A stretch of DNA of 64,000 bases from Nitrospinota bacterium (GCA_029881495.1 JAOUMJ010000005.1:9042-73041); one strand, 5' to 3'. Shown: positions 1 to 64,000, counted from the first letter of the stretch. Numbers and translations are program-made. Notes: generated by a model not told the origin, from the letters alone.

Positions 1-414
1 ATCCGCTCGAAGATCGCCAGGGTATGTTGAAATTTGAAGTAAGAACTGCGTTATCGCGCCGTTATAATCTGCTGTTTTGTAGAGCGCCAATCCATCCTGA
101 AACATTGTTTCATCCGGGCCGATTGCAGTAGCGGTTTGGGTGGCTGTAGTAGTTGAGGTAACGGTGTTTAAGTCGCCATCAATAACAGCACTCCCGCTAT
201 CGAGATTATTATCATCAGTTGTATTACCGGAGAGGTCTTCGAGACTATTGCTGTTCGGCGTAGTGTCAGTATCCGTGGTGGGATCAGTTGCAGTGCTGGA
301 TGCAGAGTTTGCGTCAGTGAATGCGAAATTCCCTCCATTGGCTGTACATCCATACAGCATGGGGAGAAACGCAATATGGGAAATAAAGGCAGAGACTAGA
401 ACAGCATTCCTCAT
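1..414 (-). CDS. Lipoprotein with TPR-like (BamD/YbgF-type) repeat; 5' part only, gene runs past the window start
   Basis: Own reverse-strand translation from the ATG at 414-412. It gives MRNAVLVSAFISHIAFLPMLYGC (signal peptide plus lipobox), a T/D/S/N-rich linker, then ALYKTADYNGAITQFLLQISTYPGDLRAD. It is absent from the ORF track because no stop lies inside the window. ORFs 140..439(+) and 168..374(-) are other frames of the same DNA. Confidence 0.55.
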   Translation of the reverse strand, partial: MRNAVLVSAFISHIAFLPMLYGCTANGGNFAFTDANSASSTATDPTTDTDTTPNSNSLEDLSGNTTDDNNLDSGSAVIDGDLNTVTSTTTATQTATAIGPDETMFQDGLALYKTADYNGAITQFLLQISTYPGDLRAD

Positions 415-656
415 TCCCAAATTATCTCCTTTTTCATGAAAGACTTTATTGCCAAATTATTCGTAATAATGGTGCAACTGATATAGTTACTTATCCATTA
501 ATACGTCACGTTATCATACAAAAAAGTTATTCTAAGATAAACAATTTTATAATATTACCAAAATATTCTTTTTATCTCGTATAGACTTTTTCAAGGAACA
601 TTCGAGAAACGTATTAGTAGCGGATAAATGTAGAAAACATGCCTATAATTGGTGAG

Positions 657-690
657 TAAAATGGTCGGGGCGGCAGGATTCGAACCTGCG
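657..690. repeat. att core copy: displaced 3' fragment of tRNA-Pro (distal prophage junction)
   Basis: taaaatggtcggggcggcaggattcgaacctgcg is identical to 43850-43883. It covers the CCA end, acceptor arm and T-arm of the tRNA plus 5 nt downstream. Sequence diverges immediately after 690, so this is not a whole tRNA. Confidence 0.9.
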
Positions 691-761
691 TACCCCTGTA
701 TTAAGTGATGGTAACTAGCAGAATATAAAGCAGTTACGGGGGCATAAAAGGCCGGTTATAT

Positions 762-783
762 TCCCAGCCAACACCCAGCCAAC
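762..783 (+). repeat. Arm-type repeat (tandem cccagccaac x2), left copy
   Basis: tcccagccaacacccagccaac is identical to 43772-43793. It lies 72 bp inside the left core, directly downstream of the int stop codon. Confidence 0.7.
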
Positions 784-786
784 ACT

Positions 787-2004
787 TCAACCCTTTTTGA
801 TATTGATAATATTGCCATTGTCAGAGGGGGTAACAGACTGCACACCTTCAACCCCAAGCGCGGCGCTGTCTATATATCTCTGCGTAGTAGAGAGCGATGT
901 ATGCCCTGCATACTTCTGCAAGATAATTCCCCCGACCCCTCTTGCGGCGGCTTGAGTAAGCACACTGTGGCGGAAGAGGGCGTATGGAGCGATGTCTATC
1001 TCTGCCACTTTTGCCGCCTTTCGGACTATCTTGTATAGCCGGGTCTGCGTGTATGGAGTTCCTGAAGGCAATGTAAATACATAGCTGTTTTTAAGTTTAT
1101 TTTTGCAGAGTTCCTGCAGTGTTGACAAAAGCTCGGGATGAATGGGGAGTATCACGACACCGCCGGTCTTGGTTCCCTTCTCTTCCATGTATCCATCCCC
1201 GCTGAACGCGCGCTGAACCGTCACCGATCCGCAGGGGAAGTTCTGCCTCTTGGAGAAATCCAGATCCATAACCTTCAGCGCTCTCAGCTCGTTAATTCTC
1301 ATCCCGTGCCTTGCCCCGAACCAGACTATAGGGCGATGATATTCCGGCGTAATGGCGGCGATGATTATATTCTGCGTTTCATAATCGGCCCACTTCACCG
1401 CCTTCTTGGGAACCTTAACCGCCGGAAACTTCGGGCAAGTGCTTATGTATTCTCCATCGACTGCCCAGATAAAGAATGTGCGGAGGGAGTCCACAGCGTT
1501 CTTCAGGTTTTTATCTTTCCATTTCAGGGGTTCGTCTTTTAAATATATCAGCAGATCGTTAAGGCTGTGCGCCTTGATGCTTCTGATATCGATGTTTTTA
1601 AAGTAGGGGATAAAACCTTTTTCAAAATATCTCTTTATGTCGGGATACCATGCAGGGGAAACACGTTCTTTGGTGGCGACCAAATATTTTTCCGCCAGAT
1701 TTGTAAAGCTCCACTCGTTCTTTCTGCCAGGGAGATACTTCTGGGGATTGTGTTCGGGGCCTCCTTTTTCTTCAACCTCGATTTCACGGCTGATCTTCTC
1801 TTGCAGGTCCTTTGCTTGCCGTCTGTTGGCCAGAACGACTCCATGCTCATCTGACGTTATTTCATATCTTTTTTTCTTGTACCGGTAGATTATCCTGTAC
1901 CGCGCTTCCCCTCTACAGCCATTCTTTCGCGGATAGACATCGCCCCTCATGTTGTCAGTGTACGGTCTGTCTACAACATTTTGCAAGCCGGGGGTGGGAT
2001 TCAT
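787..2004 (-). CDS. int: Tyrosine recombinase / phage integrase
   Basis: 405 aa. Catalytic signature: ARHGMRINELRAL (R), FRHSVLT (H-x-x-R), GHTSLSTTQRYID (H...Y). Sits at the prophage end next to the att core. Confidence 0.95.
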   Translation of the reverse strand: MNPTPGLQNVVDRPYTDNMRGDVYPRKNGCRGEARYRIIYRYKKKRYEITSDEHGVVLANRRQAKDLQEKISREIEVEEKGGPEHNPQKYLPGRKNEWSFTNLAEKYLVATKERVSPAWYPDIKRYFEKGFIPYFKNIDIRSIKAHSLNDLLIYLKDEPLKWKDKNLKNAVDSLRTFFIWAVDGEYISTCPKFPAVKVPKKAVKWADYETQNIIIAAITPEYHRPIVWFGARHGMRINELRALKVMDLDFSKRQNFPCGSVTVQRAFSGDGYMEEKGTKTGGVVILPIHPELLSTLQELCKNKLKNSYVFTLPSGTPYTQTRLYKIVRKAAKVAEIDIAPYALFRHSVLTQAAARGVGGIILQKYAGHTSLSTTQRYIDSAALGVEGVQSVTPSDNGNIINIKKG

Positions 2005-2007
2005 CGT

Positions 2008-2967
2008 TTACTCTTTTCCATTGGCTTTCCCGGGATTGTCTGTGACATTGTATTTTGGCTGAAACCTCTTTATGAGGTAGGTTTCTGCAGCCCCCAGATA
2101 CTCTGGGGAGACAGGAATATATGAGAACGAATCGAAGAGTTTTGTTTGTTCTCTAGAATGGCCCGATATACGGTACAAAATATTGATGCTCATCCCGATA
2201 TAGACGATCTCATCCTTATCCAGCAGAAAATATACGCCGGATATGACGGGCGAATTTAAAATTTTGTTCTTAAGAATAGTCTCTACTGTTAAATTATTCA
2301 GAGTGTGATAGCTAATGTCAGATAAAACGTAAGCTCCTGCATGCAAGGCTTCATAGTAGTTGGCAATAAGCGCAGGCTCCCCAAGCGAAGGGCGTTCACT
2401 AATAGAATTATATGTATATCGAAAGGTTATGAGTAATGCTGTTAGCCGTGCTTCCCAGAAGGAAATTTTGGAACAGGAGCCAATGCATACTTCATCAATA
2501 TTGAGCAGGTTGCATCGGCTCCCATCGCGCGACACTTTAAGAATTTGTATATACAGCTTTTCTATGCCTTCTACTCTTACTCCGAATCCATCTATTTCTG
2601 TGTCAAAATACGTTTCGTTTGTGTCTTTCCTGCATGGGATATCTGCGACAGCCTCTTTAGTTAGCTTTAAATAGTGAACAGCCCCTCTTTTGTGGACTTT
2701 ATGTTTTATGTCTAGTAGCTCCAAGTGTGGCTTCCGCAATGCCTCAGACGGCTTTCTTGTAGCAGGAATGTCGTACGTAACGGGGAGCTTGTATTTTGCA
2801 GGGTTAAGGGGGACTTTAAATTCCGCTGCGGGTTCAGTGTTTGGCGCGCAACCCACTGGATCCCCGCTTTCGCGAGGATGACAAACAGGGGGGAGGGAGG
2901 AGGCGCGGGGAGACGCAGAACCGCATGGAGTTTCCTCACGGGGAGTCGGCGCGATAATGTCGCGCAT
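2008..2967 (-). CDS. GIY-YIG nuclease domain protein with an N-terminal integrase-arm-type (DUF4102-like) DNA-binding domain; start uncertain
   Basis: C-terminal region reads GVYFLLDKDEIVYIGMSINILYRISGH...ETYLIKRFQPKYNV, a GIY-YIG pattern. Upstream, LKLTKEAVADIP..ETYFDTEIDGFGVRVEG...ISFWEARL resembles the P4-type integrase Arm-DBD. The first ~60 codons of the track ORF run through REP copy 1 and are probably untranslated. An in-frame TTG at 2724 would give 238 aa. Confidence 0.6.
   Translation of the reverse strand: MRDIIAPTPREETPCGSASPRASSLPPVCHPRESGDPVGCAPNTEPAAEFKVPLNPAKYKLPVTYDIPATRKPSEALRKPHLELLDIKHKVHKRGAVHYLKLTKEAVADIPCRKDTNETYFDTEIDGFGVRVEGIEKLYIQILKVSRDGSRCNLLNIDEVCIGSCSKISFWEARLTALLITFRYTYNSISERPSLGEPALIANYYEALHAGAYVLSDISYHTLNNLTVETILKNKILNSPVISGVYFLLDKDEIVYIGMSINILYRISGHSREQTKLFDSFSYIPVSPEYLGAAETYLIKRFQPKYNVTDNPGKANGKE
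2856..2883 (+). repeat. REP-like 28-bp palindromic element, copy 1
   Basis: ctggatccccgctttcgcgaggatgaca. Stem atccccgc/gcgaggat, loop tttc. Confidence 0.8.
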
Positions 2968-3113
2968 AGGTGAGGCCGGCTTAGCCGGACAGATATCGCA
3001 ATGTGGTTTTAAAAATACCCTGTCCGCCGGGAAAAAGCAAGTGGAAAAATGGGGAGTATTCGCATATCCGTATCAGGGGGGTAATCGGGTAAAATGCCGA
3101 TTGAGGAGGAGTG

Positions 3114-3683
3114 ATGGAAAAGAAGGGAACGATACTTATAGTCGACGATGACGAAACTGTCCGCCACCAGGTGAAGCGGATATTTTCCGCCGAGTACGAC
3201 ATCATCGAGGCGGCGACGGCGGAGGAGGCAAACAGGATAGTACGCCACGGAGCAGGGGACATCCGCCTCATAATTCTGGACTATCTCCTGTCCGACAAGG
3301 GGCGGCTGACAGAGACAGGGCTCGATCTGTTTCGGGGATGGGTGAAGGATTGCCCGATGCTTCCGCCGGTGATCATGATGACGGCCTATCCGACGACGAA
3401 CCTGGCGGCCGAGTTCTCGCATAACTACTCTGGAATAGCGTTTGCCGAAAAGCCTGTTCGCCCGGAGGTGCTGAAAGCGCTGGTTGAGGATTCAATACAG
3501 CGGAGCGGACGAGAGATGGAGTGGCGAAACCGGCAGTGCTATGAACTTATCCGCATGAAGGTCGGGGGGAGGATAAAGGACATTCTCCAGTCGATGAGCC
3601 CGGCGGTCGAGCGGATAGAGCCGCTACCACTTCGCGATGAGATTCAGCGGGGCCTTGATCGTATAGCCGGCCTGCTTAAATGA
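3114..3683 (+). CDS. Orphan response-regulator receiver (CheY-like REC) domain protein, phage-encoded
   Basis: ILIVDDDETVRHQV (acidic pocket), IRLIILDYLLSD (phospho-acceptor Asp), VIMMTAYP (Thr), AFAEKPV (Lys). The ~65-aa C-terminal helical tail has no recognisable output domain. SD gaggagga precedes the ATG at 3114; the track ORF starts at the GTG at 3111. Confidence 0.8.
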   Translation: MEKKGTILIVDDDETVRHQVKRIFSAEYDIIEAATAEEANRIVRHGAGDIRLIILDYLLSDKGRLTETGLDLFRGWVKDCPMLPPVIMMTAYPTTNLAAEFSHNYSGIAFAEKPVRPEVLKALVEDSIQRSGREMEWRNRQCYELIRMKVGGRIKDILQSMSPAVERIEPLPLRDEIQRGLDRIAGLLK

Positions 3684-3885
3684 TCTGATCGAGGATACGG
3701 AGATGCTCCATGTTTGGCGAGCGCATGGCCGAGCCCCATTTTTTCGCCGTGACCGGATGAACCCGGCACTTCTCGGCCAGTTGATCCCATGTGAGGCCCG
3801 CTTCCTGCCGTCGAGAGTTGATCTCTTCGCCGAGGAGATGGCGGTTTTCCGCGTCGATGTCGACAAGTTTTTTTCTTTTTTTCAT
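3676..3885 (-). CDS. XRE-family helix-turn-helix protein (69 aa)
   Basis: INSRRQEAGLTWDQLAEKCRVHPVTAKKWGSAMRSP is a Cro/C1-type HTH pattern. It is the last gene of a 3-gene minus-strand cassette. Its 3' end overlaps the convergent REC gene by 8 nt. Confidence 0.65.
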   Translation of the reverse strand: MKKRKKLVDIDAENRHLLGEEINSRRQEAGLTWDQLAEKCRVHPVTAKKWGSAMRSPNMEHLRILDQII

Positions 3886-3923
3886 ATCATGTGTTCCATT
3901 CCTCGTTTTCGTCGAAAAGTCTG

Positions 3924-4205
3924 CTATTGTACCCCCTTTATTATTGCGGAAAAACGGTCTGAAAAATTGTGTAGATTCCCTTGTCCGTCGAATACGTCCG
4001 GCAAAATAACCGCCCCGAGAATATTATCTTCGTCGATGAAATCTTGTGCTTGTGGATAATCCGGGAAATCAATAGTATCAGTTTCAGTTATGAGCAATAC
4101 CCGGTTATATTCAATCAGCCCGTTTTTGGTTAGTATTTCCCATGCGTCTGTTTCTGTAATTTTTCCATGACCAATTAAATCGCATATTTTTTGTATATCG
4201 TTCAT
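3924..4205 (-). CDS. Hypothetical protein (93 aa)
   Basis: ORF in an operon-like array with 4239..4466 and 3676..3885. No motif recognised. Confidence 0.45.
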   Translation of the reverse strand: MNDIQKICDLIGHGKITETDAWEILTKNGLIEYNRVLLITETDTIDFPDYPQAQDFIDEDNILGAVILPDVFDGQGNLHNFSDRFSAIIKGVQ

Positions 4206-4238
4206 TTTTTTATCCCCCTTTTTAAAGTTATTGTTTCC

Positions 4239-4466
4239 TTAATATCCAGAAGGTTTTAATAAATCCCCGTTATCATCTGTCAATTCAAGCCTTGCGGCAT
4301 CCTCTAACGTGATAACAATCCCCTGCGGATGTTCATATCTCGCAGACAATTTAGAGCCTACCGGGTAGATTGTAGCATCCAACCGAGTGACCACCGAACC
4401 ATCTGAACAGTGCAATACGGCAACATTCCCATCCTCGTTTATTCGACCGAATATCTCCATTTTCAT
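4239..4466 (-). CDS. Hypothetical protein (75 aa)
   Basis: Start moved to MKMEIFGRINEDG. SD aaggagga lies 5 nt upstream and the promoter at 4506-4534 lies just upstream. The longer track ORF (to 4580) would begin upstream of that promoter. Confidence 0.5.
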   Translation of the reverse strand: MKMEIFGRINEDGNVAVLHCSDGSVVTRLDATIYPVGSKLSARYEHPQGIVITLEDAARLELTDDNGDLLKPSGY

Positions 4467-4505
4467 ATCCTCCTTATTAAATGTTTCTCTTTGTCTCTTG
4501 GTTAC

Positions 4506-4534
4506 ATGATAGCCTAATATGGCTATCATGTCAA
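4506..4534 (-). promoter_or_regulatory. Sigma70-type promoter with embedded palindromic operator for the 75aa-93aa-XRE cassette
   Basis: Reverse strand reads TTGACA-17 nt-TATCAT. The spacer and -10 are occupied by a perfect 9-bp inverted repeat, ATGATAGCC-N6-GGCTATCAT (4506-4529). Confidence 0.6.
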
Positions 4535-4852
4535 GGGGGAAAAATAAAAAAATAATTATTTTTTTTAAAATACTGCGCATATATTTTCACACTTAAAGGT
4601 GCGGGGTAACTCTCTGGATTGTGTGTCTGCTTTCCCGTATCCACTTGGGTGACAGTGAACAGATGCGCAATTCCCTGCACACATTACGCCCCTAATAATC
4701 CCATAAATATCATAAATATGGAATTTCCCTGCGCATTGACACCCCCATAATTGCATGTACGATATAGTCAGTGGGAAGCAGGGGGAAATAGATTTTTCGT
4801 GTAATTTTCGGTACCGTGTGGTATAATAGGGCATAACCGGGGGAGGAGCGAG

Positions 4853-4987
4853 TTGCTGAAACGAATGCTGAATTGCAGGCTGATCATGGCCATTCGGATC
4901 GGCTGGCGCTTTATGGCGTGTCTGGACGAGTACGACCGAAAGGCAGTTCTTACCGTATTGAAAATTGACCGAACTGTAAAAACTTAG
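4853..4987 (+). CDS. Possible 44-aa mini-ORF (TTG start; in-frame ATG at 4865)
   Basis: An extended -10 box tgGTATAAT at 4819-4827 and SD gggggaggag lie upstream. Translation: LKRMLNCRLIMAIRIGWRFMACLDEYDRKAVLTVLKIDRTVKT. Too short for the ORF track, and no homology is recognisable. Confidence 0.2.
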   Translation: MLKRMLNCRLIMAIRIGWRFMACLDEYDRKAVLTVLKIDRTVKT

Positions 4988-5170
4988 CGTATCGTTTCGA
5001 GCCACCTTGCGGTTTTTTGTGGGTGAGCGACGGGGAGAAGGTGCAAATCTTCCTATATTCTGTCCGCCCTCAAAAGTTTCCACCTTGTCAAGAAATAGTG
5101 TTAATATGTCGATGTAAAGAGATGTCAAGGCGATAACTATTTTAACTATTCTGAAGGAGGTTCTACGCCA

Positions 5171-5512
5171 ATGAACACACCAATGACGTTCAATGTCCTT
5201 TTCGAAAAGGATGGCAATGCTTGGGTGGGTCACTGTCTGGAGTTGGATATAGTTTCTTCCAGGGAAGATTTTGAATCCTCTATGGAGGAGATGGGAGATT
5301 TAATATCGACGGCGGTAAGCTACGCCTTTGCAAATGACAACTTGGAAAACCTTTACCATCCAGCTCCGCCAGAGATGTGGGAAAAGTTCTATAAGTGTAA
5401 GGGCCCAAAGGTAGACTCGCGCAAAGTTTTGGTTGGTCATAACTTCACAGACCCGAATCAAGGCAGGTTTGTACCGCCTGAAATTACGGCGAACGCTTGT
5501 TGTGTCGGGTAG
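5171..5512 (+). CDS. hicB: HicB-like (UPF0150) antitoxin-type protein
   Basis: MTFNVLFEKDGNAWVGHCLELDIVSSREDFESSMEEMGDLIS fits the HicB N-terminal pattern (y.v.e.dg.w.a.cpeL....G.t.eEa). SD aggagg is present. It lies directly upstream of a HicA-like ORF. No obvious RHH/HTH tail. Confidence 0.5.
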   Translation: MNTPMTFNVLFEKDGNAWVGHCLELDIVSSREDFESSMEEMGDLISTAVSYAFANDNLENLYHPAPPEMWEKFYKCKGPKVDSRKVLVGHNFTDPNQGRFVPPEITANACCVG

Positions 5513-5747
5513 CAGGCCTCTAAGACTTCGAGAACTCAAAACCCGCCTGCAAGAGTATGGGGTGAGAATGATGCAAAATCGAGGAAAAGGGTCAGAGATG
5601 ATTCTTTTAAAACCTGAAATCCCCGGCTCCAACAAAGGAGCCCAATACCCAATTAAAAACCACGGTCCCGGAACTGTAATAGGAGAAGGTACTATAAGTG
5701 CCTGCTTAAGGCGCTTTGAGATAAACCCGAAGGATTTCTGGAAATAA
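5502..5747 (+). CDS. hicA: HicA-like toxin-type protein
   Basis: RLRELKTRLQEYGVRMMQNRGKGSEMILLKP....YPIKNHGPGTVIGEGTISACLRRFEINPKDF matches the HicA layout (k.rEl.k.L...G.....gkGSH...p....vp.H...l..gtl..il). The usual GSH reads GSE. Start placed at a GTG overlapping the hicB stop; the track ORF begins at 5433. Confidence 0.5.
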   Translation: MSGSRPLRLRELKTRLQEYGVRMMQNRGKGSEMILLKPEIPGSNKGAQYPIKNHGPGTVIGEGTISACLRRFEINPKDFWK

Positions 5748-5818
5748 AGGCACCTTGGAAGGGATCCGAAACACAGTTTAAGTGTTAATAATTAACAAAA
5801 CGGCTCTGGTCGGCAGAG

Positions 5819-6145
5819 TTAAGGTTTCGGTCGTTCTGAATAGACCTTGATAATATCCGCAACCATCTTTTTATCTTTTTCAATTAGCCCCTTGAATGAC
5901 TCAAAAATAATCTTCTCCTCCGGGGTGACGGCGAGCCGTTCCGGTTCCTCGCCGGTGAGGAGCCATGTCGGGTCGCAGTTTGTAATCTTCACAAGTTTGT
6001 AGAGATAGTCAGCATCGGGTTGGCGCCGCCCTTTCTCGTAGTTTAAAACCGTGTTGAAATGCACACCTGTTTTATAGGCGATATCGGACTGGTTAAATCC
6101 GGCTTTTTCTCGCGCCTCTTTCAATCGGTCTTTAATATCAGTCAT
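5819..6145 (-). CDS. CI-like XRE-family repressor (HTH only, no S24 peptidase domain)
   Basis: LKEAREKAGFNQSDIAYKTGVHFNTVLNYEKGRRQPDADYLYKL. Divergent from the long plus-strand early operon. Confidence 0.75.
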   Translation of the reverse strand: MTDIKDRLKEAREKAGFNQSDIAYKTGVHFNTVLNYEKGRRQPDADYLYKLVKITNCDPTWLLTGEEPERLAVTPEEKIIFESFKGLIEKDKKMVADIIKVYSERPKP

Positions 6146-6186
6146 TTATATCCACAAACAAAGGAAACAAAAATAGATAAAAAATA

Positions 6187-6218
6187 TTGACAAACTCATA
6201 CGCATGTGTGAGTATATA
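6187..6218 (+). promoter_or_regulatory. Candidate early rightward promoter with overlapping operator palindrome
   Basis: TTGACA at 6187-6192. An A/T-rich -10 candidate (gagtat / tatata) follows 17-20 nt downstream. The near-palindrome CTCATAC-GCAT-GTGTGAG (6195-6212) fills the spacer. Confidence 0.4.
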
Positions 6219-6227
6219 TCCATGAAG

Positions 6228-6296
6228 GTTGTGCAAACGTTCTCTGGGAAAGTTTCGGGGGGGAGAAACTGCGTGGACATCCTTGGTTTGCACAAC
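6228..6296. repeat. Perfect 11-bp inverted repeat pair in the switch region
   Basis: gttgtgcaaac (6228-6238) and gtttgcacaac (6286-6296). Confidence 0.6.
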
Positions 6297-6508
6297 TCCG
6301 GTAAGCACAAAGTAGATCCCCTCCTTTTTCTTTCAATTCTTATTTTTGCCACATTAAAAGTCATACAGACGCACGTCTTTCATCATATCAATTTTTATGT
6401 GTTCTTTCCCGTAAGATTTGCTCCTCGATTTTCATCAGCGGGATGGTGTGTGAAGGGCGCGGGGCTCGGCTTCGATTTCGGCCCCGCGTCTGATTATCAA
6501 TCTATCGC

Positions 6509-7204
6509 ATGGGGGTGTGTATGAAAACTGGTGAAGGAAAAGCCAAAGGAAGTAACGGGAACGGGAACGGCGCAGGAGAGCGGCAGTCGCTCGGGCGCAA
6601 TGCCATATCGGAATCGCCGGAGCTGGCGGAGGAGGTGCTGAGCCTGACGGGGGATATACAGTCCCTCATGCGCCGACTGATGACAACAAAGAATAGCGAG
6701 TTGAAAAGCGCTGTCGAGGCGGAGAGAGCGAGGATCAAGGAGGACGCGGAGCGGATAGTCAACCGTTCGCCTGGTCTCTGCACGGCATTCGCCGACCTGA
6801 TAGGGAAATCCAAAACTCTTGTCTTGGGGAGCATGAGCCGTTTCACTCAGGCAATGCAGATGCAAGCGTCATGGATAGTTCCCCTCACGCTCTTCTTTAA
6901 AGACACAACCCTGCTTGAAGGTATCGCCATGAGGTGCGGATATGGAATACACAAACTGCCGTCACCATCGGACGAGACGAAAGAGGGGCTGATGTTCCGC
7001 ATGGGGAAATACGTCGGGGAGTCGGGAGTGCTCCTTCAAAAGATGTCGGACGCTCTTGAGGATGGAAAGATCACCGACGCGGAGAAGAGAGAACTGTATG
7101 CGGAGGGATGCGTGATAATCCGCCATCTCCTCGAGGTTTTGGAGAGCGTAAAGCTGATCGCCGAAAAGACCGAAGCGGCGCGAGTGCAGAAGGGGGAGGA
7201 GTAA
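6509..7204 (+). CDS. Early-operon protein, function unknown (possibly a CII-type regulator)
   Basis: First ORF of the rightward operon. The C-terminal ALEDGKITDAEKRELYAEGCVIIRHLLEVLE is loosely reminiscent of phage CII/CP76-type regulators. The exact start is uncertain. Confidence 0.5.
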   Translation: MGVCMKTGEGKAKGSNGNGNGAGERQSLGRNAISESPELAEEVLSLTGDIQSLMRRLMTTKNSELKSAVEAERARIKEDAERIVNRSPGLCTAFADLIGKSKTLVLGSMSRFTQAMQMQASWIVPLTLFFKDTTLLEGIAMRCGYGIHKLPSPSDETKEGLMFRMGKYVGESGVLLQKMSDALEDGKITDAEKRELYAEGCVIIRHLLEVLESVKLIAEKTEAARVQKGEE

Positions 7205-7206
7205 TC

Positions 7207-7911
7207 ATGGAGCGGATAAAGATATACGATCGTTTCAGGGGTGGAGTGATATACGAAGCAAGCGATAACGCCCGGACTATCAAGGAGGCGGTCGAAGAGG
7301 GGGTGGCAAGGGGGGTAAATCTAGCTGGCGCGGATCTGAAAGCCGCTAACCTAGAGGGAGCAGAGCTAAGTTACGCAAACCTTGCGGAAGCAAACCTGTC
7401 GATAGCGAACCTTAAGGGGGCGAAGCTATGGAAAGCGGACCTTCGGAAAGCTTCTCTAGAACAGGCGAATCTTGCGGATGTCGATCTTCGTTACGCGCAC
7501 CTGTTCGGCGCATATCTTGGCGGGGCGAATCTTGTGAGAGCAAAACTTAATGGAGTTACTCTTGCGAGAGTCTACCTTCGGGGGGCGAATTTCGAGGGGG
7601 CGACGGGATATTCGGATTCGCTCGATGTGCTGATGGAACTCATCCGCCAGTTCCCGGTAACGACATTCAGCGAACCGGAATGGCGCGCGATAGGGATCAT
7701 CGCCGTGCACAGTTTCAGCATTAATCGTATTCCTGATCTACCACTATATTTCGATAATGATCTCTATCCTGTATTTGAAAAGCTGGCAGAAAAAGGGTTC
7801 GGCGAATGGCTGTATCTATACAAAAAGAAACTGCAAGTACAAGTAATTGAAGTTGCCGGGGCGGTTGAGCGGTCCGGCGTGGGCAGTAACGTGACAGCAT
7901 TGGAGGAATGA
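7207..7911 (+). CDS. Pentapeptide-repeat protein
   Basis: About 20 consecutive A(D/N)LxG-type pentads: ANLEGAELSYANLAEANLSIANLKGAKLWKADLRKASLEQANLADVDLRYAHLFGAYLGGANLVRAKLNG. Start set at MERIKIY with SD gggggaggag; the track ORF starts at 7108. Confidence 0.85.
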   Translation: MERIKIYDRFRGGVIYEASDNARTIKEAVEEGVARGVNLAGADLKAANLEGAELSYANLAEANLSIANLKGAKLWKADLRKASLEQANLADVDLRYAHLFGAYLGGANLVRAKLNGVTLARVYLRGANFEGATGYSDSLDVLMELIRQFPVTTFSEPEWRAIGIIAVHSFSINRIPDLPLYFDNDLYPVFEKLAEKGFGEWLYLYKKKLQVQVIEVAGAVERSGVGSNVTALEE

Positions 7912-8195
7912 ATGATGTCTCATCGTAACGGAGTGTCCGGCTAGGCCGGGCAGGTAACGCAATGGACGACGGACGGTCGACGATCCCTAATATATTAACC
8001 CTGCCATTGAGTGGGGTGGTGAAGCGACCGTCTGTCATTGATAACAGAGTATTAATAACGCCCTCCAAAGGGCCGGAGACGTCGGCTGGTAAACTCTCAA
8101 TAATTCGTGGTGTTTTGGTTCAGATTTGTTTTCATTTTCTTACGGCTCTCCGGCCATTGTTTATAACGTGTTTCAGGGAAATCCCCCCTATGCAA

Positions 8196-8240
8196 CTGGC
8201 CGGGAAGGTTGCCCCCATGCACCGACCCGGCCAGCTTTTT
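8196..8240 (+). terminator. Intrinsic-terminator-like hairpin inside the early operon
   Basis: CTGGCCGGG (8196-8204) pairs with CCCGGCCAG (8226-8234). An inner GGT.GC/GCACC extension is possible. Followed by CTTTTT. Confidence 0.45.
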
Positions 8241-8254
8241 ACCATCGGCTTGCC

Positions 8255-8282
8255 TGTCATCCTCGCGGATGCGGGGATCCAG
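8255..8282 (-). repeat. REP-like element, copy 2 (inverted orientation)
   Basis: tgtcatcctcgcggatgcggggatccag is the reverse complement of the consensus. Confidence 0.8.
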
Positions 8283-8305
8283 TCGCAGAGGCAACGGGGT
8301 GACGG

Positions 8306-8692
8306 ATGAGAAATGACCTTGAACATCAGCATCAGGTAGCCCTCATTAATTGGGCGTCGGCGCACGAGAATAAATATCCGGGTTTGCATCTGCTCCACGC
8401 GATACCGAACGGGGGGCACAGGAATAAGGCGACCGCCGGAAAGCTGAAAGCGGAAGGTGTGAAAGCAGGGTTTCCTGATCTTCTGCTCCCGGTACCGCGC
8501 GGGGAATATCACTCGCTCTATATAGAAATGAAAAAACCTGTCACGCGATCGAGCGGAAAGGGGAGCATCAGCAAGGCGCAGAGCACGGTGATTGAAGAAC
8601 TCCGGTCTTTCGGCAACGCGGTTGTCGTCTGTTACGGGTGGATAGAGGCATCCCAGGCGATCATTGATTATTACAAGGGGGCGGGGAGATGA
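8306..8692 (+). CDS. VRR-NUC domain nuclease
   Basis: HQHQVALINWA...LLHAIPNGGHRNKATAGKLKAEGVKAGFPDLLLPVPRGEYHSLYIEMKKP is a PD-(D/E)xK VRR-NUC pattern. Confidence 0.8.
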   Translation: MRNDLEHQHQVALINWASAHENKYPGLHLLHAIPNGGHRNKATAGKLKAEGVKAGFPDLLLPVPRGEYHSLYIEMKKPVTRSSGKGSISKAQSTVIEELRSFGNAVVVCYGWIEASQAIIDYYKGAGR

Positions 8693-9021
8693 GGCACAGC
8701 AGGGATAGTGTCGGCTTTGGGGACCCGCCATCCTCTTGGGAGCCGTATTACATGGACGAGGAGCTGATAGATATCGCGCACTGCGTCACATGCGCGCGAA
8801 AAGGTAAACAGGTGAAGGCGACAAACAGGTCGGGCTTATGCGCCGACTGCCTGTACGGGAAGAAGAAGCCGGAGCGGAAGAGGTGCGGGAAATGCCGGAG
8901 GCCGTTCATGGGGATGAAATCCCAGGACGACTGCCATCTCTGCACTCATGCTCGCCGTCATGCGTCGGCCCGGTCGGCAAAGAAGAGGTTCTTGGCGAAC
9001 CACGCGGGGGCAAAAGGATGA
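8689..9021 (+). CDS. CxxC zinc-ribbon mini-protein
   Basis: CVTCARKG..CADCLYG..CGKCRR..CHLCTH. ATGA overlaps with both neighbouring genes. Confidence 0.5.
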   Translation: MRHSRDSVGFGDPPSSWEPYYMDEELIDIAHCVTCARKGKQVKATNRSGLCADCLYGKKKPERKRCGKCRRPFMGMKSQDDCHLCTHARRHASARSAKKRFLANHAGAKG

Positions 9022-9263
9022 TAGCAGATATGTGGATGCTGGAAACAGGTATGCCGGGCAGATTGGATATTGCGGAGGTTGCTACCTCTTCGCGCGTGGT
9101 CACTCTTGGGAGGGCGATACCTAAGCTCGGCGAAAAGACGAAGCGGAAGATCATAGGAATAATGAAAGAGGCACTGGATCCCCGCGTACGCGAGGATGAC
9201 AGGGGGGCGGGGAGGCCCAGCCCTTCCCGGTCGAATATTTTTGAAGAAAGGAAAGAGATATGA
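9018..9263 (+). CDS. Hypothetical protein (82 aa) whose tail runs through REP copy 3
   Basis: The ATG at 9018 overlaps the upstream stop. The C-terminal part ALDPRVREDDRGAG is the REP translation. Confidence 0.45.
   Translation: MIADMWMLETGMPGRLDIAEVATSSRVVTLGRAIPKLGEKTKRKIIGIMKEALDPRVREDDRGAGRPSPSRSNIFEERKEI
9174..9201 (+). repeat. REP-like element, copy 3
   Basis: ctggatccccgcgtacgcgaggatgaca. Confidence 0.8.
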
Positions 9264-9571
9264 ATGGTGAACAGCAGTATCCCGGTATGGCAGGCGAAAT
9301 GGAAGAGAAGGGGTCCAGTATAATCGAGTCTGAACTGGTCCAACTGCGTGAAGTTGTTGATACCGGATTAAAAATGGTGGAGGAGTTGGAAAAAAAATTA
9401 TTCTCGGTACTGTCCCCACGCAAAGGTATACCACTTCCGCCACCTCAAACAGAAAACAAAGATGTTGAAAGAAAATACTCTTTATTCACCGACCAAATAA
9501 GATCCTCAAGGAGAGGTGTTCACACAATACTAGAGAGGCTTAAAGGTCTCGCTTCACGGTTAGAGGTTTAA
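9260..9571 (+). CDS. Hypothetical protein (103 aa)
   Basis: ATGA overlap with the upstream ORF. Helical, charged composition. Confidence 0.5.
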   Translation: MNGEQQYPGMAGEMEEKGSSIIESELVQLREVVDTGLKMVEELEKKLFSVLSPRKGIPLPPPQTENKDVERKYSLFTDQIRSSRRGVHTILERLKGLASRLEV

Positions 9572-9682
9572 CGATGAATTTCAACTGCGGGGATGACGTG
9601 GCGAACAGGCGGATGCGGGGCGGCTGACAGTTTCATAGGGAGGTAGAGGCATGGACGAAATAGATTTGATGGTTTTGGTTTC

Positions 9683-9877
9683 ATGGTTGTTTCTCATATT
9701 GGAGCTGGTGGTGCTGGCATGGTGACGGCGGAGCAGAAAAGGAAACTGGAAGTGCTGAAGAAAAAATGGAAAGCGGTCTGGAACTTGCCGGAGATAGTGC
9801 AGGGGTATGCGCTCTTCGGGATAGAGAAGGCCAGGCGGAGGGTAGTTGGCGAAATTGAGCGACGGGAACGGGCATAA
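9683..9877 (+). CDS. Hypothetical small protein
   Basis: ORF-track entry with the same strand and spacing as its neighbours. The start is uncertain (internal M at MVTAEQKRK). Confidence 0.3.
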   Translation: MVVSHIGAGGAGMVTAEQKRKLEVLKKKWKAVWNLPEIVQGYALFGIEKARRRVVGEIERRERA

Positions 9878-10127
9878 GTGCGCGAGTTGCAACGATACCG
9901 GGTGGATAGATGTTTATTTGCGATGCACGTTTTGCGGGTCGTGGGCGGAAAAATGCGAGAGGTTTCAGATGAAAGATAAAACAGACGGAGCGGGGGAGCG
10001 GGTGAAGATCAGGGCGATTATAAACGGCGTATATGTAGCGGTTGATGGGCGGGAGTTTTCGCAACGGCTCGGCCAACTGGATAAAGATGATTGTTTGTTC
10101 GTCCCCGCAAAGAAGGAGGAGGAGTGA
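9846..10127 (+). CDS. CxxC zinc-ribbon mini-protein
   Basis: CASCNDTG...CTFCG. The stop overlaps the next start (TGATG). Confidence 0.45.
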   Translation: MAKLSDGNGHKCASCNDTGWIDVYLRCTFCGSWAEKCERFQMKDKTDGAGERVKIRAIINGVYVAVDGREFSQRLGQLDKDDCLFVPAKKEEE

Positions 10128-10351
10128 TGGGAGAAAAAGTAGATCATCCCTCTCATTACGGGGGCAAAGACAATCCATATGAGGCGATAAAAGTGATCGA
10201 GGCATGGAGCCTCGGTTTCAACTTGGGAAATGCGATCAAGTATATTTCACGCGCAGGGAGGAAAGAGGGTTCGCCACCTCGTGAAGATTTAAAAAAAGCG
10301 GCGGGGTACCTGGATCGCGAGATTAAAAAGCATGAAAGGACGGGGAAATGA
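10127..10351 (+). CDS. DUF3310-family phage protein
   Basis: VDHPSHYGGKDNPYEAIKVIEAWSLGFNLGNAIKYISRAGRKEG is the typical DUF3310 signature. Start set at MGEKV; the track ORF starts at the TTG at 10091. Confidence 0.7.
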   Translation: MGEKVDHPSHYGGKDNPYEAIKVIEAWSLGFNLGNAIKYISRAGRKEGSPPREDLKKAAGYLDREIKKHERTGK

Positions 10352-11052
10352 AATTCACAAAGCCATATTTTCTTATCGAAGATGAAATAGACGGGTCAAA
10401 GATATTAAATAAATTGGAGCGTGCAGGGCGCACCTGCTACAAGAGCGAAGACCGTATAACCGAAGAATCATCGCCCAAGTTTGTTAAATCGATCCTCGAC
10501 AGGGGGCATGAGTCGGTTATTGAACATGAATCCGTAAGTGTCCGAATAATATGTGACCGAGGTGTAACCCATGAAATTGTCCGGCACAGGCTTGCCTCGT
10601 ACTCACAGGAATCTACTAGATACTGCAATTATGGCAAGGCCGATGGTGTTACGTTTGTGATCCCGCCTTTTTTGAGGCAGTTGGAAATAATAGAGCCGGG
10701 GGTGAATTACAAACTTGATGACATCATCCAGGTCTTTAAAGAAAGCGCCGTTGACCAAAAAGATGATGTGTCGATTGAATGGTTTGTGGCAATGGCACAA
10801 GCTGAAAAGACATATAACAATATGCTGGCACTGGGTATGAGTCCCCAGTATGCGCGTTCAGTTTTGCCAAACAGCTTGAAAACCGAAATCGTCATGTCAT
10901 GTAACTTGCGCGAGTGGCGCCATTTTTTCAACCTTCGCACAGCAAAAGCGGCGCATCCTCAAATGCGGGAAATCGCCGTTCCACTGTTAAAGGAATTCCA
11001 GAATTTAATACCGATTATTTTTGACGATATTGAACCTTTTGAAGGTGAATGA
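10348..11052 (+). CDS. thyX: FAD-dependent thymidylate synthase
   Basis: RGHESVIEHESVSV and the ThyX motif RHRLASYSQESTRY. Confidence 0.9.
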   Translation: MKFTKPYFLIEDEIDGSKILNKLERAGRTCYKSEDRITEESSPKFVKSILDRGHESVIEHESVSVRIICDRGVTHEIVRHRLASYSQESTRYCNYGKADGVTFVIPPFLRQLEIIEPGVNYKLDDIIQVFKESAVDQKDDVSIEWFVAMAQAEKTYNNMLALGMSPQYARSVLPNSLKTEIVMSCNLREWRHFFNLRTAKAAHPQMREIAVPLLKEFQNLIPIIFDDIEPFEGE

Positions 11053-11060
11053 GGTTTGAA

Positions 11061-11192
11061 ATGACGATTGAAATGAATCGTGTGACGGTTGCGGAGCTGG
11101 AACGGATGCTCACGCACGGTTACTGGTACCCGGATGTCGGGATGTTCAGTTTGTCGAGCAGGTATCTGATTATCTTCAGCGGGGTGAATTGA
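11061..11192 (+). CDS. Possible 43-aa ORF
   Basis: MTIEMNRVTVAELERMLTHGYWYPDVGMFSLSSRYLIIFSGVN fills the gap between thyX and the next gene. Below the track's length cut-off. Confidence 0.25.
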   Translation: MTIEMNRVTVAELERMLTHGYWYPDVGMFSLSSRYLIIFSGVN

Positions 11193-11202
11193 TGGGGGAC
11201 GT

Positions 11203-11724
11203 GTGAAGCTCGGAACCAAGACGCTATTATTCGGTGTCCACCAGGTGGTCATTCATCCGCTGTTGGTGACTATCGCCTGGTGCAAGCTGTATAAATCGTT
11301 TCCTTCGTTCAAGGAGCTTGTCTGCATCATCATTCACGACTGGGGATACTGGGGTAAAGCGTCTCTCAAGTGCGAGGACGGCGATCGACATCCTGAACTG
11401 GGAGCAAAAATCGCCGGGAAGCTGTTCGGGCCGGAGTGGTCGGATTTCATTCTGGGTCATTCATCTTTTTATATTGTTCGACACCATATCAAAAGGTCGA
11501 AGTTGCTGGCACCTGATAAATACTGGCACTGTTTCACGCCGTTTTGGTTTTATCGGTGGCTGTCTGTACCTACCGGGGAGATGAAACATTATCGAGAGCT
11601 TGGACATGCCCGTCAGGTAGCGAGATTCGAAGCGAGTGATGAAGAATGGTACGAGGAATTGAAGAGAGCGTCACAGCAGAAGGTAGACAACTGCTATCAG
11701 ATAGATAAAGAAAGGCTGGCGTAA
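11203..11724 (+). CDS. Hypothetical phage protein (His/Asp-rich, possible metal-dependent hydrolase)
   Basis: IIHDWGYWGK...GDRHPELGAKIAG...LGHSSFY. No secure family call. Confidence 0.5.
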   Translation: MKLGTKTLLFGVHQVVIHPLLVTIAWCKLYKSFPSFKELVCIIIHDWGYWGKASLKCEDGDRHPELGAKIAGKLFGPEWSDFILGHSSFYIVRHHIKRSKLLAPDKYWHCFTPFWFYRWLSVPTGEMKHYRELGHARQVARFEASDEEWYEELKRASQQKVDNCYQIDKERLA

Positions 11725-12818
11725 TGGGAAACACAAAAATTGAATGGACGGATGCTACATGGAACCCGGTGACGGGGTGTACGAAGATCTCGGAGGGTTG
11801 CAAGAACTGTTATGCGGAGCGGATGGCGACGACCCGGTTATCGAAAATGCCGTCGAGCGGATACAGCCCGGAGGATCCGTTTGCCGTGACGTTGCATTCT
11901 GAAAGGTTGAATGAGCCGTTGAAGTGGATGAAACCAAAGATGGTTTTCGTCTGCTCAATGGGGGATATCTTTCATGAAGATGTGCCGTTTGAGTTTATAG
12001 CCAGAATCTTTTCAGTAATGGCCTTGAATGAACGGCATATATTTCAGATTTTGACAAAACGACCAGAGCGTATGGCCGAGTTTTTGAAATGGGTAGAAGC
12101 TTGTTACGCCAGAATGTTTGAAAATGATGAAGGCTTGCGAGTTTTGCCGAACGTCTGGCTTGGTGTGACCGCTGAGAATCAGGAGCAGGCGGATAAAAGG
12201 ATCCCGATTCTATTGGATATCCCAGCGGCAAAAAGGTTCGTGAGTATAGAGCCGATGCTGGGGGAGATAGACATAAAGCCGTATATCGGGTTGCGTTCAT
12301 TGAAATGTAAGTGTGGATACCACTCTGACGAAATGGATCTTGTTCCGCGCGGTCTCTCTAGGGGTAAGGAAAATTTAATCTGCCTTGAGTGTGGATATAG
12401 AGCAGAAGAAGGTCCGGTTCTCGACTGGGTGATATGCGGCGGGGAGACGGGGCAAAATGCCAGGCCGATGAATCCTGAATGGGCTCGTTCCGTTCGTGAC
12501 CAGTGCAAGGAAGCCGGGGTTCCTTTTTTCTTTAAGCAGTGGGGGGAGTGGGGGCTAAATGAATGGACAAACGGGATGTTTCCCGCTCTTGAAGAGTATC
12601 GCGGAACGATGCGAGCATTCACCATTGTTGACCATTCGAACCGGACGGAAATAGGAAAAACAACGTATAACGTATTTCCCCTTGTTGGCAATAGCTATGA
12701 AACATTAACCCGGGTCGGCAAGAAGAAGGCCGGTTGTCTGCTTGATGGAGTTGAGCATAAGGAGTTTCCACTGGATCCCCGCCTTCGCGAGGATGACAAA
12801 GAGGGGGCGGGGAGATGA
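11724..12818 (+). CDS. Phage Gp37/Gp68 family protein (DUF5131)
   Basis: The N-terminus MGNTKIEWTDATWNPVTGCTKISEGCKNCYAERMA is characteristic. The C-terminal PLDPRLREDDKEGAGR is the translation of REP copy 4. Confidence 0.85.
   Translation: MGNTKIEWTDATWNPVTGCTKISEGCKNCYAERMATTRLSKMPSSGYSPEDPFAVTLHSERLNEPLKWMKPKMVFVCSMGDIFHEDVPFEFIARIFSVMALNERHIFQILTKRPERMAEFLKWVEACYARMFENDEGLRVLPNVWLGVTAENQEQADKRIPILLDIPAAKRFVSIEPMLGEIDIKPYIGLRSLKCKCGYHSDEMDLVPRGLSRGKENLICLECGYRAEEGPVLDWVICGGETGQNARPMNPEWARSVRDQCKEAGVPFFFKQWGEWGLNEWTNGMFPALEEYRGTMRAFTIVDHSNRTEIGKTTYNVFPLVGNSYETLTRVGKKKAGCLLDGVEHKEFPLDPRLREDDKEGAGR
12771..12798 (+). repeat. REP-like element, copy 4
   Basis: ctggatccccgccttcgcgaggatgaca. Confidence 0.8.
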
Positions 12819-13027
12819 CATCTCTTGAGCGGTTTTTGCTTTACGGAATGGTGTATTTGTGGGTGCTTCGAGGCATGTTCGGTTTTGTTGAAAGTGACAT
12901 GTTCATAGGCTTTGTGAAGGGCTACAGCGGTAAGACGCCGGTAGAACATGCCCAGCAATTCGGCGAGAAACACCGTCCTTGGTTTAAGCGTGTGTTTTTG
13001 TCAAACGACAAAGGGGAGGGGAGATAG
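12815..13027 (+). CDS. Hypothetical protein (70 aa)
   Basis: ATGA overlap with the upstream gene. Hydrophobic N-terminal half. Confidence 0.45.
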   Translation: MTSLERFLLYGMVYLWVLRGMFGFVESDMFIGFVKGYSGKTPVEHAQQFGEKHRPWFKRVFLSNDKGEGR

Positions 13028-13156
13028 GTGCACAGCTGTCCTGAATGCGGTCAGGCGTGTCGCTGCGCCGGTTTTAAGTCCGACCTCGGACCGGAATACG
13101 ATGAGGAGTGCACCCACTGTCTTGATAGCGATGATGACGGGGAGATGGAAGGATGA
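13028..13156 (+). CDS. Possible 42-aa CxxC zinc-ribbon ORF (GTG start)
   Basis: VHSCPECGQACRC...ECTHCLDSDDDGEMEG. It abuts the upstream stop and overlaps the next ATG (ATGA). Confidence 0.35.
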   Translation: MHSCPECGQACRCAGFKSDLGPEYDEECTHCLDSDDDGEMEG

Positions 13157-13326
13157 GTGAGCAGGAGAAATTCTACGCGTTCCTGAATGAGATGTTGGAG
13201 GCGTTCAGGGTTGTCGGTGGTGTGTTCGCCGGTTTGTTTTTGGTTTTCGTGGCGCTGATCGTGTACTGGGGGAACGAAAGAAAAATTAAAGTGCTCATTT
13301 CAAAAATAAGGATGAGGATTAAGTGA
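13153..13326 (+). CDS. Possible 57-aa single-pass membrane protein
   Basis: MSEQEKFYAFLNEMLEAFRVVGGVFAGLFLVFVALIVYWGNERK. The stop overlaps the methyltransferase GTG. Confidence 0.35.
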   Translation: MSEQEKFYAFLNEMLEAFRVVGGVFAGLFLVFVALIVYWGNERKIKVLISKIRMRIK

Positions 13327-14567
13327 ATGGTAATAGTGCCGAGATCACTTGTATCGAGCTTTGCGCTGGATACTCTGGAATTTCCCTCGGACTTGAACGA
13401 GTTATCCCGGGTCTGCGCGTCGTCGCTTACAGCGAGATCGAAGGTTTCGCCTGCGTCAATCTGGGAGAAAAGATGGAACGCGGGTGGCTGGATCCGGCTC
13501 CTGTCTTCACGGATCTTAAAGAGTTCCCGGGCGAAGAGTTTCGTGACAAGGTACACCTCATCACTGGCGGATATCCGTGCCAGCCGTTCTCCGCTGCCGG
13601 AAAGCGGAAAGGGGAGGACGATCCGCGACATTTATGGCCTCACATTGCACGACTCATCAAGACAGTTCGGCCTGTTTGGGTGTTCCTTGAAAACGTCGAG
13701 GGACACGTTACGCTTGGACTCTCCACAGTTGTCAGCGACCTGGGAGAGTTGGGTTATCGAACAACGTGGGGACTATTCAGCGCGTCTGAAGTCGGCGCAC
13801 CTCACGGACGGAAACGGGTCTTCATTCTTGGGGAACTGGCCGACGATATGCGCCGCTCAGAATCGGAACAGTCGAGGGGCAATAATTCTCAAGGGGACAG
13901 CGCACCAAGATCACGGTTCGGCGCTGGGATTGGAGCAGGTGGTAGAGCTTGCCGAAGGGATATTGCCAAAGGAAATGACATCCCCGGAGGAGATACCAGC
14001 AGGGCGGAAGAATCTGTGGACGACGGCGGTGAAGCGAGAGATGTGGGCGACACCAAACACACTGGATCATTTACCGGAGAGAAGCCCGGAGGCGTTGCGG
14101 CGGCAATTCAATACAACAAGGATTGGGCGGACATCTCCGGCAAATCTTCGGGAACAGATGAACCCTGCAAATTATCCGAGGCAGATGTACCCGACACCTA
14201 CGGAGCAGGATGCGAAGAACAATGCCGGCCCTTCTCAATTCGAAAGGAACTCGCTCCCGCTGAATGCGTTTGTGACCGTTGGCCAGCAGGACCGGGAGAA
14301 GAGCAGTACGGATGGGAGCCGCCGCGAACCACCAAACCATTCGTCCGTATCGCAAACCGACATGGAGGCTTTATCGACGAAGCAAGAGAAGCGGAACAAC
14401 AGGAAGCTGAATCCTCGATGGGTGGAGACGCTGATGGGTTTGCCGATTGGATGGTGCAGGCCGACAGCCGACAGGATGAACTGCGGATGCTCGGAAACGG
14501 GGTCGTACCGGCAACGGCAGCGAGAGCGTGGACAGTTTTGTACGGTCGGATGAGGGAGGGGAGATAG
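13323..14567 (+). CDS. DNA (cytosine-5)-methyltransferase (frame 0; see finding on the second frame)
   Basis: Motif I IELCAGYSGISLG, IV GGYPCQPFSAAG, VI ENVEG, VIII APHGRKRVFI, RWPAGPGEEQYGWEPPR, X LRMLGNGVVPATAA. Confidence 0.85.
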   Translation: MNGNSAEITCIELCAGYSGISLGLERVIPGLRVVAYSEIEGFACVNLGEKMERGWLDPAPVFTDLKEFPGEEFRDKVHLITGGYPCQPFSAAGKRKGEDDPRHLWPHIARLIKTVRPVWVFLENVEGHVTLGLSTVVSDLGELGYRTTWGLFSASEVGAPHGRKRVFILGELADDMRRSESEQSRGNNSQGDSAPRSRFGAGIGAGGRACRRDIAKGNDIPGGDTSRAEESVDDGGEARDVGDTKHTGSFTGEKPGGVAAAIQYNKDWADISGKSSGTDEPCKLSEADVPDTYGAGCEEQCRPFSIRKELAPAECVCDRWPAGPGEEQYGWEPPRTTKPFVRIANRHGGFIDEAREAEQQEAESSMGGDADGFADWMVQADSRQDELRMLGNGVVPATAARAWTVLYGRMREGR

Positions 14568-14750
14568 ATGGGATTGCCGGGGACATGCCCGCTGTGTGAA
14601 AAAGTATTCATGATGGAGCATCCGAAGGAGGTTTGCGACAAGTGCAAAGGGTTCAAGCCGCATCCGCCTGTTATTGCCGAACGGGGGGAGCATGTTTCAT
14701 CCGTCGTGAAGAGGCGGAATAAATCGCCGGAGAAGCTATACGGGACTTAA
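14568..14750 (+). CDS. CxxC zinc-ribbon mini-protein
   Basis: CPLCEK...CDKCKG. The ATG directly follows the upstream stop. Confidence 0.45.
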   Translation: MGLPGTCPLCEKVFMMEHPKEVCDKCKGFKPHPPVIAERGEHVSSVVKRRNKSPEKLYGT

Positions 14751-14798
14751 TGTTGGAGGCGTTCAGGGCGATGAATGTTTTTAAAAAAAGGAGGATCT

Positions 14799-15164
14799 AT
14801 GGCAAATGAACAGGAAATAACGTTGGAGAATGTTGGCGGGGGGGTAGCGGCGGAGCTGTTCGCTATCGAACTGGAAAAGGTAGTGGCCAACATCGCTGAC
14901 CCGAACATCGAGGCGGAAGGGGTGAGGGAGATTACCCTGAAAGTCCGCTTCAAGCCGGACAAACAGCGGAAGACATCGCCGGTGGATATATCCGTATCGT
15001 CGAAACTCGCAGGGAGACGGGCGCATTCAGCGATGGCGTATTTCGGGAAGGACCAGACAGGGCGGCCTGTGGTTATAGGCTACAACCCAAATCAGACGAC
15101 GTTCAACTTCATGCCGGAAGGCGTATCAGCAATAAACGAAAAGAAGGAGGCGAAACATGCTTGA
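14799..15164 (+). CDS. Hypothetical phage protein (121 aa)
   Basis: Start moved to MANEQ behind SD aaaggagga. Overlaps the next gene by 8 nt. Confidence 0.55.
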   Translation: MANEQEITLENVGGGVAAELFAIELEKVVANIADPNIEAEGVREITLKVRFKPDKQRKTSPVDISVSSKLAGRRAHSAMAYFGKDQTGRPVVIGYNPNQTTFNFMPEGVSAINEKKEAKHA

Positions 15165-15882
15165 AGAAGCGATGACCTATTTTAGAAATCTGGTGCAGGA
15201 GGTAACGCCGGTCGAGGAGGTGGACGGGCGAAAATACAACAACAGCGGCGGATCGCTGAAACCAATCCTTGAACCTTTTCCCGGGGTGATGGGGTTTTCT
15301 ACGTTGTCCGGTCTGGTAGCCTGGGCGAAAGAGCAGGTGATCGAGATTGAAAAAGAGGGGAAGAGGGAGAAAACCCCGCCTTATTTTGTAGTTGATAGTT
15401 TCTGGCGGGTCTCTTTTTATGGGCCGGTTTGCGGGGCGTTCAAGCAACGTCCATTGATAGCCGGAGCCGACCACGTCCACAAACCGTTCCCCTTTGGGCG
15501 GGAGCACGATACGGAGGAATTTATAATCGCCCTTCAGGCGAAGTTCATCATGGACGACAACTTGAGAACCTTGCTGAGCCTTGCCAGCCGTGTTGAGGAC
15601 AAAACAATCATCGGTGCCGAGGATAATGGCATTTCGCAGACGGTCACCGCCAAGAAGAGCGTCGCGACAAGGGAGAATGTGACCCTGCCGAATCCGCTGA
15701 TGCTGAAACCGTTCTCGACGTTCCCGGAGATAGATCCGCCAGCGAAACCGTATGTCATGCGAGTTAAGGCCGGCCTGAAGTGGGTGCTTTACGAGACGGA
15801 CGATACCGCATGGGGAGTCGAGGCGACCAAGCGGACGGCGGCATGGATAACGGCGAACTCGGAATTCAAGGTTTACTCGTAA
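15157..15882 (+). CDS. Hypothetical phage protein (241 aa)
   Basis: Balanced composition. The longer antisense ORF 15109..16095 is Arg/Pro-rich junk. Confidence 0.6.
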   Translation: MLEEAMTYFRNLVQEVTPVEEVDGRKYNNSGGSLKPILEPFPGVMGFSTLSGLVAWAKEQVIEIEKEGKREKTPPYFVVDSFWRVSFYGPVCGAFKQRPLIAGADHVHKPFPFGREHDTEEFIIALQAKFIMDDNLRTLLSLASRVEDKTIIGAEDNGISQTVTAKKSVATRENVTLPNPLMLKPFSTFPEIDPPAKPYVMRVKAGLKWVLYETDDTAWGVEATKRTAAWITANSEFKVYS

Positions 15883-15933
15883 AAATGTTAAGCCAGGGGG
15901 GGCATGTTGCCCCCTCGAAAAAAGGAGAGAAAT

Positions 15934-16143
15934 ATGGAAGTCGTAGAAAACCGGAAGAGGCCGACAGAAAAAGCCAAGTTCAGTATGCGAGATAACAGAG
16001 GGGTCGCCGTGATCGATTGTATCGAATGCGAAAGAGGGCGGCACGGGACAGAGGAGAAGTGTTCCAGTGGTCACCACCTTAAAAAAGGGCGGCAAGGGTG
16101 TTGCTGTTCAGGAACCTTGCTAAGCACCTTAACACTGGATTGA
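15934..16143 (+). CDS. CxxC mini-protein (69 aa)
   Basis: Start at MEVVENRK behind SD aaaggagag. Contains CIECERG. Confidence 0.45.
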   Translation: MEVVENRKRPTEKAKFSMRDNRGVAVIDCIECERGRHGTEEKCSSGHHLKKGRQGCCCSGTLLSTLTLD

Positions 16144-16156
16144 AAGGGAAAAGCTA

Positions 16157-16184
16157 CTGGATCCCCGTCTGCACGGGGATGACA
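16157..16184 (+). repeat. REP-like element, copy 5 (compensated stem)
   Basis: ctggatccccgtctgcacggggatgaca. Perfect stem atccccgt/acggggat. Intergenic. Confidence 0.8.
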
Positions 16185-16198
16185 GGAAGGGAGGATTA

Positions 16199-16441
16199 AT
16201 GGCTAGAAAGTATTTTTGTGACGTGTGCGATACCGAATACGAGGAAGGTTCTCATCTTGTAATAAACACAGGGGGGGATCGCAAGGATATCAGGTTTTCT
16301 GATATATGCAGGGAATGCAGGGATACGATTATGGATGCCGTCGCGACGATCGTCAAAAACAAAATTCGGTCCAGCCACGGGATACCTGAGAAGGTAGATA
16401 TCGAATCGCTTGAAAAGGATATCGAGATCGTATCCTCATAG
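16199..16441 (+). CDS. CxxC zinc-ribbon mini-protein (80 aa)
   Basis: CDVCDTE...CRECRD. SD ggaagggagg. Confidence 0.5.
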   Translation: MARKYFCDVCDTEYEEGSHLVINTGGDRKDIRFSDICRECRDTIMDAVATIVKNKIRSSHGIPEKVDIESLEKDIEIVSS

Positions 16442-16469
16442 ACAATGAGCAACAGGGAGAGATGAGAGA

Positions 16470-17294
16470 TTGAAAAAGGAAGGACAGGCACCGGCGTTTC
16501 AGTTTTATCCGGGTGATTTTTTATCAAATCCGCAGATAACGCTGATGACACCGGAAGAGCGCGGGGGATATATAAACCTGATCTGCTACGCATGGCAGGA
16601 CGGGGAGTGTTCGTTGCCGAACGACGAGACGCTATTGGCGCGACTGTCCGGTCTGGGTGAAGGGTGGTTGAAGGGGTGTTCAACCGCGATTATGAAAATG
16701 TTTGAAGTGGACCCGAACGACAAGACGAAAATCTTTTCAACTTGGCTTCGCGACGAGCGCGAAAAGCAGAGACGACACAGGGAGGCGAGCATACGCGGGG
16801 GGAAAAACTCCGTTAAATCAAGGGGATTGGCTCTCAAGGGTACTTCAACCGGGCAGGTTGAAGGGGCGTTGAACCCTTCTTCTTCATCTTCTTCTTCATC
16901 TTCAGACTTCAGTCATAAAAAGAAAAATATAAAAAAGGAAAAAAGCATTAACCCGGATTTTGAGAAGTTTTACGAGCTGTATCCGCGCAAGGAGGCAAAA
17001 GCCCGGGCGCTAAAAGCATTCGAGCAGTTAAAGCCGGATGAAAAGTTGCTCGGCGTGATACTCACACGTCTGGAACTCCAAGTGAACCGCTGGAGAGCCA
17101 CCGGTACCGCGTCGGAATTTATCCCCTTGCCTGCAACGTGGCTGAACGGCGAGCGGTGGGAGGACGAGGTTACGAATAAATCCAATTCTGGCGGGAAGAA
17201 GCCCGGCGTAAACGGAACAAACGGGGCGGGGCATCGCCAGGTGAGGCCGGAACCTGCCAAAGAGCGAGATAAGGCCGGAGCGTACGATTTATGA
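16470..17294 (+). CDS. Replication initiation-type protein (DUF1376/YdaU N-domain, poly-Ser linker, C-domain)
   Basis: PAFQFYPGDFLSNPQITLMTPEERGGYINLICYAWQDG (DUF1376); SSSSSSSSS linker; NPDFEKFYELYPRKEAKARALKAFEQL. Precedes the DnaC-like loader. TTG start. Confidence 0.7.
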   Translation: MKKEGQAPAFQFYPGDFLSNPQITLMTPEERGGYINLICYAWQDGECSLPNDETLLARLSGLGEGWLKGCSTAIMKMFEVDPNDKTKIFSTWLRDEREKQRRHREASIRGGKNSVKSRGLALKGTSTGQVEGALNPSSSSSSSSSDFSHKKKNIKKEKSINPDFEKFYELYPRKEAKARALKAFEQLKPDEKLLGVILTRLELQVNRWRATGTASEFIPLPATWLNGERWEDEVTNKSNSGGKKPGVNGTNGAGHRQVRPEPAKERDKAGAYDL

Positions 17295-18088
17295 AACATG
17301 TGGCAGATTACGTAAACCCGTTCCTCAAACGGTTCGAGGAGGTGCAGGCGCGCCACGAGGCGGAGCTGGCGAAGTGCAACCTTTCATGCAGGGTTACCGT
17401 GCCGAGCGAGACCCTCAAGAGCGAAGAGCCTGAGATTTTGAAAACCGCGATCGAGGATATCAGGTTCTCGCACAAGGGAAGCTGTGCCGGAGTCGAGGCC
17501 GCTGTCGCTGAGATAGAGAAACGGCTTCGCTATCTGAAAAATACCCGGATGGCGGCGTATCTGAAGGCGCAGGGGTTCTCGGAGCGGGACATCAGAGCTG
17601 TCCTTTTCTCGCCGCTGAATACACTCTATCCCGCCTGGCAGGCTGTTGATAAATACATGCGGGGGGGGTACGAGGGGCGGAGTTACGGGACGGGTGATTG
17701 TCTGATACTCGCCGGACCGCCCGACGCGGGGAAGACATTCGCGGCAGTGTGGGGGGCGGCGCAGATCCGCAAGGGGCAGAGGTATATTTTCTGTTCCGAT
17801 ATCTCGCCCAAACTGCGACACGAGCAGGGGTTTCTGGAATGGATGAGCAAAGCGCCGTTTCTGGTGCTCGACGATTACAACGGAGCGGGGAGCGATCCGC
17901 ATTTCAACGAGGCGCTGAAAACGGTCTTTCATCATCGCCATGCCGGCAAGTTGGCGACGATAGTGACGACGAACAAGAACATGGAGGATTTCAAGGCGAG
18001 CCTGCCGGAGGTGATATTGTCGCGCCTGTCGAAACGCCGGGGTGGCTGGGGCGTATTTGTAGAGGTTGCAGGAAAGGGGGGGGAGTGA
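17291..18088 (+). CDS. DnaC/IstB-like AAA+ helicase loader
   Basis: Walker A LILAGPPDAGKTF, Walker B FLVLDDYNG, sensor TIVTTN. Confidence 0.8.
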   Translation: MKHVADYVNPFLKRFEEVQARHEAELAKCNLSCRVTVPSETLKSEEPEILKTAIEDIRFSHKGSCAGVEAAVAEIEKRLRYLKNTRMAAYLKAQGFSERDIRAVLFSPLNTLYPAWQAVDKYMRGGYEGRSYGTGDCLILAGPPDAGKTFAAVWGAAQIRKGQRYIFCSDISPKLRHEQGFLEWMSKAPFLVLDDYNGAGSDPHFNEALKTVFHHRHAGKLATIVTTNKNMEDFKASLPEVILSRLSKRRGGWGVFVEVAGKGGE

Positions 18089-18753
18089 TGGTAATTGAAG
18101 ACATGAAATATATTGAATGCCCTGCTTGTGATGGCAAAGGCAGTACCGGTCATATGTTTGCTTGTGGGCAAAGTTCAGAATGGGAAAATGTCGATCTTGG
18201 ATGCAATCTTGTTTGGCATTTTTGCCCAATGTGCAAGGGGAGGAAGAAACTGCCTTCCGGTCGGGATGGGTGGAAGATAGCAGGTGCTAACATGAGAGAA
18301 ATTCGAGAAAGCATAAAATACTTTGTCGGTTCTGAGAATGGGCGTTGGTGTTTATCCGGTGATGGCGGCGATGGTTATGAACGGCGAAATCTGACAGTAG
18401 GTGAAACGGCCGAATATCATGATATACCGGCCAAGGAATTGCACAAGATGGAGCTTGGGGGAATGGATCTCTCAAAAATTGCGAAATTATATATGCCAAT
18501 GTACCTCTGGGCCGTAGACAAATGCTCCGTCGAGGGATGCGAATTACCCGGAGACCGTCTCTGTGATTATCCGGTATCAGATGATAAGAGCTGTGATTTT
18601 ATTGTTTGCGAAGATCATTCGATTGAAATCGGGGTGGATATCCACCTATGCCATGTTCATGTTGAGTTCTACAAAAAAGCAAATGATGCTTCCGGTATGC
18701 AAACGACAAGTAAGCTGCTGGGGCATGAGATATCCAGAAAGAGGGGGGAGTGA
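18088..18753 (+). CDS. Cys-rich protein with DnaJ-type CxxCxGxG fingers (221 aa)
   Basis: Start at MVIEDMKYIECPACDGKGSTG..CPMCKGRKK, overlapping the dnaC-like stop. The track ORF from 17698 is an out-of-frame read-through of the upstream gene. Confidence 0.55.
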   Translation: MVIEDMKYIECPACDGKGSTGHMFACGQSSEWENVDLGCNLVWHFCPMCKGRKKLPSGRDGWKIAGANMREIRESIKYFVGSENGRWCLSGDGGDGYERRNLTVGETAEYHDIPAKELHKMELGGMDLSKIAKLYMPMYLWAVDKCSVEGCELPGDRLCDYPVSDDKSCDFIVCEDHSIEIGVDIHLCHVHVEFYKKANDASGMQTTSKLLGHEISRKRGE

Positions 18754-19040
18754 TGAAGTACCGGTATATGATTTCGTTTCAGTGCCCCCGGGTAGACGGC
18801 TCCGACATAGTTTACCGATGCGCCGAGTTGACCGCTGAAAACCCTATTCTCAGGGTGGCAGATTTCCGAGAAGGGTTATCTCAACTACATCCAGAACTTG
18901 ATATCCCCCATTTTGTGCCGACGTATTTTGCTTTGCTGGAAAAAATCCCTAGTCGAGCCGAGAAGGTGGGCTATTACGTCTATTATTGCATCGTGGTTAT
19001 GTTGTTTCTGTGGTTGGTAATTCATTTGGGGGGGGAGTGA
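18750..19040 (+). CDS. Hypothetical protein with C-terminal TM helix (96 aa)
   Basis: GTGATG junction. YYVYYCIVVMLFLWLVIHL. Confidence 0.45.
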   Translation: MMKYRYMISFQCPRVDGSDIVYRCAELTAENPILRVADFREGLSQLHPELDIPHFVPTYFALLEKIPSRAEKVGYYVYYCIVVMLFLWLVIHLGGE

Positions 19041-19606
19041 TGAGTAAAATATATAAAGTAAGCGAATGCAATAGGTGTCCTGATTTTGTCCGTTGTCGGC
19101 ATCTTAGGTGTCAGACAGGATTTAAAGTTGGCAGGATTCATCCTGATTGCCCCCTTCCCGATGATACCAGCGAGAGCGAAACTAATAGTAGCAGTGAAGA
19201 AATTGTATCACTAAGAATGCAACTATCAAAGATGCGAATAGCGAACAAGGAAGAGACCGACCAACTGAAAGCACAGGTGGCAGTGTTGCATGATATAGCC
19301 TCTAGCCTGCTGGAAAAGGTAGAAGAAAATGAGATAAATAGCGACTATCTGATATATAACCGCAAAATTAACGAATTGCCTAAAACTGCTATCGAATACA
19401 TGGAAGAGTATCGGCGGCTAAAAGACGAGATAACAACTATGGCAGATCGCAATCGTGCTTTGATTAGTGTAGTGGATAAGATGGAAGAGGTGTTAAAAAA
19501 TGTTCTTAGGCGTGTAGAACCTCACTCAATAATTAAGGGCGACGATTCTTATTCTTTGTCAATGGGCATTGCCCAGACAATAACGGAGGCATTGAAAGAT
19601 GTATAG
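19040..19606 (+). CDS. Hypothetical coiled-coil protein with N-terminal Cys cluster (188 aa)
   Basis: Start at MSKIYKVSECNRCPDFVRCRHLRC behind ggggggag. Confidence 0.5.
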   Translation: MSKIYKVSECNRCPDFVRCRHLRCQTGFKVGRIHPDCPLPDDTSESETNSSSEEIVSLRMQLSKMRIANKEETDQLKAQVAVLHDIASSLLEKVEENEINSDYLIYNRKINELPKTAIEYMEEYRRLKDEITTMADRNRALISVVDKMEEVLKNVLRRVEPHSIIKGDDSYSLSMGIAQTITEALKDV

Positions 19607-19796
19607 GTCAAACCGTCACGAGTCCAGCGTCTGCTTAGCGTGTAAGCATGAAGATTTTAATGAGAATTTTAATCACGGTATCGCCGATACGGGAGACTAT
19701 AGTGTGAGCTGTCCCAAGTGTGACGCCGGTGAAACAATGATATCAGATATTGATTATTTGAGTTTCGGCCCGTTTGAGGTGGGGAGAAAGATATGA
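19599..19796 (+). CDS. CxxC zinc-ribbon mini-protein
   Basis: CLACKH...CPKCDAG. Confidence 0.45.
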   Translation: MYRSNRHESSVCLACKHEDFNENFNHGIADTGDYSVSCPKCDAGETMISDIDYLSFGPFEVGRKI

Positions 19797-20089
19797 AAGG
19801 TAAGGCACCGGGGGGCGGGGCGTTCGAGGTGTTTTTATATACTGGTATGGTAGGTGCGTTGCTAGGCTCGGGGGAATTTCTAATGGCTATGATGATGTTC
19901 ATGGTCTATCTCTATTTTCTCGCAAATATGATCGTTCAATCACTTAAACAGGCACTGGCTCCCCGCGTTCGCGAGGATGACAAGAAGGGTGAGGCATTGA
20001 ACGCGCCTGATGGCGCACCACAGACTGAAGTCTATGCTACCAAAACGGGAAGCGGGGATGACAGGGCGGAAGGGATGCAGGATGGATAA
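19793..20089 (+). CDS. Small membrane protein; ORF runs through REP copy 6
   Basis: FLYTGMVGALLGSGEFLMAMMMFMVYLYFLANMIV, then ALAPRVREDDKKG (REP translation). Confidence 0.4.
   Translation: MKGKAPGGGAFEVFLYTGMVGALLGSGEFLMAMMMFMVYLYFLANMIVQSLKQALAPRVREDDKKGEALNAPDGAPQTEVYATKTGSGDDRAEGMQDG
19955..19982 (+). repeat. REP-like element, copy 6
   Basis: ctggctccccgcgttcgcgaggatgaca. Confidence 0.75.
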
Positions 20090-20303
20090 AATAAAAATCG
20101 AAACTGATGGGCAGAGGACGAACATAACATACGGTGGAAAACCCGTGAAGCATATTACCAAAGCGGTGATTGAAATGACTCCCAGAACCAAGACGCTCAC
20201 ATTGACGGTTGACGACCTTTTTGACCTGGATGCAGAGTTCCCGCCGGAGTTTTGCCGGATAGTGAAAGAGAAGACAGTTGAAATAAAGGGGGAAGGGGGA
20301 TGA
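20082..20303 (+). CDS. Hypothetical protein (73 aa)
   Basis: Start at MDKIKIETDG. ATGA overlap downstream. Confidence 0.45.
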   Translation: MDKIKIETDGQRTNITYGGKPVKHITKAVIEMTPRTKTLTLTVDDLFDLDAEFPPEFCRIVKEKTVEIKGEGG

Positions 20304-20728
20304 GATGTGAGAACTGCGACGAGTACGACATAGAGCCTTTGGCATGTGATCCGACGGATCCATACTGTCACGGCGTGGATGACTATCTGAAGAGAGAAGA
20401 AGCCGGAGAGGTTATTCCTGCGAGCGGCTGTCCGAAAAAAGCTGTGGAGGTAAAAGTAAAAACGACTCCACCGCCGGAAGGGCGGTATTGCATCCGTGAC
20501 ACGATAGACCGGAGGGAGATATGCGAGAGGTATCTGTACAGCACCCATAGAGATGAAATATTTTGCGGCAAACCGCGTGACGGGAAGTATTTGGCGATTG
20601 AGCATGAAAAAACATTCGGTCGCCGTCCGCTCAAAATCAGGGAGTGTTTAGAGGAGACGACAAAGCAACTGGATCCCCGCGTTCGCGAGGATGACAAAGA
20701 GGGGGATAACGATGAACGGGGAGAATGA
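20300..20728 (+). CDS. Cys-containing hypothetical protein; tail is REP copy 7
   Basis: CENCDE... The C-terminal QLDPRVREDDKEG is the REP translation. Confidence 0.5.
   Translation: MRCENCDEYDIEPLACDPTDPYCHGVDDYLKREEAGEVIPASGCPKKAVEVKVKTTPPPEGRYCIRDTIDRREICERYLYSTHRDEIFCGKPRDGKYLAIEHEKTFGRRPLKIRECLEETTKQLDPRVREDDKEGDNDERGE
20669..20696 (+). repeat. REP-like element, copy 7
   Basis: ctggatccccgcgttcgcgaggatgaca. Confidence 0.8.
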
Positions 20729-20924
20729 GCAGGTGCAGGGGGGGGCGGCGGAAGGGCGGAGATTTATCGGCGTGACCGCCGTGGCAAAGCGCTGGGATGT
20801 CTCCGAAAGCACTGTTCGCCGTCGCCTGGAAGAAGGGTATCTTCGCGCGCTCAAGGTGGGGCGGCTCTATAAAATACTGCTGTCATCGGTTCACGAATAC
20901 GAAAAGAACAACATGAACTGCTAG
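20712..20924 (+). CDS. Excisionase-type (HTH_17/MerR-like) DNA-binding protein
   Basis: FIGVTAVAKRWDVSESTVRRRLEEGYLRALKVGRLYKILLSSVHEY. Last gene of the early operon. Confidence 0.6.
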   Translation: MNGENEQVQGGAAEGRRFIGVTAVAKRWDVSESTVRRRLEEGYLRALKVGRLYKILLSSVHEYEKNNMNC

Positions 20925-21089
20925 TTTGCCCCTCCTCTGTTCCTTCTTTAGCATCTATAGCCCCGCAAGCGTCACAACGACCGCTAATTAATTCAAATTC
21001 GTCATATCCTATAGCCAATTATAGCAACAGACATTAACCAGAGACCGGGAACTGCAAAATGAAATGATCAAACAACAGGGGTTACGAGG

Positions 21090-21335
21090 TTGGATGCGGA
21101 ACAAGTCGATGCGATAGCCGAAGCACTATATAAAAAGTTCGAAGAGCGCGGCGCTTCTCGCGCCTACGTCAGCGCTTCTACAGGAATCCCCAACTGCTTT
21201 TTCTACACTCCTAAAGACAACATCCTCATCGGTGTGAAACGAATCCTCTGGTACATGGTCATTGCCGCCGCCGCCGGAGTGGTACTGCTCCTCAAATCGC
21301 CACGCGAGGTCTGGCACATCCTGACGGGGAACTGA
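21090..21335 (+). CDS. Small membrane protein (TTG start)
   Basis: ILWYMVIAAAAGVVLLL. The stop overlaps the next ATG. Confidence 0.35.
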   Translation: MDAEQVDAIAEALYKKFEERGASRAYVSASTGIPNCFFYTPKDNILIGVKRILWYMVIAAAAGVVLLLKSPREVWHILTGN

Positions 21336-22183
21336 TGATAATCATCCATCACGACGACTATGACGGGCGATGCTCTGCCGCGCTGGTGAAGCTGAAACAT
21401 CCAGGAGCGAGGCTTCACGCCATCGACTACAAGGACAACTTCCCGATACAGTCCATAGCCGACAAGGAAGAGGTATGGCTCCTTGATTATTGTCCGCAAG
21501 GGGCGCTGGAGCTCGATTTCCTCCTAGCCAAAACATACAACGTGACATGGATAGACCATCACAACACCGCTCACCTGAAAAAACTTCCAGGCTTTCATGT
21601 GCTTCAGCGTCGTGCCGTGTCGCGCGACACCAGCAAGAGCGCCGCCCTGCTCACATGGGAGCATCTATACCCCGATGCGGAAGCTCCGCAATTCGTGCAG
21701 TTGATAAACGATTTTGACCTTTTCAAATTCGCCTACGGGGAGGCAACGACGCATTTTATTGCCGGTATCTCTGCCGAAGATACCGCCGCCGATTCGCCGC
21801 TGTGGGGGAAGCTGATGAATGACGATTACCTGTTCAAGAAGATCATTCACAACGGGAAGATCATAAACCGCGCCTCCGTGATGGCGGGGAGTGAGTATCT
21901 CGGCAGGTGGGGGTATGAGACGGTATTTGAAAACCACATTTCGATAGCCTGCAACATGGGGCGGCCCGTGAATGATCTGTTCGCGGGGGTACGCAACAAG
22001 TATCCGGTGATGATCGCGTACGCTTATGACGGGGAGAAATACTCAGTCTCTCTCTACACGACCGATCCTGATATAGACGTTTCCGAGATAGCGGCGAAGT
22101 ATGGCGGCGGGGGACATCGAGGGGCGGCAGGGTTCATCTGTGCCGAGTTGCCGTTTAAAAAATTCCAAATTCAATACAACTAG
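21335..22183 (+). CDS. DHH/DHHA1-family phosphoesterase
   Basis: IIIHHDDYDGRCSAAL (motif I), WIDHHNT (DHH), YGGGGHRGAAGF (DHHA1 GGGH). Confidence 0.75.
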   Translation: MIIIHHDDYDGRCSAALVKLKHPGARLHAIDYKDNFPIQSIADKEEVWLLDYCPQGALELDFLLAKTYNVTWIDHHNTAHLKKLPGFHVLQRRAVSRDTSKSAALLTWEHLYPDAEAPQFVQLINDFDLFKFAYGEATTHFIAGISAEDTAADSPLWGKLMNDDYLFKKIIHNGKIINRASVMAGSEYLGRWGYETVFENHISIACNMGRPVNDLFAGVRNKYPVMIAYAYDGEKYSVSLYTTDPDIDVSEIAAKYGGGGHRGAAGFICAELPFKKFQIQYN

Positions 22184-22193
22184 GGGAGAAGCG

Positions 22194-22736
22194 ATGAAGA
22201 TATGTATTGATCCAGGTCACGGCGGTTCTGCTTTAGGGGCAGTTGGTCCCGGGGGAACATTCGAGAAGGACATCAATCTATCGGTTGCTCTCTACCTCTC
22301 TATGGGTCTACGCGCATTCGGGCACACTGTGGAGCTCACTCGGTCGGACGATTCCACCGTCTCTCTACAGGAGCGTTGCGCGATTGCCAATGACTTTTCG
22401 GCTGACCTCTTTCTATCCATCCACTGCAACGCGAATGAAGATAGAACCGTCACGGGTATCGAGTGTTATACCACCAAAGGGGAGACCGAATCGGATCGCT
22501 GGGCGGAATTGATTAAAGCCTCGCTTATGGAGCACTTCCCGGGTCACAAGGATTTTGCGGGTAAGGGTTTGTCGGAAGAGAATTTCTACGTTCTCAAGCA
22601 TACGCGTATGCCAGCCGTTCTGGTAGAGCTCGAATTCATTTCAAATCCTGAAATGGAGCAGGTCTTGAAAGAGAAGGACTCCGTCTTCGCCTCGGCGATA
22701 ATCGCCGCGATGCCGCTAAACAGGGGTGAAGAGTGA
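22194..22736 (+). CDS. N-acetylmuramoyl-L-alanine amidase (Amidase_3) endolysin
   Basis: MKICIDPGHGG...LFLSIHCNA...GIECYT...NFYVLKHTRMPAVLVELEFISNP. Start moved from 22101. Confidence 0.85.
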   Translation: MKICIDPGHGGSALGAVGPGGTFEKDINLSVALYLSMGLRAFGHTVELTRSDDSTVSLQERCAIANDFSADLFLSIHCNANEDRTVTGIECYTTKGETESDRWAELIKASLMEHFPGHKDFAGKGLSEENFYVLKHTRMPAVLVELEFISNPEMEQVLKEKDSVFASAIIAAMPLNRGEE

Positions 22737-22775
22737 AACATAACTTCAAATCAAAGGAGAAAGGGAGGTAACGAC

Positions 22776-23099
22776 ATGGATATAGCAGTGATTGTTTCTA
22801 TTTTAAAGCCGATTATAGCATCTGCGCTTTCAGGTATGGGAGCGGGGTTCATAATCAGCATGAAAAAACTTGTGAAGGAGGACAGGCCGGAAAGGTTCAA
22901 CCTGGCGAAGCTCTTCTCTACCGGTGCGGTCGGTATGCTCCTCGGCGTTCTCGCCTATGCGCAGGGGTACGACCTGACAATGGCAAACTACGACAGCTAT
23001 CTCGCGGCAAACGCTCTTGCGGTAATGATGGCGCAATCGGTCTGGGAATTCGGCGTACGCATTTACGACCGATGGAAATCAGGTAAGGCGATACTCTGA
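22776..23099 (+). CDS. Holin-like membrane protein
   Basis: 107 aa with 3 hydrophobic helices, between two muralytic enzymes. Confidence 0.55.
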   Translation: MDIAVIVSILKPIIASALSGMGAGFIISMKKLVKEDRPERFNLAKLFSTGAVGMLLGVLAYAQGYDLTMANYDSYLAANALAVMMAQSVWEFGVRIYDRWKSGKAIL

Positions 23100-23620
23100 T
23101 GAAACGGCTCATCCTCGCGGTGCTGGTGTCGGTCACGCTGGAGGTGTTCAACGTCTCCATATACCTGATAAAGAAACTGAAGCATTTCCTTCTGCTCGTT
23201 ATCGTGCTCTCCATAACATCCCCTTCGTCTGCATCCGCGTTCTGCTTCAAGAAGGCGGGGGAGATGTACGACATCGACCCGGCGTTCCTGAAAGCTATCG
23301 CCGTTACAGAATCGTCGCTCGATCCGAATGCCGTGAGGTGCGACGAGGACGGATTCAACTGCGACCGGTCTCTCATGCAGATAAACGACCAGTGGGCAGA
23401 TCTCGCTCCGGATGAATATGAACAGGCGATGTCATCCCCGTGCGATAACGTCCTCTTCGGCACGAAGATATTGAGCGAGTGCCTTGAGAAGTATGGGCGC
23501 ACCCCGCGCGGGACCGGGTGCTACAACGTCGGATATATCACAACCAAGGGGAAAGAGCGCGCGGCAATGAGATACGCGCTTCGGGTCTATAGGAATTACG
23601 GCATTCTACAAGGAGGCTGA
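23099..23620 (+). CDS. Lytic transglycosylase (SLT domain) with N-terminal membrane/signal segment
   Basis: AFLKAIAVTESSLDPNAV...SLMQINDQW. Confidence 0.75.
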   Translation: MKRLILAVLVSVTLEVFNVSIYLIKKLKHFLLLVIVLSITSPSSASAFCFKKAGEMYDIDPAFLKAIAVTESSLDPNAVRCDEDGFNCDRSLMQINDQWADLAPDEYEQAMSSPCDNVLFGTKILSECLEKYGRTPRGTGCYNVGYITTKGKERAAMRYALRVYRNYGILQGG

Positions 23621-23623
23621 ATC

Positions 23624-24172
23624 ATGGATCATTACGTCGGAAAGAAATTGGGAGAAGAGATAAGGCAGATCATATTGGCATTCTTTTTCGTGCTCGCCAT
23701 GATGCTCGGACATTGCGGAAGCCCTGCGTTTGCGGAGGGGTCTGCCGCGCCCGTGCAGGAGTATGTCGAGGTCGAGGGGGTGGAAGGGCCGGAGCTTGAG
23801 AAGGCATGGGTCGTCGCGCCGTACCTGGTCGTCACATCACCTAAAAATTATCCAGACCTGAACGATCACCGAACGGGGAAGTTTCGAGGGAAGGAGCTGT
23901 TTCACCTCTTCACGAACCCGAAGAAGGGGCTGAAGGCGTATCTGGTGATAGATGAAGACGTGAACATGGAACTCTCGGACGGTCTGCCGAACGAGATAAA
24001 GGAGACCGTATGGCACCTCGTGAGACTTACGAACCGGCTACTTAACGAGGTGGGGAGCAGGACGGCATTGCGCGATGAAATTCAGATAGAGCGTCGCCAG
24101 CTCGTCCTCGATAAGCATATGGAGCACAACTGCCCGATGCAACACGCCCCCTCCGGCGATGGGAGCATCTGA
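23624..24172 (+). CDS. Exported/membrane-anchored hypothetical protein (possible spanin-type)
   Basis: N-terminal hydrophobic segment ILAFFFVLAMMLGHCGSPAFA. The lysis-cassette position is the only support for a function. Confidence 0.4.
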   Translation: MDHYVGKKLGEEIRQIILAFFFVLAMMLGHCGSPAFAEGSAAPVQEYVEVEGVEGPELEKAWVVAPYLVVTSPKNYPDLNDHRTGKFRGKELFHLFTNPKKGLKAYLVIDEDVNMELSDGLPNEIKETVWHLVRLTNRLLNEVGSRTALRDEIQIERRQLVLDKHMEHNCPMQHAPSGDGSI

Positions 24173-24177
24173 AGAGC

Positions 24178-24795
24178 ATGGCAGGAACCTTTGTCAAAGT
24201 AGACGATGCGGCTGTAAGGAAGATGCTGAAGTCTTTCCCAAAGACTGCCAAGACATCGGCACGCCTGGCGATCAATACAACGCTCCGCCACGCAAAGACG
24301 AAGATAACCAAATCAGACGGAGTCATAAGGCAAAAGCGGAAGATCAAAACAAAGAAGCTGAAAGATAACATATTGATCCTCACCGCTACCGGAGCGAAGT
24401 TGTTAGGCAAATTGTTCTCAAGGAGAAGTCCCGTCTCGCTCATTTATTACGGGGCTCGGCAAACAAGGACAGGTGTATCAATCAACGTAACAGGAACCCG
24501 CAAGGTTATTAAGCATGCCTTCATCACTACGATAGGCGGGAATAAAGGAGTGTATACGCGAAAGGCCGACGAACACGGGAAGAGAGTGGGGCGGATGCCG
24601 ATCTGGAAGCTATACAGCACAGCTGTAGATGAGGCGTTTGATACGGATGCCGTGAGGCGGGGCTTTGAGATAGCGGCTCGTAAGTTTGCCCCGGAGTTTT
24701 TTCGTCAGATGAAATGGCGCTTGCAAAAGGATGGTTGGATATTGAGAGGAACCTCGAACGTTGTAGATACCGTCTCCTCCTCATTCAACAAGTAG
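24178..24795 (+). CDS. Hypothetical basic protein (205 aa)
   Basis: ORF-track entry; no secure motif. Confidence 0.45.
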   Translation: MAGTFVKVDDAAVRKMLKSFPKTAKTSARLAINTTLRHAKTKITKSDGVIRQKRKIKTKKLKDNILILTATGAKLLGKLFSRRSPVSLIYYGARQTRTGVSINVTGTRKVIKHAFITTIGGNKGVYTRKADEHGKRVGRMPIWKLYSTAVDEAFDTDAVRRGFEIAARKFAPEFFRQMKWRLQKDGWILRGTSNVVDTVSSSFNK

Positions 24796-24965
24796 TCAAG
24801 GTGAGGATATACAGTGATAATAATAGCACTCAAGGTACTCCCAGCGCCTCCTGCAAAGCGGGTGCGCAGAGGCGCGGAAAGTGGCTAGGTGTAAGCATTT
24901 GAAAAGTCATTTCGTTTCGTTTGGGAAAACAGATGAAAGAAGGAAAGGGTAACAGTAATTGAAGA

Positions 24966-25496
24966 ATGGGTTTGGCAAAGCATTGCACGTTAAAGGATCT
25001 GATGGAGTGGACCGGGTACACGGACCGGCGCATTCAGCAACTTGTGGACGAAGGGGTTGTCAGGAGAGAAGGGCGCGGTAAGTACCTGCTTGCTGAATCT
25101 CTGACGGGACTGTTCCGTCATATAGAGATGCAGGCTAAGGCAGGAGACAAGGAGACCTTAACTGAAGCGGAGATCAGATACAAAACCGCGAAGGCGGAAG
25201 AGACTGAATTCAAACTAGAGGTTGATAAAGGAAATTACTTTTACAAAGAGGATGTCCGACTTGCTGTATCGAACATGCTATCAACATTCATCGCCCACAT
25301 GCGCGCCTTGCCAACCAAGATGGCAATCCGCCTCGACGGATTGCCAAAAACTGAGATAAAGAAGGAGCTGGAATTTGGCATCCGTGACTGCACCGACGAA
25401 CTCCGAGAACTTGCTATCGCCCCTGAAAGAGGTCGAAAGGTTCCTCGCCGAAATAGCAAACGAAGTTCTAAGGATTCCGCCTCGGCGAAATCTTAG
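24966..25496 (+). CDS. terS: Terminase small subunit (Nu1-like, N-terminal winged HTH)
   Basis: CTLKDLMEWTGYTDRRIQQLVDEGVVRREGRGKYLLAESL. Immediately upstream of the gpA-type large subunit. Confidence 0.7.
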   Translation: MGLAKHCTLKDLMEWTGYTDRRIQQLVDEGVVRREGRGKYLLAESLTGLFRHIEMQAKAGDKETLTEAEIRYKTAKAEETEFKLEVDKGNYFYKEDVRLAVSNMLSTFIAHMRALPTKMAIRLDGLPKTEIKKELEFGIRDCTDELRELAIAPERGRKVPRRNSKRSSKDSASAKS

Positions 25497-27285
25497 CGAA
25501 TGGGCAGATAACTACGCGTTCCTTTCCGGCGATAGCGCCAGCGTCGGCAAGTGGCGAACCCTGCCATATCAGAAGGGGATAATGGACGCTATTACAGATC
25601 CGTCTGTCGAGCGTGTGACGGTGATGAAAGCGGCGCGCGTCGGCTATACGAAAATCATCAATAACACGATCGCCTATTACGTTGCCGAAGATCCCTGCCC
25701 GATACTGGTAGTACAGCCGACCGTGAACGACGCGCAGGATTACAGCAAGGAAGAGATTGCCTCCATGATCGCCGACACGCCGATACTTCGCGAACTGTTC
25801 CCATCGCCCAAGGCGAAAGATTCCGGCAACACGATTGAAAAGAAGGTTTTCCCCGGCGGGTCACTTCGCCTCATCGGAGCGAACAGCGCGACGGGCTTCC
25901 GCCGAATATCCATCCGGGTACTTATCTTCGACGAGACAGACGGCTACCCGCCGACAGCGGGGTCTGAGGGTGACCAGATAAAGCTGGGTGAACAGCGCAC
26001 TTTATGGTTTCCAGACAGGAAAATCATCGCCGGTTCAACGCCGACCGAAAAGGGTAATTCGAAGATCGAGAAACTCTTTGCGAAATCCGACCAGCGTTAT
26101 TACTTCGTACCCTGTCCGCATTGCGAGAAGTTTCAGGTGCTGAAATTCTCCGACACGCAATACAGCGGGGAGATATCGAGCTCCATCAAATACGCTTTCA
26201 TGTCGTGGGATAAGGACGCGGACGGGAAACCACTGCCGGAGACGGCCCATTTCACATGTTGTCATTGCGGATGCGTCATTGAAGAGAAGGATAAACGGTG
26301 GATGCTGGATCGAGGTGAATGGCGAGCGACCAAGCCTTTCACAGGTCACGCTGGTTTTCATATATGGGCGGCGTATTCGGTCTCGCCGAATGCGACATGG
26401 GCCCAGCTTGTCTCGGAGTTCCTCGACTGCAAAAACAACCCAGAGGAGTTGCAGACGTTCGTCAATACAGTTCTCGGCGAAGTGTGGGAAGAGCAAGGTG
26501 AGAAGGTGAGCGAGCATGTTCTCCTGTCCCGCCGCGAGGAGTATGCAGCGGAAGTTCCCGCCGGAGCTCTGGTATTGACGGCCGCTGTTGACGTTCAGGG
26601 CGACCGTCTGGAAATGGAGGTTGTCGGGTGGGGGATGTACGAAGAATCGTGGGGCATCGCGCGGAAGGTCATCTATGGAGATCCTACGCAACAACAGGTT
26701 TGGGAAGAACTCGACAAGGAGTTGCTGAGGACATACCGTCATGAATCTGGAACGGATCTGACTATCTCGGCGGTAGGAATAGACACCAGATACCAAACGG
26801 ATTATGTATATTCGTTTGTCCGCCCTCGTATGTCCCGTCGTATTTACGCGCTGATGGGGGTAGGTCGCCCAGGTTATCCGATAGCAGGAAGCCCACAGCA
26901 GAAGAAAACCGGTCGCAACCGCCGTCCCGTTCCGATATGGCTCGTCGGCACGTTCCAGGCGAAAGGGCTTATCTATTCGCGATTGAAAGTAACCAACCCC
27001 GGCGCTGGATATTGTCACTTCCCGATGTGGTATGATGAGGAATATTTTGCTCAAGTGACCGCTGAGAAGATGGTTACTAGGTACAAGAAAGGATTTGCCC
27101 ACAAGGAATGGGTACAGATCCGGTCTCGCAACGAAGCCCTTGATATCCGCGTCTACAATCTCGCCGTATTGCGGATCCTCAATCCCGATTATCGCGCCCT
27201 TGCCGTTTATCTCGGGCAGTCTACCGATCCGCTCCCTCCTCGTCGTGGCGGTCGTCGCGTCATCAGCCGGGGGATATCGGGATGA
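25375..27285 (+). CDS. terL: Terminase large subunit, lambda gpA family
   Basis: LSEWADNYAFLSGDSASVGKWRTLPYQKGIMDAITDPSVERVTVMKAARVGYTKI parallels the lambda A N-terminus (WADANYYL...GRWETLPFQRAIMNAM..VVKSARVGYSKM). The start is uncertain: the TTG at 25375 overlaps terS by 122 nt. Confidence 0.9.
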   Translation: MASVTAPTNSENLLSPLKEVERFLAEIANEVLRIPPRRNLSEWADNYAFLSGDSASVGKWRTLPYQKGIMDAITDPSVERVTVMKAARVGYTKIINNTIAYYVAEDPCPILVVQPTVNDAQDYSKEEIASMIADTPILRELFPSPKAKDSGNTIEKKVFPGGSLRLIGANSATGFRRISIRVLIFDETDGYPPTAGSEGDQIKLGEQRTLWFPDRKIIAGSTPTEKGNSKIEKLFAKSDQRYYFVPCPHCEKFQVLKFSDTQYSGEISSSIKYAFMSWDKDADGKPLPETAHFTCCHCGCVIEEKDKRWMLDRGEWRATKPFTGHAGFHIWAAYSVSPNATWAQLVSEFLDCKNNPEELQTFVNTVLGEVWEEQGEKVSEHVLLSRREEYAAEVPAGALVLTAAVDVQGDRLEMEVVGWGMYEESWGIARKVIYGDPTQQQVWEELDKELLRTYRHESGTDLTISAVGIDTRYQTDYVYSFVRPRMSRRIYALMGVGRPGYPIAGSPQQKKTGRNRRPVPIWLVGTFQAKGLIYSRLKVTNPGAGYCHFPMWYDEEYFAQVTAEKMVTRYKKGFAHKEWVQIRSRNEALDIRVYNLAVLRILNPDYRALAVYLGQSTDPLPPRRGGRRVISRGISG

Positions 27286-27482
27286 AGCGAAAGCGACGCG
27301 TGATCTCGACCGGCGTGATAGCGCGAACGCTCTGCGTCACCGATCGACGGGCGCGCCAGATAGTGACCGAAGAGGTGAGCAAAGGGAATCTGGAAGCCGC
27401 CCCGCGCGTAGGGAACGGCTGGTACCGGGTCTTTTCGGACAGTTTTCATTCATGGCTGGAAACAAAACAGGCCGGAATATGA
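27282..27482 (+). CDS. Small HTH_17 (excisionase/AlpA-type) protein between terL and gpW
   Basis: ISTGVIARTLCVTDRRARQIV...GNGWYRVFSDSFHSWLE. ATGA overlap with terL. Confidence 0.45.
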   Translation: MKRKRRVISTGVIARTLCVTDRRARQIVTEEVSKGNLEAAPRVGNGWYRVFSDSFHSWLETKQAGI

Positions 27483-27547
27483 AAATAATTAAAAAAAGCG
27501 GAAATACCGGAAACACGCCTCTATTTATTCTTGACAAAATGTAAACC

Positions 27548-27769
27548 ATGGCAGGAATAACGCTCGAACAGGCAGAAGCAAAATTGGCCGAATGGATGGC
27601 CGCCGACACGGCTGTCGCAAGCGGACAGGCGTACTCGGTCGCCGGTCGTTCGCTTAATCGCGCCGACGCTGCGCAGATCCGTGAAAACATCACCTATTGG
27701 AACGCACAAGTCAATAAACTTTCAAAAGGTAGCGGTGGCATCCGCATACGGGGAGGCACTCCGCTATGA
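27548..27769 (+). CDS. Head-to-tail joining protein gpW-like
   Basis: 73 aa, ITLEQAEAKLAEWMAADTAVASGQAYSVAGRSLNRADAAQIRENITYW. Lambda order A-W-B. Confidence 0.7.
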   Translation: MAGITLEQAEAKLAEWMAADTAVASGQAYSVAGRSLNRADAAQIRENITYWNAQVNKLSKGSGGIRIRGGTPL

Positions 27770-29397
27770 GCCCCGCTGAAATGGAAAAGAGGCTGAGCGA
27801 AGCGGCAAAGGGTAACCTCCTCGACCGCGCGATAAAGGCGTTTGACCCGGTAAGAGGCAAGGCCCGGATGCAGGCCCGGATGCAGATGGCGGCTGCCGAG
27901 TCGTCAACGACCGCCTATGTCGGCGCGTCGCGCACACGAAGACAGCTTAGCTCGTGGAAACCCCTTGGAGGGGATGCCGACACCGACCTCATGGGTGAGT
28001 TGCCGACCCTTCGTGAGAGATCCCGCGATATGATCCGCAATATACCTCTTGCCACCGGCGCGGTCGGCACGGTCTGCACAAACGCGGTCGGGCCGGGCTT
28101 GAAACCACAGTCAAGGATAGACCGCGACTATCTAGGCATGACCGAAGAAGATGCCGACGCTTTTGAGCGGAACGTCGAGCGCGAATGGAAACTCTTCTCC
28201 TCGCAGTGCGATTACGGTCGCGCCCTCAATCACGGCGCATTGCAGTTCCTTGCTTTCCGTTCCGTTCTTGAGAACGGCGATTCATTCGTCAACATGCCAT
28301 ATATCAAACGCCCGGGCGATACCTACGGTCTGAAACTTCAGCTGATAGAAGCCGACCGAGTATCAAATCCGAACAGGCAGAGAGACACCGACACGCTGGT
28401 CGGCGGGGTAGAGAAGGATACAACCGGCGCACCTGTCGCCTATTACGTTTCCAAGAACCATCCTGGCAAAGCCTACGGTTCGACGAAGGGCGAATGGGTG
28501 AAGGTAGACGCGTTCACGAATACAGGTCGCCGCAACATGCTTCACCTCTACCAGATGGAGCGTATAGCGCAGTCGCGCGGTATTCCGTATCTCACGCCGG
28601 TAATGGAGACGTTGAAGATGCTCGGGAAGTACACCGACGGCGAGCTGATGGCCGCCGTCATATCGTCATACTTCACGGTCATTCTAAGGGACAAGGACGG
28701 CAACGAAATGGATCCGATGAAACCGGAAACGGAAACAAAAGCAAAGGGGACCGATGAGGATTTCAAGCTCGCCCCCGGTGCCATCCTCTCCGTTGGCGAA
28801 GGGCAGGGTGTCGATGTTGTCAATCCGGGTCGACCGAACACGGCATTCGATCAGTTCGTCATGTCGATGGCGCGCCAGATAGGAGCCGGTCTCCACCAGC
28901 CGTATGAAGTCCTGATAAAACACTTTACCGCCTCATACTCAGCTTCGCGCGGCGCGCTTCTTGAGGCGTGGACGTTCTATAAAAAAATGAGGCACTTCCT
29001 TGTAACCTCCTTCTGCCAGCCGACATACGAAGCGTTCTTTTATGAAGCGGTAGCTAATGGGCGAATCATAGCCCCCGGTTTTTTCAATGATCCGCTCATC
29101 CGACAGGCGTATCTCGGCACCGAATGGATAGGTCCGGCAATGGGGCAGATAGATCCGCTGAAAGAGGTCAATGCCGCCGAGAAGAGGCTCGATATAGGCA
29201 TGACGACCTTGTCGCAGGAAACAGCTTCCTACAACGGAGGGGATTGGGACCTGAACCATCCGCAACAGGTAAAGGAGAGAAAAAAGAGGCTCGAAGGCGG
29301 TTTGATATCGGAAAAGATACCACCGACAGACATAAACACTAACCGCGAACCGGATAACTCTTCCGGCTCGGATTCTGACAGGGAGGACGGTAAATGA
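27766..29397 (+). CDS. Portal protein, lambda gpB family
   Basis: 543 aa. Position and size match lambda B. Followed by an S49 protease. Confidence 0.8.
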   Translation: MSPAEMEKRLSEAAKGNLLDRAIKAFDPVRGKARMQARMQMAAAESSTTAYVGASRTRRQLSSWKPLGGDADTDLMGELPTLRERSRDMIRNIPLATGAVGTVCTNAVGPGLKPQSRIDRDYLGMTEEDADAFERNVEREWKLFSSQCDYGRALNHGALQFLAFRSVLENGDSFVNMPYIKRPGDTYGLKLQLIEADRVSNPNRQRDTDTLVGGVEKDTTGAPVAYYVSKNHPGKAYGSTKGEWVKVDAFTNTGRRNMLHLYQMERIAQSRGIPYLTPVMETLKMLGKYTDGELMAAVISSYFTVILRDKDGNEMDPMKPETETKAKGTDEDFKLAPGAILSVGEGQGVDVVNPGRPNTAFDQFVMSMARQIGAGLHQPYEVLIKHFTASYSASRGALLEAWTFYKKMRHFLVTSFCQPTYEAFFYEAVANGRIIAPGFFNDPLIRQAYLGTEWIGPAMGQIDPLKEVNAAEKRLDIGMTTLSQETASYNGGDWDLNHPQQVKERKKRLEGGLISEKIPPTDINTNREPDNSSGSDSDREDGK

Positions 29398-30830
29398 AAC
29401 TTCTAAAAATCCTGGGTACGCCATGGGGGATAAAAAGAGAAAAGTACGAGGAGATAATCAAAACCTATTCCGGTATCATGGCTGGCCCGAAAATAGCCCT
29501 TGATGGTCTGTTCGGTGTATTGAAACAGCCCCTGCCATCAGATTATTCAATCGAAAACGGCATCGCCGTTATCGCTCTTGAAGATGTTCTTCTTAAGAAA
29601 TATTCCGTGTTCATGGGCATCTTCGGCGGGACATCCACGGAAATAGTGCGTGAACAATTCAAACATGCATTGGCGAACAAGGATGTGAATAAAATCGTCC
29701 TGAAAATAGATAGCCCCGGCGGGACTGTCGACGGAACGCAGGATCTGGCAAAGCTTATTTATGATTCTCGCGGCATCAAGCCGATTGTTTCGTTTGTAGA
29801 TGGAATGATGCATTCGGCGGCAACATGGGTAGGTACATCCGCCGACCGAGTTGTGATTTCAAACGAAACCTGCGATATCGGCGGGATAGGCGTGGTTACA
29901 GCACACATGGATATTTCTGAATTCGAAAAGAAACTGGGAGTGAAAACCACCGAGATATATGCCGGTAAATACAAGCGCATCAATTCTTACTATAAACCTT
30001 TAAGTGCGGAAGGAAAGCAGGAGCTTCAGGATGCGGTCGATTACCTCTATTCCGTATTTGTAGAAAATATCGCGCAAAACCGTGGAGTTAGTACCGATGT
30101 TGTCTTGGAAAATATGGCCGATGGACGTGGCTTCATCGGGAAACAGGCAATAGAAGCCGGTCTCGTGGACAGTGTGTCTTCGTTCGACCGGTTAATGGAA
30201 GAATTGGCAGGGAGTGCTTCTGCCGCAAAACCGAATGCAAAGGTAAGTGGTACCGATGCTCAAACAAAAGGAAAGGAAAGGATGATGGATAAAGACAAAT
30301 TGAAAGCCGACCATCCCGAACTCTACGCCGCAGTGTTGGCGGAGGGGAAGGAGCAGGCAAAGGCGGAACATCTACCAATGACTTTGGAATCTACCGCCAT
30401 ATCGGCGAAGGGGGTAGCGGAAGACTATCCCGCGATAGCCAAGGAGTTGAGCGAAGCGGGGATGAAAGCCGAGCGCGATCGCGTCACGGCAATTATGGCG
30501 GTTCCCGCTCTCGGTCATGGCGATATCGTCGCCTCCTGCCTGAAGGACGGCAAGAGCGCGGACGAATGCGCCTCACTGATACTGAAAGCGGAAGCGAAAT
30601 CAAGGTCGGATGTACTGGCCGACCTTCAGCAGAACTCGCCATCCGCGCTTCCACAACCTGCTTCCGACGCGGAGACCGCGAAGGTGGGAGGAACAACGGA
30701 AGAGCAGGCAAAAGCGGCTTGGGACAAGGACGAAAAACTTCATGCAGAATTTTCGTCATTCGAGTCCTATCTCGCCTATGTAAAGGCGGATAAAGGCGGA
30801 CAGTCCAAGATTTTCAAAGGAGGTAAATAA
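29394..30830 (+). CDS. Head maturation protease / scaffold (S49, gpC-like)
   Basis: IVLKIDSPGGTVDG...MHSAATWV (SppA/ClpP-fold S49). Ala/Glu/Lys-rich scaffold-like C-terminal half. Confidence 0.8.
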   Translation: MKLLKILGTPWGIKREKYEEIIKTYSGIMAGPKIALDGLFGVLKQPLPSDYSIENGIAVIALEDVLLKKYSVFMGIFGGTSTEIVREQFKHALANKDVNKIVLKIDSPGGTVDGTQDLAKLIYDSRGIKPIVSFVDGMMHSAATWVGTSADRVVISNETCDIGGIGVVTAHMDISEFEKKLGVKTTEIYAGKYKRINSYYKPLSAEGKQELQDAVDYLYSVFVENIAQNRGVSTDVVLENMADGRGFIGKQAIEAGLVDSVSSFDRLMEELAGSASAAKPNAKVSGTDAQTKGKERMMDKDKLKADHPELYAAVLAEGKEQAKAEHLPMTLESTAISAKGVAEDYPAIAKELSEAGMKAERDRVTAIMAVPALGHGDIVASCLKDGKSADECASLILKAEAKSRSDVLADLQQNSPSALPQPASDAETAKVGGTTEEQAKAAWDKDEKLHAEFSSFESYLAYVKADKGGQSKIFKGGK

Positions 30831-31381
30831 TGGCTACAAGAGCAAGCGATCTCGCTCGCCCCTTCGAGTTGGGGGATATCAACGAACTTCCCGTTCTCGC
30901 TACTGACATCATATACGAAGGGTCGGCTGTAGGCGATAACGGCTCAGGATATGCTCGCCCCCTCGTAGCGGGTGATCCTTTCCGTGGTTTCGCTGAAAGG
31001 AAGGTGGACAATTCCACCGGCGCGGCAGGGGACAAGAACATCCGTGTCCTCACCCGTGGTCTGGTACAGCTATCTATCGGCTCGCTGGCAATCACGGATG
31101 TAGGTAAGGATGTGTATGCTTCCGATGACGACACCTTCACCTTGACGCAAGGGAGCAACACACGCATCGGGTATGTATACAGGTTCGTTTCTTCCGGCGT
31201 CGGCATTGTCGCCTTTTCCGCAAACAGTGGAGTAGAAGCAGAACTGACAGATAGTACCACAGGCACGGCTGATGGAACGGTTGCGGACGTTGGCGGAGCG
31301 TTCAGCCAGGCGACGCTTAACAACAATTTTGCCGATATCATCGCGAAGGTGAATTACCTTCTGCGCCGCATCGGTCAGTAA
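30830..31381 (+). CDS. Head decoration / cement-type protein
   Basis: Sits between the protease and the major capsid, as lambda D does. The beta-rich sequence is DUF2190-like by eye. Confidence 0.5.
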   Translation: MATRASDLARPFELGDINELPVLATDIIYEGSAVGDNGSGYARPLVAGDPFRGFAERKVDNSTGAAGDKNIRVLTRGLVQLSIGSLAITDVGKDVYASDDDTFTLTQGSNTRIGYVYRFVSSGVGIVAFSANSGVEAELTDSTTGTADGTVADVGGAFSQATLNNNFADIIAKVNYLLRRIGQ

Positions 31382-31392
31382 GGGGGTATGAA

Positions 31393-32439
31393 ATGAAAAA
31401 AATAATAATCTTGTTTCTTGCACTGTTTGCGGGGTGGTTGACCTCCACGCCGTATGAGCCCGTTATGTCGGCTGACGGCGCATTGTATGCCCTTCCAATC
31501 ATAGGTATGGGAACAGCAGGGCTGTCAAGCCGCGCGATAATCGGCGAGTTCTATGCCCGGCTATCGCAGAACATCGGCACGAGCTGGATAGATCCAATTT
31601 CGATGCTGTTCACTTCCGATCAGGCTTCCGAGAATTACAAGTGGCTGGGTATGGCTCCTGCCATGAGGGAGTGGGTCGGCGGTCGACAGGCGAAAGGTTT
31701 CCGTGAAAATGGAATAACGATTGAGAACAAGGAATACGAAGCCACGCTGGAAGTTCTTGTGTCAGAGTTACGCAGGGATAAAACCGGTCAAGTGCTCACC
31801 CGGATAAGGGACCTTGCGGACAGAACTAACGCTCACTGGGCGAAACTTCTTTCCGCTCTTGTAATTAATGGCGAATCTTCTCTCTGCTATGACGGTCAGT
31901 ATTTCTTTGATACCGACCATTCCGAGGGTGATAGTGGTACGCAGTCGAACGACATTACGTCGGATGTAGCCACAACCACAGCGCCGACCGCGGCGGAGAT
32001 GGAGAAGGCTATCCTTGCTGGTGTTGCACAAATACTCGGTTTCAAGGACGACCAGGGCGAACCGATGAACGAGGAAGCAACATCTTTCAGGGTGATGGTT
32101 CCCGTCCCATTCATGGCATCGGCTGCCGCCGCCATAAAGAATCCGGTTATCGTGGATGGTTCCGGTTCCAGAACGAACACCATAACGAACATCGGAGGAT
32201 TTAACATCGCTCTTGATGTCAATGCGCGCCTTTCCTGGACCGACAGGTTTTCGATATTCCGCGCCGATGGCAACGTAAAACCGTTCATCCGCCAGCAGGA
32301 GGAAGACGTAGTGTTGTCTGCCGTGGCAGAAGGATCTGAACTCGAATTCAAGCATAAAAAACATGAATACGGAGTTTCGGCAATCCGAAATGTTGGATAC
32401 GGATACTGGCAGCACGCTTGTCTGGTGACACTGGTATAG
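31393..32439 (+). CDS. Major capsid protein, Mu gpT-like
   Basis: ENYKWLGMAPAMREWVGGRQAKGFRENGITIENKEYEATLEV and CYDGQYFFDTDH parallel Mu T (NTYGWLGKFPTLKEWVGKR..IANKTFEGTVGI; CYDGQNFFDKEH). Confidence 0.85.
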   Translation: MKKIIILFLALFAGWLTSTPYEPVMSADGALYALPIIGMGTAGLSSRAIIGEFYARLSQNIGTSWIDPISMLFTSDQASENYKWLGMAPAMREWVGGRQAKGFRENGITIENKEYEATLEVLVSELRRDKTGQVLTRIRDLADRTNAHWAKLLSALVINGESSLCYDGQYFFDTDHSEGDSGTQSNDITSDVATTTAPTAAEMEKAILAGVAQILGFKDDQGEPMNEEATSFRVMVPVPFMASAAAAIKNPVIVDGSGSRTNTITNIGGFNIALDVNARLSWTDRFSIFRADGNVKPFIRQQEEDVVLSAVAEGSELEFKHKKHEYGVSAIRNVGYGYWQHACLVTLV

Positions 32440-32462
32440 CGATAGCTATTAACGGAATAAAT

Positions 32463-32482
32463 GGGGCGGGGAAACCCGCCCC
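32463..32482 (+). terminator. GC hairpin just after the capsid gene (no U-tract)
   Basis: GGGGCGGG-gaaa-CCCGCCCC. Confidence 0.3.
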
Positions 32483-32499
32483 GCTTAAACGGAGGATTA

Positions 32500-33102
32500 A
32501 TGAAAAAGTATAAAGTGATAGGCGCATCAGCAAATTTCCATTCCGGGAAATTGCAGGTGACCGAGGAACAGTTCAAGGCAAGGAGCCACGCACTGAAAAA
32601 ACTCACAGATGAAGCTGGCGGAACATGTGAAATCCTTTCACCTGTTCAATTCAAAAGGGGAGAAGAGATTGGATATGACGGAGCCGTCTCCAAGTCTCTG
32701 CTGGCCGATATTTCCCCCGCTGATGATACCCCGGGTTCAGACGGCGACAATACCGCCGACACGCCACCGGATCCTGTTCTCGCTATCCTTGACGGCAACG
32801 TCAGCCAGGTGATTGACGCACTGGGAGACTGCACAGGCGAAGAGCTGGCGAACCTCAAGGCGGCAGAGGAGGCAGGGAAAACCCGTAAATCCGTCATCAA
32901 GGCGATCGATGACGAGCTTGCGAAGCGCGCGGATAAAGAGGAAGAGGCGGAACTTCTAGCCCTCATCCCGGATTACACCGACGAAGATCTGCAAGCGGTC
33001 AAGGAAGAAGAGCTGGAAGGCGCGAACCGCGAAACGATCATCAAGGCGATTGATGACGAGCTTGCGAAGCGTGAAGCGGATAAAGAGGAAGAGACTGAAT
33101 AA
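32500..33102 (+). CDS. Acidic hypothetical head-module protein with an internal repeat
   Basis: Start at MKKYKV behind SD acggagga. IKAIDDELAKR(A/E)DKEEE occurs twice. Confidence 0.55.
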   Translation: MKKYKVIGASANFHSGKLQVTEEQFKARSHALKKLTDEAGGTCEILSPVQFKRGEEIGYDGAVSKSLLADISPADDTPGSDGDNTADTPPDPVLAILDGNVSQVIDALGDCTGEELANLKAAEEAGKTRKSVIKAIDDELAKRADKEEEAELLALIPDYTDEDLQAVKEEELEGANRETIIKAIDDELAKREADKEEETE

Positions 33103-33395
33103 TGGGAATAGAGACCGAAGCCGACCTCGACACATTCCTCTCAACATCCGGGTTTGGAGTGACGGGGCTGTATAACGGCAACCCTGTCAAGGGCATCTTG
33201 AATAAAAGGTTTGTCGAGGTCGGCAATATTGAAGGCTATCATCCTGTCTTCACTGTGAAGCGCTCACAGTTTCCCACGGTTAAAAAAGGGGATGAGATAA
33301 CAATCGAATCGGTTGTCTACACGGTATCGTTCCCCGAACCGGACGGCACGACCGGCACAGTCGGTCTTGTTGATCTGGTATTGAGAGAGAAGTAA
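33102..33395 (+). CDS. Head-tail connector/adaptor-type protein
   Basis: 97 aa. The pattern ...GILNKRFVEV....HPVFTVKRSQFPTVKKGDEITIESVVYTV..PEPDGTG is typical of head-tail joining proteins. Confidence 0.45.
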   Translation: MGIETEADLDTFLSTSGFGVTGLYNGNPVKGILNKRFVEVGNIEGYHPVFTVKRSQFPTVKKGDEITIESVVYTVSFPEPDGTTGTVGLVDLVLREK

Positions 33396-33829
33396 TGGAT
33401 CACAGGGCGGAACAGATAACGGCAAAGATCCTCACCCTCGTGACCGGTCTGGCGACAACCGGCGCGAACGTCGGGCGCGACGTGCTGGATCCGCTGGAAG
33501 ATACGGAGCTTCCGTTCCTCTCCGTCGCGCAGGGGGAGGATACAAAGATGGAGAGCTCTTTCGAATTTATAGATTCGTCGCTCACGGTGATAATCACGGC
33601 ATACCTGAAGGCGAACAGCGCGCTCACAACCACGCTCAATCAGATAAGAAAAGAGATAGCTATCGCTCTATCCGCTGATTACACCCTCGGCCTCGCGTGG
33701 GTTCTCGATTCAAACGAGGGTGATGTCTCGGCGCCGGAGCTTTTGACCGACGCGGAAAAAGGTGTTGCCCGGCAGGATATAGCTTGGCATGTGCATTACA
33801 GGCGGTCACGAACCGACCCATCAACATAG
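33395..33829 (+). CDS. Tail completion/terminator-type protein
   Basis: 144 aa. Supported by position only. Confidence 0.4.
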   Translation: MDHRAEQITAKILTLVTGLATTGANVGRDVLDPLEDTELPFLSVAQGEDTKMESSFEFIDSSLTVIITAYLKANSALTTTLNQIRKEIAIALSADYTLGLAWVLDSNEGDVSAPELLTDAEKGVARQDIAWHVHYRRSRTDPST

Positions 33830-33840
33830 GAGATAAAGCA

Positions 33841-33966
33841 ATGGCAGAAAAAAAAGAAGTGACGATGAAACGGAGGTCGGGGGGAGCGGAAGAGGTAAAG
33901 CCGCCAGCGACGGAACAGTCGACCGACGAAAAAAAAGGAGGGACCGGCAATGTTGTCAAAAAATAG
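33841..33966 (+). CDS. Possible 41-aa basic ORF
   Basis: MAEKKEVTMKRRSGGAEEVKPPATEQ. Strong SD aggaga. Confidence 0.35.
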   Translation: MAEKKEVTMKRRSGGAEEVKPPATEQSTDEKKGGTGNVVKK

Positions 33967-34882
33967 CGTCCTACTGTTCAAGACCGAAGTAACCTACAAG
34001 ACCGATCCGGTTCCGACGGCCGCCACAGACGCGCTGGTCGTTCAGGATCTCTCTATTAAACCGGCAAACGAGCGGATGGTCAAACGCTCCGGCATAGATT
34101 CCACCCACGGACCGCTTCAAACCCTCTACGGAGGCTCGTTGATGCAGGTCGAGTTCAATCACGAGCTGAAAGGCTCCGGGACGGCAGGAACAGCCCCGAA
34201 GATAGGCCGCCTCCTGCAGGCATGCGGTATGGCGGAAACGGTTGTCCCCGCGACATCCGTAACCTACGACCCCGCAAGCAGTGGGCAGAAGTCGGCCACC
34301 ATTTACGTCTACCGCGACGGGAAGTTGTACAAACTCCTTGGATGCAGAGGGACGTGGAAGATGGCAAACGCGGCAGGAAACCCCGGCGTAGTCACATTCA
34401 CATTCACCGGACATCTCGCCCTCACGGGCGGGGTAACGGACGTAGCCCTTCCGTCACCGACGGTCGAAGCGACTGTCCCGCCGGTGATGAAGAGCGTTGC
34501 GCTCACGGTCGGCGGCTTTTCTGCTACCGTTTCGAAGGTCGATATCGATTACGGCAACGTGATGAGCATACGCGACGATATGAATTCCGAGAACGGCTAC
34601 GCGGAGATACTGCTGTCAGACAGGGAGCCGACCTGCACACTAGACCCTGAAGACAAGCTGATAGCGACAAAGGACTGGTTCCAGGATTGGCGCGGCGGAA
34701 ATCTCCTCGCTCTCAATCTCGGTCCCGTGGGAGCGGCAGGCAACCGGGTGACGATAACAGCTCCGAAGCTGGTCTTTACGGCGATAGCCGAAGGGGACCG
34801 CGAAGGGGTTGTCACGATGGACATCACCGCGCAGTTGAAAAAGGATTCCGGCGACGACGAACTGTCAATCGCCTTTACATAA
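33950..34882 (+). CDS. Major tail (tube) protein
   Basis: 310 aa, directly upstream of the frameshifting chaperone pair and the tape measure. Confidence 0.55.
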   Translation: MLSKNSVLLFKTEVTYKTDPVPTAATDALVVQDLSIKPANERMVKRSGIDSTHGPLQTLYGGSLMQVEFNHELKGSGTAGTAPKIGRLLQACGMAETVVPATSVTYDPASSGQKSATIYVYRDGKLYKLLGCRGTWKMANAAGNPGVVTFTFTGHLALTGGVTDVALPSPTVEATVPPVMKSVALTVGGFSATVSKVDIDYGNVMSIRDDMNSENGYAEILLSDREPTCTLDPEDKLIATKDWFQDWRGGNLLALNLGPVGAAGNRVTITAPKLVFTAIAEGDREGVVTMDITAQLKKDSGDDELSIAFT

Positions 34883-34894
34883 GAGGTAGAGAAT

Positions 34895-35248
34895 ATGAAA
34901 GCACTCGAAATAGTAGCCCCGTTCGATTACACGCTGAAGGACGAAGAGGGGAAGCCGGACGCGACCATCTTCCGCCTGCGCGGTCTCACCAGCCTGGAAT
35001 ATATGGAAGTGAGCATGCTTACGAAGATGAGAGGGGAGCATATAGTCCTCGATCATCGCGCCATGTCGGTAACCCTCGGCTACGGTCTGGCAGGGTGGAG
35101 CAAAATGAAGGGGGCTGACGGCGCGGATGTCCCGTTCTCGAAGAACATGACCGACAACCTGAACAGGCTCCCGCTGGATGTATTGACCGAGCTGGCTGTA
35201 AAGATCTTCGACTGCTCAACCGTGTCGAGGCAAGACGAAAAAAACTAA
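34895..35248 (+). CDS. Tail assembly chaperone (gpG-like)
   Basis: 117 aa. Ends at the slippery heptamer. Upstream of the tape measure. Confidence 0.75.
   Translation: MKALEIVAPFDYTLKDEEGKPDATIFRLRGLTSLEYMEVSMLTKMRGEHIVLDHRAMSVTLGYGLAGWSKMKGADGADVPFSKNMTDNLNRLPLDVLTELAVKIFDCSTVSRQDEKN
35239..35245 (+). promoter_or_regulatory. -1 programmed ribosomal frameshift slippery site A_AAA_AAC
   Basis: Zero-frame codons are gaA AAA AAC taa. The -1 frame is open from 35245 to 35559, verified codon by codon. Confidence 0.7.
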
Positions 35249-35559
35249 TCATCGCGGTCGATGTCGCGTCCAATCCGAAAGACTTCGACTGCGTGAATTG
35301 CAAGGAGCGGTACTGTGACGAAAAAAACCCGTGCCCGGTTAAAAAATGGACGATAAAGGATCCAAGGGGAGAGGTCATTCTGGAAAGCAGAGTATGCCCC
35401 CTCGGCCTCATTCCGCCGGAGGCGAATCTCCTCTTCGAACTGTACGAACATTATCGGCAGGGTCGGTTGATGTTTCCGTCCCGCGGACTGTTGGAACAGC
35501 CGAACTACTATCTTCAAATAATGAGACTGCTGGATAAGCTATGGCGAAACCGAAAGTAG
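35245..35559 (+). CDS. -1 frame extension (gpT-like part) of the G-T fusion chaperone
   Basis: Same frame as track ORF 35293..35559 (...DFDCVNCKERYCDEKNPCPVKKW...). No independent SD. Confidence 0.6.
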   Translation, partial: LIIAVDVASNPKDFDCVNCKERYCDEKNPCPVKKWTIKDPRGEVILESRVCPLGLIPPEANLLFELYEHYRQGRLMFPSRGLLEQPNYYLQIMRLLDKLWRNRK

Positions 35560-37220
35560 AATATCTGATCTCGGCGACCGACGTTACGAAGGCCGCATGG
35601 ACATCCGCCATGAACGGCCTCAACCGGCTGAAAGGGGCGATATTCAACGTTCATACGGCGGTAGTATCTCTCGCGACCGTCGGTTTCGGCGCGCTCGTAA
35701 AATCATCATTGGATTCCGTGGATGCTCTTGCAAAAGCGTCGCAGAAGATAGGTGTAGCCACAGAGACACTTGCGGGGCTTCGCTACGCCGCCGAACAGAG
35801 CGGAGGGAGCGTAAAGGGGCTCGACGAAGCGCTGGTAAAAGCGGAAAAACGTCTGGGAGAGTTTGCCTCAAACGGCGGGGGAGCCGCTGCCATATGGCTC
35901 AAACATTTCAATTTTAATATCGGGGAGCTTCAGGATCTAAGTCCCGACCAGCTCTTTCTCCGTTATGCCGACGCTATATCATCGCTCAATACACGGGGCG
36001 AACAGATGGCGGCTATCTCGGCTCTCATGGGCGATGAATCCCGCTCTCTTCTGCCTCTCCTTGATGAAGGCGCGGCGGGGATAGAGGCTCTATCTTCACG
36101 CGCTGAATATCTCGGACTTACCCTTTCGGGTGTCGACGCGCAGAAGGTGGTAGAGGCAAACGACGCGCTCCAGGATGCTGGCAAAGCTTTTGAAGGTCTG
36201 GTGCAGGTTCTCGTGGTGAAATACGCCCCCGCGATAGAGAAAATCGCCGGCATTATAACCGAGATGACGGTTGCCGTCCGTGAAGGGGAGCGTGAACAGG
36301 CTCAAGCGTGGCGGAGCGAGTACGACGCGCTGAAGATCAAGGAATCGATCTATGGACATTTGAGTGAATCGGAGCTCCAGCGCCTCGAATACCTTAAAGA
36401 GGTCGTAAATTTCGAAAACAGACATATGAGCATCATGCAGTCGATGGCATCGGTGAAGATGAAGAGCATCGACCCAATAGTAAAAATTACGCCGGAGATA
36501 GATGAAGAGGGAAAAGGTTTCTCGGAAGCTCAGGAGCGGAAGCTGGCTCTCGAGAAGGAGTATAACCGGCGGAGCGCCGAGATAGCGCAGGAGTGGGATG
36601 ATATCTGGTCGAGCGCGGGCAACCGTTTTGCCGCCGGAGTGGGAGACTCGGTTGCCGAAGCGGTCGTTCACATGGAAAAGTTTTCAGATGTCGGACGCGC
36701 TATGGAGCAGGTGTTCCAGGGGGTCGCAAAACAAATTATCTCGACAATGGTAGAGATAGGAATAAAAAAGGCGGTTCTCTCCGCGTGGGAATCGGCGGAA
36801 CGTGCCAAGACCACGACGGAAGTGGTTGCCATGAACGCGGCTATCGCCGCCAGCTCGGTCGCTCCTGCCGCGGGGGTTTCGCTTGCCACGGCAGGCGGAA
36901 ACGCAGTTCCAGCCGCGTCCGGCATCGCGGCAGTTATGGCCGCCGCCGCCGTGATAGGGCAGGCGCATGACGGGATATCGAACATTCCGCGAGCGGGTAC
37001 ATGGATGCTCGATGGGGGGGAGCGTGTGGTTAAGCCTTCCGACAATAAAAAACTTTCAAACTTCCTCGATCGTCAGGAAAGTTCCGGCCAGCCGACGAAT
37101 GTGAACGTGACCATCCACGCGATCGACGCGCAGGGGGTGGAGCAGTTGCTCACGTCGCAGAGTTCCACGCTCGTTAATATCCTGCTCCGCGCGATGAAAG
37201 AGAAGGGGGGGAGGCTGTAA
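35541..37220 (+). CDS. Tape measure protein
   Basis: 559 aa, Ala/Gly-rich and helical, with a hydrophobic AAxxA segment. Canonical position. Confidence 0.8.
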   Translation: MAKPKVEYLISATDVTKAAWTSAMNGLNRLKGAIFNVHTAVVSLATVGFGALVKSSLDSVDALAKASQKIGVATETLAGLRYAAEQSGGSVKGLDEALVKAEKRLGEFASNGGGAAAIWLKHFNFNIGELQDLSPDQLFLRYADAISSLNTRGEQMAAISALMGDESRSLLPLLDEGAAGIEALSSRAEYLGLTLSGVDAQKVVEANDALQDAGKAFEGLVQVLVVKYAPAIEKIAGIITEMTVAVREGEREQAQAWRSEYDALKIKESIYGHLSESELQRLEYLKEVVNFENRHMSIMQSMASVKMKSIDPIVKITPEIDEEGKGFSEAQERKLALEKEYNRRSAEIAQEWDDIWSSAGNRFAAGVGDSVAEAVVHMEKFSDVGRAMEQVFQGVAKQIISTMVEIGIKKAVLSAWESAERAKTTTEVVAMNAAIAASSVAPAAGVSLATAGGNAVPAASGIAAVMAAAAVIGQAHDGISNIPRAGTWMLDGGERVVKPSDNKKLSNFLDRQESSGQPTNVNVTIHAIDAQGVEQLLTSQSSTLVNILLRAMKEKGGRL

Positions 37221-37888
37221 TGGAAACCTTCCCCTCGACTATCCCTATTTCGATGGTCGGAGACGTTCGCAACAATGTTCTCACGCTCAAGTCCCGCTCA
37301 GAATCGCAGAAACTCTTCACGCGCCGTACGGGGGGGCAGTTCTGGAGCTTCACGATAAAAATGCCTCCGCTCAAGGCGGATGAGTTTGCCGCGTTCGAGG
37401 CGTTCACGCTCCGTCAGAACGGAGGGGCGGAGCCGTTCCAGATAGTCCTTCCGCATCGAAAGCTCGCGCGCGGGGTGGCGACAGGAACGCCGCTGGTAAA
37501 CGGCGGGGCGAAGGCAGGCGCGACTGTCGTTTATGTAGACGGCTTTACCCCCGGCATTACATCCATCATGATGGAAGGGGACATCATCAAGTTCGGCTCA
37601 CATTCAAAAGTCTATACGAATCTCTATAACGTCACCAGCGCGGCAGACGAAGCGCTTCAGACTGAAACCGGCGAGGACCTCATCACTGAAGCAAGCGAGG
37701 TTATTCTCCTTGAAAGTAGCAATCAGGCAATGCTCACCATCTGGCCCCCGCTCGTCCAGGACGTGCCGGACAATGACACGGTGACGGTCAACGGCGTTCC
37801 CTTCACAGTGGTAATGACAACGCCGATCTATTCGATATCGGCCCCAAATATATACGCAACTGAACTCGACATGGAAGAGGATTTCTAA
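37220..37888 (+). CDS. Distal/minor tail protein
   Basis: Supported by position. METFPSTIPISMVG... loosely resembles the GTA-type g12 (TIGR02217) N-terminus. Confidence 0.45.
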   Translation: METFPSTIPISMVGDVRNNVLTLKSRSESQKLFTRRTGGQFWSFTIKMPPLKADEFAAFEAFTLRQNGGAEPFQIVLPHRKLARGVATGTPLVNGGAKAGATVVYVDGFTPGITSIMMEGDIIKFGSHSKVYTNLYNVTSAADEALQTETGEDLITEASEVILLESSNQAMLTIWPPLVQDVPDNDTVTVNGVPFTVVMTTPIYSISAPNIYATELDMEEDF

Positions 37889-37900
37889 AGGAGCAACAAT

Positions 37901-38485
37901 ATGGCAAAAAAATATTCGGAACTACCTGCGGCAACTCTGCCGTTAGCAAAAACTGATAAAGCGGCGATAGTGCAGTCCGGGGTATCAAAGCAGGTCGACG
38001 TATCCAATCTGTCATTAAAAGCCCTGGAAGGTTCCACGAATGGAAACCTTACAAGATCGTTTACCGTGCGATTAACAAGGGATTCGGCGGGGGCCACATC
38101 GAAAGCGCAGATTTTCACGCCATCCGGGGGAGGTGCCGGGTTCAATCATGGGGGGAAATTAAATACGACCCTAAGCGCATCTATCGCAAACGGCGGCAAC
38201 GCTTCGGTTGGTACCGCCGGAGTGGATAAAGTTACTTTCGCTATCAATGCCGGGGGCAACACATTGACGCTTACTTTTGATAACGGCGAAACGATAACGA
38301 ATTTAACTACGGCGGTATATTCGGCATCCAGTACCGGATTGGATTTTTATCCCAAAATAGACCAGGCCGGGTCCACTTTGGTTTTATCATTCAGAGATAA
38401 TCTGTATGCGGCGGTAGATTTCAATGCGATAGCGGTCAATAAATTCATTGAAGCAAGATTAGAGTATATAGTGGGGGGTGTCTAA
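37901..38485 (+). CDS. Hypothetical tail-module protein
   Basis: 194 aa, Gly/Ser/Thr/Ala-rich beta-type composition. Confidence 0.45.
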   Translation: MAKKYSELPAATLPLAKTDKAAIVQSGVSKQVDVSNLSLKALEGSTNGNLTRSFTVRLTRDSAGATSKAQIFTPSGGGAGFNHGGKLNTTLSASIANGGNASVGTAGVDKVTFAINAGGNTLTLTFDNGETITNLTTAVYSASSTGLDFYPKIDQAGSTLVLSFRDNLYAAVDFNAIAVNKFIEARLEYIVGGV

Positions 38486-38791
38486 ATGTCGAAGTGGGAA
38501 TCAGAAACAACGGAACTTGAAAGCAAGGCGCAACTAAAAAGGCATCGCGCCCATAAGATCGAAGAACTTACATTCGATAACGAATTATCTCCGTGGTGCG
38601 ATGCGGACAAGGTGAAGCAGGCGGTTTTGTTTGCCGAGGCGGACGCTGAATATGAGCAAAGAAAAGCGAACTTGAAAACAGCTATTTTGGAGCTTTCCGC
38701 AAGTGAACGGTCTATCTATTTTACGGAGATAGGCGTGCCGACCGATACAGATGTAAACGTCTGGCTCGCTCCAAGTCCGGTGGTGGTGTAG
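38486..38791 (+). CDS. Hypothetical tail-module protein
   Basis: 101 aa; abuts both neighbours. Confidence 0.45.
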   Translation: MSKWESETTELESKAQLKRHRAHKIEELTFDNELSPWCDADKVKQAVLFAEADAEYEQRKANLKTAILELSASERSIYFTEIGVPTDTDVNVWLAPSPVVV

Positions 38792-38795
38792 CCCC

Positions 38796-39353
38796 ATGCC
38801 CCGAACCCTCACGACGGCGGTAAAGACGGCGCTTGCGAGCGGGAACATCAATCTGTTCCACTTCGTCTCGCTCGCCTTCTCCACGACTATCTATTACACT
38901 ACCGCCCCGTTCAGCATTTCATGGAACGGCGTGACATGGGTAGCGTCCGGCAATATTCTGAGACTGCCCGATATTACGGAAGAGCTGGAGCTCCGCGTCG
39001 GCTCGTGCGAGCTCGTACTCTCCGGCGTGAATACCGATAACATCGGGCTGATGCTGTCGGAGAAGTTTCTCGACAGGGAAGCGGTGATATACCGTTTCCT
39101 GCTCGATTCAAACAACGCGGTCATTGCCGATCCGTGGATCCACTTCAAGGGGCGTATATCCACATGGAGCCTGGCGGAAGATTCATCCAGCGGATCCAGC
39201 CTCTTGAGCCTTGATCTCGCGTCCGCACTCGCCAACTTCGAGCAGGTCGGCGGTCGACGGGGTAATCATGAGGATCAGCAGATAGTAGACCCGGGGGATG
39301 AGGGATACAAGGACGCGGATCATCAGGTCGCCATACCGTGGGGGCGAGGATAA
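38796..39353 (+). CDS. Minor tail protein (DUF1833/DUF2163-like by eye)
   Basis: 185 aa, directly upstream of the J-like protein. Confidence 0.45.
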   Translation: MPRTLTTAVKTALASGNINLFHFVSLAFSTTIYYTTAPFSISWNGVTWVASGNILRLPDITEELELRVGSCELVLSGVNTDNIGLMLSEKFLDREAVIYRFLLDSNNAVIADPWIHFKGRISTWSLAEDSSSGSSLLSLDLASALANFEQVGGRRGNHEDQQIVDPGDEGYKDADHQVAIPWGRG

Positions 39354-41860
39354 TGGGTTTTTCAATTAATATCCCCACACCGAAAATAACCATCCCGAAG
39401 GTAAATATCGGGAACAAGATAGCGAACGCCGGCATATGGGCGGCGAACCAGCTCACAGGCGCAGGTATCCCCACGATAGAACAGAGCGAAAATGCGATCA
39501 ATCGCACGATGGATGGTATCGGCGCGGAACTCGATAGATTGACGCATCTGGCAAAACTCGCAAAGGCTTCTGTCTATTCGGATATTTCCAAGATACCGAT
39601 ACCGTACGGCGTAACCCGCGCGGAAGGGCGCGTGAAATACAGGAACTACTCCGGCACAAAGGACGAATACCTCCATCTCTGCATAGAGTTCGGCGAAGGG
39701 GAGGTCGGCGGAATAGACGAGATATATTTCGACGAAGAGCTCGCGTTCAACGCGGCAGGCACCCTGCAGGCAAGATTCAAGGACGACGCCAGCAATCCCT
39801 ACGCATGGGTGACGAAGCATTATGGCACGGTCCCGCAGACGGCCGACGCCGGTCTGATGGCGGAGTTCGGAACGGACTATCCGTCAACGCGCCGGTTCAC
39901 AGGTACCGCCTATATATATCTTAAACTACAGTACGACCAGAACATCTATACCCGCGTTCCGCACATAACGGCGAATATCCGGGGGCGGAAGGTTTACGAC
40001 CCGCGCAACGGCACGACCGCCTACAGCGCGAACGCCGCGCTGGCGATAAACGATTACCTCCAGTTTCCCCGGGGTGGCAAGGGACTGCCGTCGTCGATGG
40101 TGAACGCGGACTATATAAAATCGGCCGCCGATGTCTGCGACCAGCAGGTCGAGGAGTTCCAGGGTTCCGGCACGACCATCGCGAAGTTCGAGGCAAACGG
40201 TCTGGTCGACACGTCGAAAACGATGTTCCAAAATATTCAGGATCTCCTTACAGCCTGTCGAGGCTGGCTGCCGTTCATCCAGGGGGAGTACCGCCTCATC
40301 ATAGAAAAGGACGAAGAGCCGGTGTTCGACTTCGACAGCTCGAACGTGATGGAAGGAACCCTCACCGTTAGCGGAGGGTCGAAGGAGGATATGCTCAACC
40401 GCGTGAAAGTGAAGTTCTCAAACCGGATAACCGATTCCGGCACAGGCGCGATAAGCTGGCAGCCGGGCCTAGCCGTGGAGGACAGCTCTGTTTTCCGCGC
40501 GGATGATAACGGAGTGGTGCTCGAAAGCGAGATCGAGATGCCGTTCGAGATCTCGCCATACCGCGCGCACTACCGGGGCGAAACAGTTCTCAAGCGGAGC
40601 CGTCAGCCCCTTGCCGCGTCGTTCGTTGCCAGCCCGGAGGCTATCGTCTGCACGCCTGGTGACGTGGTGACATATACAAAAGATTCGCTTGGCTGGGAGA
40701 AAAAGAAGTTCCGCATCCACAAGATGATGCACCCGGCCGACTCGCTCGGCCTGGTCGCGGTCGTGCTGAAGGAGCACGAGCCGACGGTATATGACCACAC
40801 CGTCCCGGTCGAGATAACCACACCGCCAGACACGACGATCCACAGCATGTTCTCTGTTCCGGCGCCGACCGGTCTGACGCTTCTTGCCGATAATTCGGTA
40901 CATCAGACCGGGCCTGATGGTACGGTCATTCACCGCATAAAGGCGACATGGACCGCCCCGGCGGACGCGTTCGTGGTCGATTACGATTTTGAATACAAGG
41001 TGAGCGGAGGGGCGGAGGACTGGACGCGGACACGGATACCGAAAACGACTGAACACTATATCAAAGGGGTGAAGGGGGAGCAGAATTATGATGTCAGGGT
41101 TCGCGCCGTCAACTCGATAGGCGTTGTCTCTCCATACGTCACCAAGACGAACTGGCCAGTAAATAAGAAAACCACCACGCCAAGCGCGCCAAGCAGTTTA
41201 TCTGCCGCAGCAGTATTTGGCGGAATAAGATTGAAGTGGATTAATCCTACGGAAATAGATTTTAGCTATATCAAAATATATAGGCACACCAGTGATTCCC
41301 TTTCTAGCGCGACCATGATTGCAGATGTGCGGGGTAATGTATTTATAGATAAATATGCCAATCCCGGTAACACATATTATTACTGGATTGTCGCTATTAA
41401 TACAAGCGATTCCGCCAGTGCATTTCATCCTGCGCTTAACGGGGTTACATGTGTAAGTGATGATATACAGAAGAAAATTAAAAGCTACAATGCTGGGCCG
41501 GTAACGATCGCATATTCAGCCCCCGGTATGTTGTTAAACCAGATACAACTTCCCGCTGTTCCAACAAAATATGAGTGGCAATGCAAGGTGAAAAACACAT
41601 CTACCTCAGCGGTAAATTACAATATAGTTATAGAAACACGTTCACTTATCGGTGGCTCATGGACATATTGGGCGGTAAAAACTTATAATTTTACAGTCGC
41701 GGCATTAACTGAAGATCATAAATATGGCTATGTGAATAACAGATCCCCTTACATGTGGAACAGTTATCATAATATAAAGGCTTACACAACAACCGTTGGA
41801 GCAACATTGGAATTGTCGGAAATATTTTTCGAGGTGTGGGGGGAAGAGATCCCTTTCTAA
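39353..41860 (+). CDS. Host-specificity / central tail fibre protein (gpJ-like, Phage-tail_3 plus two FN3 domains plus divergent C-terminal module)
   Basis: HITANIRGRKVYDPRNGTTAYSANAALAINDYL is a J/GTA g15-type motif. FN3-like: PAPTGLTLL...ATWTAPADAFVVDYDFEYKV...YDVRVRAVNSIGVVSPY and PSAPSSLSA...LKWINPTEIDFSYIKIYR...YYYWIVAIN. Start set at the TAATG overlap. Confidence 0.8.
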   Translation: MGFSINIPTPKITIPKVNIGNKIANAGIWAANQLTGAGIPTIEQSENAINRTMDGIGAELDRLTHLAKLAKASVYSDISKIPIPYGVTRAEGRVKYRNYSGTKDEYLHLCIEFGEGEVGGIDEIYFDEELAFNAAGTLQARFKDDASNPYAWVTKHYGTVPQTADAGLMAEFGTDYPSTRRFTGTAYIYLKLQYDQNIYTRVPHITANIRGRKVYDPRNGTTAYSANAALAINDYLQFPRGGKGLPSSMVNADYIKSAADVCDQQVEEFQGSGTTIAKFEANGLVDTSKTMFQNIQDLLTACRGWLPFIQGEYRLIIEKDEEPVFDFDSSNVMEGTLTVSGGSKEDMLNRVKVKFSNRITDSGTGAISWQPGLAVEDSSVFRADDNGVVLESEIEMPFEISPYRAHYRGETVLKRSRQPLAASFVASPEAIVCTPGDVVTYTKDSLGWEKKKFRIHKMMHPADSLGLVAVVLKEHEPTVYDHTVPVEITTPPDTTIHSMFSVPAPTGLTLLADNSVHQTGPDGTVIHRIKATWTAPADAFVVDYDFEYKVSGGAEDWTRTRIPKTTEHYIKGVKGEQNYDVRVRAVNSIGVVSPYVTKTNWPVNKKTTTPSAPSSLSAAAVFGGIRLKWINPTEIDFSYIKIYRHTSDSLSSATMIADVRGNVFIDKYANPGNTYYYWIVAINTSDSASAFHPALNGVTCVSDDIQKKIKSYNAGPVTIAYSAPGMLLNQIQLPAVPTKYEWQCKVKNTSTSAVNYNIVIETRSLIGGSWTYWAVKTYNFTVAALTEDHKYGYVNNRSPYMWNSYHNIKAYTTTVGATLELSEIFFEVWGEEIPF

Positions 41861-42513
41861 TAATTTTTAGACATTAGCCGCACAGCGTAGTAGTTGCTGT
41901 GTTGCAGGTCGGCGATGTCGAGCAAAGTTTTGTCGAACTCGAAATACACAGCCTGACCTTTGGTCGCGCCTTGCACGAGGAAATCAGACGTAGCATGCCA
42001 TGCAAAAACCGTATCAGGGAACATGTCATATTTGCCAGCCAATGAAAGTAGGCTCTCGGCTGTTGGTAGTGTCCAGTTCGTCCGTCCGCAAAAAGCGATA
42101 TCGTTGACTGCATTTATATAGAAGGGCATAGTGCAAGTATAAGGAGAATCTCCATCTGGGGGGTAAGTGAAAGTGTTGCGGTAATCTCTTAATCCCCTGT
42201 GATCAGTCCCAAGCGTTTTTACTTCCCATATGACATTTAATTCTTTATCTTCTACGCATTGCCACGCTTGGGTGCTGTATTTAGCCGTCTGGTCGGAAAG
42301 AGGTTTTCCAGATACATCAAGCTTTACAAATCTTGAGTCTGGGAACTGCTGGTCGTTGACATTCTCTTTCCCGCGTACTGTTATGCTTTTGTAGCGGATG
42401 TCTGTTGGGGGCTCACATATCACATCTGTTGTTCCCGGAGCCGCCTGATTATCGTTACCCGACGGGACCCCGCACGACACCAGAAACAGGGAGATTAAAA
42501 GAAGCCATTTCAT
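41857..42513 (-). CDS. Lipoprotein with DUF1566 (Lcl C-terminal)-like domain
   Basis: MKWLLLISLFLVSCG (lipobox). NWTLPTAESLLSLAG matches the DUF1566 W.LPt..EL motif. Convergent with, and overlapping by 4 nt, the tail fibre gene. Confidence 0.6.
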   Translation of the reverse strand: MKWLLLISLFLVSCGVPSGNDNQAAPGTTDVICEPPTDIRYKSITVRGKENVNDQQFPDSRFVKLDVSGKPLSDQTAKYSTQAWQCVEDKELNVIWEVKTLGTDHRGLRDYRNTFTYPPDGDSPYTCTMPFYINAVNDIAFCGRTNWTLPTAESLLSLAGKYDMFPDTVFAWHATSDFLVQGATKGQAVYFEFDKTLLDIADLQHSNYYAVRLMSKNY

Positions 42514-42617
42514 TCAGTTCACCTCGAATGTTCCTTTCTGATTTGTAGTGAAAATATACCATAGAGTAGGCACTACAGGAACTGGAAAAAAGGTCTACTT
42601 GTATATATTCTTCACTC

Positions 42618-43394
42618 TCATCCCTGCACCTCCGGGGGTGGGGGAGGCTCGGCCTTCCTGGTAGTCCTTGCGCTTGCGCGGTTCAGTTTCTTTACCGCAT
42701 CCATCGCCTTATCCCCGTCTACAAGGTCGCGCTTCAAGACCTCCTGTTTCACGACCGGCGCGATGTCCCCTATCTCTAGCCTCACTTTGGGATTGAGCTT
42801 CTTGAGTTCCTTTCTGATCTCTTTCAGCACGGAGTCACCCATGATCGCGGCCGCAATCAGGTATCGGCTCACAGCCTGCCTTTGGGCATGGAACTCTTTT
42901 AGAGATGAGTTACCCCGCCCCTCTTTCGAAAGGAGGTAAAGGCTTTCTATATCGTCCGTTTTTCTGTGGTTCATCTCAAGGAGATTGAAGGAGAGCACGA
43001 TCTCCTTGTCGATAGGCTGGGCGAATTTGATTTTATATATAAGCCATTCGATTCCGTTTGTAAGAGCCACCCACTCGCAACCTTCGTTGGCAGCGTAATC
43101 GACCGACTGTTTTGTATGCTTGTCTTTGAGGTCGAGGCCGATGGCTTTTACTTCTATGAGCAGGAGAAGCCTGTTCTTTACCTTGATGGCAAGATCGCAG
43201 TACGTTCCCCTGATGGCATATTCGGATGTGATGTCGCTGTATTTGTCGTAGCCGAACAGATCCTCTAGCAGGTCTTTGATGATGGTTACGGTATCAGCTT
43301 CGTTTATGTCTCGCTCCTTTGCAGACGCAAGAATAGACTGATAATTTTTTAACTTTTTACTGATACGCTCGACGACCCTTTTCGGAACAGCCAT
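42618..43394 (-). CDS. HsdR_N-type PD-(D/E)xK nuclease-fold protein (stand-alone)
   Basis: SEYAIRGTYCDLAIKVKNRLLLLIEVKAIGLDL...ANEGCEWVALTNGIEWLIYK has the E...D...E-V-K layout of type I restriction HsdR N-terminal domain proteins. Confidence 0.6.
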   Translation of the reverse strand: MAVPKRVVERISKKLKNYQSILASAKERDINEADTVTIIKDLLEDLFGYDKYSDITSEYAIRGTYCDLAIKVKNRLLLLIEVKAIGLDLKDKHTKQSVDYAANEGCEWVALTNGIEWLIYKIKFAQPIDKEIVLSFNLLEMNHRKTDDIESLYLLSKEGRGNSSLKEFHAQRQAVSRYLIAAAIMGDSVLKEIRKELKKLNPKVRLEIGDIAPVVKQEVLKRDLVDGDKAMDAVKKLNRASARTTRKAEPPPPPEVQG

Positions 43395-43438
43395 GACAAC
43401 ACACCCTCTCTAACTCTGATTAATTCATCTCCACTTAT

Positions 43439-43519
43439 TCACCTGGTGAACAGGATGACCGCGAGAAGTTGTAATACAACGAACCCGACCAGGTATAGAA
43501 GAGCGTCAGCCATGCTCAT
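43439..43519 (-). CDS. Possible 26-aa hydrophobic peptide upstream of the nuclease gene
   Basis: Own translation: MSMADALLYLVGFVVLQLLAVILFTR. SD agaggtgg. Confidence 0.2.
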   Translation of the reverse strand: MSMADALLYLVGFVVLQLLAVILFTR

Positions 43520-43720
43520 GAGCCACCTCTTCGCGACCGCTGCCACTGTCAGGATCATCCACGATAAACCCCCTCAAAAAAACTGGTTAACTCCAATATA
43601 CCGAAAGGGAGAAAAATTGCAAACTTTTTAACCGCCTCCTCTGCTTCCATCTATACCGCATCAGGAAAAACAAATGAACTGTCAGCTTCCTCCGCAAATA
43701 CATATCCGGGGCGGCTGAAT

Positions 43721-43743
43721 GGGCAACGAGTTTGCCCCTTTTT
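43721..43743 (+). terminator. Terminator-like hairpin near the prophage end
   Basis: GGGCAA-cgagt-TTGCCC followed by CTTTTT. No plus-strand gene lies upstream. Confidence 0.3.
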
Positions 43744-43771
43744 GCCCTGCTTTTCAGGGGAGAAAATATGC

Positions 43772-43793
43772 TCCCAGCCAACACCCAGCCAAC
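43772..43793 (+). repeat. Arm-type repeat, right copy
   Basis: Identical to 762-783. Lies 57 bp inside the right core. Confidence 0.7.
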
Positions 43794-43849
43794 GAAAAAT
43801 CACCGAATAAAAGAAAGGGAATCATTGATATATAAGGAGTTAAGGGGAT

Positions 43850-43883
43850 TAAAATGGTCGGGGCGGCAGGATTCGAACCTGCG
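43850..43883. repeat. att core copy within the intact tRNA-Pro (proximal junction)
   Basis: Identical to 657-690. Confidence 0.9.
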
Positions 43884-43932
43884 GCCCCCTGGTCCCAAAC
43901 CAGGTACGCTAGCCAGACTGCGCTACGCCCCG
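43855..43932 (-). tRNA. tRNA-Pro (anticodon UGG), CCA encoded
   Basis: Reverse complement folds by hand into a cloverleaf: CGGGGCG-TA-GCGC-AGTCTGGCTA-GCGT-A-CCTGG-TTTGGGA-CCAGG-GGGCC-GCAGG-TTCGAAT-CCTGC-CGCCCCG-A-CCA. The anticodon loop is UU-UGG-GA, with G37. Confidence 0.9.
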
Positions 43933-44013
43933 AACTTAACGAAGCTATTGATACTACCCTTGCCAGCGACCCTAATCAATAACAAAGTGATTGTTAATAG
44001 TTTCAGCTCAGCT

Positions 44014-44763
44014 CTAGTATTTCCTGCCGTCGACGCGTCCTGATATCCTTTTATTCAGCATCCTGATAAGTCCATAAAAGAGGTTGAATTCGCTTTCAGT
44101 CATATTGGCCCTTTCAAAAACGTCTCTCATCTTCAGTTCGATAGAGGGCATCTCAAATCCGATCGCCTCTGCTACCGACAAGAATTCCTCTATAAACATC
44201 CCGCTTTTCTCTTTTGGAAGATGAATAGTATCGCCCACTCCTTCTCTCGCTGTCTCCCCGGCTTGTGCCATCGCTTCAATTTTTATTTGCAATGCAACCA
44301 TGCAGACCGATTGAGCGAGATTGACTGATGGGAACTCCGGTTCGACAGGGAGCCGGATAACGCCATTCGCTTTGTCGGTTTCATCCCTTGAGAGCCCGTA
44401 TTTTTCGGAACCGAAGAGTATAGCTACCCTGTTGGTTTTTGCAGTCGAGACGATTCTCCTCGCCCCTTCAACCAGGCTTAATGCTGTTTCCTGCTTCATG
44501 CGGTGGGAAGTGGCGAATGTCAGGTGATATGAGGATATCGCATCGGTTATAGATTCATGGATATCTGCCGATTCAATCATCTCTTCAGTGCCGTGGGCCA
44601 TCCTGATGGCCGAAATGTGCATGTACTCCGTCGGATTTACCAGATGCAACCGGGTAAATCCCAGGTTCTTCATCAGACGTCCTGCGGAGCCGATATTCCC
44701 AGAGTGGCGCGTCCGGTCGAGGATTATCCCGATGTTTCCCAATATCTTCAATATATCTTCCAT
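44014..44763 (-). CDS. trmJ: SpoU/TrmH-class RNA 2'-O-methyltransferase, TrmJ-like
   Basis: IILDRTRHSGNIGSAGRLMKNLGFTRLHLVNP...VAILFGSEKYGLSRDE...EFPSVNLAQSV parallels E. coli TrmJ. Confidence 0.8.
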   Translation of the reverse strand: MEDILKILGNIGIILDRTRHSGNIGSAGRLMKNLGFTRLHLVNPTEYMHISAIRMAHGTEEMIESADIHESITDAISSYHLTFATSHRMKQETALSLVEGARRIVSTAKTNRVAILFGSEKYGLSRDETDKANGVIRLPVEPEFPSVNLAQSVCMVALQIKIEAMAQAGETAREGVGDTIHLPKEKSGMFIEEFLSVAEAIGFEMPSIELKMRDVFERANMTESEFNLFYGLIRMLNKRISGRVDGRKY

Positions 44764-44857
44764 TAAGATCCCAATACGTTACTACCTGTTATTTCGCCAA
44801 TATTTGGAAATATAAAAATAATCCCCTTTCTCCTCTGGCGTTCAATAGAATTCTAGC

Positions 44858-45991
44858 ATGAAAGGTTTTCCAGGAATTTATCTTCACGTTCCATTCTGCC
44901 GTTCGAAGTGCGCCTACTGCGACTTTTCATCTTTCGCGCAAAAGGAGCCGCTTATGGAACCGTATGCGGACTCGGTTATAAAGGAGATCTCCGCAGCACA
45001 AGATTTCACCCCTTCGACGATCTATATAGGGGGAGGTACCCCATCTTTTCTTCCTGCAAATCTACTGGAAAGAATATTCAATTCACTGCAAAAAAAGTAC
45101 AGCATCGCCCCGGAAATGGAGATCACCCTCGAAATGAATCCGGCAGGCGGGAGCGCAGAGTATCTGAAGGAGTTGCGAAGGCTCGGTATAAACAGGCTGA
45201 GCATAGGGGTGCAGAGTTTCAGTAGCGAAAAGTTGAAAAAAATTGGTAGGGATGCCGACCCGTCAGACGCATACACTTCTTTTGATAACGCAAGAAGCGC
45301 CGGATTTGAAAATATTTCAGCGGATATCATCTACGGAGCGCCAGGGGAGGGGATGGGGGAAGTCTTGTCCGACATCGAAAAAGTTGTTGAGTTGAATCCC
45401 GAACATATTTCCGCCTATCAGCTCACTTATACAGAGGGGACGCCAATCTACGAAGCGAAAAGGAGAGGGGAGATTTCACCAATCGATGAAGAGGGAGAAG
45501 CCGATATCTATGGTGAGGTTTCCCGGTTACTGATATCCAAAGGTTACCGGCATTATGAGATATCAAATTACTCGAAGGCCGGGATGGAATCTTTACACAA
45601 CACCGGATACTGGATGGGGGATGACTACCGCGGATTTGGAAGCTCGGCACACTCCTTTATAGGAGGTGAGAGATTCGAGAATATCGCAAAGCCTGAAACC
45701 TATATTGAAACGGTATCAAGGGGAGGGAACCCCTCAAAAAAGATAATTGAAGACGATAAGGAGAGATTCGCGAACTATCTTCTGATGAGGTTAAGGCTCA
45801 TAGGGGATGAGATCACCTTTCGGGAAATTGATACCAGTTTCGGCGGAAGTTTTCGGGAAAAATTCAAAATCCCCCTTCATCTCTTGGAAAATCAAGGGCT
45901 TATACTAGTGTCTCAAACCGGATTTCAGCTGACAGAAAAAGGTCTGTTTTTGTTAAACTTTATCTTGTTGGAGTTCATAAAAGTGTTATAA
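44858..45991 (+). CDS. hemW: Radical SAM haem chaperone HemW (HemN-like)
   Basis: IYLHVPFCRSKCAYCDFSS (CxxxCxxC), GGGTPS, HemN C-terminal domain layout. Confidence 0.85.
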   Translation: MKGFPGIYLHVPFCRSKCAYCDFSSFAQKEPLMEPYADSVIKEISAAQDFTPSTIYIGGGTPSFLPANLLERIFNSLQKKYSIAPEMEITLEMNPAGGSAEYLKELRRLGINRLSIGVQSFSSEKLKKIGRDADPSDAYTSFDNARSAGFENISADIIYGAPGEGMGEVLSDIEKVVELNPEHISAYQLTYTEGTPIYEAKRRGEISPIDEEGEADIYGEVSRLLISKGYRHYEISNYSKAGMESLHNTGYWMGDDYRGFGSSAHSFIGGERFENIAKPETYIETVSRGGNPSKKIIEDDKERFANYLLMRLRLIGDEITFREIDTSFGGSFREKFKIPLHLLENQGLILVSQTGFQLTEKGLFLLNFILLEFIKVL

Positions 45992-46022
45992 AATGCACTC
46001 CGAACATGGGAGAAAATAACAA

Positions 46023-47501
46023 ATGACTGATCCGCGTCTAAAAGTTTTTAAACATATATCCGATATCGTCGGTTCTGTAATAGATATTGATAATCTTTTC
46101 GACGTTATTCTGGTTACCGCTACCAAGATAATGAATGCCAAAGCGAGCTCATTACTCCTCAAGGATGAGCTGACCGGCAAGCTCTTTTTCCACATCGCCA
46201 CAGGTGACAAGAAGGATGAGGTTCGCAGGTATGAGCTTGAAAAAGGGGAAGGTCTCGCAGGGTGGGTAGCCGAGAACGGACAGCCGATACTTGTACCTAA
46301 TGTAAAAGAGGATCCACGCTGGAGCAGCAAAATTGCGGAGGAGACCAGTTTTGAAACCAACTCCATAGCATGCTCCCCGATGAAGGTCGATAACAGGATA
46401 CTAGGCGTTATCGAGATCATCGACCATGAGGATGGAAGCGTGCTTGATAGCAACGATCTGGAAATGCTGAACGCCTTCAGCGAACTCTCCGCCGCCCTTA
46501 TATTGAAGGCGAGGGTCTATTCATCCGTAAAAAGTCAGGCTACCCGTTTGAAAAAGGAGCTCGACCAGAAATTTACAATAATCGGCGACAGCCCAATTAT
46601 GAAGAAAGTCATGTCCGACTGTGCGAAGGTGGCGCATTCAAAGGCAACTGTGATGGTTACCGGTAACAGCGGAACAGGGAAGGAACTGATAGCAAGGTAT
46701 ATTCATGACTCGAGCCCCCGGAGCGAAAATCCGTTCATTGCCGTAAACTGCGCCGCGCTTGTTGAGACACTCCTCGAAAGCGAGCTTTTCGGCCATGAGA
46801 AAGGATCCTTCACCGGAGCGGACTCGAAAAAGGCCGGCCTTTTCGAAGCGGCGAACGGCGGGACTATATTCCTTGATGAAATAGGCGAAACGTCGCCGAA
46901 CATGCAGATAAAACTTCTTCGTGTATTGCAGGAGGGGGCGTTCAACCGCGTTGGAGGGCTGGCGACGATAAATGTCGATGTGCGCGTCATTGCGGCAACG
47001 AACCGCGACCTTGAGGAAGAGGTCAAAGCGGGAAAATTCCGTGAGGATCTTTACTACCGCCTTAATGTCGTGCGGGTGAAGATGCCGGATCTAAAGGAGC
47101 GTAAGGACGATATACCGCTCCTTGTTTCACACTTTATCCAGAAGTTCCGCAAGAACTCAAAATACGAAGCTGAAGGGATTTCAACCGATGCGATGGAAGT
47201 GCTGAAGAAATATCATTGGCCTGGCAACGTAAGGCAACTTGAGAATGTGGTAGAACGCGCTCTCATAATGGGGAGCGGGAAAGAGATAAAACCTGCCGAC
47301 CTTCCGTTTGAGATATTCGAACAGGGTGAAGGGAAGGTAGAGGTCGGCATTTCTCTAAAGGATGCCCAGGACAATTTCAAGCGTGAGTTCATAAGGCGTA
47401 CGCTCGACAGCACCGGCGGAAGCAAGACGAAGGCGGCGCAGTTGCTCGACATACAGCGCACCTACCTCTCGCGCCTCATCAAGGAACTCGGCATCGAATA
47501 A
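46023..47501 (+). CDS. Sigma54-dependent transcriptional activator with N-terminal GAF domain
   Basis: GAF-like N-terminus. Walker [19 protein letters not shown] (GAFTGA variant), C-terminal Fis-type [20 protein letters not shown]. Confidence 0.9.
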
Positions 47502-47621
47502 CCTTGCTAGCATACCCGCCTATCTCTTATCCCCGTATGATCTTCCTGTAACAGGCATTTCCCTGCTTTGGGCTTCATCCTTGAATAGCAAGAAGTAGTG
47601 GGAGAGGGTAGCAAAAGAGAG

Positions 47622-49028
47622 TTAAACGGTTCTCCGTTTTACACTGCCGCTTCCGGTTTCGAGCTCCGATCTCATCTTCTCGAAACCTTCGCGCCCCATC
47701 ATGGCGTATGTATATTTTTTTCCGAATTCCACTCCGGGCTGGTCGAACGGGTCGATGCCGTAAAGCCCACCGGCGTATGCTGTCGCCGCTTCGAGCATGA
47801 ACATAAGCTGTCCAAGGGTATGAGCATTCAATTCCGGTAACTTTATTGTCATGCTGGGGCGGTTGTGAGTAGTCAGGGCGTATTCGGTCCCTTCCATCTC
47901 CGTTTTGATAAGTTTGTTGAGGCTCTTTCCGGCTAGATATTTCAGAGGCGCCTTATCTTCGAACACTTCAGGTATGACGACCTCTTTTGAAAAATTTTCA
48001 ATCTCAAGGAATACGAACATCTTGTCGTTCGGCCCTTCTACATAAAGCTGCACCTGCGAGTGCTGGTCGGTCACTCCGAGCGCCTTTATCGGCGTCTGTC
48101 CGGTATTGACCTGCTTTCCCTGAAGGTCTTTCGCTTTGCCGAGGCTTTCGGCCCAGAGTTGCCGGAACCAATCGGCAACGCCGTACAGTTTAGTGGAATA
48201 GGGCATCATGACGGTTGATGATTTACCTTTCCTTACATCGGCGAGGTAGTGGAGTGCGCCTAAAATGTACGCCGGATTTTCGTTGAACTTTTCGGAAGAG
48301 CATCGCTCCGCCATCCGTGAGGCCCCATCAAGGAGGAGGTTGATATCGATCCCGGCGCAAGCGAGCGGGAGGAGGCCGACCGGAGTGAATACTGAGAAGC
48401 GACCCCCAACGTTTGCCGGTATCTCGAACGACTCCAGCCCGAATTCGTCCACTATCTCGCGCAGTATCCCGTTCTTCGCGTCGGTAGTGATCACCACCCT
48501 TTTTTTCCACTTCCCTTTCAGCTTTGATCTCAAAAGATCGAAAACCACCATGAATTGGCTCATCGTCTCGGCAGTCGTCCCCGACTTTGATATTACGTTG
48601 TATATTGTCTTCTTCGGATCGGCGATGGAGAGGACTTCATCGAACCAGTCTGGATCAATATTGTCGGCAACGAAGAGCCGCGGAAAACCTTTTCTTTTGT
48701 TTCGCGCAAGGAGATTATAGAAGGATGGATTTAGAGCGGATTGAACCGCTGACGCGCCTAGAGCAGAGCCCCCTATGCCGAGAACGACCAGGTTTTCGTA
48801 CTTCTCCCGTATTTTCCGCGCGAATTTTATGAGAGGAGCAGTGTCGTTTGATGCAAGGTCGAAGAACCCAATTGTGCCGTTCGTGCGCAGCTCATTCAAA
48901 CGAGAGTGTACTGCGGGGGTTTTTGCGACAGCTTCTGTAATTTCCTTTTCAGATATGCCATGTTCGCCACCAATTGCCTTTTCCAGCATATTGGTATAGT
49001 CGACAAGGATATCCCTTGAATTGATCAT
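47622..49028 (-). CDS. pgi: Glucose-6-phosphate isomerase
   Basis: LGIGGSALGA, VISKSGTTAET, AESLGK, GIDPFDQPGVE. Confidence 0.9.
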   Translation of the reverse strand: MINSRDILVDYTNMLEKAIGGEHGISEKEITEAVAKTPAVHSRLNELRTNGTIGFFDLASNDTAPLIKFARKIREKYENLVVLGIGGSALGASAVQSALNPSFYNLLARNKRKGFPRLFVADNIDPDWFDEVLSIADPKKTIYNVISKSGTTAETMSQFMVVFDLLRSKLKGKWKKRVVITTDAKNGILREIVDEFGLESFEIPANVGGRFSVFTPVGLLPLACAGIDINLLLDGASRMAERCSSEKFNENPAYILGALHYLADVRKGKSSTVMMPYSTKLYGVADWFRQLWAESLGKAKDLQGKQVNTGQTPIKALGVTDQHSQVQLYVEGPNDKMFVFLEIENFSKEVVIPEVFEDKAPLKYLAGKSLNKLIKTEMEGTEYALTTHNRPSMTIKLPELNAHTLGQLMFMLEAATAYAGGLYGIDPFDQPGVEFGKKYTYAMMGREGFEKMRSELETGSGSVKRRTV

Positions 49029-49262
49029 GGCTTATCTTACCCATCCTGTTTGGCAAATGGGAGTAAAAAGAAGCGCGTGGTATCCTCGGTTTTTCTTGAA
49101 AATCAAGTTTGACCAAACTATAATGAGCGGAAACCCGGTAAATGATTTACGATGTCTTTTTCAGGTTATTTCAAAATTGGCTTGCCGCGCAATTAGAGTT
49201 TAGAGTTAATTATCAGGCGATATACTCCTTCAACCGGATAAGAGAGAACAGGTTATAAACAG

Positions 49263-50669
49263 ATGCCCCCTCAAGAGACGATAACTGAAACAAGCCTCCC
49301 GGCGAACGAAACCATACATCTGTTGCTGGTGGACGACGACCACGACATACTTTCCACCCAGGCTGAATATTTCAGAATGCACGGGATAAATGTTTCAACC
49401 GCGTCCACGGCAGTTGAGGCGCTCAAATCCAATGAAAAGGGGAGCTACGATGTAATCATTACCGACATGGTGATGCCGGGTATGGACGGGCTGGAACTCC
49501 TAAAAAAGCTGAACGCCACCAACGCAAAGGCGGAAGTCATCATATTTACAGGCTTTGGTACTGTCGAATCGGCGATCGAGGCAATTAGGGAAGGGGCATA
49601 CAGCTACCTCCTGAAGCCTTTAAAGGTCGACAGGCTTCTCCTGGAAGTTCAGAAAGCGGCAAGAACAAGCAAGCTGAGGTCGGAAAATTTCATTTTAAAG
49701 CACTCCGATGTATACAAGGATCCCACATTTTATGAATTCAAAAGTTCTCGAATGGGAGTGGCCCTGGAGCAGCTGAAGATTGCCGCATCAAGCGAATCGG
49801 CAATTCTGCTTCTTGGTGAAAGCGGCGTGGGGAAGGAAGTAGCCGCTAACTTCATTCACAAAGCCAGCAAAAGGAGTGCAAATACCTTCATAAAGGTACA
49901 TTGCGCGTCACTTTCACCCGGTGTGCTTGAGAGCGAGCTGTTCGGCCACGAGAAAGGCTCCTTTACAGGGGCGGTGGCGGAAAGAAAGGGGCGTTTTGAG
50001 CTTGCAAACGGAGGGACAATATTTCTCGACGAGATCAGCACGATCTCAATGGAAATACAGATAAAGCTGTTGCGCGTACTTCAGGAAAAACAGGTGGAAC
50101 GGGTTGGCGGTTCGAAAACCATTAATGTCGATTTCCGCCTTATTACAGCATCAAACCAAAATCTTCAGATGCTCGTTAAGGAAGGGAAGTTCAGGGACGA
50201 CCTGTATTACAGAATAGGGGTGATACCGGTAGACGTTCCACCATTGCGGGAGATGAAAGACGATATCCCAAGTCTGGCGGCCTTTTTTATGCGGAAGTTC
50301 TGCAACGTAACCGGGAAGATGCCGCTTGATATTTCCGCACAGGCCTTAAACGATCTGGCGAACTATTCGTGGCCCGGGAACATAAGGGAACTGCAGAATG
50401 TGATCGAGCGGGCGGTAGTTCTCGACAGGGATGGCATTATTGAACATAACGATCTGCCGTTGGAGATCACCCGTCTAGGGGGTAATGGCAATGCGGTTTT
50501 AAACGGCGACCATAAATTAAAGGACGTTATGGGAAACTTCGAGAAGGAATACATCGCTCAGGTTCTTTCCTCAAACGGATACAACGTAACGAAGACGGCC
50601 AAACTCCTGGATATTTCAAGAAGGAACCTTCAGCAGAAGATCAGCAGGTATAATCTGAAGATGAAATGA
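49263..50669 (+). CDS. Sigma54-dependent response regulator (NtrC family: REC-AAA+-Fis)
   Basis: LLVDDDHDI...[47 protein letters not shown]. Confidence 0.9.
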   Translation: MPPQETITETSLPANETIHLLLVDDDHDILSTQAEYFRMHGINVSTASTAVEALKSNEKGSYDVIITDMVMPGMDGLELLKKLNATNAKAEVIIFTGFGTVESAIEAIREGAYSYLLKPLKVDRLLLEVQKAARTSKLRSENFILKHSDVYKDPTFYEFKSSRMGVALEQLKIAASSESAILLLGESGVGKEVAANFIHKASKRSANTFIKVHCASLSPGVLESELFGHEKGSFTGAVAERKGRFELANGGTIFLDEISTISMEIQIKLLRVLQEKQVERVGGSKTINVDFRLITASNQNLQMLVKEGKFRDDLYYRIGVIPVDVPPLREMKDDIPSLAAFFMRKFCNVTGKMPLDISAQALNDLANYSWPGNIRELQNVIERAVVLDRDGIIEHNDLPLEITRLGGNGNAVLNGDHKLKDVMGNFEKEYIAQVLSSNGYNVTKTAKLLDISRRNLQQKISRYNLKMK

Positions 50670-50729
50670 TCCTACAGTTTGGATGTTTGATCACCAAACA
50701 GGTAAGAGTTATTATGTTTTTTCTGCGCT

Positions 50730-50978
50730 TCACGAAAGAAGCGTAGCGAGGTCGGCTTCAAATTTCTCTACGCTGAAATGGTTGCCGTCAATATATTTCC
50801 CCTTGTATTCAAGGGTTGGTACAACCCTCTTTCCCCTTGCCGCAACCACGATATCCACTGCTTCGGGGTTCTCCTCAATATCGACTTCCTCAAATTCAAT
50901 ACCCTTGTTCTCAAGGAACCTTTTGGCCTTATGACAGTCCGGGCACCATCCAGTTGTGAATATCTTCAGCTTGTCCAT
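50730..50978 (-). CDS. Glutaredoxin-family small redox protein
   Basis: IFTTGWCPDCHKAKRFLENKGIEFEEVDI...VVPTL. Confidence 0.8.
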   Translation of the reverse strand: MDKLKIFTTGWCPDCHKAKRFLENKGIEFEEVDIEENPEAVDIVVAARGKRVVPTLEYKGKYIDGNHFSVEKFEADLATLLS

Positions 50979-51088
50979 CCCTTGATTATATATCCTCTTT
51001 ACCCGCTATCCATAGCGTAAATGTAAAGTATTAATTTTAAAGGCATAATTATTTGTTTTCGTCGATGTTCTTTTGATAGAATGCGTCT

Positions 51089-52045
51089 ATGAGTACATAT
51101 TTCCTCGATTTTGAAGCAAAGATTGCCGAGTTGGAGAAGAAGCTGGAAGAGCTTCGCTCACTCGGCAAGGAAAAGAAGGCCGATTTTTCCGACGAGATCA
51201 AAAAGATGCACAAAAAGATAAACCAGATGCGTGAGGAGACGTTCACGAACCTGACGCGGTGGCAAAGAACGCTCCTCGCAAGACATCCCGACCGTCCATA
51301 TGCCTACGACTACATTAGAGAGATGACAACAGGTTTTGTGGAGCTTCACGGCGACAGGTATTTTGGCGACGGACCTTCGATTGTAGGGGGCTTCGCCACG
51401 ATGGACGACAAGCCGGTGATGATCATTGGTCAGCAAAAGGGCCGGGATACCAAGGAAAAGATGTACAGGAATTTTGGTATGGCTCACCCCGAGGGTTACA
51501 GGAAAAGCCTCAGGCTCATGAAGCTCGCCGAAAAATTCAAGACACCGATTATCACTCTCATCGATACCGCAGGTGCCTATCCCGGGATCGGGGCGGAAGA
51601 GCGGGGGCAGGCGGAGGCGATCGCGAGAAATCTCCTTGAAATGGCATCGCTGAAAGTTCCGGTTATATGCGTTGTAACCGGCGAAGGGGGGAGCGGCGGA
51701 GCGCTGGCTATCGGCGTTGGCAACCGCGTGCTGATGATGGAATATTCTGTTTACTCCGTCATATCCCCTGAAGGGTGCGCGGCCATATTATGGAAAGATC
51801 AGGCGAAAATAGCCGAAGCCGCCGAGGCGCTTGCCCTAACAGCAAATGATTTGCTCCAGCAGGGGATAATAGACGAAGTTGTTCAGGAGCCTATCGGCGG
51901 AGCACATAGGGACCCTGCAGTTGCCGCACATACCCTAAGAAGGGTCCTAAGGCGCCATTTGGCTGAACTCTCCGAACTTCCGGTTAGAAAATTGGTCGAC
52001 CAGAGAAGGGAAAAATTTCGACGGATTGGTACTTTCACGGAGTAA
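51089..52045 (+). CDS. accA: Acetyl-CoA carboxylase carboxyltransferase alpha subunit
   Basis: [22 protein letters not shown]...[11 protein letters not shown]...[17 protein letters not shown]. Confidence 0.9.
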
Positions 52046-52223
52046 TTGCGCTTTACCATTTCCTTCTTCTCCATATTGCCTTCATTATATATAACCGTAA
52101 GTTTCCAGCTGGAACATGCCGAATTTCCATTAAGCAGACGGCATGATGAATCAGTCAGGTGGTTCGGATGTCTGTAAACGCCATATAAAGTCTCTGCAGA
52201 AACTCAAAAATAGAAAAACTGTC

Positions 52224-52252
52224 TTGACATGACACAGTTTTTCCTCTAATTT
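52224..52252 (+). promoter_or_regulatory. Candidate sigma70 promoter of the cytochrome operon
   Basis: TTGACA-17 nt-TAATTT, about 185 nt upstream of the decahaem gene start. Confidence 0.35.
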
Positions 52253-52435
52253 CTCTCAAAGGGTATTAGTTTATTTAAACTATAGGTCAGGTTATCTAGG
52301 GGATTTTAGGGGAGATTGTATGATTTTATTATTTCCAAACAGTTCACTATCGTTCAGGCAGAACCCCCTCGTCGTTCAGCCAGGACAGATTTTGGCAGAT
52401 TTCAAATGATGGCGAGTAATAGTGGTAGGGGTTCT

Positions 52436-53374
52436 ATGAAAAAATCAAATGTGTTCTACAGGTTCTTGACGTTGGCTATTGCCTGCATGTTTCTTTCAAT
52501 TGCCGGCACGGCTGATGCGCGCGAATATATCGGACCGGAGCCTTGCAAAGGGTGCCATGCCGATTATTATGAAGCGTTCGCAAAAACAAAAATGGGGAGG
52601 CTTTTCATAAACAATCCCCAGGATGAGCTCCAGGCGAGGGTGTGTGAAACATGCCACGGCCCCGGCAGCGACCACGTTGCGTCATGGGAAGAGGTTGACG
52701 AGCTTGACCTTACAACAATAATTTCATTTAAAAAACATTCACTTAATTCAGTAGCAGAGAGAAACGAGATGTGTCTACACTGCCACGAGGGTGATTACAA
52801 CAGAACGTCATGGGTGGGAAGCACTCACGAGAGCCAGAATGTATCTTGTGCAGACTGTCACAGGGTCATGAACAAGATCTCGGACGATAAGTCACTTATC
52901 AAGGAAAGGCAGATGGATGTCTGCTTCCAGTGCCACCAGCAGAAAAAGGCTCAGCTTCAGAGAAATTCCCATATGCCCATAAGGGAAGGGAAGCTCGTTT
53001 GCGCGGATTGTCATAACCCGCACGGCGGACAGGGTCCTACGCTCCTCAAGGAAGCAAACGTGAACAACACCTGCTACCAGTGCCATCAGGAGAAGCGCGG
53101 TCCTCTGGTTTGGGAGCACGCTCCAGTTAGGGAAAATTGTGCGAACTGCCACGAGCCGCACGGTTCAAACTACCCGAACCTCCTTAAGGTAAAATCGAAT
53201 TTCCTTTGCCAATCGTGTCACGCTTCGGCTCTTCACGCCAGCGAACTCTATGACGGTAGCAGGTTGGCCGATGGAACGGCTCCATCAGGCAGGATCATCG
53301 GAAAATTCTGCACTAGCTGCCATTCCAAAATTCACGGTTCAAACCACCCCTCCGGGGCAAGGTTCCAAAGGTAA
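52436..53374 (+). CDS. Periplasmic decahaem c-type cytochrome, MtrA/DmsE family
   Basis: Signal peptide MKKSNVFYRFLTLAIACMFLSIAGTADA. Ten CxxCH motifs counted: CKGCH, CETCH, CLHCH, CADCH, CFQCH, CADCH, CYQCH, CANCH, CQSCH, CTSCH. Start moved from 52316. Confidence 0.85.
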   Translation: MKKSNVFYRFLTLAIACMFLSIAGTADAREYIGPEPCKGCHADYYEAFAKTKMGRLFINNPQDELQARVCETCHGPGSDHVASWEEVDELDLTTIISFKKHSLNSVAERNEMCLHCHEGDYNRTSWVGSTHESQNVSCADCHRVMNKISDDKSLIKERQMDVCFQCHQQKKAQLQRNSHMPIREGKLVCADCHNPHGGQGPTLLKEANVNNTCYQCHQEKRGPLVWEHAPVRENCANCHEPHGSNYPNLLKVKSNFLCQSCHASALHASELYDGSRLADGTAPSGRIIGKFCTSCHSKIHGSNHPSGARFQR

Positions 53375-53386
53375 AGGGGGGCGGAC

Positions 53387-55699
53387 ATGTATAAAGGGAA
53401 TGAGAAAAATATGATTCTGGAAGTTTCAAAGAGATTTATAGTTCTGTTCTTCTTCCTGTTCGCGATAGCGGCCCTCCCGGCTGTATCGATGGCACAGGAA
53501 GAAGATGCCGCAGAGGAAGAGGTAGTGGCAGATGAAGAAGCCGATGCCGAAGAAGATACTGAGGAAGAAGCAGACGCCGAGGAAGAAGATGAATACGACC
53601 TTGAGCCGGTACTAGATATCCATGTGATGGCCGGCGGCGACCTGGTATCGATAGACGCACCCTCTTACAAGTTCGGCGAATACAACGGCGTTACCGAAGA
53701 GGGATTTCATCCAAACGCGGAATTCAAACTGATAAAGGAAAACAGGGGCTTTTACATAGACCTCAGGGGGAAGGACCTCCTTCTGCATAACAGGCGGGTA
53801 TACCTCGAACTGGGTCAGGCCTGGAAGTACAGCTTTTTCGTGCGCTATGACCAGACTCCTCACATGATCTCCAACAACAGCAAGACGTTTCATGCAGGGG
53901 AAGGGACGAATGCGTTGACTCTTCCGGCTTCATATACAAGGGGGACCGACCCCTCGGACGTAGCGACCGCGTTGGCGGGATCAATTGCGGACGCGAATCT
54001 GGAGCTTGGCAGGGACGACATGCAGTACGGCTTCAGCGTTCCCTGGAAAAAACTGAGGCTCGATTTTACCGCTAGGTCTGAAACCAAGAAGGGTACACAG
54101 TCACTCGGTTCCGTTGTCGGTAGCTGGGCTCCCGACAGAAGGGGCATAGACCTCCCGATGCCTATCGATTACAAAACAGATGAAATGACCACGACTATCG
54201 GCTACCAGAGCAAAATGGCAAACGTAAGGGTCAGCATGTTCTCGTCGAACTTCACGAATAACAACACGACGCTTACATGGGATAACCCTTTCAGTGTCGG
54301 ACCTGATACGGCGGTAACAGCGCTTGATCCGAACAATACCGCCACGAGGACGAACATCTCGGCCGGGTTGAGGCTTCCAGGAACTACAAGGGTTTCGCTT
54401 ATTTATGAAACAGGGGTAATGAAGCAGGATGAAACCCTTCTTCCATACTCGAACAACTCGGACCAGACCGATATAACAGCGGCGCTTCCGAGGTCCACGG
54501 CAGAAGCTGAGATCGATACCACGACGATGATCCTGAGCGCTTCGACAAGGCCGATTACCCCTCTTACACTGGCGCTTCGCTACAAGTCTTACACCACTGA
54601 GAACAAGACCACCAAGAGCCTTTTCCAGTATGTAAGGAACGACGGAACCGACCAGGCATCTGTAACTGACAGCTGGGCGCTGTACAACCTTCCTTATGAC
54701 TACACCCAGAGCAAGATGGACATGGATGTTACCTACAACATCTTCAGCAGGACTAACCTAAAGCTCTCATACATCACCGATGGAATGGAGAGGACGAACA
54801 GGGAGATCAAGAAGACAACTGAAACCACTTTGAAGGCAGGTCTCAATTCCCAGTTCGGTACTAACGATTTCCTGAGGCTGAACTACGCATCTTCCAGCAG
54901 GAAAGCCGACGACGCCTACAACACGGCGAATGTCTACAACGCGGTTCACACGTCACAGTACATCGCGACACAGTCCGATTACTTCGACAACAACCCGCTC
55001 ATGAGGAAATTCGACATTGCCGACAGGGACAGGACGAAGTACGGCGCGAAGGTTATCCTCAATCCGATAGAGATCGCAACGGTCGGATTCTTCTATAACT
55101 TCTGGGCGGACGACTACGCCAGCTCGGAACTCGGCCTGAAGAGCACCGAGAACCAGCAGTACTCGGTCGACTTCGCTGTACTCCCAACGGAGGAGATAAC
55201 CCTTACCGCGTTCTACTCCACAGAGGAGAACAAGGCGGCACAGGCTAGCAGGTACATACTTGATGCCCTGAAAGGTGCGCAGTACAACGATGTAACGAGG
55301 GACTGGAACGCGAACCATTACGACCTCGTTCCGACGCTCGGGTTTGGCGCCCGCATGAAGCTTATGGGCGAAAAGCTGGAGCTTGATTTCAACTACACTA
55401 CGACGACTTCGACTACCTCGATCCAGATCGGGGCAGGCTCGGAGCACATGGTGCCGACACAGCTCCCGGACCTGACAACGAGCCTCACCTCATACGAACT
55501 TGTTGCGAAATACGGCTTGACCGATTCGCTTTCCCTCGGTGTTGGATACAAGAACGAGGAATTCAAGTCGGAGGATTGGGCGACCAAGGGGATAGACCCG
55601 CTTTCGGGTATCATGCCTCAGGTATTGACAATGACGGGTTCAACGCCTGATTATCAGGGGAGCCTAATTCTGTTGACCGTTAACTATGCGAGCTTTTAA
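53387..55699 (+). CDS. MtrB/PioB-type outer-membrane beta-barrel
   Basis: 770 aa with a signal peptide and an acidic low-complexity N-terminus. Alternating beta-strand pattern throughout, and a C-terminal ...VNYASF (terminal Phe). Directly follows the MtrA-like gene. Confidence 0.75.
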   Translation: MYKGNEKNMILEVSKRFIVLFFFLFAIAALPAVSMAQEEDAAEEEVVADEEADAEEDTEEEADAEEEDEYDLEPVLDIHVMAGGDLVSIDAPSYKFGEYNGVTEEGFHPNAEFKLIKENRGFYIDLRGKDLLLHNRRVYLELGQAWKYSFFVRYDQTPHMISNNSKTFHAGEGTNALTLPASYTRGTDPSDVATALAGSIADANLELGRDDMQYGFSVPWKKLRLDFTARSETKKGTQSLGSVVGSWAPDRRGIDLPMPIDYKTDEMTTTIGYQSKMANVRVSMFSSNFTNNNTTLTWDNPFSVGPDTAVTALDPNNTATRTNISAGLRLPGTTRVSLIYETGVMKQDETLLPYSNNSDQTDITAALPRSTAEAEIDTTTMILSASTRPITPLTLALRYKSYTTENKTTKSLFQYVRNDGTDQASVTDSWALYNLPYDYTQSKMDMDVTYNIFSRTNLKLSYITDGMERTNREIKKTTETTLKAGLNSQFGTNDFLRLNYASSSRKADDAYNTANVYNAVHTSQYIATQSDYFDNNPLMRKFDIADRDRTKYGAKVILNPIEIATVGFFYNFWADDYASSELGLKSTENQQYSVDFAVLPTEEITLTAFYSTEENKAAQASRYILDALKGAQYNDVTRDWNANHYDLVPTLGFGARMKLMGEKLELDFNYTTTTSTTSIQIGAGSEHMVPTQLPDLTTSLTSYELVAKYGLTDSLSLGVGYKNEEFKSEDWATKGIDPLSGIMPQVLTMTGSTPDYQGSLILLTVNYASF

Positions 55700-55701
55700 C
55701 C

Positions 55702-58479
55702 ATGAAAAATATATTTAATGCAGAGGCGGGTGTAAAACCCGTCCATAAAAAAGAAGAGGTAACATTGCGAAATAAAACTGTCTACCGATTTTTGTCCTGT
55801 TTGTTCGCGCTTTCGCTTGCGGTTACATATACGGGCTGTTCGCTCGGCGAGGACGACCTCGCAACAGGCGGAAACACTAATGTGGCTGCAGGTACCAATG
55901 CGGACGGTTCTGTAACTGCGACAGATTATGTAGTCACCGCGAGCGCTACAGAGACAAGCGTGGCCCCTGAGGGAACAGTCACCCTGAGCGCCTCTATTTC
56001 ACCATCTGCTACAGGCGTTACATATTCCTGGGAGCAGATCGGGAGCAGTATCTCCACTATCACAAATGGTACAACCGCAAACGCGACTGCGACCCTTGTG
56101 GCGGCCAACGACGCGACATACATGGCCCACCTCGCCAGCAAGGTATTTGATACCGGCGCGGCAAAAGACGGCAACCTCCAGTCGGACAGGACCGGAGTTG
56201 TTCCGGTGAACAATGCATCAAAATCGGCAACCTTCAGGGTTACCGCCACGGTTGGTACGGATACCTACTCCTCAGTTGTGAACGTGCCGATCACATACAC
56301 CGGTCTTACGAAACCGGAAGTATCCACCGGCTTGATGACGGTTCCGCTTGGCCTTCCTGTAGTGCTCCACGCCAAGACCCAGGCAACCGCTTACAGCTGG
56401 TCCATTACTCCACCGGCCGGGTCGACGACGGCGACATTGTCCGCGACCGACAAACAAGACACGACATTCACGCCCGATGTCGTCGGTATTTATACGGTAA
56501 CAGCCCCGGATGCAACAACTTTTAAAGTTTACGGGAGTGATTTCAGCAGAGGATTCATCGGAGGCTGGTACAAGGCTCTATCTTCACAGGGTATAAAGAT
56601 CACTGATGTTGTTACAGCCACATCGGGCAAGGCTACCTTGAGCTACAAAAAGAAAACCCAAGAGCTTACCTACACCGCCCCGGGAGACACCGCGGCAGGC
56701 ACGGCAGTTTCAGTTGCCGCAGACGGCACTTATACCGTCAGGTCTGGTGGCACCGACGGCACAGACAGTACGACCGAATATATTTCGGTAACCGTAGCAA
56801 CCAGCGATACCGTCGTTCTTCCAACATACGATCTGCTCGATGTGATCACGATTAATCCTGATGGAACCTGGTACGATAACGACGGCGCTCCTGATGCTAC
56901 TTGTGAAGGTTGCCATGGCGTTTCGTCTGCTGGGGTTAATGGAGCAATTTGGAAAAATACAGGTCATTCAAGGACACTTGAACAACTGATGGAAACTCCT
57001 AGCAAAATAACCGGGGAGTGCCTCTCATGTCACACCCTCGGCTACAACACCACTGCGGCAAACAACGGATTTGACGATACGGCCGGAACAACCGACATTG
57101 CGACGATAGCAGACTGGGATACCTTGAAAACCGACAATACTGCCATTGCGAAGCAGGGGGGCGTTCAGTGCGAGAATTGCCATGGACCATCTCCAAATCA
57201 AGATGCCGCTATGTATTCAATGAGCGAGAAGAGCAACGGCCTCAACATCTGGCGCGTAAGCTACTCGGCTGACCTCTGCGGAAACTGCCACTCAGAGCCG
57301 AACGGCGGAAGGGTTCAGCAGTGGAAGAGGAGCAGGCACGCAAAATACACGAATGCGGTAGCCGCCGCGGTCGAGAATGCTGGAAATTCCGGCGCAGATG
57401 CTGCGGACTGCGCGAGGTGCCATACCTCTCAGGGTTACCTGAAGTGGCTTAAGCAGAATACGAATGCGACAACAGGCGCGATTGCTACCTTGGATAACAA
57501 TATCTTGGGAGTAGATGGCGTGACGGCCGCAACGGTGACCGAACTGACGAATTACGGCATTACGGAGGCTGGAGCGCATCCACAGACTTGTCAGACATGT
57601 CACAATCCTCACGACCCGGGCTTCAAGACAGGTCTTGGCACACACAATGTTAAAACGAGGATCATGGACAACTCGCCGATCCTTCCTGCGGGTTACTCCG
57701 TTTCGGATTTCGGATACGGCGCGCTCTGCGTAACATGCCACAACACCGCGCACGGTCAGCATGATGATAGCGCTACATCAAACGACTTCGCGGCGCCTCA
57801 CCATGGCGCGCAAGGCGATATCTATGTCGGCAAGAACGCATTCTTCGTGACGACTGGAACGACCGCTGCTCATGCCAATACGACAATGTTCCCGGATACA
57901 TGCGCGGTCTGCCATATGGAGATGACAGGCGCCCCGGACGATCTGAAGGCATCGGCTACCTCCACCTCGACTACGGCAAGCACGAACCACAAGTTCGTGG
58001 CAAGCAAGAGGATATGCACCTCGCACCATGTCCATACGGCAAATCCGTATGAAAATCTAGTGGACGATACTAAAACGAAGCTGACTACGCTGTCATCGTC
58101 ACTTGGAAGCAAGGTGAAAACCGCGATGGGTTCGGCATCGACCATAACCGACTACTACGATTCGACAGCAGGCACATGTACGGCGGCAACCGGCACGCCG
58201 GTAACGCTTACTGCGGCTGTTGATGCGGCTGTACCGGTAAGGGTTGGAGAGAAGCAGGGCTACAAACTTACAGTAGGCGCGAACACCTACTGCAGCAAGC
58301 TTGAGGACATTAAGGTCAGCGGCACCGCGATATACACGGCAGACAACGACGTCGTGAAGGCGGGGTGGAACTACTTCCTTGTAGGGACTGCGAACGCGGA
58401 CGGCGAGTACTACCAGGGTGTGCATAACCCCGGTTTCGTGAGAAATGTGCTGGATGCTTCGATAGCAAAATTGAAGTAG
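55702..58479 (+). CDS. Large multihaem (8 x CxxCH) lipoprotein, candidate cell-surface cytochrome
   Basis: Lipobox AVTYTGCS. Thr/Ala/Ser-rich Ig-like N-terminal half. CxxCH motifs: CEGCH, CLSCH, CENCH, CGNCH, CARCH, CQTCH, CVTCH, CAVCH. Confidence 0.8.
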   Translation: MKNIFNAEAGVKPVHKKEEVTLRNKTVYRFLSCLFALSLAVTYTGCSLGEDDLATGGNTNVAAGTNADGSVTATDYVVTASATETSVAPEGTVTLSASISPSATGVTYSWEQIGSSISTITNGTTANATATLVAANDATYMAHLASKVFDTGAAKDGNLQSDRTGVVPVNNASKSATFRVTATVGTDTYSSVVNVPITYTGLTKPEVSTGLMTVPLGLPVVLHAKTQATAYSWSITPPAGSTTATLSATDKQDTTFTPDVVGIYTVTAPDATTFKVYGSDFSRGFIGGWYKALSSQGIKITDVVTATSGKATLSYKKKTQELTYTAPGDTAAGTAVSVAADGTYTVRSGGTDGTDSTTEYISVTVATSDTVVLPTYDLLDVITINPDGTWYDNDGAPDATCEGCHGVSSAGVNGAIWKNTGHSRTLEQLMETPSKITGECLSCHTLGYNTTAANNGFDDTAGTTDIATIADWDTLKTDNTAIAKQGGVQCENCHGPSPNQDAAMYSMSEKSNGLNIWRVSYSADLCGNCHSEPNGGRVQQWKRSRHAKYTNAVAAAVENAGNSGADAADCARCHTSQGYLKWLKQNTNATTGAIATLDNNILGVDGVTAATVTELTNYGITEAGAHPQTCQTCHNPHDPGFKTGLGTHNVKTRIMDNSPILPAGYSVSDFGYGALCVTCHNTAHGQHDDSATSNDFAAPHHGAQGDIYVGKNAFFVTTGTTAAHANTTMFPDTCAVCHMEMTGAPDDLKASATSTSTTASTNHKFVASKRICTSHHVHTANPYENLVDDTKTKLTTLSSSLGSKVKTAMGSASTITDYYDSTAGTCTAATGTPVTLTAAVDAAVPVRVGEKQGYKLTVGANTYCSKLEDIKVSGTAIYTADNDVVKAGWNYFLVGTANADGEYYQGVHNPGFVRNVLDASIAKLK

Positions 58480-58515
58480 CTTTAGTTTAGTTAAGACGCA
58501 AAAGGATTTGGCAGC

Positions 58516-59385
58516 ATGTTAGACAGCACGATTTGCGTTGCAGGTCATTCAAATGTGGCCAGGCTCATCAAGAGCCTGGCCATTCTTTCCCTTCTCGTTT
58601 CCACAGGCTGTAATAAGGTGGAGAGACCGGCCTCGATACCCGATGGCAAGGTTGTCGCAACAGTAAACGGCGCTTCGATAATCGCTGAGGAGATTGGCGG
58701 GTTTCACCAGGATGCCAAGAGCGGTTCCGTACAAAAGCAGGTAGAAAAGCTGGTTGAGGAGGAGCTTCTCGCGCAAAAGGCTGTAAGACTAGGCCTTGAC
58801 AAGGATCCGGGATACTTGAAAAAGCTGCGCATGATCGAGGTGAACAACAAGGTCTTCAAAAGGGCCGAGCTTGCGTCGCTGGCAATTCAGTCGGAATCAT
58901 CGAAAATTTCTGTCACACCTGAAGAGATGAAGAAATACTATGACGAAAACTCCGCAATGTTCAGGAATGAACTCCATATAGGGAGGCTGGTTTTCGTGGA
59001 CGAGAAAATGGCCGGAGGCGCTCATGCAAAACTGAAAGCGGGGGCATCTTTTGAGGAGATGGCGGAAACGAACAGCAAACATATGGCAATGGCCGGGCAT
59101 GGCCAGAAGCAGATATGGGATATGGGTTTTCTCGACTGGAAGAAGATTCCGGAAAAATGGCGCGGTGAATTTTTTACCCTGGAAGCAGGGGGGATCAGCT
59201 CCGTGATGCCGGCAGGAACATCATGGCAGATAATCAAGGTCATTGAAAAAAGGGAGAACCCGATCTCCGATTTCGCGAATCTTAAAGGGGAGATCGAAAA
59301 TCTTATCAGGGAAAAGAAAGAGAAGGCGCTGTACAATGCCCTTGTAGAAGAGCTGAAAAAGGGAGCCAAAATATCCATAAAATAG
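58516..59385 (+). CDS. PpiC/parvulin-type peptidyl-prolyl isomerase lipoprotein (PrsA/SurA-like)
   Basis: LLVSTGC lipobox. Layout is SurA-N-like helices followed by a rotamase-like segment. Confidence 0.6.
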   Translation: MLDSTICVAGHSNVARLIKSLAILSLLVSTGCNKVERPASIPDGKVVATVNGASIIAEEIGGFHQDAKSGSVQKQVEKLVEEELLAQKAVRLGLDKDPGYLKKLRMIEVNNKVFKRAELASLAIQSESSKISVTPEEMKKYYDENSAMFRNELHIGRLVFVDEKMAGGAHAKLKAGASFEEMAETNSKHMAMAGHGQKQIWDMGFLDWKKIPEKWRGEFFTLEAGGISSVMPAGTSWQIIKVIEKRENPISDFANLKGEIENLIREKKEKALYNALVEELKKGAKISIK

Positions 59386-59568
59386 CAGTGCGAAAAGAAA
59401 TTCCCGGAGCGCAGATTTCCAGGAAAATATCTCTTCTGGAAATCTCTCTTTGTCCGCTAACTTGTTGAATAGTATGTGGTTGCCCGCCAATTACGATAGC
59501 GTGATATCAACTCCCCGGCTCTGGCAATTCTGTTAGGGCATTCTCCTCGGCACAGCCAAAAAAAACTT

Positions 59569-59597
59569 TTGACAAAATAATCGGGTTCTTGTAAGAT
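59569..59597 (+). promoter_or_regulatory. Candidate sigma70 promoter
   Basis: TTGACA-17 nt-TAAGAT, 245 nt upstream of 59843. Confidence 0.4.
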
Positions 59598-59842
59598 TTC
59601 GGAACGGTTTAGTAGTAGTTTAAAAACGCCGAATTTAAAGGGGGAGTTGGATACGATGGGTTTCGAAATCCTCAATATCTCATCCAACTGGCGCTTTATT
59701 TGGCAATTACAGTTAATGGTCAAAAAAAATAACTACTGAAAGGGGGGTGGTTCAGGAAATATTCAGTTGATGTAAATCAGGCATCACGATTAAGGCATAA
59801 TTAGTTCACATAAAAATTTGTAAAAAAAGGGGATTTAACATA

Positions 59843-60961
59843 ATGAAGAAATTTTTTCTTTTTGCTCTCATGCTGGGGCTGACTGTCAGCCTGACAGCTT
59901 GCGGCTCAGACGGCGCGGATGGTGCTGCTGGCCTTAAAGGCGACACCGGGGACACCGGCGACACCGGTCCTACCGGTCCTACGGGTCCTGGCGCTGGTCT
60001 TTACGACTTCAAAAAAGACGTACTTCCGCTCTTCACGACTGCCGGGTCTTTCTACTCTGGAAGCCAGGCATGTAACGGAGCATCTTGCCATGACGGCACT
60101 GCCCATGAATTTGATATGAGCTCGTACAACAGCCTTATCGCCGGCGCCGACGGCAAATTTGTTTCCGTCCTGGGCCAGAAGGATTCAGGAGGCTCCTACG
60201 GCGGAGACGGCTCCGCGCAGCACCCGTCCTTGAACGGCGTAAATTGGGACAAAAGCAAAATGAAGGAGCGTCTCAGGAACAACAGAATGCCGCCGGGCTG
60301 GGCGTTTGGTGGTAACGACGAAACGAACCGCGATACCCTAGAGATTAAAGCACTTGAGTTATGGGTGAAAGGCGGCGCGCTTGAGACTGAAGTAGCGAAT
60401 ACTACCATCGGATGGGATACGCCTCTTGCTTCGATTAAAAAGGATAATGCTGACGGCACATACGGCATTACAGCCACACATACAGTCGCGCAGACTTGGC
60501 AGTTAACTACCGGCACACCAACTATCGAGAGCCTCTTCACGGCTGCCGGCGCTTTCTTCTCGGGAAGCCAGGCATGTAACGCATCATCTTGCCATGACGG
60601 CACTGCTCATGAATTGGATCTGTCCACGTATGCCGGCCTCATAGCAGGCGCGGACGGCAAGGGGGTTTCCATCCTTGGCCAGAAAGACACCATAGCAGCA
60701 TATGGTTATTATGGCAATGCTGGATCGGCCACTACCCCGACAGCGCCTGGCACGGGTCTCGCGACAGACACAAACTGGAGCAAATCGAAGATCAGGGAGC
60801 GCCTCAGGAACAACAGAATGCCGCCGAACTGGACGTTTGGTGGTAACGACGAATCGAACCGCGACACCCCAGAGATCAACCTCATAGGGGCATGGATTAA
60901 AGCGGGCGCATTGGAGAATGTTCCGTTCCTTTGTTCGGGAACTTGTCCTGATCCTAAGTAA
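59843..60961 (+). CDS. Lipoprotein with a collagen-like GXY tract and two tandem PSCyt1-like (cytochrome-c-like) domains
   Basis: LTAC lipobox. GADGAAGLKGDTGDTGDTGPTGPTGPG. Duplicated module ...SGSQACN(G/A)SCHDGTAHE(F/L)D.S.Y..LIAGADGK.VS(V/I)LGQKD...NW.KSK..ERLRNNRMPP.W.FGGNDE.NRDT.EI......W(V/I)K(G/A)GALE. Confidence 0.65.
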   Translation: MKKFFLFALMLGLTVSLTACGSDGADGAAGLKGDTGDTGDTGPTGPTGPGAGLYDFKKDVLPLFTTAGSFYSGSQACNGASCHDGTAHEFDMSSYNSLIAGADGKFVSVLGQKDSGGSYGGDGSAQHPSLNGVNWDKSKMKERLRNNRMPPGWAFGGNDETNRDTLEIKALELWVKGGALETEVANTTIGWDTPLASIKKDNADGTYGITATHTVAQTWQLTTGTPTIESLFTAAGAFFSGSQACNASSCHDGTAHELDLSTYAGLIAGADGKGVSILGQKDTIAAYGYYGNAGSATTPTAPGTGLATDTNWSKSKIRERLRNNRMPPNWTFGGNDESNRDTPEINLIGAWIKAGALENVPFLCSGTCPDPK

Positions 60962-60974
60962 CGGTTTACTTGCT

Positions 60975-61095
60975 GGAAGTTCATAAAACTTCCTTTGGCG
61001 CGGGTTCTTTAACCCGCGCCAAGGGAGGGTTTCAAACCCTCCCCTACCGGGTAAATCCGGCCCCCTCCCTGAAAAAGGGGGGGGGCTTTTTTTTT
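60975..61095 (+). terminator. Array of four consecutive hairpins ending in a U-tract terminator
   Basis: GGAAGTT-cataa-AACTTCC (60975-60993). TTGGCGCGGGTT-cttt-AACCCGCGCCAA (60995-61022). GGGAGGGTTT-caa-AAACCCTCCC overlapping. CCCCCTCCC-tgaaaaa-GGGGGGGGG followed by T9 (61060-61095). Confidence 0.6.
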
Positions 61096-61141
61096 AACCT
61101 TACAGGAACCAAAATATTTTACGGGTGGCAGGCGGTATAGA

Positions 61142-62404
61142 ATGGACAAAAAAAATATAATCACTGCGTTTATCGCGTTGGCCTTGGGTTTATCAGGGGG
61201 ATACCTTCTCAGAGGCGAAGGCTCCGGAATATCAAGCCGCGATGCGGCTCGGAATTCCGGCGCAGGCATGGCAGAAAAGGTAATACAGGAACCTCAAAAA
61301 CCCGCGGTATCCTCCCTTCCAAAACGGGTGGCAAACGGCGTGAACATATCGGATAACTACGGCAGTTCCATAGCTCCGGCAATAGCGATAGACAAATCTG
61401 GCAATACATACGCCGGATGGGTGGAAACATCCATCGCTAAAAGCGAAATCACCATAAAAAAGAAAAAACCGGGTTCGGACTTGTGGGAACCCGTGAATAC
61501 GGAAGGGCTTTACGGCGGAAGGATCATGTCGCTGGCGATGGCCGCCGATTCAAAAGGGGCGGTTCATATCGCCTTCAGGGGGAAACCGGAGGGGGAGGAA
61601 GAGGGCTACTACGCCTATTACGCGAAACTGGATGAAAGCGGGTGGTCCCGGCCGAAGAACCTCTCGGAAGGGCTCGACAACGTCTATCCTCCTACGCTTG
61701 TGCTGGACGGTGATGAAAACATCCATGTTGCGTGGAACGTCTATTTTGGCCATAACGCGGCGATCTATTATCTCCTGAACGAAGGGGGGAAATGGGGGAA
61801 ACGCGAGCCCCTCTCGAAGAAAAATAATGCGAGCGATTGGCTCCCTTCGCTGTTCGTCGACAAAAACAGAGTGGTTCATATAGTTTACCACCATTCCGCC
61901 ACAGAGCAAGGGATCGAATACAGGCATAAGGGGAAAGACGGGAAATGGAGCGAACCGGTCAATATCGCCGCCGGAACGAAATTCACCGCGCTTGGCCGGG
62001 TTGTAATGGACGGGAAAGGCGTTCTTCACGCTTTCTTTCTCTCGAATACCGGCAATGGGGAAGATATTTTTTACACTTCCAGGGAAAACGGCAAATGGAC
62101 GGAGGCGGCCGCCATCACATCTACGGGTAAAAGATCAAATGTTGAAAAAGTTCTTCTGGACTCAAAGGGGCGGTTGCACCTGTTCTGGAACGAAATGAGC
62201 GGGGTTGACAACTACGATATCTATTACATTAGCGGCGAAAATGGAAAATGGTCGGATGTAGTTAAACTTGTCGAGACGGAAGCGAATTCCCTCGGCTACG
62301 AGATAGCGCTGACCGACAGCGATAAAATAGGGCTTGTCTGGCAGGAGGGAACAAGAAATGACTCTGACATCTTTTATGCTGAAATCGGGAACGGCGGGAA
62401 TTGA
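61142..62404 (+). CDS. Membrane-anchored repeat protein (beta-propeller-like, BNR/sialidase-like by eye)
   Basis: N-terminal TM ITAFIALALGLSGGYLL. About 6 repeats of the ...G..H(I/V)(A/V)(W/F/Y)......I(Y/F)Y......G.W type. Confidence 0.5.
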   Translation: MDKKNIITAFIALALGLSGGYLLRGEGSGISSRDAARNSGAGMAEKVIQEPQKPAVSSLPKRVANGVNISDNYGSSIAPAIAIDKSGNTYAGWVETSIAKSEITIKKKKPGSDLWEPVNTEGLYGGRIMSLAMAADSKGAVHIAFRGKPEGEEEGYYAYYAKLDESGWSRPKNLSEGLDNVYPPTLVLDGDENIHVAWNVYFGHNAAIYYLLNEGGKWGKREPLSKKNNASDWLPSLFVDKNRVVHIVYHHSATEQGIEYRHKGKDGKWSEPVNIAAGTKFTALGRVVMDGKGVLHAFFLSNTGNGEDIFYTSRENGKWTEAAAITSTGKRSNVEKVLLDSKGRLHLFWNEMSGVDNYDIYYISGENGKWSDVVKLVETEANSLGYEIALTDSDKIGLVWQEGTRNDSDIFYAEIGNGGN

Positions 62405-62408
62405 AAAA

Positions 62409-63707
62409 ATGAGAAATCAAATTATATTGGCGATGCTGACCCTCACACTCTCCCTTTTTTCCTGTGGAGTCAACGACAACAGGAACAAAACGGACGTGAC
62501 GACAGATACAAATACCGATACAGGTACAGGAACCGATACAGGTACACAGACAGATACAAACAGCGACACGCCGGAAAAATGTAACGAGGACAATTCCGCG
62601 GTCATGGAAGGGACTCACCCGCATGTGAATTTCAAATGGAAGTTTGAAACAGGGCTGTGGAAAATAAATTATCCCCCAATCGTGATGGGGAACCAGGTTT
62701 TTGCGGTTTCCGAAAACAATACGCTGTATGCACTGGACAGGACGACAGGGAGCCTGAACTGGTCGTTTCAAGTTCCGGGTACTATCACAAAGGAACCCGA
62801 CTTCCCGAAAAGCCTGATAGTCAATCCGACTGACGGTATTTTGTATATAGCGGGCCCGGTATACAAATATTACGCGCTAAATGCGGCGGACGGCTCGATC
62901 CGTTGGGAAAAATCGCTGACCACAGGCTTGCAGTACAAAGTTCGCATGCCACTTCTCAAGGACGGAACACTCTATATCCCGGAGGCGTATTCATGGATAT
63001 TACGGGATAGAAAAGCGGTTCTCCACGCCGTGGACGCCGTAACCGGCGTGACAAAATGGACTTATACATCAGATAACTACTGGCTGGGTACTCCCAGTAT
63101 AGAAGGGGCGAAATTGTATCTTGCCGGTATTTGGGACGGGCCGCCGAACGAAGATAACGAAGGGCATAAATTGTGGGCATATGGGCTGGATCTGGCCTCC
63201 TGCCAGGTGGGGAACTGCATCGTCGACTGGACGTTTCACTCTGGCGATGGGCGGGTGAAAACGCTTTATTCCAATGGCGGTATTACAAGCTACCTCGGCT
63301 ATGAGGATTACGTCGTCGGCATACGCCAAACTGACGGGGTGGAAGCATGGAGGTTTTACACAGGCAACTGGTCGCATGAATTCGCCGGCGCGGGAGATGA
63401 AATTTATGTCGGCTCGGCAAACAACAGGGTCTACAGGATAGACAACCAGACCGGAGTGAAAGTCTGGGAATACCGGACAGGATGCAAGCCGATGAACTAC
63501 AACACGCAGTCCCCGGTGGTTGTCGGAGATGTAGTATATGCGTTTTTGTTAGGTACCCATAATATTATCGCAATCGACAGGGCGACGGGGGCTTTCCTCT
63601 GGAACGCGCCGCTCGGGATCGAATCCGGCGGTAAGCCGAACTTCGACGGCAACATGATCTTCATGGGTGACGTGAATGGAACCGTCTGGGCCTACGACTT
63701 CAAGTAG
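62409..63707 (+). CDS. PQQ-like (BamB-type) beta-propeller lipoprotein
   Basis: LSLFSCG lipobox and a (T-D/G-T)n linker. Repeats: LYALDRTTGSLNWSF, YALNAADGSIRWEK, LHAVDAVTGVTKWTY, VYRIDNQTGVKVWEY, IIAIDRATGAFLWNA. Start moved from 62334. Confidence 0.8.
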   Translation: MRNQIILAMLTLTLSLFSCGVNDNRNKTDVTTDTNTDTGTGTDTGTQTDTNSDTPEKCNEDNSAVMEGTHPHVNFKWKFETGLWKINYPPIVMGNQVFAVSENNTLYALDRTTGSLNWSFQVPGTITKEPDFPKSLIVNPTDGILYIAGPVYKYYALNAADGSIRWEKSLTTGLQYKVRMPLLKDGTLYIPEAYSWILRDRKAVLHAVDAVTGVTKWTYTSDNYWLGTPSIEGAKLYLAGIWDGPPNEDNEGHKLWAYGLDLASCQVGNCIVDWTFHSGDGRVKTLYSNGGITSYLGYEDYVVGIRQTDGVEAWRFYTGNWSHEFAGAGDEIYVGSANNRVYRIDNQTGVKVWEYRTGCKPMNYNTQSPVVVGDVVYAFLLGTHNIIAIDRATGAFLWNAPLGIESGGKPNFDGNMIFMGDVNGTVWAYDFK

Positions 63708-63890
63708 GTTTTTTTGGAAACCGCTGGAAGCTCTCTCCTTCATTTCGGAAGAGGGCTTTCAGCGGAATCCCGAAGTTCATCCCGCTATTTGTACCAATGG
63801 CTAAACGAAATGTGCATTCCCCGTCCATATATGTATCCCGGAGCATGCAGAGACCTTTAAAGGGCTGACGCTCTTCTGTATACTCAGCGG

Positions 63891-64000
63891 ATGCCTCCAC
63901 TGATATCCATTATCATCCCCGCGCGTAACGCCGAAGCTACGCTGGCCGTATGCCTTGAAGAGTTAATCGCGGATGACCGCCAAGAGATTGAGCACCACCC
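63891..64000 (+). CDS. Glycosyltransferase family 2, N-terminal fragment (runs off the window)
   Basis: Own translation: MPPLISIIIPARNAEATLAVCLEELIADDRQEIEHH, a typical GT2 start. Confidence 0.6.
   Translation, partial: MPPLISIIIPARNAEATLAVCLEELIADDRQEIEHH

Follow-up and report, generated by a model that had tools for sequence, protein, structure and literature searches.

The seven 28-nt palindromes found in the 64-kb window (the whole stretch of DNA that was analysed) are, as judged from their sequence, solo copies of the Ssn-related motif (SRM), a pan-bacterial repeat family that includes the NTS and dRS3 repeats of Neisseria. This family has already been described and is very widespread; the oddity here is that seven members are gathered in one prophage with no ssn gene of its own. 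Our full account, to which we assign a probability of roughly 0.78, is that these solo SRM copies are putative sites of Ssn binding and cutting in trans, that they arrived in the manner of a MITE or REP element, and that they are tolerated at gene junctions.

The Ssn/SRM system was first described in 2025 (Chenal et al., Nat Commun 2025; PMC11893778). Ssn nucleases, GIY-YIG enzymes of about 94 residues that act on ssDNA only and ignore RNA, bind the NTS/SRM hairpins in single-stranded form and cleave just 5' of them. Mutagenesis established that the GTC before the palindrome is needed for cleavage and that the C right after it is needed for binding. The Neisseria NTS contains dRS3, and an SRM lies near 71% of ssn homologues. 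This enzymology derives from four proteobacterial Ssn proteins, three from Neisseria and one from Wolbachia, and specificity varies among homologues (PMC11893778).

The preliminary description had listed seven 28-bp palindromes, and a search of the window for CTGGATCCCCGC-N4-GCGAGGATGACA recovers every one of them in place, with 0 expected (100 shuffles); copies 5 and 6 carry three mismatches and one mismatch, respectively. Read as the reverse complement, TGTCATCCTCGC-GNAN-GCGGGGATCCAG, all seven fit the published SRM search pattern, HGTCWYN(0-2)YYVSBRHN(0-5)WNVSBRGN(0-2)RNCYNB (PMC11893778), on the expected strand. The same pattern has no other match across the 64 kb, and Markov simulations yield a mean of 0.4. 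Comparison with the Neisseria NTS (CGTCATTCCCGCGMAVGCGGGAATCYRG) reveals agreement at 22 of 26 comparable positions and differences at the remaining 4. Both determinants defined by mutagenesis (the leading GTC and the trailing C) are present in 7/7 copies, as are the flanks TGTCAT... and ...AT(or AG)CCAG; recognition positions are almost uniformly intact, and two loop positions vary. The loops had been listed correctly, but they do not simply differ from copy to copy: on the + strand they are constrained to N-T-N-C, that is, G-N-A-N on the other strand, which is near the published GMAV.

Like the NTS/SRM repeats served by SsnA, the window copies are 28-nt directional hairpins composed of a GTC, an 8-bp stem, a 4-nt G.A. 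loop and a C-rich 3' flank, and they are multi-copy, sit at gene borders and belong to a family found across phyla. Several features set them apart. Their stem is CCTCGC/GCGGGG, with a T.G pair, rather than the TCCCGC/GCGGGA of NTS; all are solos rather than doublets; and they reside in a temperate phage rather than in the chromosome. Most overlap ORF 3' ends, whereas NTS of N. meningitidis are intragenic in only 2% of cases (PMC11893778). Finally, there is no ssn gene within 64 kb, and the link to natural transformation is known for Neisseria, not for the window copies.

Folding calculations and family-wide covariation both describe a hairpin. As ssDNA, the NTS-type strand folds with energies of -6.3 to -9.2 kcal/mol, copy 6 being weakened. 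In the main variant the T.G pair gives -6.3 kcal/mol on this strand, versus -4.3 kcal/mol for the opposite strand with its C.A mismatch. A covariation test, proposed in the preliminary description, was carried out on 78 distinct family members chosen independently of the SRM search pattern; both partners have changed in 7/8 stem pairs, pairing is kept in 96% of cells and 0/500 shuffles equal this result, which supports the hairpin. Copy 5 (CCCCGT/ACGGGG, loop CTGC) had been read as a compensatory change. Its 28-mer is identical in two unrelated MAGs, one of Bacteroidetes and one of Saccharibacteria (L046, L054), so this copy is an imported member of a subfamily that already existed, and compensation in situ is rejected.

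All seven copies are held by a prophage (657..43883) bounded by a 34-bp direct repeat (657-690 / 43850-43883). The repeat is the 3' end of a tRNA-Pro gene (43855-43932, - strand), at which the prophage sits, and a tyrosine integrase is encoded at 787-2004 (- strand). Terminase, portal and capsid genes are at 25375-32439, and every copy is situated at or close to a gene border within the mosaic accessory region. Because the att repeats bound the prophage, host DNA makes up only about 20.8 kb of the window. As first described, the late half of the phage and this host DNA are empty: searches allowing three mismatches, with the SRM pattern and with a relaxed dRS3-like pattern detect no further copies or degenerate relics in the 64 kb. 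The reported confinement to the early, accessory part therefore holds as placement but is statistically weak, since phage-but-not-host placement gives p=0.064, a weak value owing to the small amount of host DNA, and early versus late placement gives p=0.007 by length and 0.08 with weighting by junction number. Only copy 2 has its NTS-type strand on +; in the other six it is the - strand, a 6:1 orientation that is likewise statistically weak (p=0.125). Regional clustering and this orientation are unexplained by a purely passive model, and neither is statistically strong.

Copy 1 (2856..2883, NTS-type strand TGTCATCCTCGCGAAAGCGGGGATCCAG on -) occupies the divergent region between ORF 2008-2967 (-) and the gene at 3114-3683 (+); provided that the long ORF is called correctly, it is translated as ..CHPRESGDP.. 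close to the N-terminus of the former. Copy 2 (8255..8282), the sole copy with the NTS-type strand on + (TGTCATCCTCGCGGATGCGGGGATCCAG), falls within the 3' end of ORF 7962-8309, 24 nt ahead of the VRR_NUC gene start (8306). Copy 3 (9174..9201, -) lies within the 3' end of ORF 9018-9263, where it encodes the tail LDPRVREDDRGAG..., and 58 nt separate it from the next start codon. Copies 2 and 3 are inverted and face outward around a + strand stretch of three genes (8283..9173), namely the VRR_NUC nuclease (8306-8692) and ORFs 8689-9021 and 9018-9263. This is the arrangement of the published NTS-ssnA-NTS unit (PMC11893778), and the stretch may represent a cassette.

Copy 4 (12771..12798, -) is located in the DUF5131/Gp37-Gp68 gene at 11847-12818, to which it supplies a 15-aa tail, LDPRLREDDKEGAGR. 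It begins directly after the last conserved residue of the protein (..KEFP), and in tblastn matches most of 80 relatives end at residue 308/323, the element boundary. Since homology stops exactly there, the element is an addition to the 3' end of this gene; the next gene begins 16 nt after it (ATGA overlap). Copy 5 (16157..16184, -), of the perfect-stem subfamily (TGTCATCCCCGTGCAGACGGGGATCCAG), is intergenic between 15904-16143 and 16199-16441, with the next start codon 14 nt away. Copy 6 (19955..19982, -) is slightly degenerate, its outermost stem pair broken (GGGGAGCCAG), and is internal to the small ORF 19793-20089. Copy 7 (20669..20696, -) lies in the 3' end of ORF 20300-20728, with the tail LDPRVREDDKEGDNDERGE, and the next gene (20712) begins 15 nt after the element. 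The spacings for copies 3, 4, 5 and 7 agree with those first given, and the earlier count of at least four copies yielding an LDPR(V/L)REDD-type peptide is borne out by copies 3, 4, 6 and 7, which are translated as L(D/A)PR(V/L)REDD(K/R) inside called ORFs. In another frame the element reads WIPAFARMT, whose first-noted resemblance to ...IPAFAGMT... peptides is borne out by the T/A variant of the family, with WIPAFAGMT in that frame. Spurious peptides of the ...IPAFAGMT... and ...LDSRLRGND... types in environmental genomes originate from this element.

Beyond the window, more than 120 bacterial genome loci, spread over many phyla, carry the same 28-mer, on which ground we reject an element specific to phages or to their early regions. 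Family members are often paired with an inverted GTCATTCCCGC..GCGGGAATCCAG partner, an Ssn-type gene adjoins the motif in 10 of 134 loci, and solo copies elsewhere favour gene 3' ends (89 vs 46). In other virus-like contigs the element adjoins capsid and terminase genes. Among such contigs of about 98% identity, a block consisting of an SRM doublet, ssn and an SRM is present or absent directly after the capsid stop codon; between L004/L007 and L005/L006 the entire post-capsid intergenic stretch is exchanged for an SRM-ssn-SRM block. These comparisons indicate that such units move in and out of gene junctions. Our searches yielded no empty-site relative of the present prophage, so we infer insertion of its copies from the homologues of one gene and from these other elements.

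In the account that we favour, the strand TGTCAT-CCYCGY-GNAN-RCGGGG-ATCCAG folds as ssDNA into a hairpin of 8 bp whose unpaired flanks are conserved. If the published biochemistry applies here as well, this hairpin would be bound, as ssDNA only and in one orientation only, by Ssn (cd10448), a small GIY-YIG nuclease of a single domain, which would cut a few nt 5' of it. In + coordinates, the predicted cut falls to the right of ...GATGACA, within the purine-rich spacer ahead of the next gene. No Ssn-type gene was detected within the 64-kb window (hmmsearch best E=1.6), so any cutting in the present host would need a nuclease supplied in trans by that host or by another element. The sole GIY-YIG ORF of the window, 2008-2967, does not resemble Ssn (hhalign probability 14%).

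The likeliest route of arrival is MITE/REP-like spreading or recombination with SRM-bearing DNA, presumably the process that also distributes SRM hairpins over bacterial chromosomes at gene 3' ends. The copies would persist because at the junctions of small accessory genes they merely add short read-through tails. In this they resemble MITEs such as the Correia elements and the Rickettsia palindromic elements, which are likewise small and non-autonomous and add peptide segments by read-through. Those elements, however, measure 100-150 bp and possess terminal inverted repeats and target-site duplications, whereas each window element is a single hairpin of 28 nt, and no duplication is detectable.

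A function at the RNA level, in which hairpins in early polycistronic mRNAs would stabilise upstream cistrons, act as processing sites, or attenuate or couple translation, appears unlikely to us. REPs of E. coli can act at this level, six of the seven copies are co-oriented with + strand genes and sit between cistrons, 14-58 nt ahead of the next start, and copy 5 forms a strong RNA hairpin (-16.4 kcal/mol, z -1.8). The sense hairpin of the main variant, however, contains the C.A mismatch and, flanks included, is no more stable than shuffled sequence (z +0.56 and +0.38), and none of the seven copies coincides with a U-tract or terminator-like site. Moreover, 119 solo copies in other genomes obey no orientation rule with respect to neighbouring genes (38 vs 51), and the unpaired flanks (GTC.., ..CCAG) are kept across phyla, which points to recognition by a protein; the only tested partner ignores RNA. 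The roles in RNA stability, processing and attenuation that had been raised initially are consequently unsupported.

We regard as similarly improbable the proposal that these 28-mers serve as recombination linkers, short homologies at gene borders by which phages and hosts would swap accessory modules. This proposal is compatible with SRM identity and concerns its consequence. It draws on the position of all copies at or near gene borders in a mosaic accessory region, on the inverted copies 2 and 3 that bracket three genes including VRR_NUC, and on the exchanged post-capsid stretch described above. Analogous proposals exist for dRS3/NIME in Neisseria, where dRS3 is tied to variable genes (PMC11893778). 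The window core, ATCCYC-N8-GGGGAT, is a palindrome of the same type as dRS3/NIMEs (ATTCCC-N8-GGGAAT), and in both cases the repeats flank variable accessory genes. Unlike the window copies, dRS3 is defined without directional flanks and is used as an integration target by filamentous phages of Neisseria, which employ a recombinase of their own (as cited in PMC11893778); the window phage instead integrates at tRNA-Pro by a tyrosine integrase, and its repeats are phage-internal. Against the proposal, 24-28 bp of homology is short for efficient general recombination, and our searches found no relative of this prophage in which module exchange at the copies could show.

It is very unlikely that the phage keeps the array for its own benefit, as programmed single-strand nick or entry sites in replication or recombination, as a decoy that titrates host Ssn or as insulation of accessory genes against recombination. 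The density of SRMs in the 43-kb prophage (7 copies) is about 100-fold above that of comparable DUF5131-containing loci (1 copy in 733 kb; P ~5e-13 under the latter density), but those loci belong to other hosts, and residence in an SRM-rich host may be all that the enrichment reflects. The family is essentially absent among 50,697 GenBank phage records, and both the intact recognition positions and the 6:1 orientation would fit such retention. On the other side, the orientation and the early-region bias are not significant once junction number is considered, and the phage has no ssn gene.

A REP/RAYT system, with the hairpins mobilised as REP sequences by a Y1 HUH transposase, is hardly credible: although elements of this family are short imperfect palindromes with conserved unpaired flanks at extragenic 3' ends, recognised as single-stranded hairpins, often in inverted doublets like REPINs and BIMEs and with a partner gene flanked by its own repeats, that documented partner is the GIY-YIG Ssn, found beside the motif in the loci counted above, rather than an IS200/IS605-type transposase, an enzyme of different fold and chemistry, no RAYT or Y1 HUH domain or other transposase-like match was seen among the ~50 annotated window ORFs scanned (Pfam/NCBIfam), and the 28-mer is nearly identical across phyla, whereas known REP families are lineage-specific. 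The preliminary description was therefore right to see REP-like, structure-constrained, protein-recognised miniature elements of a selfish or mobile kind; a RAYT-type TnpA partner, the RNA roles and compensation in copy 5 are not borne out.

A tentative and rather improbable extension is that the Ssn/SRM system both travels on and acts upon temperate phages and phage-like elements, this prophage having been colonised by, or deliberately retaining, an oriented array of Ssn sites at the junctions between its early and accessory genes. If so, a host ssDNA nuclease could nick the - strand when it is exposed in replication, recombination or induction, which would influence prophage induction, superinfection or module exchange, and phage carriage would help explain a near-identical 28-nt non-coding motif in bacteria from Patescibacteria to Proteobacteria. 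This prophage, which combines seven intact recognition sites with the lack of a nuclease gene, constitutes a natural test case, which could reveal whether Ssn acts on single-stranded phage intermediates, in restriction or regulation, and whether phages help spread SRM repeats. For annotation, the element explains spurious or extended ORFs with LDPRxREDD, WIPAFA(G/R)MT and CHPRESGDP peptides, and it marks true gene ends, such as that of DUF5131 at ..KEFP.

A pattern search allowing at most three mismatches recovers exactly the seven palindromes of the preliminary description, at 2856 (+), 8255 (-), 9174 (+), 12771 (+), 16157 (+), 19955 (+) and 20669 (+), and returns no match in shuffled window sequence. 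Alignment of these copies together with their flanks defines the conserved unit as A-CTGGATCCCCGC-NTNC-GCGAGGATGACA, and a relaxed dRS3-like search of the window finds no degenerate relics beyond the seven. All seven match, in reverse complement, the published pattern of the Ssn-related motifs (SRMs), which occurs nowhere else in the 64 kb (simulated mean 0.4). SRMs generalise the Neisseria Transformation Sequence (NTS), CGTCATTCCCGCGMAVGCGGGAATCYRG, which includes the classical dRS3 repeat (Chenal et al., 2025; PMC11893778). The window consensus differs from NTS at 4 of 26 comparable positions and retains the GTC and the post-palindrome C found critical by mutagenesis (PMC11893778). The Neisseria nuclease SsnA, a 94-aa GIY-YIG enzyme, binds the hairpin solely as single-stranded DNA and solely on that strand, cuts a few nucleotides upstream of it, and ignores double-stranded DNA and RNA (PMC11893778).

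An exact-pattern scan across one genome per species places the motif in at least 120 loci, the matches listed including Patescibacteria, Planctomycetota, Bacteroidota, Chloroflexota and Alpha-, Beta-, Gamma- and Deltaproteobacteria, with Rickettsia and Bradyrhizobium among them; IMG/VR yields 14 stretches with the motif. In the loci fetched, an inverted T/A-variant partner, GTCATTCCCGC-GAAA-GCGGGAATCCAG, often lies approximately 20 nt away, tandem half-repeats sometimes follow, and in some cases a gene for a GIY-YIG protein of about 95 aa directly precedes the motif. The ...IPAFAGMT... peptide mentioned in the preliminary description proves to be the T/A variant of this family read in frame 2; a literature search with IPAFAGMT-like peptide strings gave no match. 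The element family is known; what is new is this instance, in which solo copies are densely arrayed in a temperate phage that has no ssn gene. Downstream of many genomic SRM copies (loci L015, L024, L028, L054, L065, L089, L123, L129 and L133 of other genomes), the right half-site GGGGATGACA plus roughly 8-12 nt is repeated two to three times in tandem. A single half-site, GGAGATGACA, follows the window copy at 12771 and includes the start codon of gene 12815.

The window, which comes from a sediment metagenome, consists of a prophage and flanking chromosome. A 34-bp direct repeat (657-690 and 43850-43883), corresponding to the 3' end of tRNA-Pro, bounds the 43.2-kb prophage, whose integrase lies at 787-2004 and whose control region is of the CI/CII type. 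Its small early and accessory genes form a long plus-strand run that includes a pentapeptide protein, VRR_NUC, ThyX, DUF5131/Gp37-Gp68, a DNA methylase and a DnaC-like protein; lysis genes follow, and beyond these lie the genes for terminase, portal and a Mu-gpT-like capsid. Beside the immunity region, 3114-3683 (+) encodes a protein made up of a response-regulator receiver domain on its own (PF00072, E=5e-10), a type uncommon among phage accessory genes. The host flank carries HemW, sigma-54 regulators, Pgi, AccA and an MtrB/DmsE-type decaheme cluster. The last of these (52316-58479, +) comprises a DmsE-type decaheme cytochrome, an MtrB/PioB-family outer-membrane protein and a 925-aa multihaem-like protein, and suggests a sediment host that can perform extracellular electron transfer (iron cycling). 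Neither phage nor host DNA has nucleotide matches in GenBank phages or E. coli genomes, an Rfam scan of the window detects only tRNA, and IMG/VR contains no close prophage relatives as judged by the methylase, the DnaC-like protein and a GIY-YIG ORF. JGI metagenomes yield relatives of the DUF5131 gene alone, at no more than 52% identity, and one comparison contig, L136, extends the sequence outside the window by just 457 nt at its start.

Gene positions were taken from gene calls stored for an identical contig and mapped onto the window. The copies at 8255, 9174, 12771 and 20669 fall within the last codons of ORFs, that at 16157 is intergenic, that at 19955 lies within a 98-aa ORF, and that at 2856 occupies a divergent region adjoining the integrase-side ORF. 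Plus-oriented copies are followed by a purine- and G-rich stretch in which the gene downstream has its Shine-Dalgarno region. Runs of 5-8 G in these Shine-Dalgarno and spacer tracts are consistent with the GC skew of the early region, which is strong, sustained and positive between 6000 and 20000 (approximately +0.2, against approximately +0.05 to +0.1 in the late region).

One flanking gene, DUF5131, has many homologues. The proteins align through ..KEFP, after which the window protein goes on with LDPRLREDDKEGAGR, and most tblastn matches to 80 metagenomic relatives end at residue 308 of 323, the exact start of the element. The element therefore appears to have been added to the 3' end of the gene and to be read through to the next stop. 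Among 119 solo copies in other genomes, 3' ends of neighbouring genes face the element twice as often as 5' ends (89 vs 46), with no preference of orientation relative to the gene (38 vs 51). Inspection of the seven window copies reveals no consistent target-site duplications, and no prophage variant without a copy is present among the metagenome contigs aligned to the region, where only a few other contigs carry the 28-mer. The best-supported reading is that the copies are ordinary SRM-family members lodged at permissive gene junctions of the prophage.

Two further proposals, that the copies might serve as recombination linkers and that they might play a phage-adaptive role, are compatible with these data. 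The mutually inverted copies at 8255 and 9174 (8255-9201) bracket three genes, including the VRR_NUC nuclease, and share the outward-facing arrangement of the published NTS-ssnA-NTS unit; the enclosed stretch could be a cassette, or the arrangement a coincidence.

Covariation was assessed on 78 distinct family members from fetched loci, picked independently of our own search pattern. The 8-bp stem is 96% paired, a figure to be read in the light of the membership cut-off of at least 5 of 8 Watson-Crick pairs used to part members from noise, and two-sided changes occur in seven of the eight pairs. None of 500 shuffles equals the observed covariation values, and sliding the partner columns abolishes pairing. 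These results place the hairpin under selection family-wide, as already published (PMC11893778). The paired change in the perfect-stem copy at 16157 (CCCCGT/ACGGGG), first taken as a sign of structural selection, did not arise locally: two unrelated MAGs (L046 and L054) carry exactly this 28-mer with the same loop. In the main variant (CCTCGC/GCGGGG), the NTS-type strand forms a T.G pair where the opposite strand has a C.A mismatch, and the single-stranded DNA folds are -6.3 and -4.3 kcal/mol, respectively. This asymmetry was rejected as family-wide proof of a selected strand, since the non-Watson-Crick pairs in 136 unbiased copies comprise 11 C.A and 7 T.G.

Roles at the RNA level, among the possibilities listed in the preliminary description, are disfavoured because sense-strand RNA is no stabler than shuffles, terminator features are absent at the copies, the family follows no orientation rule, and the Ssn enzymes tested ignore RNA (PMC11893778).

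Any recognition of the copies would be in the form of minus-strand single-stranded DNA hairpins and would require an Ssn nuclease provided in trans. No Ssn-type gene is detected in any frame of the window with a profile derived from four Ssn-type proteins. The only GIY-YIG ORF there, encoding 319 aa at 2008-2967 (-) beside the integrase, was considered as a phage-borne Ssn and rejected, as it contains only a generic GIY-YIG core (Pfam E=1e-3, UvrC-like; hmmsearch E=1.6; hhalign probability 14%). This weak UvrC-like core is C-terminal, and the middle of the protein (..FDTEIDGFGVRVEG..KLYIQ..) resembles by eye the arm-type N-terminal domain of P4-like integrases. Its predicted N-terminus crosses the SRM copy at 2856, which makes the true start uncertain. 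The scanned window ORFs include no RAYT-like gene and no IS110-like gene.

The distribution of the copies was treated statistically. Their reported confinement to the phage is weak within the window (p=0.064), of which host DNA makes up only approximately 20.8 kb; the early-region bias holds by length (p=0.007) but not when weighted by gene junctions (0.08), and the 6:1 orientation is also weak (p=0.125). The observation made at the outset stands, and its interpretation is supported in part. Measured against 81 metagenomic and viral loci with DUF5131, which total 733 kb, include one genuine SRM and give an expectation of 0.06 per 43 kb, the SRM density of the prophage does stand out. A 30-mer BLAST of 50,697 GenBank phage records yields a single plausible copy, that of Microcystis phage MaAM05; a search for Ssn-type proteins there was negative.

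Virus-like contigs provide a further comparison. Contigs L005 and L006 differ from L004 and L007 (approximately 98% identical) in the stretch directly after the capsid stop codon. There, L005 (3500-4200) and L006 (5140-5830) carry a block of approximately 520 nt that combines an SRM doublet, a GIY-YIG gene of Ssn type (E=2e-38 against our own small Ssn profile) and an additional degenerate SRM, and L004 (6100-6440) and L007 (4090-4430) carry approximately 170 nt of unrelated sequence instead. Contigs of this type may represent GTA-type clusters and not true phages: a DUF2460/non-contractile-sheath (NCTSP) gene is present in the related L002, and L006 encodes a capsid of the HK97 type. Another contig, L010, has an SRM on either side of its large terminase gene; together with the L005 and L006 blocks, these sites indicate that SRMs are not tied to early regions. 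Contig L011 (31-2637, +) contains a phage portal gene split by an intein that bears a homing-endonuclease domain of the LAGLIDADG type.

Approximately 40 nt downstream of the copy at 19955, window positions 20021-20045 hold a 25-nt stretch beginning CAGACTGAAGTCTATGCTACC. In another contig, from metagenome run X1, an SRM is joined directly to this stretch and a similar unit recurs further along; the stretch may represent a second small repeat associated with SRMs.
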